Shown: positions 1-64,000 of the stretch, in pieces
Numbering within the stretch: the first letter of the stretch is position 1
Layout of the letters: each line of letters starts with the position of its first letter
NCBI GenBank assembly: GCA_051294375.1
Contig: CM119268.1
Span: forward strand, 9,355,074 to 9,419,073
Length of the DNA: 64,000 nt
Reading direction: 5' to 3'
Source: Paraspadella gotoi
Taxonomy: Eukaryota; Animalia; Chaetognatha
Notes under the pieces: model-generated
Database searches by the model: none
Told to the model about the DNA's origin: nothing
What the model saw: only the letters and a program-made list of their open reading frames with translations
Translations under genes and position numbers: made by a program

Positions 1-1421
1 TGGTCACATGGATTTGGCTGCTGACCACGTTCGTTTTGTGCTTCTCAACGTCCAAGACTGATAGTTTTCGTCGTCTTGGTCCTGCTTTTCGTGTGGATAG
101 ACTGCATGGCTCAAGTCGTTGCCAGTTCTGCTTTGTTTTTTGGCTTCGTGTTCGTCAGGATTTGCAACTCAACACGATTTCCTCTTTACTTCTCCAACGC
201 CTCCTTATGGTCATTATCTCTCAACGTTTTTCATCGATTCTCAAGTCGATCTTTGGAGAAGCGGACATCGACGCGCCACCTGCTCGACACGCGCTATAGC
301 TGTATCGGAAGCCTTTGCCAAGGCGTGGATCTGGACGTTATTCTACGTGCAGGGATTGGTCTGGAGCACAGACCTTCTTCCGTTTCTACTGTCGGAGTCG
401 GCGTGGAGTCTCTCTCAGATGGTCTTGTGGACTGAGTGATTTCGTGGCGTTCGCTTTCGCTGAGCTAGTATCTGAGAGGAGGAAGAGAGGAGGAGGAAGA
501 GCAGGAGGATCCTGCTTTTCCGTATTTTATCTTTTGTCCTTTCTTGTGGACAACACGACATCTGGAACAAAAGAGCAACTACGTGGTGGAGAGGAGCCAT
601 GAAGAATCCGGTTCCATTTGGAACCATAAATTACTTTTTAAAGCTGGATATGATTTTGAATTAAAGTGCTCAACTAATATTTATCTGTTATTTTATTTGA
701 GATTAAGTTTTAATTAAATATCACATATTTTTCTTAACAAAAATAAAATTAATTATCTGTATTATTTATTTTTATAATAAATTTATATAAATTTTTTTTA
801 TAATTGTTTTTAGGGCTTAATAAGTAGAACTGCATTTTGAGAACCTATTTGTACTTTTATTTTAAGAAATAATCCGTTTGAAAGAACTGATTGATTATTA
901 ATTTTTTTTTTAAATTAAGATTTTTACTTATAATTCAATAACAAAAATTGTAAAAAGTTGGGAGAGGTCTCAAATTAAAGCTTATGCTCTGTAGATAATG
1001 ATAGATGTATAGACATTAAAATTGTAAGCATATTCACTAAACTATTTAAAAAATTTTATAAAAAATTTTCAAAAAACTTTAATGAGCATTTAAAAAAAAA
1101 CCTGCCTTTATAGAATTTTACTGACCTACCACATTAAGTGTCTCATGGGTATACTTTTAAGATTTTATAGGTTTCAGAGATGGCACTTTTTTTGTTTCTT
1201 TCACATCCTCTCTGCCCTACCGTGTATTCTTTCTTATTTTTCTTTCTGTTTATAAAATTAATTTTCTTTTCTCAAATTTGATTTTTTTTTTTTTATAAAT
1301 ATTTGTCGTCAATCCAGATCTTATGCGATTGCGACGATCCTTATGCTTTTAAGATTTTTTAAATTTGAATTGTCACCTTTCTTTAATCTCACCATCTGCA
1401 CCGCCCGTTCCTCATTTTAAG

Positions 1422-4400
1422 CGCGTACGGTGGAGACAGTAGAGGGCGGTGGAATCGTCGTGGTTCTTCTCAAAACGGTTGACTCTCTCAAGCAGCTCTA
1501 CACGATGTCGATGGACGTTCACGATCGGTTCCGAACGGAATCGCATCGAGACGTCGTTTGTCGCTTCAATGAGCGACTCATCCTCTCTCTGGCGTCGTGC
1601 TCCAACGCGATCGTCGTCGACGACGAACTCAACATTCTCCCGCTCTCTACAATGGTGAGTGTTATTTTGTTAGTCATGTTAAGTAATACGTATATATGTA
1701 TACTAAAATACCTTCTCCCTACCGGTTTTCGTTTTAGGCGCTTCAGGTGACTCCCGTTACCCCTCGATCGGAGGAGGATCCCCTGCCGCCGAATGCGAAG
1801 GAGCTGAAGGAGTTGAAAGAGTCTCTCGCGGACACGCAACCTGTAGCCTCGTTGCTAAACCTCTGTCGGACTCTAGACCAGGCTAAGGTTCTGCTCAAAT
1901 TCGTGGAAGCTATCTCAGAGAAGACATTAAGGTTGGTATATGGTTGCTTCTGTAGTTTTTTGAAGAGGAGGATTATTAATATTCCTTTCTTCCTTATATT
2001 TTTTATATTTCTTCCTCCGTTATTCAGGTCGACCGTGACTTTGACGGCGGCGCGCGGGCGCGGCAAATCCGCCGCCCTCGGGATATCGATCGCTGCAGCC
2101 GTCGCCTTTGGTTATTCCAACATTTTCATAACATCTCCCTCTCCCGAGAATTTAAAAACCCTTCTCGAATTTGTGTTCAAAGGTTAGTTATTCAATGATT
2201 CGTGTGCCAATCAAGCAGCATCTGGGATCATGACACAAAACCCTGACACGCTCTTTCAACTTGATTTATTATAAATTCGGCGGCCTCGCATGTTTTCCAT
2301 TCATGGAATTATCTAGTTATCCGTCTCTTTTAACGATACGTTTATAAAAAGAAGAATTCCCTTGAGTCATAAATTACCATTTCAATTAGGTTTCGATGCT
2401 TTAAACTATGCGGAACACATCGATTACGATCTAATTCAATCGACGAATCCCGAATTCGAAAAGGCTATAGTCCGAGTCAACATTTTCAAGGATCATCGAC
2501 AAACGATTCAATATATTCATCCAAAAGACGTTGCCAAACTAAGTAAGTTCTTTTTTTTTATTGGGCGGAAATAGGAACTAATAATTTTTTTTCCCATTCT
2601 TCCAGGCCAGGCGGAACTTTTGGTCATCGACGAAGCAGCCGCGATTCCTCTGCCCCTTGTTAAGGCCTTACTCGGCCCGTATCTAGTTTTCATGGCGTCT
2701 ACCGTCAACGGCTATGAAGGCACCGGTCGATCTCTCTCTCTAAAACTCATTCAGCAACTAAGAACGCAGAATCACGCTACGGCCGAGAAAACGAAGGTAA
2801 GATATGATTGGAAATGCTATTGATAAACGACGTAATATTTAAACTCTTGTTGGAGCGTAATTCTCGTCAACGGACATTTAAAGACTCATGATTTATGATC
2901 ATTATTTTGTGATACCACTTTATTTTTATTATTATTATTATTATTATGATTATTATTTTCCCCACTTTACTTTTAGACCGATTCGTCGAAAAATCCCATG
3001 GGCCGGTCTCTTGCCGAGTTGACGCTCGATGAGTCGATTCGATATGCTCCAGGCGACCCCGTAGAAAAATGGCTCAACGACCTTCTTTGCTTGGACGTTA
3101 CTTCCGGGGTGGCACCGCTTTCCTCGGGTTGCCCGGCGCCCGACAACTGCGACCTTTATTTTGTCAACCGAGACACCCTTTTCTCGTAAGGACATAATTT
3201 TTTCTGGGCAATTTCAGTGTACTCTCGCAAAATTCTTATTATTATTCTTCGTCTTTTTTACACTTAGTTATCACCGTGCTTCAGAATCCTTTCTTCAGCG
3301 CCTAATGTCCATTTACGTGGCTGCCCATTACCGGAACACCCCCAATGACTTGCAAATGCTCTCCGACGCGCCAGCCCATCACTTATTTTGCCTTTTGGGT
3401 CCCATCGATCCCTCGAACAACTCTCTGCCCGAGATTCTTTGCGTGGTTCAGGTAAGGACTTGTTACTTTTATTTTGGAAGAGATATTTCACTAATTATTA
3501 TACCTGACCCAGGTTTGTATGGAGGGGGACATCTCCAAGTCTTCTTTAATGAATTCTCTTTCGCGGGGAAAACGAGCCGACGGCGATATGATTCCTTGGA
3601 CCGTCAGCCAACAGTTTCAAGATCCGGATTTTGCCGGACTCTCCGGTGCCAGGATTGTTAGGATCGCCACTCACCCCGACTATCAGGTCTTGAGAACGCG
3701 AAAAAATATATAAAATAATTTTGTTTATACAATTTTTTCACGTAATGTTAAATAAACAGCCAGACTCTTTTATTTCTTATTCTATTTTTTCTCCAGGGCA
3801 TGGGGTACGGCGCCAAGGCCGTTTCGCTCTTGCAGCTTTATTTCGAGGGAAAATTCCCTTGCCTTGCTGAAGATATCACTTCACCGCCTATCGATAATTC
3901 GTCTTCGGCCGAAGTCGATTTGCTCTCTGAGAAAATCGCCCCTCGGAAAACCTTGCCCCCTTTGTTGCTGAAGCTGGAAGAACGTCGTCCGGAGCGACTC
4001 GATTACCTCGGCGTCGCTTTCGGTCTAACTGAGCCACTATTAAAGTTTTGGCGTCGTGCTGGATTCAACACCGTCTACCTTCGCCAGACTGCCAACGAGC
4101 TCACGGGGGAACATTCCTGCATCATGCTTAAGGTACGTGATCTATTTTTTTTTCTTTTTCTTTTTGTCTCAACGACATTAATATTCAGGTTCTAGAAAAC
4201 TGCGTGGACGGCTCTTGGCTGCCCAAGTTCTTCGCCGACTTTTCCAAAAGATTCCTCGCTTTGCTTTCGTATCAATTCCGCTCCTTTACGCCAAAGTTGG
4301 CGCTCATGATTCTGCAGCAAAAAATGAACGAAGTTCCGACGACCGTCATGAGCAGGGAAGACATGGAAAGAGATTTTTCTGTCTACGACATCAAGCGACT

Positions 4401-5227
4401 AGATCTCTACGCGCAGAACATGGCCGACTACCACTTAGTTACCGATTTGTTGCCAGCGATTGCTAAGAAATATTTTATGAAGGAGCTGGGAATAGATCAG
4501 GTTAATTATTGAGGTTAAAAATCGTACTAATCGCTAATCAGATTATTTAACTTTCATATTTTTTTTTCAAAGGTGAGTGCTGTGCAGTGTGCCCTTCTGC
4601 TCGGCCTCGGTCTCCAACACAAGACGGTCGATGAACTAGAAAAGGAGTTAGACATTCCGGTATCTCAGCTTCTTGGTCTCTTTAATCGCCTCGTCCGAAA
4701 AATCGTGACCTGTATGAACCGAGTCCAGGAAAACGCTATCGCCATGGAGATAGGATTCGCCGATAACGCCAAAGACGAGTGAGGCTTTTTCCATTTTTTT
4801 TTTTCATTTTTACCTAATTTAATTAAACAACGAGGTTTGAATTTACTACATTTATCTTATTTGTTATAGTTTTGCGATAATTTTGTCTTGTATCTTCTGC
4901 AACAGGGCTGATCCCTCGTCGACGACCGTCTCCCAAACTCTGGACGACGAACTCAACGCCGGTGCCAAAGAGGAAGTCGCCAAGGCGGCGGCTCGCCTCA
5001 AAGCGCTTGAAGGAATCGACCTCACTCAGTTCGCTATCAAGGGTTCCGAGTCACAGTGGAACAAAGCGACTAAAGCGGGAAAAACAGTCAGCATCGTCAG
5101 CGTCAAGGGCGGCGCCCCTGAGGCCCGCGTTAAAAGAAAGAATGATGATGGCGATGGATCTGAAAAGACGAAAAAGAAGCAACTCTTGAAAACGAACAAG
5201 AAGAAAAGAAAATTCATCGAGAAGTGA
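1422..5227 (+). CDS. NAT10: RNA cytidine acetyltransferase NAT10/Kre33 (multi-exon; 5' exons lie upstream of the window)
   Basis: Spliced ORFs give ARTVETVEGGG, the P-loop TAARGRGKSAALG, the helicase motif VIDEAAAIPLP, GYEGTGRSL, the GNAT motif RIATHPDYQGMGYG and a Lys-rich tail ending at TGA 5225-5227. The first exon in the window follows the AG at 1420-1421. Confidence 0.95.
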
Positions 5228-5322
5228 TATTTATAAACTTGTTGTTATGATTCAGTAGAAGTCTTTAGTTAATCTTGTTTTTTAGTTATGAATTACGTTT
5301 TTCGTTTTTAGCATAACTTAAA

Positions 5323-6236
5323 ATGAGACCTTCCATGAGATTTACTGGGTTACATCTGAAACTATGGCGCAGCGACATTTCCCTTCCGGTGACTTCTACC
5401 TTTTCCCTTCGACCTCACTCGTCCGTCCCAGAAGCTCCGGTTTTAGAGGAAGTAGCCTCCGGTCCTGATCAGCGAGGCAAAGGACGTCATCGCGCCGACA
5501 AGTCCCTCGTTTCCAAAACTCTATTTTCTAAAGAATTCCAGGAATTGGATTCGATCAAAAAAAAGTCCTCTTTTAAAATCAAACCCGTGCCGAAACCCTC
5601 TTTCACTTTTGCCGCCTACGTCAATGAGTCCACTTTGCTGCAGAATTTCGTCAAACTCGGAGTGAATCTCGTCAAGTGGGAAAAGGGGACGATTCCCGAC
5701 GAAATCATGGGCCTCGACTTTGAAAGAGACGTCACCCCGGTGCTCTTTCATCTTCACGGCCTTGGAATCCCTGACGAGCAGCTGGGCAAGGTTCTCACTA
5801 AAAACCCTTATATTCTGATAAGTGGTGTCGGAAATTTGGAGGATCAAACTGATTATTTCGTCCGCAAAAAGTTTTCTCGGGAACAGTTGATCAACGTCGT
5901 GATCAAATGTCCGCAGTTGTTTAGCAGAAGCGTGGAGGCAATAGACGGTCGTTTGGGATATTTTCAGCAGACATTTGATTTGACAGGTGACTTAAATAAA
6001 TTATTCTTTTTTAATGTCAAATAAACTGTATTAATCTTTCTCACGCTTAGGGGACCAACTACGCGATTCCGTAACGATTTGTCCAGAGTTATTTCAAGCG
6101 AAACTCTCGATTTTAGCCAAGCTAAATTTTCATATGGCCAAGTCTTTGGGATTTAAACAAAAAGAGATGAGAGAATTGTTCATCGTTTGTCCCTCGGTAT
6201 TTTTGCTTCATCCCGATACCGTTGCGCAGAGGTAAC

Positions 6237-6287
<51 letters not shown>

Positions 6288-6569
6288 ACGTTAACATATT
6301 TAATCCTTTACAGATTCCATATTCTCCACAACACGATGGGAATTCCTCACCAAACTTTAGTTCGCTATCCTCTCTTGTTTCGCGTTCCGCCCTACTTGAT
6401 TCGTCAACGACACAAGTTTCTCTCGACGCTTGGGCGTGCTAACTACGATCCTCTCGACGAAAGTTACGTTACTTTAACCGCCTTTACCAACCACGGAGAT
6501 CAGAGCTTCGCCGAGAAGATTGCCGGAGTCAGTTATGACACTTATAAACAGTTTTTAAAAACTCAATAA
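5323..6569 (+). CDS. MTERF3: Mitochondrial transcription termination factor family protein (MTERF3-like), 3 exons
   Basis: AAYVNESTLLQNFVKLGVNL, LDFERDVTPVLFHLHGLG and a C-terminal RQRHKFLSTLGRANYDP...YKQFLK match the MTERF3 pattern. Arg/Ser-rich N-terminus resembles a mitochondrial presequence. Confidence 0.85.
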
Positions 6570-6717
6570 TTTGAACTTCTACCGGCTGTTTACTGTGATT
6601 TGCATTTTGCGTACCTCGCTGTTGTTTTCTTTGAATTTTAGTTGTTTAATTGCTTTTTACCATGAAATAGTTTGAACAGTTCCGTCAAATCGAGTTCCGA
6701 CTTAGCATTTTGTTAAA

Positions 6718-9700
6718 ATGTCAGTCGACGAAGTAAACAATATCAAGGTCGGCGTTCGGGTCCGGCCTTTTAACCAAAGAGAGCGAGACGCCCGCTCCGC
6801 CTGCGTCGTGTCCATGACGGGAAACTGCACGACCCTCACGAACCCCGAGTCCAAAGAAGAGAAGACCTTTGCCTTCGACTATTCCTATTGGTCCCACTCC
6901 GACTACGAGGAAAGCGAAAACGGAGTCTTGGTTCCCGTCGACGACAAATATGCGGACCAGAAAAAAGTTTTCGACGACCTCGGTCGTGGAATTTTGGACA
7001 ATGCTTGGGCTGGGTATCACGCCACCCTATTCGCTTACGGCCAAACCGGGGCCGGCAAGTCTTACTCGGTGGTCGGCTACGGAGCCAACAAGGGCATCGT
7101 TCCCATCGCCTGCGAAGAGCTCTTCAAGAAAACAACCGCCGAGTCCTCGAACGACAAATCTTTTCAAATTTCCTATTCGATGCTGGAAATATACAATGAG
7201 AATGTGCGGGACCTTTTGGCTTCTCAAAAGAAGGGAGTTCAACAGCATCTTAAAGTGCGCAATCATCCGACAAAAGGTTTTTTCGTCGAAGGACTCAAGG
7301 TGGTGCCCGTTGAAAATTACGAGCGCATAAAATCCCTCATGAATCAAGGAACGCTAAATCGCACAACAGCGGCGACGAATCTCAACGCGACCAGTAGTCG
7401 TTCTCACATGCTCATCCGCGTCATATTCAAGCAGGTCTTCCTTAACGAAAGGGGAGAGAGCACAACAAAGATCAGCGAGATCAACATGGTAGACCTTGCC
7501 GGTTCAGAGCGAAGCAACTCGGCTGGGACCAGCGGTGATCGACTGCGAGAAGGCTCGGCGATCAATCAGAGTCTTTTGACTTTGGGAAACGTGATTAGCG
7601 CCTTGGCCGAGCGAGCCCTGAAGAAAAAGGGTCTGGTGGTTCCGATTCCGTATCGCGATTCGGTGTTGACGAAACTGCTGCAGTCGGCGCTCGGGGGAAA
7701 CAGTAAAACCATTATGATCGCTGCTTTGAGTCCCGCCGCGATCAACTACGAAGAGTCGTTGTCTACCCTCCGCTTCGCCGATCGCGCCAAGAAGATTAAA
7801 AACAAGGCTGTCGTCAATGAATCGCCGACCGACCGCCTCATTCGCGAGTTAAAAGAAGAAAACCAGCGGTTGTTGGCTCAGTTAGGCAGAGCCGCCGGGA
7901 CGCAGATCGTTGAAGGCGACACTATCGACGCTCGGAGGCTTTTGGAAGAGAACCAGCGTCAGATGGAAGACATGGAAAAGTCTTGGCAACAAAAACTCGA
8001 CGAGGCGAGGCGAGAATGGGAGAAAAAGCAGGAAGAGATTCTCAAGAGGGAAGAGAGCAACGGGAAGGCTCTCTGCACGGCGCATCCTTACTTGCGCAAC
8101 GTCAACGAGGATGCGCAGCTGAGCGGTGTCATCAACGAGGCCGTCCCTCTCGGGGATCAAATCTTGGGCAAAGGCGGTGGCGATGTGGCAGTCAAGATCG
8201 TTGTCCGTGGATTGGGCGTGCTGCAACAACACGCCTTGCTCTGCAACGACGGCGTCAAGGTCACCATTGCACCTTTCGTTCCGCAGGCCAAAATAATGAT
8301 TAACGGAATTGGCGTCGATGAGAGAAAAGAATTGCAACACCTAGACCGAGTCAAGCTCGGTTCCAACAACCTGTTTCTCTACGTCGGTTTTCCCCACGAG
8401 AGAGACGCTAAATCAGACGAAGAAAAGATCGCCACTTACGATCACGACTATTTTCAATCCGAACTAGCGCGCGGCACCGAGCTGTTGTTTCAAAGGTCCC
8501 ACTCCAGTCTTATGCGAGACGTGACGTTCATGGACTTTCTACAGCTCTTGCCTCAAGTCACCGAGGTCAACTCGATGAGCGAGGAACTGGCGAAAAAAAT
8601 CCCTTCGGCCACCGTCAAATTTGATCCGCTGATTAAGAACCTGACCACCTGCGACGACGTCGGAAACGAAAAAACCAAGTCCATCTTGGTGAGGATGACT
8701 AATTCCAAGACCAAACAGGTCTGGGTTTGGTCAAAAGGAAAGTTCATTAATCGGAAGTACATCATCGAAGAGATCTACAACAAATTCTTGGAGGGGCAGG
8801 AAATCGTTCTGGAGAAAAAAACGGATCCATTTTGGGATCCTCCAGAAGATATTTTTCTCGGTTCTTGTCATGCATGGCTGCAGCCTCTGGCCTATCAAGT
8901 TGAGATCGACGATCAACTCGACATGCACGGTCACCACGGCGACGACATCGCTCTGGCCACTCTGCAAATACATCCTTGCGATGCAGCAGGGAAGCTTCTT
9001 GGAGAGGAATCGGCCGTCTTGGAACCTTCGGAGTTACTGGACGAGCGAGTCGACTTTATGTTGCGTATTCCTCAGGTTGTCGGCGTTCGTTGGGTCCAAG
9101 AAGACAAAAAATCTCGCGGATTCTTCTTCTCCTTCAAATTTTTCGATTTGCCCAAAGTTTTTCGAACTAAAACGATTTGGGGAAAGAATTCAACTCGACT
9201 GGGTTTCAAAAAGCAGTTTACCATCAAGAGCGTCAACGACGACTTTCTAGAATATCTCCAGACTCACGCCCTTGTGCTGGAATTATGGGGTACGCAGAGC
9301 GGCGGAGACGTCCGCGATGAGGAAAGCAGCAGCCCTTGCGAAGAGGCCGAGAAGGAAACTACTCTCAGCGAGGGAAAAGCTCCAAGGTTAACCCGCCAAA
9401 ACTCGGACCGCATGATGATTTCCCGTGCGAGCGCCAGGAGCGCGGTGGGTTTCCATTTAGTAAACCAAAGGGAAGAATGGGAATACGAGACTCTCGAAGC
9501 GGAGAAGGAAGAATTGACAAAGCGAGTGGAGGAGTTGGAAAAGGAAGTGGACCGATTGACTCAAGAAAACGTCGCGGTGAAAAGAAAAGCGAAGAAGGAA
9601 AAGCGTTTTCAAACAGACTCGAACGCCTCCAGCCGGCGTTCCTCGGCGGGCGCCGTGGAAATACCGACGGGCGATACGTCGGTTTTGGTGGATTCAAATC

Positions 9701-10047
9701 GAGTCGAGAACGCCGTCGCCGCCTCCCAAGATGCGCCTCCTTCAGTAGCCGAGGACGCTTCGAAGCAGAGATCTGAGACGGAAAAGGCCGCCTTGAAGAC
9801 GCTGAAAAAATTTTTCATCGACATGAAGAACGTCGACGATCTGATGAAAACTCTGGCTACGACTTTGCGAGACTTTGCGACTTTACGAGAGGAGGAAGAA
9901 AAAGAGGATGCATTGGTTCCGAAGTTAGAAAGCGCGGCCTCTGCTGTATCGGGAATCAACCAGCAGATGAATACCACTTTGACCAAAATGAGGGCGAAAA
10001 TGAAAATTATATTTAATTTAGTAGGCAAGAGAGAAAAAGAAGAGTAA
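6718..10047 (+). CDS. KIF28: Kinesin-3 family motor, KIF28/KLP-6-like (single exon, 1109 aa)
   Basis: Motor motifs GQTGAGKS, SSRSH and VDLAGSE, followed by coiled coil, FHA-like region, WSKGKFINR...DPFWDP segment and C2-like region. Confidence 0.85.
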   Translation: MSVDEVNNIKVGVRVRPFNQRERDARSACVVSMTGNCTTLTNPESKEEKTFAFDYSYWSHSDYEESENGVLVPVDDKYADQKKVFDDLGRGILDNAWAGYHATLFAYGQTGAGKSYSVVGYGANKGIVPIACEELFKKTTAESSNDKSFQISYSMLEIYNENVRDLLASQKKGVQQHLKVRNHPTKGFFVEGLKVVPVENYERIKSLMNQGTLNRTTAATNLNATSSRSHMLIRVIFKQVFLNERGESTTKISEINMVDLAGSERSNSAGTSGDRLREGSAINQSLLTLGNVISALAERALKKKGLVVPIPYRDSVLTKLLQSALGGNSKTIMIAALSPAAINYEESLSTLRFADRAKKIKNKAVVNESPTDRLIRELKEENQRLLAQLGRAAGTQIVEGDTIDARRLLEENQRQMEDMEKSWQQKLDEARREWEKKQEEILKREESNGKALCTAHPYLRNVNEDAQLSGVINEAVPLGDQILGKGGGDVAVKIVVRGLGVLQQHALLCNDGVKVTIAPFVPQAKIMINGIGVDERKELQHLDRVKLGSNNLFLYVGFPHERDAKSDEEKIATYDHDYFQSELARGTELLFQRSHSSLMRDVTFMDFLQLLPQVTEVNSMSEELAKKIPSATVKFDPLIKNLTTCDDVGNEKTKSILVRMTNSKTKQVWVWSKGKFINRKYIIEEIYNKFLEGQEIVLEKKTDPFWDPPEDIFLGSCHAWLQPLAYQVEIDDQLDMHGHHGDDIALATLQIHPCDAAGKLLGEESAVLEPSELLDERVDFMLRIPQVVGVRWVQEDKKSRGFFFSFKFFDLPKVFRTKTIWGKNSTRLGFKKQFTIKSVNDDFLEYLQTHALVLELWGTQSGGDVRDEESSSPCEEAEKETTLSEGKAPRLTRQNSDRMMISRASARSAVGFHLVNQREEWEYETLEAEKEELTKRVEELEKEVDRLTQENVAVKRKAKKEKRFQTDSNASSRRSSAGAVEIPTGDTSVLVDSNRVENAVAASQDAPPSVAEDASKQRSETEKAALKTLKKFFIDMKNVDDLMKTLATTLRDFATLREEEEKEDALVPKLESAASAVSGINQQMNTTLTKMRAKMKIIFNLVGKREKEE

Positions 10048-10525
10048 GTGTTTTCTTCTCTACACTCTACAGTTACGATTTTATTTATATTTAGTATATC
10101 AGTCCTTCTCAAAATTCTTGCCAATCATTTTTAAAGGCAGTGCTCTAATTTACTTTAATTTTACAGTTTTTTATTCTTAATTTTTGAGTATGTATATGCC
10201 TTGGAGTTGATTAAGAAAAGTGGACAAAGTTGAATCTCTTCGCTGAGCTTAAAGTTTTTAGCGATGCTTCGTAAAATCATATTTGCTACGTATGTAGCGC
10301 TATCGATTTTTAACATAATTTTACACGATAATATTGTAATCTCCAGATTGCCTTTTACACTAGATATGCAACTTTTACGATCGTATACAATTTTTATATT
10401 CCGATAATATAGCTTTTTACGCCATTTACTTTGCCTGAAGTGCAGGCCAAGTCGCTAAATATGTTTGGTCATGCCCGGCCGTTATCAGTTGTCTAGTCAT
10501 ATTTTCCTTACACAGTGCACACTTA

Positions 10526-11117
10526 ACATCTGACACATAATTATTGAGACGGCTTCCGGGGCCTGTAGACGGCGACCAGGACGCCGTAGAAAGCTCCTTT
10601 TTTTTTTAATGAAGCCTAGAATGTTTGTCTACCAAACTGTGAATTTTTTTTTTATCGGCCCACGCGTTTTCAAGATGCAGTCAATTTCCTCTGAAGCGTG
10701 CCGTCAAGTCTTTGCCCAATTCTACCAAAATCATGAACAAGAAGGAGCAGCATTTACTTTACAGTATTTTTTGAAGCTAAATGTTAGCCGTCCATCTATT
10801 TATCGCGTAATACAAAGAGTAAAGTCTGGAGATACTATCAAGCACAAAAAAGGCGCAGGGCGGCCAAGAAAACTCACGGCAAGACAGTCGCGTACTATCG
10901 TGAAAGGAATGGAAAATAAAGTTGTGTTTTCTACGTGAAAGCTGTCCCTACGCCACATTTCACAAGAAAATCGTGACTTTTTTGATTCAACTTGTTAGTC
11001 TGTATTTAGTTAATGTTATTAGTATTTAAAAATTATATTTTGTATTTATATTTACAATAAAATGTTATAAACTTTAACACATTCAATCTTTTGTCTCAAT
11101 AATTATGTGTCAGATGT
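10526..11117 (+). mobile_element. Internally deleted Tc1/mariner DNA transposon
   Basis: Perfect 25-bp TIRs ACATCTGACACATAATTATTGAGAC (10526-10550) and its reverse complement (11093-11117), flanked by TA on both sides. ORF 10609-10938 encodes an HTH-like transposase N-terminus (LNVSRPSIYRVIQR...GAGRPRKLT) with no DDE domain. Confidence 0.92.
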
Positions 11118-11201
11118 TAGAATTTTTGATAACAAAAAAAATTTTTCCTAATCATTTGATCTCAAATATTTTTTTACCGATATAAAGAACCAAATTTAAT
11201 T

Positions 11202-12312
11202 ATGTCCGCGAAACTCGCTGACTTGGCCGGCCGGTTGTTATCCGGCGCCGGTGGAGTGGGGACGAAACTGTTGTTGGCTTCAGGCCTTGCCGGTTACGGA
11301 GTCTACAACTCTGTTTACACAGTAGATGGTGGTCATCGCTCCATAATTTTCTCCCGCCTCGGAGGCGTCCAACCCGGTGTTTACGCCGAGGGACTCCATT
11401 TTCGGATTCCGTGGCTTCAGTGGCCCATCATTTACGACATTCGCGCTCGACCGCGCAAGATCTCCTCGCCCACCGGGAGCAAGGACCTCCAAATGGTCAA
11501 TATTTCGTTAAGAGTGTTGTCCAGGCCGGACCAAACATTCCTTCCGCAGGTACTTTGCTTGAAAATAAACTAATCAATTAGCGGAAAAATATGTATTCTC
11601 ATCATCTCATCAGATTTTTCAACTCCTCGGCCCGGACTTTGACGAACGCGTGCTGCCTTCAATCTGCAACGAAGTCCTCAAAAGCGTCGTGGCAAAATTC
11701 AACGCGTCGCAGTTGATCACCCAGCGTCAGCAAGTTTCGCTGCTCATTCGCAAGGAGTTAACGGACCGAGCACGCGATTTCAACATCATCCTAGACGACG
11801 TCTCCATTACGGAGCTTACCTTCGGCGCTCAGTACACCGCCGCCGTCGAGGCAAAGCAGGTGGCGCAGCAAGACGCCCAGCGCGCCACTTTCATCGTCGA
11901 TCGGGCCAAACAGGAACGTCTGGGGAAAATTGTACAGGCTGAGGGAGAAGCCAAGGCCGCCACCCTCATTGGCGAAGCCATTCAGGACAATCCCGGATAC
12001 CTCAAGCTACGGAAGATTAGAGCCGCGCAAAATATAGCGAGGTAGTGAAATATTGCTGGCCAATTTATAAACTAAATTAAGGCTATTGTATGATTTTATC
12101 TAATTCGCTCCGTCTTTCCCAGAACCATCTCCCAGTCGCAGAACCGCGTGTATCTCCAAGCGAACAATCTCCTCCTCAATCTGGCCGGAAATGAATTCGA
12201 TTCAAAGTTCGACGGACGTTCAGAAGCGACGCGAGCCCGTGCAGAGATGGGCGGAAGCCATTCCGCCTCAATGGCCTGCGCGGAAGAAGCCGTGTTTTCC
12301 AATAAGGCCTAG
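11202..12312 (+). CDS. PHB2: Prohibitin-2, 3 exons
   Basis: [61 protein letters not shown] and a last exon [11 protein letters not shown]. Stop TAG at 12310-12312. Confidence 0.96.
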
Positions 12313-12671
12313 ACATTAAGATGTTCCACTTTGTGAAGGACGATCGTTGTTTGAGGAGGGAATGATCATAATGTTAAACGATAAGAATTGTTGCCTCCTG
12401 GACTGTGATTCTGTGATTATATCAACTTTGCGGAAGTTAGATACATTTGTTAATGCTAGAGTTCAATTGTAATTTTTTTCATTTCAAATATAAAAAAAAA
12501 AAAACTGTTAACCTGTTTTTATTAATGAGAATCATTAGGATATTACAAACTAATAATAATAAAACAATATTCGTGTAGATTATCGGGCAAAAAAGTTAAA
12601 AACGAATTTAAGTGTTTGGTTTTACTCGTTTGTAATTGTTTTCAGTCGTTTTCGAGCGTGCTTTTGAAATT

Positions 12672-13237
12672 ATGAGCAAAATGAATTTTTTTCGACGATC
12701 TTCCGCCTGCGTATTTTGCGACGTCGTTTGTAACCCTGGATCAAAAGCTCTTCACGAAACTTCCTCTGTTCTCGCCATTGAGGATATTCGCCCTGCAACC
12801 GAACATCATTATCTCGTCATTCCTAAGCAGCATCTTGCCGACGCCAAGGCCTTAGGGGCCGAGCACTTACCTCTCTTTCGCGAGATGGTCGACGTTGCCC
12901 GTGAATTGGTCGAAAAACGCGTTGATGAAGGGGAAAGGTAATATAGCGACATTTTTTTTTTGACCCATAATTCGGGTTCGAAAAATAGCCAATGGCTGAA
13001 CTGCGAAAGTGGAAGGAGTTAGGAGCAAAAATAAGGGATAGAATTATCCCTAATATCTGATTTAGGTCAGACGTTGTGATGGGCTGTACGTGGCCCCCTT
13101 TCACTACGGTGTCCCATTTACATCTCCATGTGTTATCGCCAGCTTCTGCGATAAAAGGACTTTTTGGTTACTTTTCTAAATCATGGTGGTTTGTGTCGCC
13201 AGAGGCAATAATCGATCGATTGCAAAGCATGAATTAG
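12672..13237 (+). CDS. HINT3: Histidine triad nucleotide-binding protein, HINT3-like, 2 exons
   Basis: CVFCD, EDIRPATEHHYLVIPKQH and exon 2 WPPFTTVSHLHLHVLSP (HxHxH triad). Confidence 0.8.
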
Positions 13238-13307
13238 CGTTGAATACAACTTGTTTTTATACGTTTTTATAATTGTTGTTTCGGTCTTTGAGAAAAAGGA
13301 ATAAAAG

Positions 13308-13953
13308 ATGAGTATGCTTCGAAATTTTGTAACACTTTCACGTGGACAATCTGGACGAATTCTTAACCTCTCTATCGCGGCAGCCGTCCCTTCCACACGG
13401 GAGTTTGGCTCCAAGTTCGAACCGCCTTACTTGGATGAGCAAACGCACGACCCACGATTCGAAATTGTCCAAATGAGAATCCACGGACACGACTTTGCAG
13501 TCGTCGAGAAGTTCTCTCATTTGGCGCGAAGGTTCGCCAAGCATTTCGACGTCCCCATTAAAGACTTTTATCCAATTCCTACGCGGCAGACCAAGATGAA
13601 AACTTTTGATCAGGCAGACATGGGCAAAGAGGATGCCAAAGGTATGAGGTTTTTTTTCCTGAAAAAAACTTTAAAAATTAATAAGTTAAAACTTGTTAAA
13701 TTAACTCCCGCTCTCAGTGATTGACGAGTTTGTAATGGACAGTTACGAGCGCGTGATCATGTTCAAAGAAGTTCCCGCCGCTTCGCTCCCTCTTTACGTT
13801 GATTTTTTGCGCAACCATCAGCCGGAGGGAGTAACATTTTCGACCGGCAATCCCGACGAGGAACTCGAAAAATTTAGATACATTCCCGACATGGAAATGG
13901 CCGCGCTGCAACAGCGTTTGGACGATATTAACGAAGGAAAAGTCAAGTTATAA
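13308..13953 (+). CDS. MRPL48: Mitochondrial ribosomal protein mL48 (S10-like fold), 2 exons
   Basis: Presequence-like N-terminus, IHGHDFAVVEKF, FYPIPT, SYERVI and RNHQPEGV...RYIPD pattern. Confidence 0.75.
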
Positions 13954-14031
13954 TTATCTTTTCCTATGAATCACGCTTTTAGATTTTTCTCTATTTCGAT
14001 GCCGTTATTTATTGTTGAGTAGAAAATCCGA

Positions 14032-15474
14032 ATGGCGAGAAACTTTAGTTGGACTCGGTCTCTGGTGTCGCCCCTTTTTTCGACGACGCGATGCATTTTA
14101 GAGACGTCGCGTCTCTCTTCTCAGCTGACCGTTAAGTCGGACACTACGGTCGACGGTGGCTCGGCTAAGGCGAATCTCATCTCAAAAGCCATGCGGGTTA
14201 GACTTTCTCATAAAAATATCGCTTTTGCTTCACAATTTGAAAATGTTTCTCTTACCCAGGCGTACTTAGACCGCGCTCGGACCTACGACAGTTACATGAC
14301 GGAACAGACTGCAGAGTTCGATCTCGGTCGTCGGCACTTGGCGAAGATCATGGGCAAAGATCCCGAAAATTTCGGTCAGGAGGACATCGACAAGGCCATT
14401 CAATATCTTTTTCCCTCTGGACTTTTCGCCCCGGCCGCTAGACCTTTCCTGCGTCATCCTTCCGTTGGTGTGAGACATTGGTTATGTGAGTAAGAAAATC
14501 TGGCCAAGAAAATATCGCAATTTTATTTCTTAGTTTTTCCAAAAAAGAAAGAGGCCCAATTTGGTTGGGACGGACGGCCCTTTCATCCTTTCTTTTACAC
14601 TGGTCGACCGGCTTTCAATCAAATGCTTTACGACGGCATCGAACACTTGGAGCATCTCGCTGCTGCCAAACCGTCCGAAGAGGCTGCTCGAGACGGCGCC
14701 GAAGTCATGAAGACCTTTGTCAATTCGACCCAGTGGAAATCAAAGGAGGCCCTCTCCTCTCAACTCATCGAAAAGATAACCGATACGGATTACGAACGAT
14801 TTGTCGCTCTGGGCGAAAGAATTCTCGAGCATCGTTTCTCCTTCCTGGCAAAAAAGTTAATTTTTTTCCCTTTTCGTCAGTTTTTCTTTATACCGCCCCG
14901 TCTTAATTTATTTTTTTTACTCGGTAGGTTTCTTACCCTCTACCGCGAGCCCATCGGAGACCTCGTCAGCGTTCGTGAAACGACCGAGCCACAGGTGGAC
15001 CCAGTCACTGGCGTCCGTTTCTCCACAGGTTCCGGCTCCCGGAAATGTTCCAAGGCTGATGTCATCCTTCGCGAAGGCACTGGCGTCGTCGACATCAACG
15101 GCGAAGATATCGACTTTTTCGAGGGCGTTCAGGAGCGTCTTCAGATCCTGTCCCCCTTTGCCTTTTTGGGTCGGGTCAACGAGTTCGACATCGAGGCTGA
15201 AGGTAGGGCATATTCGCGATCCAGTGTAGCCAACTTTCTTCTTATCCTCGCCCTTTCCTCTACGATCGCAGTTCAAGGGCCCGAAAATTCCTTCACGTCC
15301 AACGCGGGTGCATTGCGTCTCGCCATCTCTCGCGCGTTGACCTCGTTTTGCACTCCGACAGAGGTGGAGAATTTGAGACTGGCCGGCCTCTTGACTGAGG
15401 ATCCAAGGGTCAGGGAGAGAAAAATATGGGGTCAAAGGGGCGCGAGGGCCAAGTTCACGTGGAAGCGTAGATGA
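14032..15474 (+). CDS. MRPS9: Mitochondrial ribosomal protein uS9m, multi-exon
   Basis: GRRHLAKIMG, AIQYLFPSGLF, GRPFHPFFYTG and a C-terminal LLTEDPRVRERK...ARAKFTWKRR. Confidence 0.93.
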
Positions 15475-15659
15475 TCTAGGCAGTTTTTAAATTCTCTTTT
15501 GCTGTTTTGTTTATCCCTAAACCTACCACGATTTCTCTATCCCTCAATCGTTGATATACTTGGTACGTTGTCTTTAATTTAGATAAAGTCCAATCGCTTA
15601 GCGTTTTTCGAAAGCAACGCTAACATTATATTAACAACGTTATTACTGCGATAAATGAA

Positions 15660-18600
15660 ATGTTGGTGGGGAATTTCGCAAAAAGAACAAGGTTTTGCGT
15701 CTCCTCACATTTAATACAATGGAATGAAGCGTCAGGTTATTCGTCCATTCCCGGCGTTTTCCCCGCCGTCCATTCCCGGGAAGATGTCTCCGATTCTCCC
15801 GCTGCCGTCGAACGAACAAATCCTTTGGGAATTCAACTCCTCTCAAGATCTCTCTTCCGACAGATTTTCCACGACGAATCCAAAGGTCACGATCGCGCCT
15901 CCTTGGCGGACCCAAACGTCGCCGCTGCTGTTCGGCATCTCAAGTCCCATGATCTCTGGGGCAAAGAGACGACCGTTCTTCCCGACTTAAATCTTTCGCT
16001 TCCCCAACTAAAGGGAAGCGACATTGACGAACATTTTCGCCGCATCGCAGAAGATCAAGCCGGCGAGTATAAGCGCTTACTCATATCAATTGCAGGCGCG
16101 ACTCTCCCGCCTCGACCCCATCGATGGGAGTTTCGCGACGGATGGACCGCTTACGACGCCTCGTCGGGAAAGGAGACTCCGGTGGCCTTCCCGGACGACG
16201 ACGCGTTGGTCTTCGACGTCGAAGTTTTGGTAAAGGAAGGAAGCTTTCCTGCTTTGGCGGTGGCCGTTTCCGAATCCCGGTGGTACTCGTGGTGTTCCCA
16301 ACGGCTCGTCGAAAAACTGGCGAGAAATGACGTGATGCGGACCACCGACTTGATCCCTCTCGAAGATCCAAACTCTGGAAGCCGACGCGCCAAAATCGTC
16401 GTGGGCCACAACGTGGCTTTCGACAGGTCGTATGTGGCAGAACAGTACGCCATCGAGCCGGGGGCCAGTCAAGCGCGATTCGTCGATACAATGAGCATGC
16501 ACATAGCCAACGGAGGTTTTTCTTGTCATCAAAGGGACGCCTACCAAGTAATAAAAAAGAAGGAATCAAAAATTAATGATGATGAGAAAGGTTCGATATC
16601 AGGTTCGATATCGCGTTCGAACGAGCTCCGGTGGAGTCAGGAGTCGACGACTAACGCCCTCAGCGACCTATACAAGTTTTACTGCAAAAAAACTTTGTCC
16701 AAGGACGCACGGGATGTGTTTGTCAAGGGCTCCCTCGATGACGTCCTTTCCGATTTTCAGAACCTTACAGATTATTGCGCTTGGGATGTGGCGGCGACGC
16801 ACGAAGTAAGTAAGTAAGTAAGTAACTCAACTAATATTATCAATACTGATATCAACAATATCATTCAGATTCTATCTCACCTGACGCCGGAATTCTTTGA
16901 GCGTTTTCCTCATCCCGTAACGTTCGCTGGCATGCTTGAGATGGCTCGTGTCTTTCTTCCCGTCGATGATACTTGGCATCAGTTCATCGAGAATTGCGAT
17001 AACACTCGACGAGATCTCCTAAATGAGCAGAGAAAGATTTTGCTTCGTCTCGCCAACAAAGCTTGTTCGCTTGCCGAAGGCGAACTTTACAAGGTAGGCT
17101 AGTGCGATGAGAAAATGTCTTTTTATTTGAATTTTACGTACTATTGCTTACAATTACAAACTAAATTCTTAATTGTCAAAATTTAAGATGGTTTTCATTT
17201 TTTCCAGAAAGATCCCTGGTTATGGAATTTGGATTGGTCCACTTCAACGACGAAGTTAAAGAAAGCGAAAAAACCGTCTCCTTCCGACAAAGCCGTTCAG
17301 AAAACTAAGGAACAACTGGGTCTCTTGAGTCCCGAAGGCATTCGAAATCTCTGCACCGATTTCGGTTTTCCGATCGAAAAAGACGAGAATGCGATGGAGG
17401 TATTGATGAATCCTCTCAGCTTGAACGAAATCCCGTTAAACAAACTGAGGGTCGTTGAACTAAAAACTCTTTGCCGAATTCATGGCCTTCCTTCCACGGC
17501 AAAGAAAGGCGTTTTATACGATCGCCTTGTCAATCTCGGATTACGTGAAAAGGAGAAATCCGAGTCTGGCCAGTTTTGCAACTCGGACGAAAATCAAATT
17601 CAAGACATCTCCATTCTTCTGGCTACTCGTGATCGGCTACACAAATCTCAACGCGAACTTGTTGGTTACCCCGAGTGGTACAGAAAAACTTATTTGAAGT
17701 CTTCTGAGACTTCGACATTCGGCTCTTTTGGGCCTAGCCTGACCACCAAGCTGAAAGAAACACCATCCTTACTCAGGATGACCTATGTTGAGTTTCCCTT
17801 ACATTACCATGAAAAGCTCAAATGGGGTTACTTGGTTCCTCATTTAGTCGGGGCGGACCACATGAGGGCCGAAGACGGGTTTCCGTTTGGTGAGATATAT
17901 AAAATTTGCAAGCATCTTGACAATAACACATTGGGATTTACTTCACCCCAAGTTTTCAATACTTTTAACGAATGGAATGAAATCGAGAAACGTCTTGAGA
18001 CTAAAGAAGATTTCGCGACTGTTTGGGAGGACACTTTACAATTGTTGGGAAGCGAACCGCCGGAATATACTAAGAAATTGTCGCCTTTCGGTCCCTATTA
18101 CTTCGAAAATATTCCTGGTTGCTCGTTTTATCGGATTCCTCACCCGAAATTTGGTCCGTCCGTTGGTGATCCGTTGGGAAAGCATTTCATTTCAAGGCTG
18201 GCAGGTACGATGGTGACTAAAAAGGCACGGTTCGAGCCAATCAACCTATATATGTTGGGTGGATATTTAAATGATGAATAAGCCGAAATCTCACAGTATT
18301 GGCTCCGGGTCCGGCTCCACTCTTTTTCTGTTTTACGTAAATACCCCGTGTCCGTTCGCGAGTGTCAACAAAAAAATCTTTACTATATTTTAAATATTTA
18401 ATAAATAAGTATAACATTAGAGGCAGAACTACTGGACGTTTTTTATCGTCGCAATCGCTTAGCGTTTGCGACGATATTGTAACGCTTATGCGCATAAGTG
18501 GCGTCGTCGGCGGCGTCGTTGTCGTCGTCTGCGTTCCAAATTATAGATCGCCTTTTTTATTTTTAAATTTGGGTGTATGAAGCTGAAAATTTATATACAG

Positions 18601-20614
18601 CTTCTCATAATCGATGTGCTTAAAATTGAGTCTGGACAGTTATTAAATATGTTTTGTTTGTTTTATCAAAACAAACAAATTTTCTATTTTATTTTTATAT
18701 TTCTTTCTCTCTCTCTTTTCTCTTCTAATTACATGTCTCTCTCCCTCTCTCATTTCGCTCTGCTCTGCTCTGCAGAGGCTTATTCTTTTTCTCTCTTTTC
18801 TCCTGCTGCTTCTGCTGCTGCCTTTTGATTTCTTTCTTTTTTTCTGGGTGCCTCTGCTGCTGCCGCTGCTGTTATTTACTTTTATATAGACACTTGAACT
18901 TATAATAACTCAAATAGATGCATTAATAATAAAGATGTTAGTTAAAAAAACTTTAAAGACTAAGAAAAACCAAATAAAAGAAGTCGTTAGAAGCGATCTT
19001 GTGTATTTATCGATTTTGGGTCGATGGAGCCGGGTCCGGATCCGGAAGAAAATTTAAATCGATACTGCAAAGGGTCACCAGTGAGTGGAACGCATCGCTT
19101 CGATCAAAATATTTGGTTCCGGTTGACCCGGAACTTACGCCTGTTACCGCATCGGTTTCTTTTTTTAAAAATGGCTATTCAAGGCCTCGTATCTCTTCCT
19201 TTCTGTCTCTTTACCCCTTTTTTGATCATCTTCTGCAGACGGTACTTTAAAAACCTCTGGAGACGAGGATGCCAAAAGGGTTCTCCACATCACGCGGATG
19301 ATTGCCAATTGGTCGTCCTCAGAGAAGCGAATCAAAGCTCAAATGGTTGTCTACTCTGACAATAATGAAGGTTACGCTGTTATCTTGCCTCGAGTTATTG
19401 TCGCCGGGACTCTGACTCGTCGAGCGGTTGAGAATACCTGGCTCGTGTTGTCCAATCCAAAGGCTGATCGGGTCGGTAGTGAGATGAAAACCATGGTTAG
19501 GGCCCCGGCGGGATGGCACTTTGTCGGAGCCGACGTAGATTCGCAGGTAGTCATTATTAAATTCCCATTTAAAATAGATTTATTTCTTTTTTTTTTCTCT
19601 TTTTTTTCTATCTGGCCTTTTCTTAGGAGTTGTGGATAGCTTCTCTGTATGGAGACGCGCACTTTGCGCATCATCATGGGTGCACAGCCATCGGTTGGAT
19701 GACGTTGCAAGGAAAACGCGAGGACGGGACTGATCTCCATAGCAAAACAGCCGCCGCATCTGGCTGCACTAGGTTTGTGTCGTCAGTAAAAACCTTTGTC
19801 TACGGTTGATAAAAACAGATAAAAACTTCTATCGATTTCACTTGGTAGGGACAATGCCAAGACCCTTAACTACGCGCGCATTTACGGCGCTGGCGAATCT
19901 TTGTCCAAAAACCTTTTGATGGGATTCGACTCGAGCCTTCGGGAGGAGGAGGCTCTGGCCAATGCTCGCGCCATGATTAGACTAACGAAGGGAGTGAAAA
20001 AACGGAAAAAACTTGGCACCGACGACAACGATTCAGGGACCGAATGGACCGGCGGAACCGAGTCGCACATGTTCAACCAGCTGGAGCAGATAGCACGTAC
20101 CCCTGCTTCAGCCACCCCCGTTCTCGGCGCCCGAATTTCTCGCGCAATGGAAGCCGGGTCTGTCGGGTCCAACTTCATGCCCTCGCGCATTAACTGGGCC
20201 GTGCAGTCGTCAGCCGTGGATTATCTTCACCTCCTGCTCGTCGCTTCTCGCCATCTCTTTGACGAGTTCCGCATAATCGGCCGTGTCTCCATCACCGTCC
20301 ACGACGAGGTTCGCGCTTTGGTCCGGTCCGAGGATCGTTACCGCGCCGCCATGGCTCTGCAAGTAGCCAACCTTTGGACGCGATCCATGTTCGCCTTTAA
20401 GGTCGGCCTCCACGATCTTCCCATGTCGGTCGCGTTCTTTTCGGCCGTCGAAATCGATAAAGTTTTGAGGAAAAACGTCGATGATGATGCGGTTACGCCT
20501 TCGAATCCTGATGGTCTACGAGAAGAATATGGAGTTTCGCCTGGAGAGGCATTGAACGTTTACCAGATTATAGAGAAGACGAATGGAGGGCGGTTAGAGA
20601 AACCGCCAGTTTGA
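15660..20614 (+). CDS. POLG: Mitochondrial DNA polymerase gamma catalytic subunit, multi-exon
   Basis: ExoI VFDVEV, Exo[10 protein letters not shown], ExoIII YCAWDV; Pol[15 protein letters not shown], Pol[14 protein letters not shown], PolC TVHDEVR. Long intron at 18205-19238. Confidence 0.96.
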
Positions 20615-20856
20615 AATTTAATGTGGGGAACGCTGGCTAATTTGTTCTCTTCAACATTTGTTTCATTGTTATTGTTCGAGAACCCTTTTCATGTTTAATT
20701 CCTTAGCGTGTACACTGTACAGTTGTAGTTTAACGACATTACAGTAAACAGCTCTTTAGTTGGCAGTTACAAAATTTAGTTAATTCCCGTAAATTTAGAA
20801 ATTTTTTTTAATATTATGGAAAAGTTCTTTAGCTTAGGTCATAAATCCTTTCAATC

Positions 20857-21867
20857 ATGACTGATTCGGGACGCCCGCAAGAGTTAACCGCCGAATGGTG
20901 TAACCCTCCGTCGCCGCTAAATTGGGTTTTAGGTCCCGTCAACGAAGGTTTTTCCGTCAAGGTCGAGGGATACGCGACAGAAACTTGCGATAGATTTAAA
21001 ATCAATCTTCAGCGAGGCAGTGACGAAGACGCGGACGTGCTATTTCACTTCAACCCGCGGTTTGGGCAAAACGTTGTCGTTCGCAACGCCCGCTTCGGCG
21101 GCCTTTGGGGTCCAGAAGAGCGAGAAGGCGTGGTCCCTTTCGAGCGAAAAGTCCCTTTTGTCGTCGAAATATCCGTTAGCGAATTTTACTATTTCGCTCA
21201 GGTTGATGGGAAAACCCTTTGTTTATTTTCCCATCGTCGTCCATTTTCTCTGTCTGACACTTTCGCAGTTTCCGGCGATCTGGTCCTGTCCAAAGTTTCG
21301 TTCAAAAGATCTTTTGGGCCTTCGTTGTCCGAATTGATGACCGGTCTTACGTTGGAGACGCCGAAGGCCGAGATACTGGCCGAGCCGCCGCCATATACCG
21401 AGTTGGATCCCTCTAAGATGCCCGCCAGGATTTCTAAATCAGGCCTGCCTTTGTCGACGCCTCTGCCCTTCGGATTCGCGCTCGGTAATTCCGTGGTAGT
21501 CAGCTTGACTTCTAAGCTGGTCGCCATCCGTTTCAAGGTGGAACTTCGCGTGGGTCCCCCCGGCGTTTCCCCCGAAATGGTGCTGCTTCACTTTAACCCT
21601 CGCTTTGAGGAAGATGGTGGCGTCGTCGTCTTCAACACCAAGATCAACGGTGTCTGGGGAAAGGAGGAGCGGCATTCATTTGACGACGGTCTGCGCGCCT
21701 CCGGCTCTGGTGTGCAGTTGCGCTTTCTGTGCGAGTCGCGAGAGGTGTTGGTTTTTGTCAATGGAGCCTTTTTCGCCGCCTATCGTCACAGAATCCCTCC
21801 GGGACCCTCCATTGACACTCTTCACATCGACGGGGACGCCGAAGTCGAAAATGTCGGCTTCTATTAA
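20857..21867 (+). CDS. Tandem-repeat (two-CRD) galectin, single exon
   Basis: Two carbohydrate-recognition domains, each with HFNPRF...V.N...WG.EER, joined by a Pro-rich linker. Confidence 0.92.
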   Translation: MTDSGRPQELTAEWCNPPSPLNWVLGPVNEGFSVKVEGYATETCDRFKINLQRGSDEDADVLFHFNPRFGQNVVVRNARFGGLWGPEEREGVVPFERKVPFVVEISVSEFYYFAQVDGKTLCLFSHRRPFSLSDTFAVSGDLVLSKVSFKRSFGPSLSELMTGLTLETPKAEILAEPPPYTELDPSKMPARISKSGLPLSTPLPFGFALGNSVVVSLTSKLVAIRFKVELRVGPPGVSPEMVLLHFNPRFEEDGGVVVFNTKINGVWGKEERHSFDDGLRASGSGVQLRFLCESREVLVFVNGAFFAAYRHRIPPGPSIDTLHIDGDAEVENVGFY

Positions 21868-22128
21868 AATTTTCTCTTTTTTTCGATGGGTAAACGAAAT
21901 TTTGTTTTTAAATCACCGCAAATCCTACCTTTCCAAAAACATTGGTCTCTGATTTTACTGATCTTAATTTTAATCACTCGTTGATTATGGTGTTATGACT
22001 TTAACTACGAAGCACGTATACCAGTATCATTTTTTCCCTTTTTTTAAGGCTTTAAGTGCGTTTATTTCGTTTTAAATACTTTTGAAAGAAAACTAGTCTC
22101 CATCCATCCAACCAGAAAAACCTTCGCA

Positions 22129-23409
22129 ATGAATTCATTCCCCGAAGGAGACGATAATTTTTCGATTGCCCCTCCTCTCTTTCGCTCTTGCGATGCCCGA
22201 TCCGAGGCCGTACCGGAGTCGAAACGAAAGAGTGTCTTCGCTCCCCGTTTAATATCAGGGATCCGTGGGTGGCGCGGCGCCGCATTGTGGGCGTTTATTT
22301 TTCTCGTGGGCGCCATCACTCTTGCCAACTTGACGATGACGATAATCCTCGTAGCGACGTTGCGGTTGACGCCCAGTCACGGATTTTCGTCGGTTTTGTT
22401 CGGTATTGAAGAGTATGGTTTCGATTCCAATTGGTGAGATTTGTGATTTTTTCTTCTCACTTATACACTTATACAATATATAATAAACATAGTTCATAAT
22501 ATCCTTGTTCTCTCTGCAGGTTCGCCTCCCCCTTTGTCTCATTCCTCGTTCCCTCCTCTGTCCGAAATCTGATTCTGAGTCCGTCTCGAAACACTCCCGC
22601 CACAATTTCTTCTTTTCCGCTCAAAGACTTGCAGATTCTCGCGAACGGCGCCACCGAGAGCTTCGTGACTCGCGAGATCGTTGCGCGACTCCGTGATTCG
22701 CAATCGTTAGACCCCGAACACCCACGCTCCTCCCTCCGACTCCGCGACGCCTCGTTTCGCGTTGACGCCGACGGATTTCGTTGGCAAGAATCTGATGGTG
22801 GCGTCTCGAAACTGAATCTCGGCGGCGAAGAAGGAAGAATAGCGTAAGTCAAGACGAGACAATTTTACCGCCCGTCGCCGCTTCTCATCTTTCCCTCTCT
22901 CTGTTTTCCCCTTTCAGTCTCTCCCCTTCGACGCGTTCGATGACTACGCCTTCCACAGTCGCGAACTCTTGTTCCGCTCCACGCGAATCCGACTTGAAAC
23001 TAAGTGCCGACTCGGGCAACGTCTCCTTGATCGGCAACGAGGGCGTTTTCGTTGAAACTCGTCGGGCGACATTTAAGTCTCAACGCGGTGGCGACATCCT
23101 CTTCTCGGTGGAAAGAAAAGTCGAGGATCGACCTTGGGCAGGGGTATGGCTAGTTTCCTGCTTCGTTTAATGAATGTAATATAGGGGAAAAAAATTTCGA
23201 CCTTGTTTTCTTTTAAGGGACATTTGGTCTTCGACGGTCGTTCAGTTATCTTTAATATAGATAAATTAAAAAAGGCGTCGTCCGACTCGCCCATCGGTGT
23301 TGGCTTCAAGCTTTGCGTATGCGCCTCCAACGGCCGACTTTTTCGCGTTCGCGTGAGAAGTCGCGCGGACGGATGCTCAAATCTCAGCCCAATCAACAAT
23401 CCCTGCTGA
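22129..23409 (+). CDS. SGCB: Sarcoglycan, beta-type, 4 exons
   Basis: Type II transmembrane segment (WAFIFLVGAITLANLTMTIILVATL), GNEGV motif and a Cys-rich C-terminus FKLCVCASNGRLFRV...GC...NPC. Confidence 0.75.
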
Positions 23410-23691
23410 GTATTGATTCTAGGGAAAATCTTTGCTACTTAATTCTTATTAATTTATTAGTGCGCAAAAGAGTGCGACCAAAATATTTTTCTATCATTAT
23501 CTTTTACAAAGTTTTCATTCCATAGTGTATTATTTTTTACAAAGGCATTTTTATATTAATTTATTATAATAGTTGTTTGTTCTTTAAACTAATATATTAG
23601 TTAGACCCGTTGTTTTTTTTTTTTTCGTTTTGTTGTTCCACGGGTTTTACGTTGTTTTGTTTTCAAGCCTGTGAATAAAAAAAAACGTACC

Positions 23692-24301
23692 ATGCCTCGT
23701 TGGGAATGTCGACCAATTATTCGAATGGCCTACTATGGATGCACTAACCGACCCTTTTTTCACATCGTGGCAACGGATCCCCGAGCGCCGAGGGAAGGAC
23801 CCATTTTCGAACAGGTCGCTCGCTCACGTCAAAACTTAAATCGACCATCGCAACAACTCCTAATTTTTTGACCTTTTCCCCACACTTCAGCTCGGCACCT
23901 ACGACCCACTGCCAAACAAAAACGGAGAAAAATTAGTGGGTCTTAACCTGAACCGCATCCAACATTGGCTCTGTGAGGGCGCCTACACCTCGCGAAACGT
24001 AAAGGCACTTCTCGGCCTCGGCGGCTTTCTCCCCATTTACCCGGACACTCTCGTGCACGCGCGACGAAAGCAGATGGCCGCCGAGGTTCGCGAGCGCGTT
24101 GCCGCCGGCGAGACAGTCGAGGGTGACGACGTCCCGTTGGTGAATCGGTTTCGAAAGTATCACGTCCTCTACGACTTCGTCACGATGCCCGACGAGTTCG
24201 TCGGCGGCCGAATCGATTACGCTTCCTACGAAAAGGACTACAGAAACTTTTCCAAGTATTCGGAAGAAAACATGTTGCCCCCGCTGGAAGAGGAATCCTA
24301 G
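23692..24301 (+). CDS. MRPS16: Mitochondrial ribosomal protein bS16m, 2 exons
   Basis: IRMAYYGCTNRPFFHIV, EQLGTYDPLPN and LNLNRIQHWL...GFLPIYP. Confidence 0.93.
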
Positions 24302-24446
24302 AATGTTAAATCTTTTTTTTAAAATTCGAAACTTGTTGATAATTTATGCTATACTTCTTCACACGTTTTTGAGCTGTTAGGGAAAAATATGTCAGACTAT
24401 TAGACTACTGTCAGACTATTTAGACTATTGTACTAGTGAGACGAGG

Positions 24447-27400
24447 ATGTCGGCGACGAAGCGTTCGTCGGAATCGCCGGCCCCTTCCTCCTCCCCTTCC
24501 TCGGATCCACCGCCGGCCAAGATCGCCAGAACCGTTTTTGAACCTTACTGCTTCGTTAATATCAGTTCTCTCGAGGTGAGCTCCGTCGTGTATTCTCATA
24601 TGACGATTCCCGACGCGATGATCTTTTTTTTTTCTCCCTCTCGTCTTTCCGTATCTCTTCTTCCTCTTCGCGCCTCGCTTACTCATAGTCATACTCCTCT
24701 TCCTCCTTTTCCCTCCTTTCTACTTCGCCTGTTGCCGGAAGAGAAAATCGAAAGCCGTTCTCTCTCCGATTCCTATTTTGGTCGCGAGGAACGAATGTTG
24801 GTCTCCATCCCGATGCCAGTCGATGATTCAACTTTTCCTCTCTTTTTTTCCCAAACAGGAACTGGATAAACAGACTCTGCTTTTTCAAAACCGGAAGTTG
24901 ACGGAGCGCATCGAACAGCGACGAAAGGCGGAGGCGGAGCTTTTGGCACGAATCGAGCAGCTGGAGAAGCGACAAGTTACCGATGATGCCGTCCTTTGCG
25001 TTATCAATCGGTGAGTCTTGTCACTGACTCAACAGAATTTCACTGAAACTAAGTCCGCTATACTAATTTACCTTTTTAGTTGCGCCGTGATTACTCGCGG
25101 TACAACTCTGTCACTTTTTAGTCGGTTGGGATGGTCGGTCTGTATTTGTTTTATCTGTTAGTATTTTAATTAAGTTCATAAGTTGGGTAATACTGTATCA
25201 ATCAAGTTCATATTTAGTAGGAAGGTTAAAAGACAAAAGTTACTAAGGCACAAAATAATGGAATTACAGTTCTTGACTCTTGTTCTTCTATTTTTATGGT
25301 TTTATAAGGGGTATTAAATAATAATTAGTAGATTCATATATTCTAATTTTATAATTATATAGAGGTATTGTAACGCTATGGCAACGGGAGGATAACCTGT
25401 GATACCCGGGCGCGGGGTATCTCACCAACTGGCGTAGGGGCTGCGGACCCTCAGTGACCGCCTCCTGTCCCTGGCATGTTTATACCGGCACCGTCACATT
25501 TAAGCCAGAACCGGGATACCCGGGGATTGAACCCGGGACGCAGGATGGAATGAGATGATTTAGCCTGCTCAGCCATTGAGACGAGGCTGAGGACGGACAG
25601 CAGTGAGGCAGCTTTAAGTCTTGCTGCCACAGGATCCCCCCACCAACTTCTCCACAGGGGCCTCAATCCTGAGGAGATGTCTGAGAGAAGGTTTTGATCT
25701 CATTGCCATAGTGAGAGCGAGGGGCGAGCGAGCGAGCGAGTCTGGAGCGTTACCAGAGAAGTAGGGCATAGGCGTGATATGCATACCCTAAGCGACGTAA
25801 GCGTGGGCGCACGGTGCGCAGCGGTTGCGTGTTCGATAGTAGGGCTCACCACTTATGGCAACGGGAGGATAACCTGTGATACCCGGGGCGCGGGGTATCT
25901 CACCAACTGGCGTAGGGGCTGCGACCCTCAGTGACCCCTCCTGTCACTGGCATGTTTATACCGGCACCGTCACATTTAAGCCAGAACCGGGATACCCGGG
26001 GATTGAACCCGGGACGCACGGATGGAATGAGATGATTTAGCCTGCTCAGCCATTGAGACGAGGCTGAGGACGGACAGCAGTGAGGCAGCTTTAAGTCTTG
26101 CTGCCACAACGCATTAAATACTATTTTTCGTCCTCCCAGATACTGGAACCAACTGGATGAAGATCTCCGCATCATGTTGGAGCGTTTCGACGCGGAGACT
26201 GCGGACGAAATCGAACACAAGAACCAGTCGGAGGCGACGACCTCGTTTTTGGCGCAAGTCTCGTCTTGGGACAACGCCGAGATGGAGGAACGCCTCAGAC
26301 AGAGGGTCGAGTTCTCCACAAGAGCAATTGGAAAACTCCTTCAGGTCGGGCGTCCTTGGGGGGTTTAAATTCATCCATAGGAATTTTTAATAAGATAAAC
26401 TAATGAGACAAATTCTTTTCATTTAAGGCTTTCGATCGAATCATCCAGCGCAACGAACGACTGACAGCGGCCATTCAAGACGCCACCACCAGCTACGAGG
26501 GTGACGAAGACGATGCCGACGCCAAGGCGGAGAAGGAGACGGACGGCGAAGACGACAAGAAAGAAGACGAACCGGAGAAGATGGACGAGGGGGACTCCAC
26601 GGGAGTCTCCAAGAAAAAGCTCAGCATCAACGAAGAAGTGAAAAAGCTCAACTTTGACATGCAGATGGAAACTAGCAGATTGCAAGTTAGTATCAACTTG
26701 AATATATATTATATATGTATACGGAATTAAAGCTAGAAAAAGGAGGATAATTGCTTATGGAATTATATTTTAAAATAATGTGACCTCTCCGATTAAATCT
26801 TTATTAAACTTTTTGAACGTTTTGTCTTTAAGGCGTTAATCACCCAACTAGAGGAGCGGCACCACAAGACGAACTTGAAGAACATGGAATTCGAGGACAA
26901 AGTCGCGGAGATGGAGACCGAAGTCGCGGAACTAAAAAACAAATTGGAGGACGTCGAGTGGGATCTTCAGGTTCGAGCCAGGAAGCGAGAAAAAAGAAAA
27001 GCTGTTAACTTGTTCCTTTCTTCCCTCCTCGTTCCGCAGAAAAGCCGCGAAAAAGAAGATATGCTCGACAGATATTTGGCGGAGGCGTTGGAAAAAATGA
27101 AGCGTGGCGACTTTGAGAAGGGAACCGACCCTGCAGCTGCCAAGAAAGGACCCGGCGATTCTCAAGTAAGGCGCCGTAAAAAATTGACGATAAAAATGTC
27201 AATCTGCTGGCAAACAACGTTATCTTCCGTCTCAGGTCGATACTCTACGACTCGAACTTGAGGAGCAAAAAGAACTCGCCACCAATCGACTTTCGGAACT
27301 CGAACTGCTTCAAGTGAGAGAGTAGTGACACAAACGTTATCTTATTGATTTTAAAGTGACGAAATTTTAATCTCGTTTACCCTACTTCCTATCAGTCAAA

Positions 27401-30051
27401 CTACGAAAAAGGTTTGCGAGAAGTGGAGAGACTTCGAATGGATCTTTCGACGCTTCCGGAACACGTTATCGTCGAAAGCACGGAGTATAAATGTCTGCAG
27501 TCCCAGTTCTCTGTCCTCTACAATGAGTCCATGCAGATGCGGACGCAACTAGAAGAAGCTCGGACTTTGTTGCAACAGGTGCGCGTCATATTTCTTTCTT
27601 ATTAGAAAAAAATATTAATTGATGAAAAATATTAACTATTTTTCTCTCATTCAGAGCAAGACTATGCACCTGCGACAAATCGAGGAAATGGAATCAGCGG
27701 AGCTCATGGTACAGAAAAAGTTACGGACGGAGCTAATTCAGCTCGAGGATTCGCTCTCCCAAACTCGTCGTGAATACGAGATGCTCAGAATTGAATTCGA
27801 GCAGAATCTCGCCGCCAATGAACAGACGGGACCTATTAACAGGGAGATGAGGCATCTCATTACTTCACTACAGGTTCCTTTTTAGTTTTTTCTATTTTTT
27901 TTTCGCCTTTGTCAAGCTTTCGATACCTTTTTTCAAACAGAATCACAATCAACAACTGAAGGGGGAAGTGTCCCGGTACAAGAGGAAGCTGAAAGAGGCC
28001 CAGGTGGAATTAACTAAGATCAAATCGAGCGAAGGGTCGGACGCGGGAGTCGGCGGCGGAAGTGGAGGAGTTGTGCGAGATAAGGGAGAATCCGCGTCGA
28101 TATCTTCCGCCGCCTCGACCACTTCAGACAAGAGCGAAGAGGAGGCGAGGAGAGAAGAGGGGGAGAAAGGGGAGAAGCGAGAAGAGGCCAAGGAGGAAGA
28201 AGCTATGGCTTTGGAGGAGGGAAAAGGAGGAAAGCAAGAAGAGCTCGTCAACGATATTAAGCTTCAATTGAAAAAGGTTGGGCGAGGAAAGAAATGGTTT
28301 TACCCCGAGATAAGGACTTAACCTCATGTCTCTTTTCTTGTAAAGTCCCAAGAGGCCCAAAAAGAGTTGAAGCTGTTGTTGGACATGTACAAAACAGCCC
28401 CCAAGGAACAGCGAGACAAAGTTGAATTGATGGCGGGAGAAAAGCGCCTTAAAACTGAAATTGCCGAGCTGAAGTCGCAGATCGTCAAGTTGCAAGAGTC
28501 TAAGCATCAGGTGAAGCTTTGTTTGTTATTTGGTTTGTTATTTGTAAGTTTTATTTGTAGGTGTCTAATAGAGAGTCTTGATTGAAAGCTTGCAGGGACC
28601 TGCTATGTCATTATCTTGTAAGAGTGATGGAGGCCTTAAACCACCAAAGCCTGTCCAAAGTCAGGGGCAAGATAGCTTATTTATTAAATGAATGGATAAT
28701 TTTTATATTGGTTGTACCAATTTCATATAGTAGATCCCAAAAGGTTCCATTTCTTTAGGTTATGTTTTGAAAATTATTTTTTTAAACTTTGTTCGAAATT
28801 TTTATTTCTAGCTTATTAAAATTTAGTTTGATGAGCGGGGATTACGACGAGAGTTTATGTCCAGTTTTCTTATCTTTATATTTTTATATTTATCCCTTTT
28901 TTATCCCCTATTTCGTTTTTGCATGCCCATATTTTTTCCCAACCCTTCTAACAAATAACTACCTTAAAAAATCTGGAACGCACGTCGTCGATCTCGATAA
29001 CGAATCATGCGACCGATGATCGGACTAAAGGCGGTCTTGCAGGAGAAACGCCGCGTGGCCGACGAGGAGACCCTGCGAAAGACGAAGAGACTAGAAGATC
29101 AAATCTCCGAGCTTACTCGCAACCTGGCGGCCAAGGAACAGGAGGAGAACACGCTCCTCAATGAGATGGAGGTCACGGGTCAGGCCTTCGAGGACATGCA
29201 GGAGCAGAACCTGCGCCTGTTGCAACAGTTACGTGAAAAGGACGATGCTAACTTCAAGCTTATGAGCGAAAGGATCAAGAGCAATCAAATACAAAAATTG
29301 CTGAGAGAAGAGAAGGAGGTGCTGCAGGAGCAGGTAGGCCCTAATGTCTGAGAACTACAACATGGGATTTTCCTTGTTAAATAATAAATTTACGGTGGGG
29401 CGGCATCGTTATCAGGTGGCGACAATTCACGCACAGTGCGAAGCGCAGAACGTCGTCGTGCGAAAGTTAGAAGAAAAAGAACGTATCTTGCACAATAACC
29501 TGTTGACTGTGGAGAATGAGTTGGCGCTTCGTCAACAGGCGATGGAACTGCACAAGCGGAAGGCGCTCGAGTCCACACAGACTTCCGCGGATCTCAGGCT
29601 TCATTTAGGTGCGTGTTTGTAATCCTTTAAATATGATGTCATCATCATCAAACATAATTGGCTATCTTTTTTCTCAGATAAATATATGGCCCAACTGAAA
29701 GAGCTTCAGACTTCCGTGGGTGAAAAAAACGCGTCGAACGAGAAAGAAGCGTTCAAGCAACGACGAGCGGCCGAGGAGCTCAACCATCTCCGGAAGAAAA
29801 TGGAAAGGATGAAAAAGTTCGAGATGGCCGCCTCGGCAGACGAGGTTTTGACGGAAGAGTTGAAGGAGTACAAGGAGCAGATGACGTGCCCTTCCTGCAA
29901 GGTCAAGCGCAAGGACGCCGTCCTCACCAAATGCTTCCACGTTTTTTGCTTCTCATGTCTCAAGACGCGATACGAGACTCGGCAGAGAAAATGCCCCAAA
30001 TGCAACGCCGGATTCGGCGCCAACGATTTTCATCGGATTTACATCTCATGA
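24447..30051 (+). CDS. BRE1: E3 ubiquitin ligase BRE1 (RNF20/RNF40), multi-exon
   Basis: Long coiled coils, [16 protein letters not shown] and a C-terminal [25 protein letters not shown]...CPKC...FHRIYIS. Confidence 0.96.
25377..26108 (-). mobile_element. Complete TRIM (miniature non-autonomous LTR retrotransposon) with tRNA-like Pol III motifs in its LTRs, in a BRE1 intron
   Basis: Near-identical 255-bp direct repeats at 25377-25631 and 25854-26108, with minus-strand termini TGTGGCA...TGCCATA. PBS-like AG-TGGTGAGCCC follows the 5' LTR and a purine tract GGAGAAGTTGGTGGGGGGA precedes the 3' LTR. 4-bp TSD ACGC at 25373-25376 and 26109-26112. B-box GGTTCAATCCC in each LTR. Confidence 0.9.
28606..28717 (-). 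repeat. Dispersed repeat, copy 1 (other copies near 41850-41965 and 56820-56888)
   Basis: The reverse complement aligns by eye to ACAACCAATATAAAAA...GCTATCTTGCCCCTG.CTTTGG.CAGG in a CFAP43 intron and in the TMEM165-OXR1 spacer. Confidence 0.8.
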
Positions 30052-30496
30052 TAGAAAAACCGATAAGTTGCCGTCGTTGAATTTTTTTTTTGGTTCATAC
30101 TGGAATTATGAAAGGGGCGGTTTAACTTAAATTTTTCATTTGCCATAAGTCAGAAAGGTTTAGTTTTTACAAACAATATCATCGGCGTTATTACTAATAA
30201 GTCGGCAAATCGACGGCATATTTGCTTCAAGCTTTCTCCCCCGTTTCAGATACGATTCCAATCCTTTTTTTTTTTTTTGACATTCCACGCCTGAAACTAC
30301 GTATGAATGTAAATTACAGATTCATTGTTGTCGTTTTTCATTACCCCATTACATTTTCTTCGATAGTACGAATGTTTGAAATTGATTTTATTTTTTTTCT
30401 TCCGTAATTAGCGTAGGTTTTGTATTTCCTTCCCGCTCCTCACAACCGAGACGGTCATGAAGGGCCGTCCTCTTCTACGCGACTGAAACCGTAACC

Positions 30497-30703
30497 ATGC
30501 GAGACTTTGTCCTTTCCGTTTTGGCCGTTGGTTCCACTCTCTCAGTCGTTCTTCTTCTCGTCGGCTTCGGTTGGTTTCTCGTCTGGAAATTCTTTCTGCT
30601 CCGATTCAAGTTCGTCCAGGAACTTTTCCTTCCATCGTCGCAGTCGGGTGCCGAGCGCTCCCGGTCGACGAGGGGAAGAAAGCGGACTCTTCGGAGAGAC
30701 TGA
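30497..30703 (+). CDS. SMIM13: Small integral membrane protein 13-like (68 aa)
   Basis: Single transmembrane helix followed by GWFLVWKFFLLRFKFVQEL, the SMIM13 signature. Confidence 0.82.
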   Translation: MRDFVLSVLAVGSTLSVVLLLVGFGWFLVWKFFLLRFKFVQELFLPSSQSGAERSRSTRGRKRTLRRD

Positions 30704-30720
30704 AAAAAAAAAAATTAAAA

Positions 30721-31703
30721 ATGGTTTGGCTTGCGGAATTATTGGCGCCTGTGTTGGTGCCCGATGGGGAAAACGTCGGTCCCATGGTCATGATCAGCGA
30801 TGACGTTAACGCTGACGGAGAATTTCTTTTGCATCACTTCCTCGTCGCTGCCGCTAAGGCCGGTGATCCGATCTGCTTTTTGCATTTTGCTCAAACGTTC
30901 AGGTAACAGACGGGAACGATTTTTACGGCCGTTTTCTAGTGATTTTTATCAATTTGTCTTAGCGCTGATATAAACGGCTTGTATGTAGGCTGTAGGCCCT
31001 GCATTAAAGTTGAATTTAAAAATCCACCTTTCAGAAAATTATTTAATCAATATATAAACAATTTCGTTCCAGCCATTATAACCTTGTCGCACAAAAGCTC
31101 GGTGGCAATTTGAACCTTGCCTCAGAAGCCGGATTTTTACGGGCCGTCGATGGCCTGACCCTCTTAGGCGCCGAAGTTGAAACTGCTACCAACCTAACTA
31201 ATAAGGAAAAAAAAGGTGAAACCTGGTCGCGAATCGCCGACGGGGCGACTATGCCTCTCCTCGATGTGGTCGCCGCCGAGATGGATGCGTTGCCGGATAC
31301 CGATCGGCCAGGCCTCGTCGTTGTCGACGATCTCAGCGTCCTCTCTTTTCTCGGCCACTCAGTTCGCGACGTTGCGACCCTGGTGTTCGCTCTCCGTCGT
31401 CTCGCGTCTCGGCGACGCTTTTCCTTCGTCTTCCTTCTCCATTGCGACACCGAAAACTCGAATGACGACGACGAGACGGTCTCTTTGATCAAGATGCTTT
31501 CTCACCGGGTTGATGTACATCTCGCTGTGCGCGGGTTGGCCACAGGTTTCTGCCGCGATGTCCATGGAAGCCTCGTCGTTAATCGCAAGTCCGTCACCAA
31601 GGAGTCGGGACTGGAACATCTCAATGTCGTCGAACGACAGTTCAAACTTCTGGACAGAGACGTGGCGATCTTTCCTCCCGGATTGTCGGCCGCGGTCATT
31701 TGA
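30721..31703 (+). CDS. ELP6: Elongator complex subunit 6, 2 exons
   Basis: ADGEFLLHHFL, FAQTFSHYNLVAQKLGGNL, VVVDDLSVL, GLATGFCRDVHG and a C-terminal FPPGLSAAVI. Confidence 0.9.
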
Positions 31704-31937
31704 AAATTTGTATTGCCATTTTTATAATATCACTAGCCTAGTTGTTGATAATTTTAGTTGATTTTTGTGTTATCAATATCACGCTCGGATGTTGGGTAAT
31801 CCTTAGGGCTAGTTGTTATCGTTGTTTGAGTTAGCGCGGAAAGCTAAAACCGCTTACGACTTAGCTGTAACTTTCTTATATTGTATCCCCTTTGTCATAT
31901 CGATTTTTGATTTCGTTACTAATAAGAAGCTTTCAAG

Positions 31938-34427
31938 ATGGAGTGCGAGGAGAAAGACGGCGACGACGAGCCCGACGAAATAACCGGGATTTCCCATCTG
32001 CCACAGGAAGTTTTGGAGCATATTTTCGGCATGGTGTCGCCCTACAGTGACTTCAAGTCGATAATGCTCACTTGCTCGTGGTGGTACAAGATCGTGGGCA
32101 TCGTTGCGCAACGAATGAACTCTTCCTTTTTGCAAAGCGTCAAGGAAGGAGTCATCGACTGGACGCCCTTGGAGACTGACAACCCTCGCCAAACGACCGG
32201 GGCGGGAAATGGAATTTTGGGTGAGCTAACCACTTTATTTTTCAACGTATATTTGAGAAAGGCTAGGGGGTTTTTCTCTTTGGATTGTCCTATGCTACTT
32301 TCGACAGAGCGCTATTCGCACTGCGCCGCGTATTTGGGCTGCTCTCTCTACGTCTTTGGCGGATGCACGTCTTCAAACACCACCTTCAACGATTTATGGA
32401 GATTCGACCTCGCCACGAGACAATGGATCAGGCCTCTCGCCATGGGTAAATCGGGTTTTTTTAAATAAATAGATTTATTTGACTGTCTCCTCTAATTCAG
32501 TTTTGCCCATCGAATAGGTACTTACCCTTCGCCTAAAGCGTGCGCCACTATGGTGACTTACCGCGAAACTTTGATTTTGTTTGGTGGTTACACTCATCCC
32601 ACTCCATATCCTCTGCATCAAGCAGCGAGATTCTTTAATCAGCTGCACGTTTACGATCCATCCTACAACAGATGGTCCACCGTTAACACACTCGGTGAGT
32701 AACAATTAAAAAGGCGATGGAGATACTAATACTTATTTCATCCTTACCCTCTGCCTCCGTTCCGCGCCGTTCTATTCAGGATACTCGCCTCCCCCGATTG
32801 CCGGCCACAGCGCCTCCGTCGTCGGCGACCGGATGATCGTCTTCGGTGGATCCCATGGGCAGGGATCGCGAACCAACGACGTTTGGGTCCTCGATCTCGC
32901 CGAGTTTACCTGGTCACGGCGCGACATCGTTGGTCGACAACCGAACCCTCGTTATGGTCAGGCGCAGGTCGTCCTTGACAATCATTATCTGCTAGTCATT
33001 GGCGGCTGCGGAGGGGCTAACATGCTCTTTAGGTTTGATTTTGGTGTTAGTTGTGAGAAGCGGATTTGATATTATTACTAGCCGTTTTGTTTTTAAACCA
33101 GCGACATTTGGATGTTGGATATGAGCGACGAAATATCCTGGCGATGGGTGCAGATGACGGTGAAAGATGCGGATCCCTCGGCGGCTTTGCAACTTTGGTG
33201 TCATCCCGCTTGCAAAGTTGGAGACGTAGTAGTCGTCCTCAGCAAAGCTACGACAGCAACGCCAAAACCGCCGTCGCTCAAGTTGAGCCCCGTTCGGGCG
33301 GCCGTTCGGGTAAAAAAAAAGCCTAGTATTTTTTTTTTGATATTGCCCTATTCTAACACGCTTCCTTCCTTCCCTTATAGTTTCCACGCACGCAACCGAC
33401 TGGCGATGATTCGGTCCACCATCTGCCTTTCCGTCCTCCGGCCCTTCGAGCCTCTGCCGTTCTTTCCCCAGGCGGTCCGACGGATCCGTTGCCCTCGACG
33501 AACACGGGCCGCCTTCCACCGCCAGGTAACCGTCGCACGCCGCCTCGCGAGATTTACACTAATCGGGCCACACCGTCTTTGAACGCCGCATCGACTCAAA
33601 GGGCGCGCGCCGCTCGTTTCCATGAATCCTCGCGCGCGGGTTCATCGTCGTCCGACGAGGGCGCTTCAGATTTCGCTTCCCCCGCGACTTTGTCCTTCGT
33701 CGACGGGTCTTTTGGTGAGGGAAACGCGATGCCGATGAACTCGTTATCTTCCGCGTCCTCCAACGCGACCTCGAGACCTTTTTTCCCGACCGGTGCACCA
33801 TCGATTCGTCCAAACGCTCACAGCAATCGCCAGAAACAATTAGAGAATCTTCGTCGGATGGAACAGAGAATTCGAAGACTCACTTCTGGTCCACAGGGCG
33901 TCACCCAGGGCGTCGGAGGCGGAACGGCTCGTAGTGGCGGATCGGTCGACGCCGGACAACCCTCGCCTTCATCTAGTCTTCCAGGGCTCGCTTCGGCCCT
34001 TGGCGCTGATCTTCAGGCGGTACCGGGGAATTCTCGGGAGGCTGCATCACCACAGCCTCCCCCTCCCCCACCGCCCACTCTTGCTCCTCAGCCAATGCCG
34101 CCCCTTCCAGCTCAATCTATCGAGGTCGCTGCCCTTGGTGGCATCGGTAGCGGTATAGGAAGGAGTCGAATGAAGGTCAACACTTTGGATATTAGCGAAG
34201 CGGTTGAGCGGCACCTCGTCAAGTGGAAGAGCTTCGAGTCGACGGCCCTCGGAACGGCGCCCGAGGAAACCATTTTCTACTCGCTCGTTCAGGGACGTGG
34301 GGAGTTGATTCTCTTCGGTGGCCTTTTGGGTGGTTCTGGGATGTCGCCGCACGGACCATCGACGGGGAATGTGCAGCAAGTCACCAACAATGTTTGGTTC
34401 ATGACCTCTAAATTCAAGATGATCTGA
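31938..34427 (+). CDS. FBXO42: F-box/Kelch protein FBXO42, multi-exon
   Basis: F-box LPQEVLEHIF, Kelch repeats YVFGGCTSSNTTFNDLWRFD and YPSPKACAT, LWCHPACKVG and a C-terminal YSLVQGRGELILFGG. Confidence 0.92.
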
Positions 34428-34594
34428 ATTTACGGTTTAATGATGAACAATTATTATACGATTCCAACTGTTTGATATCCATGTCTTATTATTTTTTTTT
34501 TTAGTTGACATATCAATTTTTTCCCTTTTTTTAAGTTTTTGCCCCTCAAAGACAAAAATCCGTTATTAATATTTTTATCATTTCGTCTGTGATC

Positions 34595-37500
34595 ATGGTT
34601 TTGGAAAGTACTATTATTTGTGTCGACAACAGGTGAGCTTTTTTGAAACAGCTAACTACTACAATAATAATAATAATAATAATATTTTACGTTGATTTAA
34701 AAAAAAGATTCATTTAATTGATACTTTATTTATAAAAACTTTTTTTAAAAAATAGTGATTTCATGCGCAATGGAGATTTCATCCCAACCCGTATGCAAGC
34801 GCAGCACGACGCTGTCAATGTCGTGTGCAATTCGAAGACTCGTTCCAACCCTGAAAACAACGTTGGCCTGCTCACCATGGCCGGGCGTCGGGTCGAAGTT
34901 CTCACCACTCTCACCTCCGACGCCGGAAGAATAATGGCCAAATTGCACTTGGTAGGTCTATTATGAGACACATGGTGGAAAAGGGCATCGATAGTGTAGT
35001 CAGATTATGTAGGTGGACAGAGATCGATTATAATTTTTTTTCACTTTGTCAATTGTTTTTGACAGTTTTCTGACGACGCATGTTCGAAAATGTCTGAATT
35101 AGTCAAAAAGAAGCGGAGGACTTGCGTCGGTAGCATGATGTCTTCGGCCATGTTTTGTCCTATTGCGGGGTTCTGCGAATTGGGAAACCTTTATCTTACT
35201 AATTAGACACAGGCGATTGTAAAACTTCAGTGCACTCGCCTCTCTCCACATAAGATTGGGTCCGAAGACCAAAGCGATGCTTTCCTCCGTCATTCTGTTG
35301 TCCGCACTGATGACTTTGACGAGGTGTTTGACAAGCACTGTTAGCGTCTTCAGGTGTGGTCCGCTCATTTGCATCACCTCTTTCCGAATTCTAGCGACAG
35401 GATTTTCTGCTTTGAGTAGAGGCTTTACGTTCACGTAAAAAGATCCGGGAATGAGGGGTTTTGCCAGTTCACGAAAGAACAACTTTAGCGCTCCTGTCAG
35501 GGTGTGGACGTCCCATTTTCTGTCTTTCAAGTCGTACCGAGCCTGTCATTTAATTACAGATTACGAAGAAAAAATCTATTTTTATAACGCTTCATAATAT
35601 TATTTTTTTGTTACACACATTCTCGTCCACGACGAATCTCAGCTTTTGAATCTCGGCCGCGTTTCCGTTGACTCTGTAAATTCCTTCTTCAGAGATCCGT
35701 TCCTTCTCCTCCATCGCTTCGATACAGCGTCGGGCGAAGACGGGCACGCCGTCCGTCGTGGCGTCTCGTCCCGCCAACTCTTCCAAATTGGCGCCGAAGA
35801 CGAGACGTTCCTGAGATTTTGAAAGGGAGCGGGCTAGATCCGGGACTTGTTCCTTGGCTTTTTGTTATAAAATATATAGGGGACGGAGGCGTACTTTTAA
35901 AAACCCTTTGTTAACGACGTCGTCTTTAGATTGGCGTCTTTGCAAGAGTGGGATCAACTTTTCCTTGGCCTTCATCGTCGCTGACATGGCGCTTTGACGA
36001 AACATTGAGCTCGCCGACTCGGCGCGTCTACGGATCTTACTCTCCGCCTTGGATTCCTTGATGCGTAAAAAATATGAAAAAGGAAGAGTAGATTATCACT
36101 CAACGCTTTCAATACTCGCCTCTTTGTATCGCTTCCAAATCTTTTCCCAGGAAATGTCCGTTTGAATCGCTTTGTCGACCATCGTTGCCATCGCCTCTTG
36201 ACTCGAATCAAAGAAAAAATAAATGGTTTTTGGATCTTTTGCCGTTTAATATAATATGCGGGAACCGAATTAATTTATTTGGGGAATGTGGGTTTCTCTT
36301 TTTTTTTCTCGTGGGACTCGTGACAGAAATTACTGTACAAATGTTAACTTGTGGTTGATTCTAAGTAGGTTTTAACTTTTAAGATATTGATTAAGTCGAA
36401 GAAACAGGCGTTAAGGCCAGGGATCACTCAACCGAAAAATTAAGAAAATATATAACGAAACCACGTACATATTTAAAACTTGAAATAAACAAAAGTGGTA
36501 AAATTCGTTTGCTCAGGTTCAGCCTCAGGGCGAAATAAACTTCAGCGCCGGTATTCGCATCGCTCACTTGGCGTTAAAACATCGACAAGGAAAAAATCAC
36601 AAGACTCGAATCGTCGCTTTCGTGGGATCCCCCATTCAGGAGAACGAGAAAGACTTGGAAAAACTGGCGAAAAAACTAAAAAAAGAAAAGGTTAGTCGTC
36701 AGCACCGTTCGCCTTTTGTTTCATTTTCAATCAGTCGGTCCTGACGTATCAGTGACCATATGGGCATTATGGGCATTATGGCAACGGGAAGACATGTGTG
36801 ATGCCCGGAATGTGAGGCATCTCCCCACAGCTGGCGCTCAAGGCTTTGGACTGATGAGCGGAATTTATTGTAGAGAGCTCACCTCTGTTCAGCTTGACAC
36901 GGTTTAGATGAGTTCAGTGGATGTTGAAGAGTTGAAGAGTTCTTGAGAAATCATGCTCAATCTGCAGCAAAAGGTAAGGACGGCCAGAGGCATCATGAAT
37001 CTTGGAATAGGCACATGATGATGAACAGGAGAAATAAGATTGAAGAGAAACAAATAAACAAATATAAATAAACCCCGAAACTGGCAAATCAATAAACATG
37101 TCACGTGATCTGTATAAGAAAAGGAAGGTTTATACAAAGTAATAATCAATGATGATTAACATTATTTAGTCCTAATCATACGTACGGCTTTATTAAATAA
37201 TCACGAACGAAATGAGTTTATTTTTGATCCAACGTTAAGCAAAAGTTTATGTCCAACAGGACCTGCAGTGAGCACTAGGGTGAAGTGAAAGTTTGGAATC
37301 AAAATTTAGCAGTTATATCTTGAAAACTATCATATTAGTGAATACTAATCTGTAGTTATTTTTCTTTTTTTATAAATATAGTAGCCCAGTCAGTTATTTT
37401 GTATATAGTACTACCCTTATATAATGTCAAAATTTTAAAATGGTTTTTTTTTTAATTCTGAGAACAGATTCAGATTCCTCGTTAAAAGTTAATATAAGAA

Positions 37501-39405
37501 AGTATAAATCTTTTTTAAAAATTATGTTATTAAGTAGGTTAGAATTACAAAAAACTATATTTTTAAGCTGGAAATTCAAAATCGGTGTTAAAATATAGTT
37601 TTTTACATTTTTGACTAACTTAATAAAATAATTTTAAAAAAAATTGTACTTTCTTATAATAACTTTTTGCAAGGAATCCAAATCCGATCTTAAAATTTAA
37701 AAATTTGCATTTTGAAATTTTAGCCTATTATATACTTATTATTATATATAAATATAGCTCACTGGTGCCCACTAATGTATAAAATTAAAAAATAAATTTA
37801 CCAAAATATTTTTATTGGTTTTTATGTTCATGTTTTATATGCTAATTTTAATTTTCTAAAATTTTATCTTTTTCACATCACTCTAGTGAGCACCCCATGT
37901 CACTGGCGTGTTAATGCAGACACCATCACACTTTAACCAGCGTGACCGTGAGGGGATTGAACCCGGAACTCACGCTTGGTGAACGAGTACTTAGTTGTCC
38001 AAGCTAATGGGACTAGCGGAGTTTCACCAAGCTATACGGGAGACTAATTTAGGATTCGCCACAACCACCGGTTTTTCTCAGGTTTTTGTCGACGTGGTCA
38101 ACTTTGGCGAAGACACGACAAACATGGAGAAGTTGAACGTTTTTATTACGACTCTCAACGGCAAGGACGGTCAGCAAAGCCACCTGGTCACCGTTCCACC
38201 CGGACCCATCCTCAGCGACGCCCTAGTTTCGTCTCCCATTATTCAAGGTAACAATACTAATCTCCTACCGAGGCTTTGATCCGGTTGTTCAGACAAACCC
38301 ATTTTCCAGGCGAAGAAGGAGCTGGTGCCATCGGCGGTGCCACCCACGATTTCGATTTCGGCGTCGACGCGGAGGCGGATCCTGAGTTGGCGCTTGCCCT
38401 GCGCGTCTCCATGGAGGAACAGCGCCATCGGCAGGAGGAGGAGGCTCGACGCGCAGCGACGACGGCCAAAGCTCGAGAACCGACCGTCGCCGAAGTCAAC
38501 GAGGATGACGACGAGGCTCAACTCGCTGCCGCCCTCGCCATGTCCACGAGTAAGGAATGGAACGCGCGCGTTTAGTCGTTTAACATTCCTTTTAAGATCA
38601 TTCCTTCTTTCTCCGTATCAGATTCTTCACGCCCCGTTCCGTCAGTGCCCGATTTCTCCTCCATGACGGAGGAAGAGCAGATCGCCTTCGCCATGCAGAT
38701 GTCGCTCCAGCCGGACGAGCCGCAGCCGCCGCCCGCGCCCAAGAAGAGTAAAAAAGTCCTTCCTGGGACGGAAGAAGAAGAGAAGGAAGAGGAAGAAGGG
38801 TCGAAGAATAGGAACGAGATTGCCAAGAGCGAGGACAGAAAGCGGCCTCGCGAATCCGAGGGCGGCAACGAGGGGGGATCCAATCCAACCACCCCTGGTA
38901 GGAAGGGAAATGAAGAGAAAAAACCCCGTGTTGCGCCAGGTACAGTAGAATCTCTCGCTACGTTATTTTTTTCTTCCTAAATTACAATTAGTTTAATTTC
39001 TCGCTCTAAGAAACTCTTTTCATTATTAACTTTTTAAGTCATAACAATTTTTAAACGTTATTTTTTTTTTGTTTTTTTTTGTTGAAATATAAGTAAATAG
39101 TACACTTTCAGACTTTGGTTTCTTAGCGCGAGATTCTTCTGTAGTGTGTGTCAATTTGAATAAAATCTGCCGTTCCGTATTTTAGTAACTACAGTAGTAT
39201 TACAATTTTATCCCCTCTTGCCTTTTCAGACGATGAAGACGACTATTCTGAGGTAATGAACGATCCAGCCTTTCTTCAAAGCGTTCTTCAAAATCTTCCG
39301 GGTGTCGACCCCAATTCGGACGCCATAAAAAACGCCGTAAGCTCTATCACCGGCAACGAAAAAGACGGAGCAAAAAAAACCAAAAAGGAAGAAGACAAAA
39401 AATGA
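34595..39405 (+). CDS. PSMD4: 26S proteasome ubiquitin receptor Rpn10/PSMD4, 7 exons
   Basis: [21 protein letters not shown], vWA motif [23 protein letters not shown], UIMs [14 protein letters not shown] and [13 protein letters not shown], and a tail [17 protein letters not shown]. Confidence 0.96.
35041..36191 (-). CDS. Short RhoGAP (ARHGAP12/15/27-like GAP domain), nested antisense in PSMD4 intron 2
   Basis: Spliced product includes [49 protein letters not shown] (arginine finger), [16 protein letters not shown] and [16 protein letters not shown]. Confidence 0.88.
36852..37258. mobile_element. Probable solo LTR (407 bp) of an unrelated LTR retrotransposon
   Basis: TG...CA termini (TGATG...CAACA) and a 4-bp TSD GGAC at 36848-36851 and 37259-37262. 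Removing it restores the host LTR sequence. Confidence 0.7.
37276..37885. mobile_element. hAT-type MITE (610 bp)
   Basis: Imperfect TIRs TAGGGTGAAGTGAAA / TTTCACATCACTCTA and an 8-bp TSD GTGAGCAC at 37268-37275 and 37886-37893. Confidence 0.82.
38943..39141. mobile_element. Tc1/pogo-type MITE at the start of the last PSMD4 intron
   Basis: TIRs CAGTAGAATCTCTCGCTA / TAGCGCGAGATTCTTCTG (2 mismatches), flanked by TA on both sides. Confidence 0.72.
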
Positions 39406-39712
39406 CTGACAAGACTGTTTAGGGTTTGTTACTGATATTAGGTTTCAATATATTTTTTTTTATCCCGGCCGTAAACTTGGGTTGGTAAAGTCATTGTTTC
39501 ATATCTTGTAAGACCTCTCAAATCTCACCTGACATTCCTCGATTCTCATGCTAAATTCTCAATCCCATTTCGTTTATTCCTCAAACTTAAATTGCCATAT
39601 TGCCTCGAAATACACATGACCTACTTTTCATTTTTCAGACATTCCAGATAATTTTAATCCCGCCAAATGTTGGCATTCGGATTCTGAATTTTTTTTAGTG
39701 AGCGAAGCGACG

Positions 39713-40535
39713 ATGGACGAAAGTGTTCAATCGATGGAGGAAGAAATAGAGGAGGAATTGACATCCGCGGAAGTCGTTGAAAAGTTGGAAGAGGCGTGGC
39801 GGAATGAACAGTTCGCGCCCGACCTGTTGGAAGCAAAAACGGAAATCATCGATTGTACTATGGAACAAGTGAGGAATAAAGAACATTTTCGTATGGTCAA
39901 CGAATAACGAGATGGCGCGAAAAACAACCTTTAAGGTCAGAAATATTAATCAAACTCTCGCACTCGCAGTTGTCGGCGATGGAAGCGAACTTAGCCCGCG
40001 CCAAAGAGGGCGACATTCGGGTGGCGATCCATCGTCTCGAACTCGATCGAATTCGCTTCGTCCTCGCTGATTATCTTCGTTGTCGTCTAAAGAAGATCGA
40101 GGCTCACGCTGAGTACATCATCGCCACGGAATCGCAGAAGAGCGACGACGATCCGCCTCATCTGTCCGTCGAGGAGTTCGAATTCGCTCGTTCCTATCTG
40201 TCCGATCTCAAGGCGATTATCTTTCCAAGCCGAGTCTCGCTATTTCCTCGTTCTCTTGGTATCATTGTTACTCTCCGTTCCAATTCCAGGCGCATCTCGG
40301 TGAAACCGTTCTGGAACACTGTCCGAAGAACATGCAAAGTCTCAAGTGGCGATCGGTGATGCATCGGCCCGCCCTCGATAACCACGTCTTCTTTCGCGTC
40401 AATGAGGATGTAGACGACGTTGTTCTTGACGATCAAGACGACATCGTGGAGGACATGAAGGTCGGGAGTCAGTATATCGCCAGATACAAACTCGTCGCTG
40501 GCCTCGTGGCCGAGAAAAAAGTCACTCTCATATGA
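39713..40535 (+). CDS. GINS4: GINS complex subunit 4 (Sld5), 3 exons
   Basis: LEEAWRNEQFAPDLL, HRLELDRIRFVLADYLRCRLKKIE and a C-terminal GSQYIARYKLVAGLV...VTLI. Confidence 0.93.
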
Positions 40536-40591
40536 ATTTGACTTTCAGCCGTTTCTTCCAGCGCCTATTTTGTGGTTATTTGATTTGATTC

Positions 40592-41046
40592 TTAGTCGGA
40601 TCAGCAGCTTATTAGCAGATCCCGACTCTATAATCCACTTTGTCGGTCCGTCCCCTCAATCTTGTCGGGTATTCACTTTTGTCATGTCAGAACATCGAAT
40701 TATGATAAATTATGCAAAAAAAAATGTCTGTCTGTCTGTTCATCCGTCCCATCTTAGCAAAAAACTCTAATTACTCGTGATGAGATGGATGGATTGGAAT
40801 GAAATTTTGTGTGGGTAGGGAAGTGTGTGATTGAACTGGATATGAAGTTTCGATGAATCGGTTCGAGTGAAAATAAGCTTAAATAGATTTTTTCTTTTTC
40901 CATAGAACGTCGCTATCATCGTCGTTACTTTTGTCATGGTCAGTGACCAAAAGACTAAAAACAAATATTTAATTAATTGCCTAATTAATTAATTAATTAA
41001 CGCTAACGATCGTGGGCAGATCCGACATTGTTTGCTCAAACTTGTC
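40592..41046 (+). mobile_element. Non-autonomous Helentron-like (DINE-1/HINE architecture) element
   Basis: 5' subterminal repeat GTCGGATC.GC with a nearby inverted copy GCAGATCCCGAC, a GTCT/GTCC microsatellite near 40726, a 3' subterminal repeat GCAGATCCGAC (41016-41026) and a terminal hairpin, in T-rich flanks. A second copy starts near 63549. Confidence 0.72.
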
Positions 41047-41304
41047 TCTTTTTATATATTTCCTTGTTATTGTTTGAAAAATAATTGTGTTTTCTTTTTT
41101 TTACAGAGTTTTAAAATTAAGATGCTGACTTAAAACTTTTTAAACTATTGGAGCTACGTATAATAAAAAAAATAAGTGTCCTTTTAGTCGTGAATTTGGA
41201 AATGCTTTAGGGCGGCGGACCTAAATGCAGTCCAAATCGCGGATGAGCGGCGACCCTTTCACCGCCTTCTTGATTTATTCCCGAACACCGCTTCAAATTC
41301 GCTC

Positions 41305-44300
41305 ATGAGTCAGGAGAGCTTCCGCGTGAATTGGGTGACAGGCGGCAAGGGCTGCAGCGGCGGGGTGCATTTTGTCGACGATTACACCGTCGCTTATGCC
41401 CTTGGCAATTTCGTCAAATTCAAGAGCGTCTTTTCTGGAAAGGAATCGATCGCTGCTGGCGTAGAGGTATTAAATGGTAGTGGCAGTGCCATCCCCTGCC
41501 GGGTTAGTCTCATCTCTCGCCAGTGATGTGCAAGAATCCTCATTCGAAGTGGTTTTCATCCAGATATTGAATTGATCTCTGCAAACAAAGTGGGCTTTGA
41601 TTTTTTTACTTTACCCGTTTGAAAAAGTTGACCATGATTTTTAGGATGCTCGAGGTGTGGGCGCCATGGCTGCGCACCCCAGCGGGGGCGTCTTCGCCTA
41701 TTCTAACGTGGCACCAGCACCTACTATACACGTGCTGGAGTATCCATCATGCGAAAAAGTGGCTTCGCTCAAAGGAGGAGCAAAGCTGGAATTTTACAAA
41801 CTTGCTTTTTCTTACTCGTATGTTTATTTCTTTATAAAATTAATAAAAGTACAACCAATATAAAAAATTATTAATTCATTCATTCAATAAATAGGCTATC
41901 TTGCCCCTGGCTTTGGGCAGGTTTTGGTGCTTTAAGTCCTCCATCACTCTTACAAGATAATGACGCCTCGACGATTTTTTTTTTCAGCCACCATTTGGCC
42001 AGTCTCTCCACGCAACCAGATTGCACTCTCACTATTTGGCAATTCAAGGAGGGTGTCAAACTGTGCCTCATCGATCTCGGCTTGAAACCCGGTTGGTCCA
42101 TTTTGCACAACTTGCCCTCTAACTTCGTTTACTGTATGATTATTGAATAATATTGTTGGTCCGTTTTTTCGAAGGAGCAAATCACGGATCTCCATCTTTA
42201 TCTTTCTCTCCTCTCAACTGGAGAGATATATGCGTCACTTTCGAATCGGGAATTCATCTTTTCACCGTCGAACAGAGTAACAAAAAGTATCTTCTGCCAG
42301 AGGATAAGGTGACTTTGAGTGTATAGTGTAGAGAAGGAAAGCTTAAGCAGCTCAGATATGAGCGTAATTGCACAGTGCACAGTGCTTATTCGACTTTGGT
42401 ATAAGCCCTCCCTTTTATGAAACTATATCTATAGATTGCTCCATTGGCAATCGACGGCGGTGACCCGGTCGGCGATCGCGCCAAGTCGTTCAGGCAGCAG
42501 ATGGCTGCGTCGCGCGTGAAGACGGCGTCGAGCGTCGACAGCGCCATCACGGTTTCTACGGACGGCTCTGAATCGACGCCCAACGGCGTCCTGTGTATGA
42601 GAAAGTTCGAGCTGCCCGATCATTCAGTCGCCGGTAAGTTGGCAGAATCTTTTTCTTTTTGGTCACATTGGTTTTATCACATATCGTTGCAAAGGGTTGA
42701 CTGGTAATTTGGCGGAAAGATTTGAGTTTCGAGACGCTCTTCCGCTTTGCCGACCCACAAATCACGTTTGGACGGGCAATGGACAAATGTTGATCGGTTG
42801 TCAAACCGGACACCTTATCAGGTCGGATGAATTATAAATTTCTTGCTCGTCTTTCTTGTTCTTTATTCAATTCGCGCTATCCATCTCAAACTATAAATAG
42901 AATTACCAAAGAACCGAGTTCGTCGAAAATGATCTTCGTCCCGAATGCGATTCGTCGTTTCCTAGAGGAGAAGCGGCGCCGGGAAACGCGGCTCGAGGTG
43001 CCAAGATCGAAGAGGCGAGATCCCAGCGCCGCGAGAATGACTAGAGCCGTTTCGGGTTCCAGCGCCGCATCCTCGGGCGTGATGGCAAGTCACGACGAAA
43101 AGTCAGCTATCGCTGAAGGATCCTTTCGCTGCATGACGCTTCACAGGTTCACTTTTTCTATTTTTTTAAATTTCTGATAGTTTTAGAAATATATTGTAAT
43201 TTTGAGGACTATTTGAAGGTTCATGACCATGAAATATCTCGTAATGGTTGAGAGAAGTGCGAAAATATATGAAAAATCGTAGGTATTTCGGGATTTTGAT
43301 TTGATTTGTTATGCTCGTGTAATTTAAACACATTTAAAATCAAGAAATATGATTGTGAGCAGGCTATGTACATACGAAACGTTATGAGGGAGCCTTGGGT
43401 AATTCTTTTTGATTTTTGAACAATTCAGTGCTGGACTTTACGTCGGAGGTGACGACGGTTATTTGCGTCTTTTGCAAATCGAAGAAGACGACTTGACGAT
43501 TGTCGAAAATATCTCATTCGATGACCCTCTCCAATCTCTCTCACTCTCTAAGGATTTTCACAACCTCGTCGTCGGAACCAGCAGGGGTTCCGTCAGCCTC
43601 TACAATCTTAAAGACCAAGTAACTACTATACTAATATTTAATTATTAATTATTTATTTTTATATTGGATAACAGCGTTACTCTGTGACAGAAAATCATGC
43701 CAGTTGCAATATTTCTTTAGGCAACAAAAACCTTGGTGGAAATCCCGGAGGGACTTTATGTGGGAATGGGTCTTCTCGCCAACGGAACCCATCTGGTTGT
43801 AGCGCGCGAGACGGGCGAAGTCCAAGTCCTGGAGGCCTTGACGGGATCTTTGATCGCCTCCGCGCAGTTGGACGCCGTCGTTGCGGCTCTCGTCTGCTCT
43901 CCTTCTTTGCCCATCGCTGCCGCCGCTTCGGAGGACGGAGTCCTTTTGGTCCTCGACATTTCAAACGTTGAGGTGAAGGAGTTATAGGGGAAGACGCGGA
44001 GGGAGAGGTTTTCAAATTTTAATTTAGTTGTGAAAACTGCTGCAACTACAATTTTCAGTCCCCTCGTGTCGTGCGCCGCATTAAACTTCACGTTGGCGGC
44101 TTCAAAGTCGCTTTTGACGATCGTGGAGTCGTCATTGTGACGGGAGGCGCAGACGGCAGCGTCTACGTACTTGGCGGCGCGCCATCTTCCGGTTTCGACG
44201 TTTTAGCGTGGACGGCCGAGGTGACGGATGCCTTCGAGTACCTGGTCGCGCGGTTTAATCCCGACAACCAGAGAATCAAAGTGGCGGGCATGTTGAACAC

Positions 44301-47300
44301 GGATCCAAGCTTGGGAAAGAAATGTCGAAGGATTTTCACGATGGAGTTTCCATGTAAGAGGGGACTAAGGGAGGTGTTTTCGTCCTACTGATATTCGTTT
44401 TTCCAGGTGAAACTTCGATATTATTTTAAGCGATTCCTTCCCAACTTTCAGCGTCACTCGCCAGAGACCCGACTCCTTTTCTCCAGTCGTCGGCCCGGGA
44501 CTTTAAGGAGAAAGTGATCAACAAGATGATCCTCGATTTGCAGCTTCCCACCGACGGGCTAGTCCTGTTGAACGCGTCGACTGCTTTCACCTCGGTCGAC
44601 GGCCGATTGATCAGATTCAGGTGAAGTTTCTTCTTTTTGACCTTTGGAAAAAATTACTGACTGTTTTTGACAAATCTGCTGTTCCGCCAGATTGCCTATG
44701 ACCGCACCTGTACGTACTTCAAAACAAGGGCGCTTCGTCATCTCCCTAGACGAGAAGTTCGCAGGTCACGCCGCCAAGGCGGCCTCACGCGTAGCTACGT
44801 CTTTGGATGTCAACTGGATTTTTACCTATGGAGACGATGGCTGGTAGGTTTACTGATTTACGAATCATTTCTTTAACGATTACCGTTTTCCTAAATTTAA
44901 AATTATGTTTTAACAATTTCAGCGTCACTTTACGAGCCAGCGATAAGTTGGGACGCGGCGTCGTCTCTTTCCTTTTTCCTCACGATTTCCGGGAGCTTGA
45001 GGGAGAATCTGCCCGCGGTGTGGTTTCACTCGCCGTCTCTCGCGACGTTCACTACATCTACACTTGCGGCGCCGACGGTGCCATCGCCGCCTTTAAGCGA
45101 AAGTCGAGGGGGAATCGCGTCTCGCAGCCGCCGATCCGGGTGGACCCCAACGAGGTCGAAGGTGAGAGAAATATTGTCACCGATTTTTCTTTCTAGTTTT
45201 TGTTACCCTCAGAGTTAAAACTTCAATTCAATAATGTCAAAGTACCAAGCTCAATATTTCTCATTCGTTAACTCAGCGTTAAAAGCTTTGCCGGAGCGCC
45301 ACCCGGATTTCAGCGACTCTGGCTTCGACGCGACGGCTACAGACGCATCTTTAGAATCCCTCGATTCCAACACTGCCGCTACTACTGTGACCGATGTTGG
45401 CGATGTCACTATTTCAGAAAATACAACGGCCTTGGTAGCCACCACTACCGACGGTAAGAACATTAATGAGTTGTTTTCCAGAGAAGATGCGGGATTATCT
45501 GTCGTATAATACATTTATAATCCAGATGGCGGGGATGATTCTTTGCCCGTCTCCCCGGAGTTAGATCCTTCAAAAACAACTTGGATTCTTTTTCAAAAGG
45601 TAAGCAAGGGAGTAAAAATCTGTCAATTCCGCGGGCTTATAATTTTTTCGTCTGACCTTTATCAACTTTTTTTTCAGGCGTCGGTGGTTCGCCAAGAAGA
45701 CAAGGAATACTCCACCCTCAAGAAGGAACTGCGGAAGGAGATTCGCGAAATTCGACGAAGGCTCGAGATCCATATGGAACAGAATCAACAAATGGGAACG
45801 TTGGAGAGATTAGGTGAGAAGGATGATCAATCTTTGATGTCAGGTGATTGTTGCTTTTTAATTTCTATAATTATGAAAAAGTTAAAATGTTATCTTATAT
45901 TTTTAGGACGTGAAGAGTTTGAACTGGATATGGATGAAAAGCTTCGTCTCGAAACGGAAGCGGCAAGGCGAATCAGGGATATTCGCGCAGACATCGAATA
46001 CAACAATCTCGCCAAAGCCTTCAAGCGGGAGATCATCAAAGCCGAGTGTTGGGACGCTATGACAGTAAAGGGACGCACGATCAAGGTAATCTTTTGAGAA
46101 TGTTACAGGAAATTGATAGTTCCGTTGTTATATTTAATCGATCTATTATGAAAAAAAGTTTTATTCAATTGTGTGTGTCTCTTGTTAATTGTATGTTTAG
46201 TAATATCACTTTATAATTATAAACCTTATCTCACAGGCTTTTAAAAGTTCATTAGAAGTGCACAATTTTGCCATGCGCGCTCTCTTACCGGAGGAGCTAG
46301 GAGAGCTGCAGATGGCGCAATGGGCTCGTCGAGTAGAGATGGGGGAAGAGCAGGTTAGGTGCGCTCTCGTCGTGGAGGACAAGAATGAAGTAGCGGAAGA
46401 AGACGAGGAAGCGGAAAATGAAACGGCGGAAGAGGTTGGGATTCTCCGGACTCGGTTTCTTTCTATTTGTATGAACACTATTCATAAAAGTTAAATTAAA
46501 AATTTCAAACTCACCAGTCGCAACCTCAACCGTCGACGACCGGAAGTTGTGGAGTGGAATTCGGCGGCGATTCGGAATTCTTCTATTCTCAATTTCGCCT
46601 CAACGCCCGGGCGAGAAAGATAAATCAAATCGTCCTTCTAAAGGTGGACCCTAGGGCCAAGACCCTTGCGTTGCGAACTGAGATTGTGAGACCTTTGACT
46701 CATTTTAATCGTAGGACGCCATCCGCCGGATCCGCGAGTGCTTCAACGAGGAATTCGATTCCGTCTTCCTCGTAAAGGAGCAGCAGATTCAAAAAATAAA
46801 CGAGAAAAACCGTCGCGTCAGACGAATACTGGAAGACTTGGGGGATCCGGGGAGGCCCGTCTATGAGCCAAAGCTCTCGTCGGAGGAGAAACCCGAAACG
46901 TTGCTAGAGGGTACGTATCGCTAGAGGTGGAGTCTAGAATACTATTTTTGGACGACGAGGAAGTTTTTTTTTTATCCGTCTACCTCGTAACGCAAGCCTT
47001 TTGTTTACGTCTCCGTCCGAAAGGGGTTAAAGTGTAGGTAGTCTAAAGAATCTAAAGAATTTATTAACCCCTAGTTACTGATGACGAAGTTTCGGGCGAA
47101 AAGTACATCAGCGACGAACAACGGGCGCAGATGGAAGAGCAGGCAAGAAGACGAGCTCAGTCGAATTCTTGACTTCTCACATGTCAGCTTTCACCCGCGT
47201 AACGATTCATTCGTTTTTATAAATGGCCAGGCTCTTATCGAGGAAAAGCGCCGCCGATCGGAAAAGGGCGACAACGTTCGGGAGCGCGCGCTCGACCAGA

Positions 47301-49745
47301 TGATGGGCGGAGTGTTGGAGGTGAAAAAGGAAGACGAGTTACGGAAGGACATCCCTGTCCCGCTATTCATGCATGGTTCTCTTGCAAAACCGGAAGAGGA
47401 GTGGACCGAGGAGGAAATCCGAGCTGCGAAGGAGTATGAGAGAAAGTGAGTTGATATGACTGGAGAAGTATCAGTTAGTTCTTCTCTTCTCTTTATAACA
47501 TTTTTCTAACATACACGCCGTTCAGGTGCAAGGAACTCGCCGAAGAACGGGAAAAGTACCGAAAGCAACTTGAGACAGAACTGAAAAAGATCGAAGGCTC
47601 GGTGGCCGAGAGCGTGCGCCAGTTCGACGAGCTGCTTACCCGCCTTTTCTTGCGCAAGGTCAAAACGGAAACTGTCATTTGTCAGGAGGAGCTTAAGATC
47701 TTGCGAATGCAGCGCCAGTTGACCAAAGAGGATGAATTCGATGCGCGCGAAGCCGAGTTGATGCTCATGAAAGAAGAGCTCAAGGCAAAGAAGTTGCTGG
47801 CGACTGCCAAAGCCACCGAAGCAAGGAGAGCGGGTCCGTTTTTCTCTTGTTATTATGTTCAAAGCTTTGATAGGATTATTTCAATGTTATCTTCGGTTTC
47901 AGTCGAAGCCTTCCGCGATCAGTACGATATCCTAGTCGCCGAGGACAAGGTTATGGACAAGTCGTTTCGTCGAGAATTCGCCGACATACCTTCGTCCCTC
48001 GTGGACCAGTTGAATAAATTGTTCCGAAGGCGCCCGCGTGGAAAAGGGGTAACTACTTTGCCAATGTTTATAGGGTGAACTTTTTTTTCACGTCTCCCCA
48101 CTTCCCATTTTTCCGGCGCATAGATCGGCTTTGGTGCAGGATCTCCCGAATTCGAGGAAGAGACTTTGCGGTCTTCAGAAGCGAATCCTTACAAGCGGCG
48201 ACCCACAACAGCTGAAACAAATCTTCGTTGTCGCCAAGCGCTGGAAGTCGCCTTGAAAGAGATGGACGAGGCCCAATACGCCCCAGAAGGTGAACCTTCA
48301 TAGAAAGAACTTTTTTAGGATCAATTTGTATCACCTTTGTTTCTTGTGCAGCTTGCGTTCCTGACGTTTGGGCGAGGTTGTGCCAGGTTCGTCGCTCGAA
48401 AATTATGTCCGAGCAGCAGATGAAAGCGAAGGCGATGACGCTGGCAGATATGACCGCCTTCGCTACGCGGCGGTACGAAGAGGACGAGGCCATAAAAAAT
48501 GAAATCGAGGATATCAGCGCCGGCATCACCAGGTTCTAATAGCGAAATTATAATTTCATTAGTTTAGACAGACGTTTGGAAACCGGTTATTAATGACTTT
48601 AAAAACGAGGAGGGGCGGGGGTGGAGGGATTAATCCCTGATTTTGGTGGCGCTCTCTCCCTCTCTTTTTTGTTTGCTCTAACTTTTAACATGATCATTTA
48701 GCCCTGAAGAAGATCTGTCCAATGGATCGAAATATTGGTCATAAAACAAATTTTACCTGTACTCCCATGTGTAATCTTTAATTAATTCATATCAATTCTT
48801 TTTTTTTTTTTACAACAGAGTGGCGGAACACAAGGCAAATTTTTTGCAAAACCTCCAAGTTCAATTGATTGTCAAGCAGGGCCAGGTGGAATTGAATCTC
48901 TTGGTGCCGATATACGACTTCTCCGGCGCCATACTCGTTCATCGCGGAGTCGTGGAAGATCTTAACTCCGCCATCCGCCAACTTGGCCAACAAAAGATCG
49001 AATCAATGCTTGAAAGTCAAGAATTCCGCAAGGGCATCGTTCAGCTAGAGTGGGCGCGCCGCAAAGCCCAGATGAAGATGGACGATTTGCACAGCATGGC
49101 CAGAGACATTCAGGTTAGATTTTGCTGACTTTTGCCCAATAACGTTTGCGCTTGATTATAACGTAGATCACTTGTTTCAATTTCAGATGCTTAAAGTCAC
49201 GCGGGATATTCAAGCCTTTTTGGCATCGGAGAACTACGAAAGCAAAAAAGTGCAGGAGGTGACAATGATGGAGAATACGATGGTCATGCAAGACAAAAGG
49301 CACAGGAAAAACTTTAAAGAGAAACAGAAGCGTTTGATGGAAATGCAGGGCCAGATTGAAAGTAAGTACAGTGCCGGTGTCATTTTAAAGATGATTAATA
49401 TTTTTTCAGACGCAGTGAAATTATTAAATTTGCTTTTAAACTCGGTGACAGATGTTTAAATCATGATTCTACTCAACAGCGCGAACCCGAGAAAACGATT
49501 CATTAATCCGGAATTTGGATCGCCTCAACGTCGTCGTCAGTGAGCGGCGACATGTAGTCGAGGAGCGCTCCGTAAGAAAGGAGGGTCGCGTCAGCGGAGC
49601 GGAGCTGCGCATGAAGGACATCGTCCACCGGCGTCGATTGGTCGAAATGGCTAAAGCTCAGGCGCAGGAAGTGGCTCTGCTGAGAGCTGAAGTCGAGAGG
49701 TTGCGAATGAGAACCTTTCCGGCTCTTGTTCAAGTGCAACAATGA
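41305..49745 (+). CDS. CFAP43: Cilia- and flagella-associated protein 43 (WD40 plus coiled coil), many exons
   Basis: N-terminal WD repeats, [36 protein letters not shown] and a C-terminal [24 protein letters not shown]. Some internal exon borders are uncertain. Confidence 0.9.
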
Positions 49746-50628
49746 AAATTAAAATACCAAAGAGGAAAAATCAAGCAATTTCAATCATGAAGAAAAAAAA
49801 AAGATTCAAGTATCTATTACACCGGAACGATGAAATCACCAACCGATAACGTCTTTACCAAATTAAGCTGGATTAATTAACAACCACGCTTTTTTTTCAC
49901 AATCTCAAAAAATAGTCAATGGACCAATGGTGCTAAAGTTTTATATGTTTACAATTTTCCTCCTTATTAAAAAAACCCTTAGATTGAGTGGCTAACGACG
50001 AGAATATTTTTTTATTCCTTTTGGGAAAGCTTTTTTTTACAATTTACGAAAAGAAGCCAATTTACCAAAGTAATTGTTATGTGACTTAACAGAATAACCA
50101 GAAAATTAATTTCCTGTCAACTTACTCTGTGATCTCTTCCACTGCTTTTTTTATTGTTGAACTTATACAAGAACTCACTTTACTTTACTATCTACCAATC
50201 TAATTCAAAGCAATAATATTTCAGTAACGGGTCACACTTTACCAAATTTACTCTCAAATTGCTTTGCTCACTTTTTAAAACGTACAGATCGACTTGGACT
50301 TAGTAGTTTATATCGTTAAATTTAGTTTATAAAATTAGTTGAGAAATTTTTCGGGATCATTTGACCTTTCAAAAATTTTGAAACGTAAAAATCTCATTTG
50401 TCAATCTGTATGTTTACCTTTTTCATTTTACGCTTCACTAACAGTGCCTCTTATATTTTCAAGCAACTTACGCCGTCCGTATTTTTCATGCATTTTTGAT
50501 TCACACGTTTTACATGTGTCTTTTACTCTTCACTTCCAGTTAATTCGGAACAAATTCCAGCGAATTATTCAAAAAATGTTTATGTATGACTTTTAAATCT
50601 ACATAAAAACATAAAACTCTTCGAGATC

Positions 50629-51915
50629 ATGACTCGACTTATTGAAGCGTGTAAAAAACTTTTCGGAAAGGAAGGGCTCTACGACGTCTTGGGAATTGGG
50701 AAAGATGCATCAGGTATTTTTTTTTTAATTTTCAAATTCTCCTTTTCGTTTATGGTTTCGTTTATGGTTCCTATTAATCTATTTCTCATCAGCGTCCCAA
50801 GTGAAGAAATCCTACTACCGGATGTCCCTTCGAGTTCATCCGGATCGCGTTTCCGACGACGAAAAAGAAAGCGCGACCGCTAAGTTTCAAGCGCTTAGCC
50901 AAGTTTACGGCGTGCTCTCCGATTCGGAGGCCAGGTTGGAAATTACCGAGTTTACATCGTAACTGTATTAGATGATGACAAAAAACAACCTCACCGTCTT
51001 GCAGAAAAATTTACGACGAGACTGGAGTCGTGGACGACGACGAAGCGACGTCATCTTCCCGCGACTGGGCCGCCCACTGGCGCCGTATGTTCCCCAATGT
51101 CACGACCGACATGATCAACAACTTTTACGCCTCCTACCGAGGATCAAAGGAGGAGACGGACGATCTGAAGAACTACTACCGCCGATTCGGCGGCGACATG
51201 GAAATGATTCTCGAATGGATGATTCACGAGACGGAGGTCGACGCGATTCGGATTCAGCGTCTCCTCGAAGTGAGCCTAATGTTGTCAATTTGTTTGACGA
51301 TTTGTTATTTTACTTTGTTACTTACTTTACTTCACTTTGTTATATTTACTTCTATTGATTTATACCGCTTTCGATCTCCCAGCGGCTCATCGAAGGCGGC
51401 GAGTTGCAGAAGACATCTCGATTCACGCGGACCAAAGTGACGAAGCGTAAACAGTCGATTCGGCGGAAGCGCGCCGCCGACGAGGCCGCCGAGGCTGAAG
51501 ACATGCTTAGGCAAATTAAGAAGAAACACCGAATGTCGGAGGATGCCAGGTAATTGAAATTTTCGGGGAATTTTTTTATATTTGTAGTTTTACCAGTTGC
51601 CTTGTTTTGATATTTTTCTATTTTTTTTCCTATTTTTAAATCTTAATTTTATGCCCTATTCTCAGTTTGGAGTCGCTACTGCGAAAGAGAGCGGAGGAGA
51701 GGGAGTCGCTCAACGGGAGCTTCTTGGAAGCGTTAGAGGCCAAGTACGGAGGCGGTGCTCGGGGAGGTCGAGACGACGACGACGACGGCGAAGACGAAAT
51801 TGACGAAGACGACGGAAACAAAAAAGGCAAACCAAAGAAAACTAAAGCACCACCAGCGAATAAAGGAGACAATCGTCGTCGCGTCCTCAAAGCCAAAAGA
51901 AAGAGACGCACCTAG
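50629..51915 (+). CDS. DNAJC9: DnaJ homolog subfamily C member 9, multi-exon
   Basis: J-domain LYDVLGI...VHPDR...KFQAL, YRGSKEETDDLKNYY and FLEALEAKYG. Confidence 0.9.
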
Positions 51916-52893
51916 GGTCCCGATGATAATACGGGAAAACCTTAAGCCTCTCTCATCTCCAGAAGCTAGACTTTAGGAACAATACGATTACAAGAGCAAT
52001 CTCTCGTCGTCGTTGCTTTTGCTGGTTGTTATTTATGTATTTTCAAAGAATACAGGTTTTTTCCCCCGACGTCCCTAATATTAAATTCCGATCTTACCTC
52101 AGGGATAAACGTATGTACTGTATATGTTAATTTTAAACTAAAATTTTCTCTACAGTGAGAATTCCGTATTAATTAAGATGAAATTTTGATATCCTGTTCG
52201 CTGCCCGAGTTACCACTGTGTCTAACCTCATTAATTAGTTCTAGGCCTATTAATCTGACGTGATAGTTTCTTAATTGGAGCTATTGGATATCACAGAAGC
52301 TTAATTTGTCATTCGATGACAGTATTTCCTCATTTTCAAGTCATGGTGACTTCAGATCTGAAATTTCCTAAATGGCCGGAAGGGAATCGTTTTCGAGACC
52401 TGACGAAAGACGTAAAACGTTTGTCTTTAATGCCTAAAGATTATTTGTTGTGTTGAATGAAAAATTATCGATCATCGGTCACCTTATTTGTTTTTTCCAT
52501 TTTGTTGTTCACATATCTTCCATTGACAAAAGTTTTTCCCTTTGTTTATCCATAGATTATTGATATGGTTATGTTCTAAACTTAACCTAGGAATAAATGA
52601 TGAGGGATAGGTCCCAACAGAAGTTATGTAGTTGGAGACGTTCCTAATTTTTCCCGGTTAGGGAGACCTCCCTTCAAAAAAAATTTAAACAAAAAGTCAA
52701 GAAAGTGAAAATTATTCGCGAAGGAACCATGACGTCTCTGCTTCGAAGCTGCATTTCTCATGGCCATAGAATCGAATATCGGAAGCTTACGGGATCGAAA
52801 GAGTATTTCTCCACAAAAACAAGATTAATTTAAAAAAAAAATTAAATTCCCGTTGTCCCCAACATTTCTTGTTGGACTTCTTCGTCGGACACT

Positions 52894-54690
52894 ATGGTGT
52901 ATAAGAAATGCCCCGGCTGCGGAGAGTCGAAGGTTCCCGTCGCGCGAAAGAACTGTCCAGGATGTGGATACAACTACACCAAAAAAGAGGCGGAGGAGGA
53001 GGAAACCGCTGAAAAAAGAGCGGATTCGCCGAAAAAGGGAAGGGTAAGGGATTATGCCACGTTCTATTGAAAGATCAATACCTAACTCCACACTTCCTAT
53101 CCAACATCCTCACCTCAGTCCTCCCCCCGTACGGAAGAGAAGGCGTCTTCATCTCCTGCCAAGGAACCTCTCGGCGAGGGCGATGTGTCGCCGACCAGAG
53201 ATTCCCAAGTCAGATCAACTCCACTTCGCTCCTCCGTCGATACTAAGAAAAAGGAAAAGGAGAGATCTTCACCCAGCGGGGACGACAGCGGAGAGGAACA
53301 TTCCGTAAAGGTCTGCTATGGAAGGAGAACTAACTAGTTGGTGTGATTTATGTGGCTTAATTTTACTTTCGCAGACCGGGGTTGGGGCGAGGTTTAGGGT
53401 GGTTTAAAAGTGATTAGGGTTAGGGTAATTAAGTAAAAAGTTAAAAATTTTTTTAAAAAATAAGTATTTTTAAATGTTTTTTAAAAGACGCCAAAACCCC
53501 GGTCGGCGAAAGTAAAATCTTTTAGTTTTTAGTCGCCGCGAAGAAGAGGATAAAGAAAATATGAGACGCTTTTCTTTTTTCTGAGTTCACAATCACATTC
53601 ATAATTTTTTTTTTTTTCCTTTTTCACCATTCTCCCCGATCTTCATCAGAATCGACCTAAACGCAATGTGCGAAAGCCGCTGTTGCTGCGACACGAAATG
53701 GCCGTGGCCGCCGCCGTCGCCGCCGAAACTTCTTCCCTCAAGTCAGTTACAATGTCTGAATAATTCAACTCCTTATTGACCCAGTTTCCCTTTCTTTCAG
53801 ATCTCGCACGTGGAAATCGACTTCCGCGAAGCGCGGAGCCCGCGGAACTCTTAACGTGAGAGGAAAGAGAAGTCTTCCATCCGCAGGTCCATTATTCACG
53901 TTTGTCGCACGCTTCTACGTAAGGCACACCTTTTGGTTAATAATTATTTACAACGTATTTTTCCAAGGCCGTGGCCGAGTCGCTCCGGATGACCCGCCGA
54001 CCACCGTTCGCACCCTTCTTTCGCAACAACGCCGGCCTCGTGGCCGCCCCCGCGTTTGCCAAGGGGGCGGGGTAGGTGGCAGTGGCGGGTCCAGCGCCGC
54101 GACGATTGGCCGCAGCGGACATAAACCGGGACTGCGGGCCTCTCACACGACTCCGCCGACGAAACAGTGGAGCGAACGAGACGACGACGACGATGACGAC
54201 TACGATTACGGGCTCACGCTCCATCACAAAAAACAGATCAGGTTTTTTTTTTACTTCCCCCCCCCCCCGAGTGAAAGTAAAGGGTTTGCAATTTAGTCGT
54301 GCGCGCCTTTCGATTAAGCGAATCCTTGGATCAGACCAAGGGGCAAAGAACTCGGGAACTGATTCCCCGACGCGCCGCCAACACGTCCGTCGCACTGTCA
54401 TCCGATCAGCTCCAAGGATCGCCGGGCGACGTCAACGATTCTAATTTGTCCGATTCCAATTCGCCGAACAGTTCTAAGGTGCTTCTTGTTAATTTCTGGA
54501 AACGACCACATTAGGCTAATATTCCGTGTAGTCTTTAATTTTAACTTGGCCTTTCGTTTGACAGTCGGCGTCACCTTGTCCGGCAGAGGATGTTTATAAC
54601 AATCTTCCTCCGTACCGCATGCTACAATATGGCATCGTTCTCGGGGACATCAATCGAAAGTTTCTTAACCAAAGCTTTAAGCCGATGTGA
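52894..54690 (+). CDS. C16orf87: UPF0547/C16orf87-like zinc-ribbon protein, multi-exon
   Basis: N-terminal KKCPGCGESKVPVARKNCPGCGY, AT-hook-like RPRGRPR and a C-terminal DVYNNLPP...YGIVLGDINRKFLNQ. The start codon (a possible upstream exon at 52730) and middle exons are uncertain. Confidence 0.75.
53360..53518. mobile_element. Small MITE-like element containing TTAGGG units
   Basis: About 24-bp inverted ends ATTTTACTTTCGCAGACCGGGGTT / AACCCCGGTCGGCGAAAGTAAAAT (1 mismatch), with internal TTAGGG and TTAGGGTTAGGG. No clear TSD. Confidence 0.6.
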
Positions 54691-55121
54691 ATGTGAATGT
54701 TGTCGGCGCCGTCTTTGAAATGTGAAGCGAAGTGAAAGTTAACATTGCGACAAATTATTAACGTAGATTATCGTAGGTTATCGCCGCCATGTCTGACGAA
54801 TTAGTAATTTCTTTTAATCTCATATGTATGAAATTACTGATAATAGTATTCAAAGTCGTTCCCTGACTAGTTTTATTCCATTGTTTTATTTTATTTTTGC
54901 TTTTAGTCGGATGTAGATCTGCTCAAAATTTAAAAAAACTAGTAATTTTAAAATATTTTTTTCTTTGTAACTATGAAAATTAAATGATCAGAATTTATTT
55001 CTGACGAAAATGCCGAATAAATTATAATACATTTATTTATTCCATGTTTCAAATTTTTTTTTTTCTGCAGTCCATAAAATGAAGTAAACCAAATTATAAA
55101 GCAGAATTTCTTGATTCTAAA

Positions 55122-56153
55122 ATGATCGCGTTGAGGACATCGCGACTTTTCACCAAACGCTGGTCGGCCGTGCTGCTCGTAGTATTCGTCGTAATTGCTA
55201 GTCTCCCTTGGTCGCTCGCGGAGCAGAAGACTATGGGACAACAGCTTCTCGCTCCGGACGACACATCGCCGCGGGATGTTCGCAGTCCCTCCGCCGTCGC
55301 TCATATTCCCGGATTGGAGCAGGATTCCTTCATAGAGTCGCTAAAAATCAATCAGGTCTATTGTTGTTTTGTTATATTTTTTTTTAGATATTTTTTCATC
55401 AATGAGATTTAACTATGTCTTTCGATATTGCCGCAGGGTTTTATCCACGCTTTCGTGGCTTCGATCTCCGTAATTATTGTCTCCGAGCTCGGAGACAAGA
55501 CCTTCTTCATTGCAGCCATCATGGCCATGAAGCACGCCCGATCCACGGTCTTCGGTGGAGCCATCACCGCCCTCGGACTCATGACCCTACTTTCCGCGCT
55601 CGGCGGCACCCTGGTCACCAAAGTCATCCCCCGCTCCTACACCTACTACCTATCGGCAGTGCTTTTCCTCGTTTTTGGGGTCAAAATGCTGAAGGAGGGG
55701 TACGAGATGGCGCCCGACGAGGGACAAGAAGAGTACGAGGAGGTTCAGGCCGAGCTTCGGCGGCGGGACGAAGAAGTGGATAAGGACCCGGAGACGGGGG
55801 GCGGGGTCGGCGCCGCGTCCTCCGGAGTGGGCGTATCACCGGCGGTGTCTTCCTCGACGACCCGCTTCCTGCGCCGTTTTTTCCCTCGAATCTTCCTCCA
55901 GTCGTTGACGTTGACTTTTCTCGCCGAGTGGGGCGACCGATCACAAATCGCCACCGTCGTCCTGGCGGCTCGGGAGGATCTTACCGGCGTCGTCGTTGGA
56001 GGAACGATCGGCCACGCCCTCTGTACGGGACTTGCGGTCCTCGGCGGTCGTATGATCGCCCAGCGAATCTCCGTTCGTTCCGTAACTCTGGTGGGCGGCG
56101 TCGTGTTCGTCTTCTTCGCTCTCTCGGCGTTCCTCTTCAATCCCAGCGATTGA
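55122..56153 (+). CDS. TMEM165: GDT1 family Ca2+/Mn2+ exchanger TMEM165, 2 exons
   Basis: Signal peptide and two family motifs, ELGDKTF and EWGDRSQ. Confidence 0.95.
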
Positions 56154-57233
56154 GTCGAGATTTCGTTTTCGTCCGAGAGCGAGCGAGTCAAATCTCTTGG
56201 TGCCATAAAACTTTGTTTTTACGAGTCGTCTAATCCGTCTGTGGTCGATTTTTAGTGATCGTTTTGAGGGATCGGAGAGTACGTTCTCGGAAGGGGGCTC
56301 TAATTAATAAGTTTCTGATATTAGATGTATGTTTTTTTTCAAATGTAATAATTTTTTACGATTTGGGTCGGAGGAAACATTCTTTTTTAAAGATGTTAAA
56401 AATAGACTTAGTAGTACCATATTATATTTATACACTTTGTTTTTATGATTACCGAACCCTGTATCATTTTTTTCTTGGAGCTTTTGGTATAGTTTTGATT
56501 ATATAAAATCAATCTTAAATGTCATTTACTAAATTTATAAAATGTCCTCCAAGTTCAATACGACGAAGCTCAATAATGCATAATTAATATCTGATTTACA
56601 ATGATCGTCTTGAAGACTAGCGAAATAACAAATTAGCGATAAAAGTTCCATTTAAAATATTTTTCTCGTTCATTTAAGATTTAATGGGAAGAAATAGAAC
56701 TATTGCAGTTAATTTTGCGTGTCTCGTACTTAAATCTCACAAAATCATTCGTCCTCGACCAAGTGATAATGTTAGAAACAATTTGTAGAGAACGCGCTCT
56801 TCCCTTATAAAATTGATAAAACCAATATAAAAATTATCCATTCATTTAATAAACAAGCTATCTTGCCCCTGACTTTGGACAGGCTTTGCGAGAAAGGATG
56901 TTAAGCTCCACCATTTATATTTTTTGCTTCTGATTTTTCTGTCTATTGAACCACAAATTTTATAAAACAATGAACCCCTTTTTTCTTGATCTCAAGCAAG
57001 CGCAACCGCGAATGGCGAAGCGGCGGTCTTGCCGCCTCGAACGAACATTAAAGACTCGGCCCGAGAAAAAGATTGGAATCGGTCCCCGAATCGTGATCCT
57101 GTGATTCAAAGACGCGCCCACGGCGAGAAGACCCAAAGAGCTTTCATTCTTCCTCGATCCTATATCGGGTTTATCTTTTACTCGCGCACACATGCGTTTC
57201 CGGTAGCAGTATTTTTTCTTTCTTGTCAAAGCC

Positions 57234-60133
57234 ATGGAGGTTCCTCAGACTGTGATTCAGACGAGAACGACCGGCCGCGGCACCGCTGGCGGTGCGAATC
57301 CCACCCACTCCTCCGAGGGGCGGCCGCCGGGAGGGCAGCGTCTCGTCTCTTTCGTGGATTCTTCGAACGACGTCGGCGTCGCCGCAGCCGTCGGACACGA
57401 GCCCTCTTCTCATCATCATCTTAATCCGCTCTTCGACTTTCCGGAAAAATGTTCCGTCGAAAAATCTGAGTCGGAGACTTTGGACTATCCCCTTCACCCG
57501 GTCAAACAGACCGAAGGCACCAAGCCTGCGTTGGCAAAGCGGCAATCGACCAAACAGCTACTTCGCCCCAAAAATTCGCTGGAACATGAGGTTAGCGCTC
57601 GCGACACCGTGGAGAAGATCGCCATCCGCTATGGAACCACGCCGTCGGCCATCTGCAAGATGAACAAGATGGCCTCGCGCATGATTTTTCCGGGACAGGT
57701 GCTCTTCGTTCCAGATCCCGACGCGCCGCCTCCGTCTCCCTCGCCGACCAAGGAAGCTACTTCGCCTCCGCCGACGACCTCATCCGGCGGTGACATTATG
57801 TTCCCTGCAGCCGCCACCTCAACCGCCGTGGATGATAACTTACCCAAGATCCTACCCTCGCTCCCGACTCTTTCTTCCGTGGCGGAGGGCGTGAGCGAGG
57901 TCGGCAAGGATGCGGGCGCCACGGCCACTTCTCAAATCTCCAACCTCTTTTCTAAACTTAACCCGGCGACGCACATCTCCCGAAGCTCCTTTCGCAAAAA
58001 GCGCGAGAAGCGAGGCAGCGGCGGTAGCGATGACGAGTCCGGCATGGCATCGTCGGGCGATATCGACCCCGACCAGGAGTGTCTAGAGAGGTTTATAAAA
58101 CTCAGTGCCAAGCACATTACTGACGGGCGCGGCGTCGTAGGTGGCACATTGCTGGTAACTCCTAACGCCGTGATGTTTGACCCGGATGTTATGGATCCGC
58201 TGGTGCGAGAGAACGGCCCTGAGATGTTCGGCATGATCGCGCCTATGGAGTGTATCATGAGCTCCGCCATTTACCATGACATATCCCCAATGACCGTCGA
58301 TGGGACGCCGGGAGAGCGTGACTCGGCCGCCGTCTATCATGACAAAACGTGTCCGCTCTATGAGAAGCAGGGACGAGGGAGATGCAGCGAGGACCAAGGC
58401 GCTGAACCGCCTCAAGGAAATGAGGAGGAAGGGTCCGATTCGAATTTCACCGACGACCGGAAGCGACCGTCGCCCGAAGTTTCTCCCGAGCAGCGATTCT
58501 CCGTCGCTCTCGCCGAAGGACTTTTGCGTCATGAAAAGCGTCGGCGTCGAGTTCCAGGTCGCAGCGCCACTCTGCCAGAACAACAGGAGGCGCCGAGCGC
58601 TACGCCAGAGCGACGGTGTCGATGTTCATCAAGCTCCGACGAGCGGCAACGCAGTCCAGAGAAATCCCAGGCCACCGCCCCGGCGTCTCTGGAGGCGGAT
58701 TTCGACGCCGCCTTCGAAACGCCTACGAACGACGAGCAAAAGAAGATGCCGTTGATCGAATCCTCTCCCGAAGCTTCGGCGAAGGTTCCGTTGCTTGCTG
58801 CAGTTCACGAAATATTGGGTGAGGCCGACGACGACTCATTTCAGCAACCATGCGACGAGTGTCCGGAGGACTCTGCCACTCCTTCAGCTAGCTCCTCGAA
58901 AGTTTTGCTCAGCACCGAATTCTCTTCCTCCGAGCCCCCAATCGCCTGCTTAACGACGACGTACCCGGGTCTCGGCGCCGGCGATAGAAGCGATCTCGAA
59001 CCCAGCGGCCTGGAACTGGCCAAACCGGAGAATTCCTCTCTGGAGACGAAAGACGTCGAAGATGAAGCTTTCGTCGTCGTCGAAAATATGGGTCCGGAGG
59101 AGGCCCAGCATCTATTCGTTCCTATAGAAACGCTTTTGCCGAAGCCTCAGGACCCAACGGTAGGGGTTTGGCAAGAACCCCCACTTTATCTCTGTCTGCG
59201 CGTCGGACAACCGCTCAACAAAAAAATCCCTCTTACCGGACCGATCGCCGCTTACGCGAGAAAGAAAAAACGTCCGGAATACTGGTTCTCAATTCCAAAA
59301 GAGAGGTGAGGATCGTGTGGAGATTGCTGGATTTATTGGAGACTTTGAAGTGTCGCAAAATCTATTCATTCCTCTTTTTTTTTTTTTATTCTCTCAGAGC
59401 ACCTCATTTGTACGCCTTTTTTCTTCAATGGACGCCGGAAGTCTATGATAATCAGGATTTAGAACAGCAACAGGCCTTCGTCCTTCTGGGAAACGACGAC
59501 GACGAGGACGAATTCATCCGACAGCTCCCCGTCTCCAAGCAGTGGGAGATCGTCAACACGGACGAGATCGAGCGTCGCCGTTCGCTCCTTCTCGAAGAAT
59601 CCTATCCCCCGCCCGAGCTTCTCGGCGTCTCCCAGATTCTTGACGCGGATTTGGCGAAGCAACTTAACTTCCACCTTCCTGCACGCACTGTCGGTTATCC
59701 GTGGTCTCTGACCTTTTCCACCGAAGAACACGGATTCTCCTTAAGTTCCCTCTACAGAAAGATGGCCGCCCTTCCCGAGGGACCGGTCCTGCTCTTCATT
59801 CAAGACACTCAAGGACGCGTGTTCGGTGCGATGTCTTCTTGCGCCTTTGTCGTCAGCGATCATTTCTATGGAAACGGGGAAATGTTTCTTTTTTCGCGGG
59901 CAGATTCCGGGGATTTGCGGTGCTACCCATGGTCCGGCGAAAATAATTTCTTTATTAAGGGCAACAAAGAGAGCCTGGCCATTGGCGCTGGTGAGGGCTT
60001 GTTTGGACTTTGGTTGGACGAGGATTTGTACCATGGCCGGAGTCACCCATGCCCAACCTTTGCCAATGAGACCCTCTCGACCAAAGAGGACTTTGTCATC
60101 AAAATTCTCGAAATTTGGACCTTTTTGGAGTAA
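57234..60133 (+). CDS. OXR1: OXR1/NCOA7 (mustard)-family LysM-GRAM-TLDc protein, 2 exons
   Basis: LysM (DTVEKIAIRYGTTPSAICKMN...IFPGQVLFVP), GRAM-like TDGRGVVGGTLLVTPNAVMFDP, PEYWFSIP and TLDc FSTEEHGFSL...FYGNGEMFLF...FGLWLD. Confidence 0.92.
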
Positions 60134-61286
60134 ATTAGCTCGAGAGTTATAAAGGCGACAATTGCGTAGACATCAATCTAATTTTTAAAAGCCAAAAATG
60201 CGTGAAAAGGTTTATTGAGCTTAACATATTTAAAGGTACTCGGTAAATTGCAAGTTTTAGAAGAAAACCAAATGCGTAAAACTGACATTACGGAATTTCG
60301 ACTTCACTCTCAACAGCACAAGCGGTTTTCCTATGAACTGTTGTAAGAGCACTCGTACTGATTTCATAGAACAGAAAAAGATCAGATTGACCATCTGGTG
60401 AATCACCAGTGGTGATGGGTTGGGTTTTTTCTTATCTAATGTTATTGTTATCTTGTCAGTTGAGAGCGTCTCGAAAATTCGTTTTGTTTTTCTTTTTGTG
60501 ACGACCAGTAAAAATTTGTTTACCTTTACTAAAATTTGGATTAGGCGGTATTTTTTTATTTCGCACTGAACCCACCTCTTAAAGTCTATCAGCACGTTTT
60601 TCCGTGTGCGTTTGAAGTCTGAAGTATAAGCGCGCGGTGCTGCAGTCGACATAACTTTATTTTACGTTCTTTTGTGATATGGTAGTCGTAGTATTTCAAT
60701 AATCTTTAGATCGCCATAAAATTCACCTGCACTTTGAAAAATTTTAACCACAAGTTATTTTCGCTCATTCAAGTTTTAATTTTTATAAAGTTTTTCTCTT
60801 TGAAAACTTCAAATCGGGTTAATATCAAATAGACCCTCTTCAATAAATGATTTTTTAAAAAAGCTTTATTTTTTGCCATACTACATACACTATTTTGCAA
60901 TTTGCATAATTGGGAAAGAAATGCATATGTATATTATTTAAGAAATGCATATGTATATAATAATACAAGGTAATTTTTTTAATGTGAGGTATTACAAATT
61001 CAGTATTTAAAATTCAACAATTAGATGAAAATATTTGTATATTTAAAACTTATAGACCGACTTAACATATTTAAATGCGAGTTTGATGATAATTTTATCT
61101 TTACAGCACATTTTAAAATTTAATTTAACTTTTGTTTTATTAACACATTGTTTGTTTTTAAGCCTGATCTTGTCACATTTTTAACCAAGTCAAGTAAATA
61201 ACGAAAATTATCAGAATCTTGAAATGAATAATTTTTTTAGGTAATACTTTTAGAATATTTCATTTTTGTAGGTATTTTTATTTTGA

Positions 61287-61513
61287 GTTTCAAATAAAGA
61301 CGAAGTATTTTTGCAACAACGCTTAGTTTTTATTTTAAACAGACATGTTTCGGCTTTAATATAAGCGTTTTTATTCGAATGCAACAAGGTTGATTCAGTA
61401 CAGAAAACAAAGAAAACATGCATACATACATAAGCCTTCATTAAAGCCGAAACATGGCTGTTTAAAACAAAAACTAATCGTTGTTGGAAAAAGTCTTCGT
61501 CTTTATTTCAAAC
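61287..61513. repeat. Inverted repeat built from hammerhead-like (Penelope-like terminal repeat) fragments
   Basis: Arms at about 61287-61360 and 61440-61513 are imperfect reverse complements. They contain AAAGCC-GAAA-CATG-TC (left arm, minus strand) and AAAGCC-GAAA-CATG-GC (right arm). Confidence 0.65.
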
Positions 61514-63548
61514 ACAACGAAATAGAAAGAATTTTCGCAAGGTATTTTTAGTATATAGTAATTTATTGGGTCATAGAAATGAACTAATATCAAGTGTAAA
61601 AACTGCAACCATAATATAATGAACCTGTTTATTACTCAAAACAGTCTTTTTTGTCATATCCTGTGATTTAATGTAAGAAGTAGTAATAAGTTAAAATACT
61701 AATTTTATGGGAATAAACTAACACTGAATATCATTTAAATTAATCAAATATTTACAGAATTGCAAGTATAAAAAAAATCTTGAAAAATATTGTAGAGCAG
61801 AAATACTTCCAGTAAAATTTCCATAAAATTTTCCAATCCATTGTGAAAAATAAAAATGTCCTATTTTTCTGTATCAATCAACCGACCAACGAAGCTTTTA
61901 AGCATTTCTCTCCTCTCGTCTAGAAGAATATGCATATACATAGCAAGCAGGAAAAAAGATGCTCTCGCGCCAATTTTTCTACACGCACAAGCGTCATACT
62001 GGGACTATGATTCAATTGCAGAGCATTTCTTGTTTTTTTAACTCAACTAAATTTTCAACTATTTATGAGTCTTGAGAAAGATTTATGTTTCTACAAATAT
62101 TTTTGGTTGATTGATCAATAAAGAAGGTTTAAAAATATCTTAATATATGTTCCTCAGGTGGTGAGAAATCAACCTTTCAATCACGAATTTCTCCTTCATC
62201 AGAGATTAGCAATTCTGTATTCATCACTTTCATATAAAATAATCACAGCTCAAGAACTGTCATGCTAAAAATTTTAAATGTAGTGATTTATTGTGACAGT
62301 GCCAGTGTTGTGTGTCCGTCAGATTTCCTATCCGGCGAATTATATGTAAATTCCTTTAATTTAAATAGGTCTGGTTTCGCAGAAGCTTAATGAAAGTAGG
62401 TTTGTGAACCACATTTATTTGTTTACTTTGCCAAAGTCCTACTCGTCAATGGTTTTTCTAAAAATTGTTATCAGTTTTGTCTACATAATCGTATTACACT
62501 TTACAGACAAGATAAAATTCCTGACTTAAAGATTCGCCCAATCAGAATGATACTTAGTTTTTGCCCCCGATGTACTAATAAATCTGTTCTCAGAACAAAA
62601 GTAATAAACTTTATTACCTCAAGAGTCGTCCGTGCGAGGGGGAGGGTTTTGGTTTTTAGCAACTAGTCATATTCTGTTTCAGTAAATAAACAACCAAGTG
62701 ATTGTCTATCATCTTATTCTGTATTTGCCCTGAAAGAAACGTTGATTATCGAATTCCTAACATTTTGTCCACAGAACTAAAAGAATTAATTACACCGAGA
62801 AAACTTCCATCACTTTTTGAAACGAAAAAAAAATGTGTGAAACAACCCACAATAATTTCAAAGGAAGGTAATATCGTGCGAGCATGCGTTTTGACATTAA
62901 GCTTCGGTTTTTATTGCTTATTAATTTTATTCTTATATTTATCCAAAAAGTAAGTTTTGTTTTGTTTTAATAATACTCAAATTTAATGTGGGATAATTTA
63001 TCTTTGTCAAATATTAATTTTTACAATTTTTTTTCATTATGTTAAGTTTCTCTCTTTTCGTTGCGTTTCGGAATTTAGGAAAAACAGTTTTTGGTGACGA
63101 TTGGTCAAATAAAAATCGTTGTTTGTCACCAAAAACTGTTTTCCTAAATTTTTTTTCAAAATTAAATTTACCAGCTTTTCCATTTTTTATTTTATCTCTT
63201 TATCTCTCTCACATTTATTCATTCAATTACTCAATGCAATTTATTTAATTTTATCTCAATTCTTTCATTTTTTAAATTAAATATTTTTTTTTTCATTCAT
63301 TTAATTCAATTCATTTCATATTTATTTAATCTCATATAATTTAATCTCATTCAATCTCATTTAAAATTATATTAAATAATCATCCCTAACATTTATTTTT
63401 TATATTAAGCCAAGCTTGTTTTGTATTAAGCTTATTTTTCCCATATCAAATATGATAAAATAAAAGTTTGTCGTAGGTCCAAAAGTAGTATATATTTGTA
63501 TTTATTTTAATTTTTTCACTATTTTTTTCTTCAATTACTTTTTTATTT

Positions 63549-63868
63549 TTAGTCGGATCTGCTTCTCAGCAGATCCCGACTCAATAATTCACTTTGTCGG
63601 TCCGCCCCCTCAATCTTGTCGGGCATTCACTTATATCATGTCAGAACATCGAATTATGATAAATTATACATCGTGAATTTTCTTTTGTTTCGTTTTTTTT
63701 TTCAATTAGTAGAAGAAGTTTGAATTTGTTTACAACAACGATTTTATTGGTACATAGGGACGTACAGGTTTCGGCTTTAAATTACAAGCCTTCTTCAGCG
63801 CCATAGAATAAATAAAGATAAATTATACAAAAAAAACGATGTCCGTCCGTCTTTCCGTCCGTCTGTCT
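63549..63868 (+). mobile_element. Second, partial copy of the HINE-like element, split by a 146-bp insertion
   Basis: 63551-63670 aligns to 40594-40716. Homology resumes at 63817 with an A-run and a GTCC microsatellite. Confidence 0.78.
63671..63816 (-). mobile_element. 146-bp retroposed insert with a minimal type I hammerhead-like motif
   Basis: 13-bp TSD GATAAATTATACA at 63658-63670 and 63817-63829. Minus strand reads CTGAAGA-A-GGCTT(loop)AAGCC-GAAA-C-CTGTAC-GTC, followed by AATAAA and an A-rich tail. Confidence 0.72.
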
Positions 63869-64000
63869 ATTTTTTTTACTTGCATCATTCTATCATGTTG
63901 TTCTTCCCCACCAACAAAGTGAGCATCTGCTCTGCAAACGCGACATCTCCCGAGAGAAAAACGAAAGAGGAAACCTCCTCTTCCCCGCCTTCTCTTCCCC

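Follow-up and report, generated by a model that had tools for sequence, protein, structure and literature searches.

Twenty-two unrelated genes lie head to tail, all on the + strand, at 1422..60133 of the window, the 64,000-nucleotide stretch of DNA analyzed here. The tight core of this array, 14 genes from PHB2 to GINS4, or 18 from NAT10 to CFAP43 after subtraction of two transposons, is probably copied into a single long polycistronic RNA or into a few abutting ones, which are likely resolved by spliced-leader (SL) trans-splicing. Copying as shared transcripts is considered likely because RNA crosses or reaches most of the gaps compared. A spliced leader on the array mRNAs is suggested.

Gene content and layout

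Genes were assigned by Pfam and open reading frame (ORF) checks of the window. The array opens with NAT10 (1422..5227; PF05127, PF13718), a MTERF3-like gene (5323..6569; PF02536), and the intronless kinesin gene KIF28 (6718..10047; Pfam match, RNA contig 6671-10553). The core follows with PHB2 (11202..12312; Pfam match, RNA contig), a HINT3-like gene with an RNA-confirmed intron (12672..13237; PF11969, PF01230), a MRPL48-like gene (13308..13953; PF00338) and MRPS9 (14032..15474; PF00380), both within a bridging contig, and POLG (15660..20614; Pfam match, RNA contig). Next are an intronless tandem-repeat galectin (20857..21867; Pfam match, identity confirmed by Atlas search), a beta-sarcoglycan-like gene (22129..23409; PF04790), MRPS16 (23692..24301) and the E3 ligase BRE1 (RNF20/40; 24447..30051), the last two with Pfam matches and RNA contigs. 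They precede a SMIM13-like small protein of 68 aa (30497..30703; PF15938), ELP6 (30721..31703; Pfam match and protein search, within a bridging contig), the F-box/kelch FBXO42-like gene (31938..34427) and PSMD4 (Rpn10; 34595..39405), both with Pfam matches and RNA contigs, and GINS4/SLD5 (39713..40535; PF05916), which ends the core. CFAP43 (41305..49745; PF25828), DNAJC9 (50629..51915; PF23302), C16orf87/UPF0547 (52894..54690; PF10571), TMEM165/GDT1 (55122..56153; Pfam match and tree) and an OXR1/NCOA7-type LysM-TLDc gene (57234..60133; PF01476, PF07534) complete the array.

Pfam matches consistent with the assignments were found for 22/22 genes, all on the + strand and some below the curated cut-off, including the PSMD4 VWA domain (E=4e-4). 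For all array genes except KIF28, TMEM165, and ELP6, orthologue labels finer than the Pfam family are ones we take to apply. The array is not made up of tandem paralogues. The ELP6 protein search returned distant matches throughout, chiefly bird and mammal. Exact-sequence look-ups of three window proteins gave no match. No further NAT10 exon was found within 1-1421; the 5′ exons of this gene are outside the window. Of the 114 other ORFs checked in the spacers, the flanks and the large introns, one matched Pfam, as a transposase-type HTH. Rfam and tRNA matches in the window were both zero.

The first-pass annotation had called 22 co-oriented, non-nested genes; the Pfam matches bear this out, and all 21 of its stop-to-ATG spacer lengths agree with ours. 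Its orientation probability of 2^-21 was recomputed as 4.8e-7, or 5.7e-6 when a nested antisense RhoGAP gene is included, and about 0.005 runs of 22 co-oriented genes are expected by chance per 20,000 genes. Median spacer length is 261 bp, with 16 of the 21 spacers at ≤445 bp and five at 769-1154 bp. An operon run criterion of spacers ≤500 bp, as applied to Oikopleura, yields runs of 3, 14, and 2 genes, the run of 14 being the core. With the two transposons subtracted, all spacers from NAT10 to CFAP43 are ≤558 bp, which extends the stretch to 18 genes. The CFAP43/DNAJC9, DNAJC9/C16orf87, and TMEM165/OXR1 spacers still measure 883-1080 bp after this removal elsewhere. Among the five spacers at the 3′ end of the array, four have lengths of 769-1080 bp and carry poly(A)-type hexamers.

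The element in the KIF28/PHB2 spacer is a non-autonomous DNA transposon (10524..11119) with ~28-bp inverted repeats. Its presence was noted earlier with a length of 592 bp; the inverted repeats give 596 bp. A repeat element in the GINS4/CFAP43 spacer (40595..41026) has a second copy near 63519. The RhoGAP gene (35099..36191, − strand; PF00620) lies antisense within the PSMD4 intron 34952-36516 and has a 286-aa ORF and four introns spliced in an RNA contig; it requires a promoter inside the array.

RNA contigs, spacer signals and a candidate leader

Contigs of run X1 (one run of one study) were compared with 14 of the 21 junctions, from MTERF3/KIF28 to FBXO42/PSMD4. X1 was taken as RNA on the single basis of its GT..AG joints, at which + strand introns are skipped; one contig set comprises 11 records. 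Runs X2 and X3 contributed two short records each. X1 contigs are unstranded assemblies, so that a two-gene contig does not prove a single transcript, and their ends are neither proven poly(A) sites nor proven caps. RNA confirmed 24 + strand cis introns with a median of 78 nt.

Single spliced contigs bridge five of the 14 compared junctions. A contig of 4644 nt extends from HINT3 exon 2 across MRPL48 and MRPS9 and into POLG (span rebuilt from record coordinates), and a 3453-nt contig spans SMIM13-ELP6-FBXO42. At five further junctions, the upstream RNA stops 0-28 nt short of the next acceptor or contig start. The POLG contig ends at 20765, coinciding with AG 20765-20766, the top-scoring acceptor of that spacer. 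The galectin contig ends at 22034, 14 nt upstream of AG 22047-22048, and the BRE1 contig at 30383, 28 nt upstream of AG 30410-30411. The beta-sarcoglycan contig spans ~22039 to 23627 by depth arithmetic, which assumes no hidden records, and its end meets the MRPS16 contig start at 23627; T-run length variants could alternatively account for its start and end. The FBXO42 contig ends near 34509, and the next acceptor is AG 34534-34535. Neither AATAAA nor ATTAAA occurs in the 40 nt before any of these five ends. At one junction, KIF28/PHB2, the upstream RNA enters the transposon and ends 30 nt into it. Together, these three groups account for 11 of the 14 compared junctions. Contig cover is absent at 20766-20917 and 30384-30504; such gaps and depth differences between contigs were set aside as evidence. 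Loose contig ends at 29449, 30704, and 34532 were dropped as probable short chance matches, and one at 34501 was read as a T-run variant.

Acceptor-like sites in 20 spacers exceeded shuffles weakly (p=0.06). The 16 short spacers showed no AATAAA depletion against shuffles (4 seen, 3.5 expected), and no 5- or 6-mer was enriched beyond shuffles across the 21 spacers. T exceeds A on the + strand in 20/21 spacers. All five long spacers contain AATAAA or ATTAAA, and their T skew (0.02-0.13) is similar to the downstream background (0.075). Good acceptor-like sites with no strong donor upstream are present at TMEM165, DNAJC9, and OXR1. No good acceptor is found in the HINT3/MRPL48 spacer (score -1.9). 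The 17-nt SMIM13/ELP6 spacer lacks an AG and is crossed by the bridging contig; with a spacer of this length and no acceptor, the pair is probably bicistronic.

Leader-like starts were seen at five of the 14 gene starts compared (KIF28, PHB2, beta-sarcoglycan, MRPS16, and PSMD4), among the loose contig ends listed (10 of 87 in one contig set, 6 of 8 in the other). The KIF28 contig starts immediately 3′ of AG 6669-6670. The PHB2 contig aligns from 11188, immediately 3′ of an AG lying 68 nt past the transposon, and is preceded by five unaligned letters; AG frequency before ATGs is 4%. At PSMD4, the 5′ contig begins at 34531, which is 5 nt upstream of the acceptor junction 34535/34536. Leader letters are visible once among the ends listed, at MRPS16, where 10 non-genomic letters, ATTTTATTAA, precede the alignment from 23627 as a candidate leader tail. 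This tail was not found on the + strand of the window. It agrees with the 3′ end of chaetognath SL2.0 at 8/10 positions, an agreement reached by 0.5% of 6843 AT-rich window 10-mers. The beta-sarcoglycan start at ~22039 is the point where the MRPS16 tail would cease matching. The MRPS16 junction is preceded by CG, not AG, so a leader there would have to end in G, unlike the KIF28 and PHB2 starts, which are compatible solely with a non-G end. A full-length MRPS16-type tail at PHB2 would align from 11181; 11188 was observed. No leader was visible, among the ends listed, at the five downstream starts inside bridging contigs. A reverse-strand copy of the tail at 37620 was rejected as an SL gene, being part of an inverted repeat that lacks a GT donor. 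Searching the literature for the tail combined with the term 'spliced leader' gave no match.

Weighing the readings

The first-pass annotation had proposed one operon, or a few abutting ones, closer to kinetoplastid directional clusters than to typical animal operons. The contigs support operon-like co-transcription, at 10 of the 14 compared junctions; they do not establish a single 59-kb unit, and a unit of all 22 genes is doubted because the RNA comparison stops before the last six spacers, four of which are long. The kinetoplastid likeness is weak, given the RNA-confirmed cis introns and the spliced antisense gene inside the array. Transcription of all 22 or more genes from one upstream promoter, as in a kinetoplastid-like directional cluster, is distinctly unlikely: orientation is unbroken for 59 kb, spacers up to CFAP43 are short after transposon removal, and the acceptor-like sites of TMEM165, DNAJC9, and OXR1 lack strong upstream donors, but the three spacers of 883-1080 bp, the hexamers and background-like T skew of the long spacers, the end of the RNA comparison before the last six junctions and RhoGAP all count against it. 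Separate promoters for every gene, with overlapping or read-through UTRs and neither operon nor leader, are very unlikely. Overlapping UTRs can yield bridging contigs, the leader evidence and acceptor enrichment are thin, and RhoGAP indicates that promoters are possible inside other genes here. Separate promoters nevertheless leave unexplained the 22 unrelated same-strand genes, the 17-95 bp spacers, the RNA ends at acceptors and the non-genomic letters at gene starts.

The least probable of the readings weighed is that the genes, though co-transcribed, remain mostly together on mature polycistronic mRNAs. Their ORFs would then be reached by leaky scanning or by re-initiation, as happens in green algae, and leader splicing would play little or no part. 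Five spacers are crossed by fully spliced contigs without a visible leader, the SMIM13/ELP6 and HINT3/MRPL48 spacers lack an AG and a good acceptor, respectively, and the upstream ORFs SMIM13 and HINT3 are both short; yet contigs break near acceptors at five junctions, and several starts are leader-like. A fourth ORF on one mRNA is hard to translate by scanning, which makes POLG, as the fourth ORF, a poor fit.

In the preferred reading, the tight core would give rise to a single long polycistronic RNA or to a few that abut. A leader, short, AT-rich and ending in TTAA(A/G), would be spliced to an AG shortly 5′ of each downstream ATG, and the upstream 3′ end would be made at or beside that acceptor with no AATAAA, in the manner of operons in Ciona and chaetognaths. 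Expression levels of each gene would be determined post-transcriptionally. SMIM13-ELP6 would be the exception, probably remaining a bicistronic mRNA. Promoters of their own could drive the four genes at the end of the array, DNAJC9 to OXR1. A bolder version is unlikely: a single RNA polymerase II unit with 18 to 22 genes or more, over 48-59 kb or longer, leader-spliced at near-zero gaps with at least one bicistron and mainly post-transcriptional control. If true, it would be roughly double the size of the longest animal operon that our literature search turned up, and would mix housekeeping with cilia and muscle genes and tolerate transposons and an antisense gene.

Comparison with known systems and significance

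Published systems are described here from the accessible parts of the cited papers. Chaetognath operons, in Spadella cephaloptera (PMC2481426) and Paraspadella gotoi (PMC12460157), share with the array same-strand housekeeping genes and, as far as contig ends can show it, only a few bases from an upstream 3′ end to the acceptor that follows. For chaetognaths, published figures place 18% of genes in operons and describe a gap of 3 nt (PMC2481426, PMC12460157). Their leaders, like the candidate tail, are AT-rich and end near TTAAA; all those listed end in A, whereas the MRPS16 junction has G (PMC2481426, PMC12460157). The longest published P. gotoi operon has nine genes, including ribosomal, ubiquitin, and proteasome genes, against 14 here by the 500-bp rule and 22 co-oriented; the core matches it in gene classes (MRPS16, BRE1, and PSMD4) and may overlap it (PMC12460157).

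In Ciona intestinalis, the upstream 3′ end falls on the downstream acceptor, most such ends have no AAT(U)AAA within 40 nt, and unresolved dicistronic cDNAs occur (PMC1488885). At five junctions of the array, upstream contigs likewise end at or near downstream acceptors without AATAAA, but these gaps of 0-28 nt come from contig ends, whereas the Ciona comparison concerns mapped sites (PMC1488885). Ciona operons reach 6-7 genes (PMC7986045). The array host is not a tunicate: in a quick tree, KIF28 fell outside tunicates, vertebrates, ambulacrarians, and molluscs (26 of 120 matches included). TMEM165 grouped in a clade marked 99 with nine environmental proteins and no member of a named phylum (32 of 120 matches included). 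The host is likely a chaetognath (arrow worm). A metagenome scan found no close TMEM165 relative (best 63% among the best 80 of 332), and inspection by eye of the first 16 metagenome TMEM165 loci showed no leader shared by their 5′ ends.

Operons of Oikopleura dioica, Macrostomum lignano, and Caenorhabditis elegans resemble the array in their co-oriented, functionally loose housekeeping genes and short spacers, and reach 11 genes in tunicates, 9 in Macrostomum, and 8 in C. elegans (PMC11067885, PMC4122922, PMC8629364). The C. elegans SL2-type gap of ~100 nt with a shared cis-element was not found in the array, where contig-end gaps are 0-28 nt and no 5- or 6-mer is enriched. Kinetoplastid clusters are not known to contain a separately transcribed opposite-strand gene, unlike the array with its spliced RhoGAP, and their genes are nearly intron-free, whereas array genes carry many cis introns. 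Cluster organization is genome-wide in kinetoplastids, and the array is known here from one window. Both are long runs of unrelated same-strand genes, and the array RNAs are likely matured as in these clusters, with leader trans-splicing and 3′ end formation coupled (PMC11735809, PMC11613528). SMIM13-ELP6, if bicistronic, would resemble green-algal polycistronic mRNAs and the SNURF-SNRPN type, with a short upstream ORF and a second gene close by on one spliced RNA, a type applicable to at most one or two array junctions (PMC7896298). No report of a SMIM13-ELP6 bicistron was evident among the papers listed.

Animal operons are reported mostly with 2-3 genes and maxima of 8-11 (PMC12460157, PMC11067885, PMC4122922, PMC8629364). 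None above 11 genes was found in our literature search, which largely covered papers outside subscription. If one operon, the 14-gene core would exceed these maxima. Operon lengths are suggested to be undercounted where annotation fuses neighbors or the cut-off is 250 bp. The array supplies exact candidate sites for a coupling of 3′ end formation with trans-splicing. A unit of 14-22 genes, if true, would mean that animals can leave many unrelated genes to post-transcriptional control, including likely tissue-restricted genes such as CFAP43 and sarcoglycan.

A run of co-oriented genes

The whole window was read, its ORFs were listed, and genes were assigned by Pfam family. The first-pass annotation had placed 22 genes on the + strand at 1422–60133; they run from NAT10 to OXR1. 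This array of co-oriented genes is a real feature: a fitting Pfam family was found for all 22, and the stop-to-ATG spacers agree in length with the values first reported (21 of 21). The genes are non-paralogous. The strand run, as had been argued, is not chance (p = 4.8e-7; 5.7e-6 once a 23rd gene, RhoGAP, is counted). RhoGAP (35099–36191, − strand) lies inside a PSMD4 intron and has GC-AG donors in two of four introns. Its RNA contig (34924–36545) spans the whole PSMD4 intron and reaches the flanking PSMD4 exons on both sides. A Pfam search for hidden genes among 114 other ORFs from spacers, large introns and flanks gave a single match, to a transposase-type HTH; Rfam and tRNA searches of the window gave none.

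Genes were grouped using a 500-bp spacer limit, as for Oikopleura (available part of PMC11067885). This yielded runs of three (NAT10–KIF28), 14 (PHB2–GINS4, the core) and two genes. Discounting two transposons joined NAT10 to CFAP43, 18 genes. The + strand shows T skew in 20/21 spacers, and spacer acceptor scores exceed those of shuffles weakly (p = 0.06). Neither AATAAA depletion nor a common motif was found in the spacers.

RNA contigs at junctions and gene starts

Sequencing run X1 contains 76% of sampled words from 11100–21000 and is RNA, because its contigs skip GT..AG introns. Its contigs were compared with the window at 14 of the 21 junctions, from MTERF3/KIF28 to FBXO42/PSMD4. They are unstranded assemblies from one run, in which a bridge is not equivalent to a single molecule, nor a contig end to a mapped poly(A) site. 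Single spliced contigs bridge 5/14 junctions. A 4,644-nt contig runs from HINT3 exon 2 through MRPL48 and MRPS9 to POLG (two pieces, span rebuilt from coordinates), and a 3,453-nt contig covers SMIM13-ELP6-FBXO42, with a length that agrees with the exon sum. At five further junctions the upstream contig end adjoins the downstream acceptor or contig start. Upstream ends lie at 20765 (POLG), 22034 (galectin), 30383 (BRE1), about 34509 (FBXO42) and, by an inferred position, about 23627 (sarcoglycan); none of these five has AATAAA or ATTAAA in the preceding 40 nt. At KIF28/PHB2, upstream RNA enters a transposon by 30 nt, and 68 nt separate the transposon's far end from the PHB2 acceptor. MTERF3/KIF28, PHB2/HINT3 and MRPS16/BRE1 were counted neither as bridged nor as abutting (3/14).

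In X1 contigs, possible signs of a joined leader are seen at 5 of the 14 gene starts. The KIF28 contig has its first base directly after an AG. In the PHB2 contig the aligned part also starts directly behind an AG and is preceded by 5 extra letters. The PSMD4 contig starts 5 nt before its AG junction, a start that is firm because the 11 records there are largely accounted for. The sarcoglycan contig start, put at 22039 by depth arithmetic, could be mimicked by T-run variants. The MRPS16 contig bears ATTTTATTAA, which is absent from the window + strand and matches the end of chaetognath SL2.0 at 8/10 positions (PMC2481426, Table 3, from the portion available), a level reached by 0.5% of AT-rich window 10-mers. 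The candidate MRPS16 leader junction (23612–23628) follows a T14 tract and CG, not AG, making it a candidate non-canonical or polymorphic acceptor. It requires a G-ending leader, whereas KIF28 and PHB2 are compatible only with a non-G end. Leader letters were sought among 10 of the 87 loose ends listed for the contig set that gave KIF28, PHB2 and MRPS16. Among the remaining starts, 5/14 lie inside bridged contigs without a leader, 2/14 are without contig cover and 2/14 were counted in none of these classes. The five leader-like starts suggest leader trans-splicing of array genes.

Repeats and single genes

A repeat in the POLG intron (18340–18900) matches dozens of variant RNA contigs of very high summed depth and is probably an abundant transcribed repeat family. 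The BRE1 intron carries nearly identical direct repeats of ~255 bp (25377–25631 and 25854–26108, 477 bp apart) that look like the termini of a small, non-autonomous element of LTR type; by eye, further stretches of similar sequence appear to lie near 36780 and 37900. PSMD4 intron 3 has a long, AT-rich, MITE-like inverted repeat (37430–37721), and the last MTERF3 intron a run of about 45 T (6240–6284). A stretch inside the first NAT10 intron (1–600) is GC-richer with short broken frames, was without a match in a Pfam search, and is possibly a decayed mobile element.

KIF28 (6718–10047, 3.3 kb) and galectin (20857–21867) are intronless; their neighbors bear introns. Both are possibly, as speculation, retrocopies expressed through landing in an operon. 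KIF28 best matches are slow-evolving bilaterians, up to 55%. A quick tree, in which ecdysozoan, rotifer and flatworm KIF28 are absent, places it among protostomes and outside tunicates, vertebrates, ambulacrarians and molluscs. TMEM165 has ten environmental relatives at 78–84%, followed by named animals at about 65%; nine of these relatives and the window protein form a 99* clade. One member of the relatives' cluster has the source label 'merc', which we take to be a marine eukaryote catalogue. A marine protostome lineage that lacks annotated reference proteins, taken together with the SL2.0-like tail, makes a chaetognath the fairly likely source. SMIM13 and ELP6 (30497–30721) are 17 nt apart from stop to start, nearly all A, and are candidates for a mature bicistronic mRNA; a 39-nt CT-rich loose end lies nearby at 30704. 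Before the OXR1 coding region, the sequence at 56998–57231 holds a probable untranslated first exon of OXR1, a 63-nt intron and an upstream ORF, so the true TMEM165/OXR1 gap would be shorter.

Transcription of the array and comparison with known operons

The core is probably transcribed as one polycistronic RNA or a few abutting ones. Cis introns are removed normally in X1 contigs. By analogy with known operons, a leader would be trans-spliced at an AG shortly upstream of each ATG, with the 3′ end of the preceding mRNA made at or near this AG. In the available text of PMC1488885, Ciona operons have the upstream 3′ end at or near the downstream acceptor, and that of PMC2481426 gives a 3-nt gap in a Spadella operon. 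SMIM13-ELP6 would be an exception, probably staying bicistronic because its 17-nt spacer has no AG.

The giant operon first proposed is partly supported: RNA contigs at core junctions look operon-like (five bridged and five abutting of 14). At the array tail, four of the last five spacers measure 769–1080 bp; all five long spacers of the array contain poly(A)-type hexamers, with skew at background level. One unit of 18–22 or more genes is unlikely, and a single 22-gene unit distinctly so. Separate promoters with overlapping gene ends, from which bridging contigs can also arise, are improbable beside the leader-like starts. Mainly polycistronic mRNAs left uncut would leave bridged starts without a leader, as at five starts, and are set against contig ends adjoining acceptors; they are similarly improbable. 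The proposed likeness to kinetoplastid clusters was not borne out, because the array has 24 RNA-confirmed introns and a spliced antisense RhoGAP, which needs its own promoter.

In the parts of the literature available, the longest operons have eight genes in C. elegans, nine in Macrostomum, 6–7 in Ciona (PMC7986045), up to 11 in tunicates and nine in Paraspadella gotoi (PMC12460157). The nine-gene P. gotoi operon is described there with ribosomal, ubiquitin and proteasome genes, which the 14-gene core would likewise hold. With a single gene model for each of the two bridged blocks, the core would come to nine genes; as a lead only, it may already be annotated as that published operon. The array would behave as operons of the Ciona or chaetognath type do, in which intercistronic DNA is scarce; it is a candidate member of that class, and what is new about it is its length.
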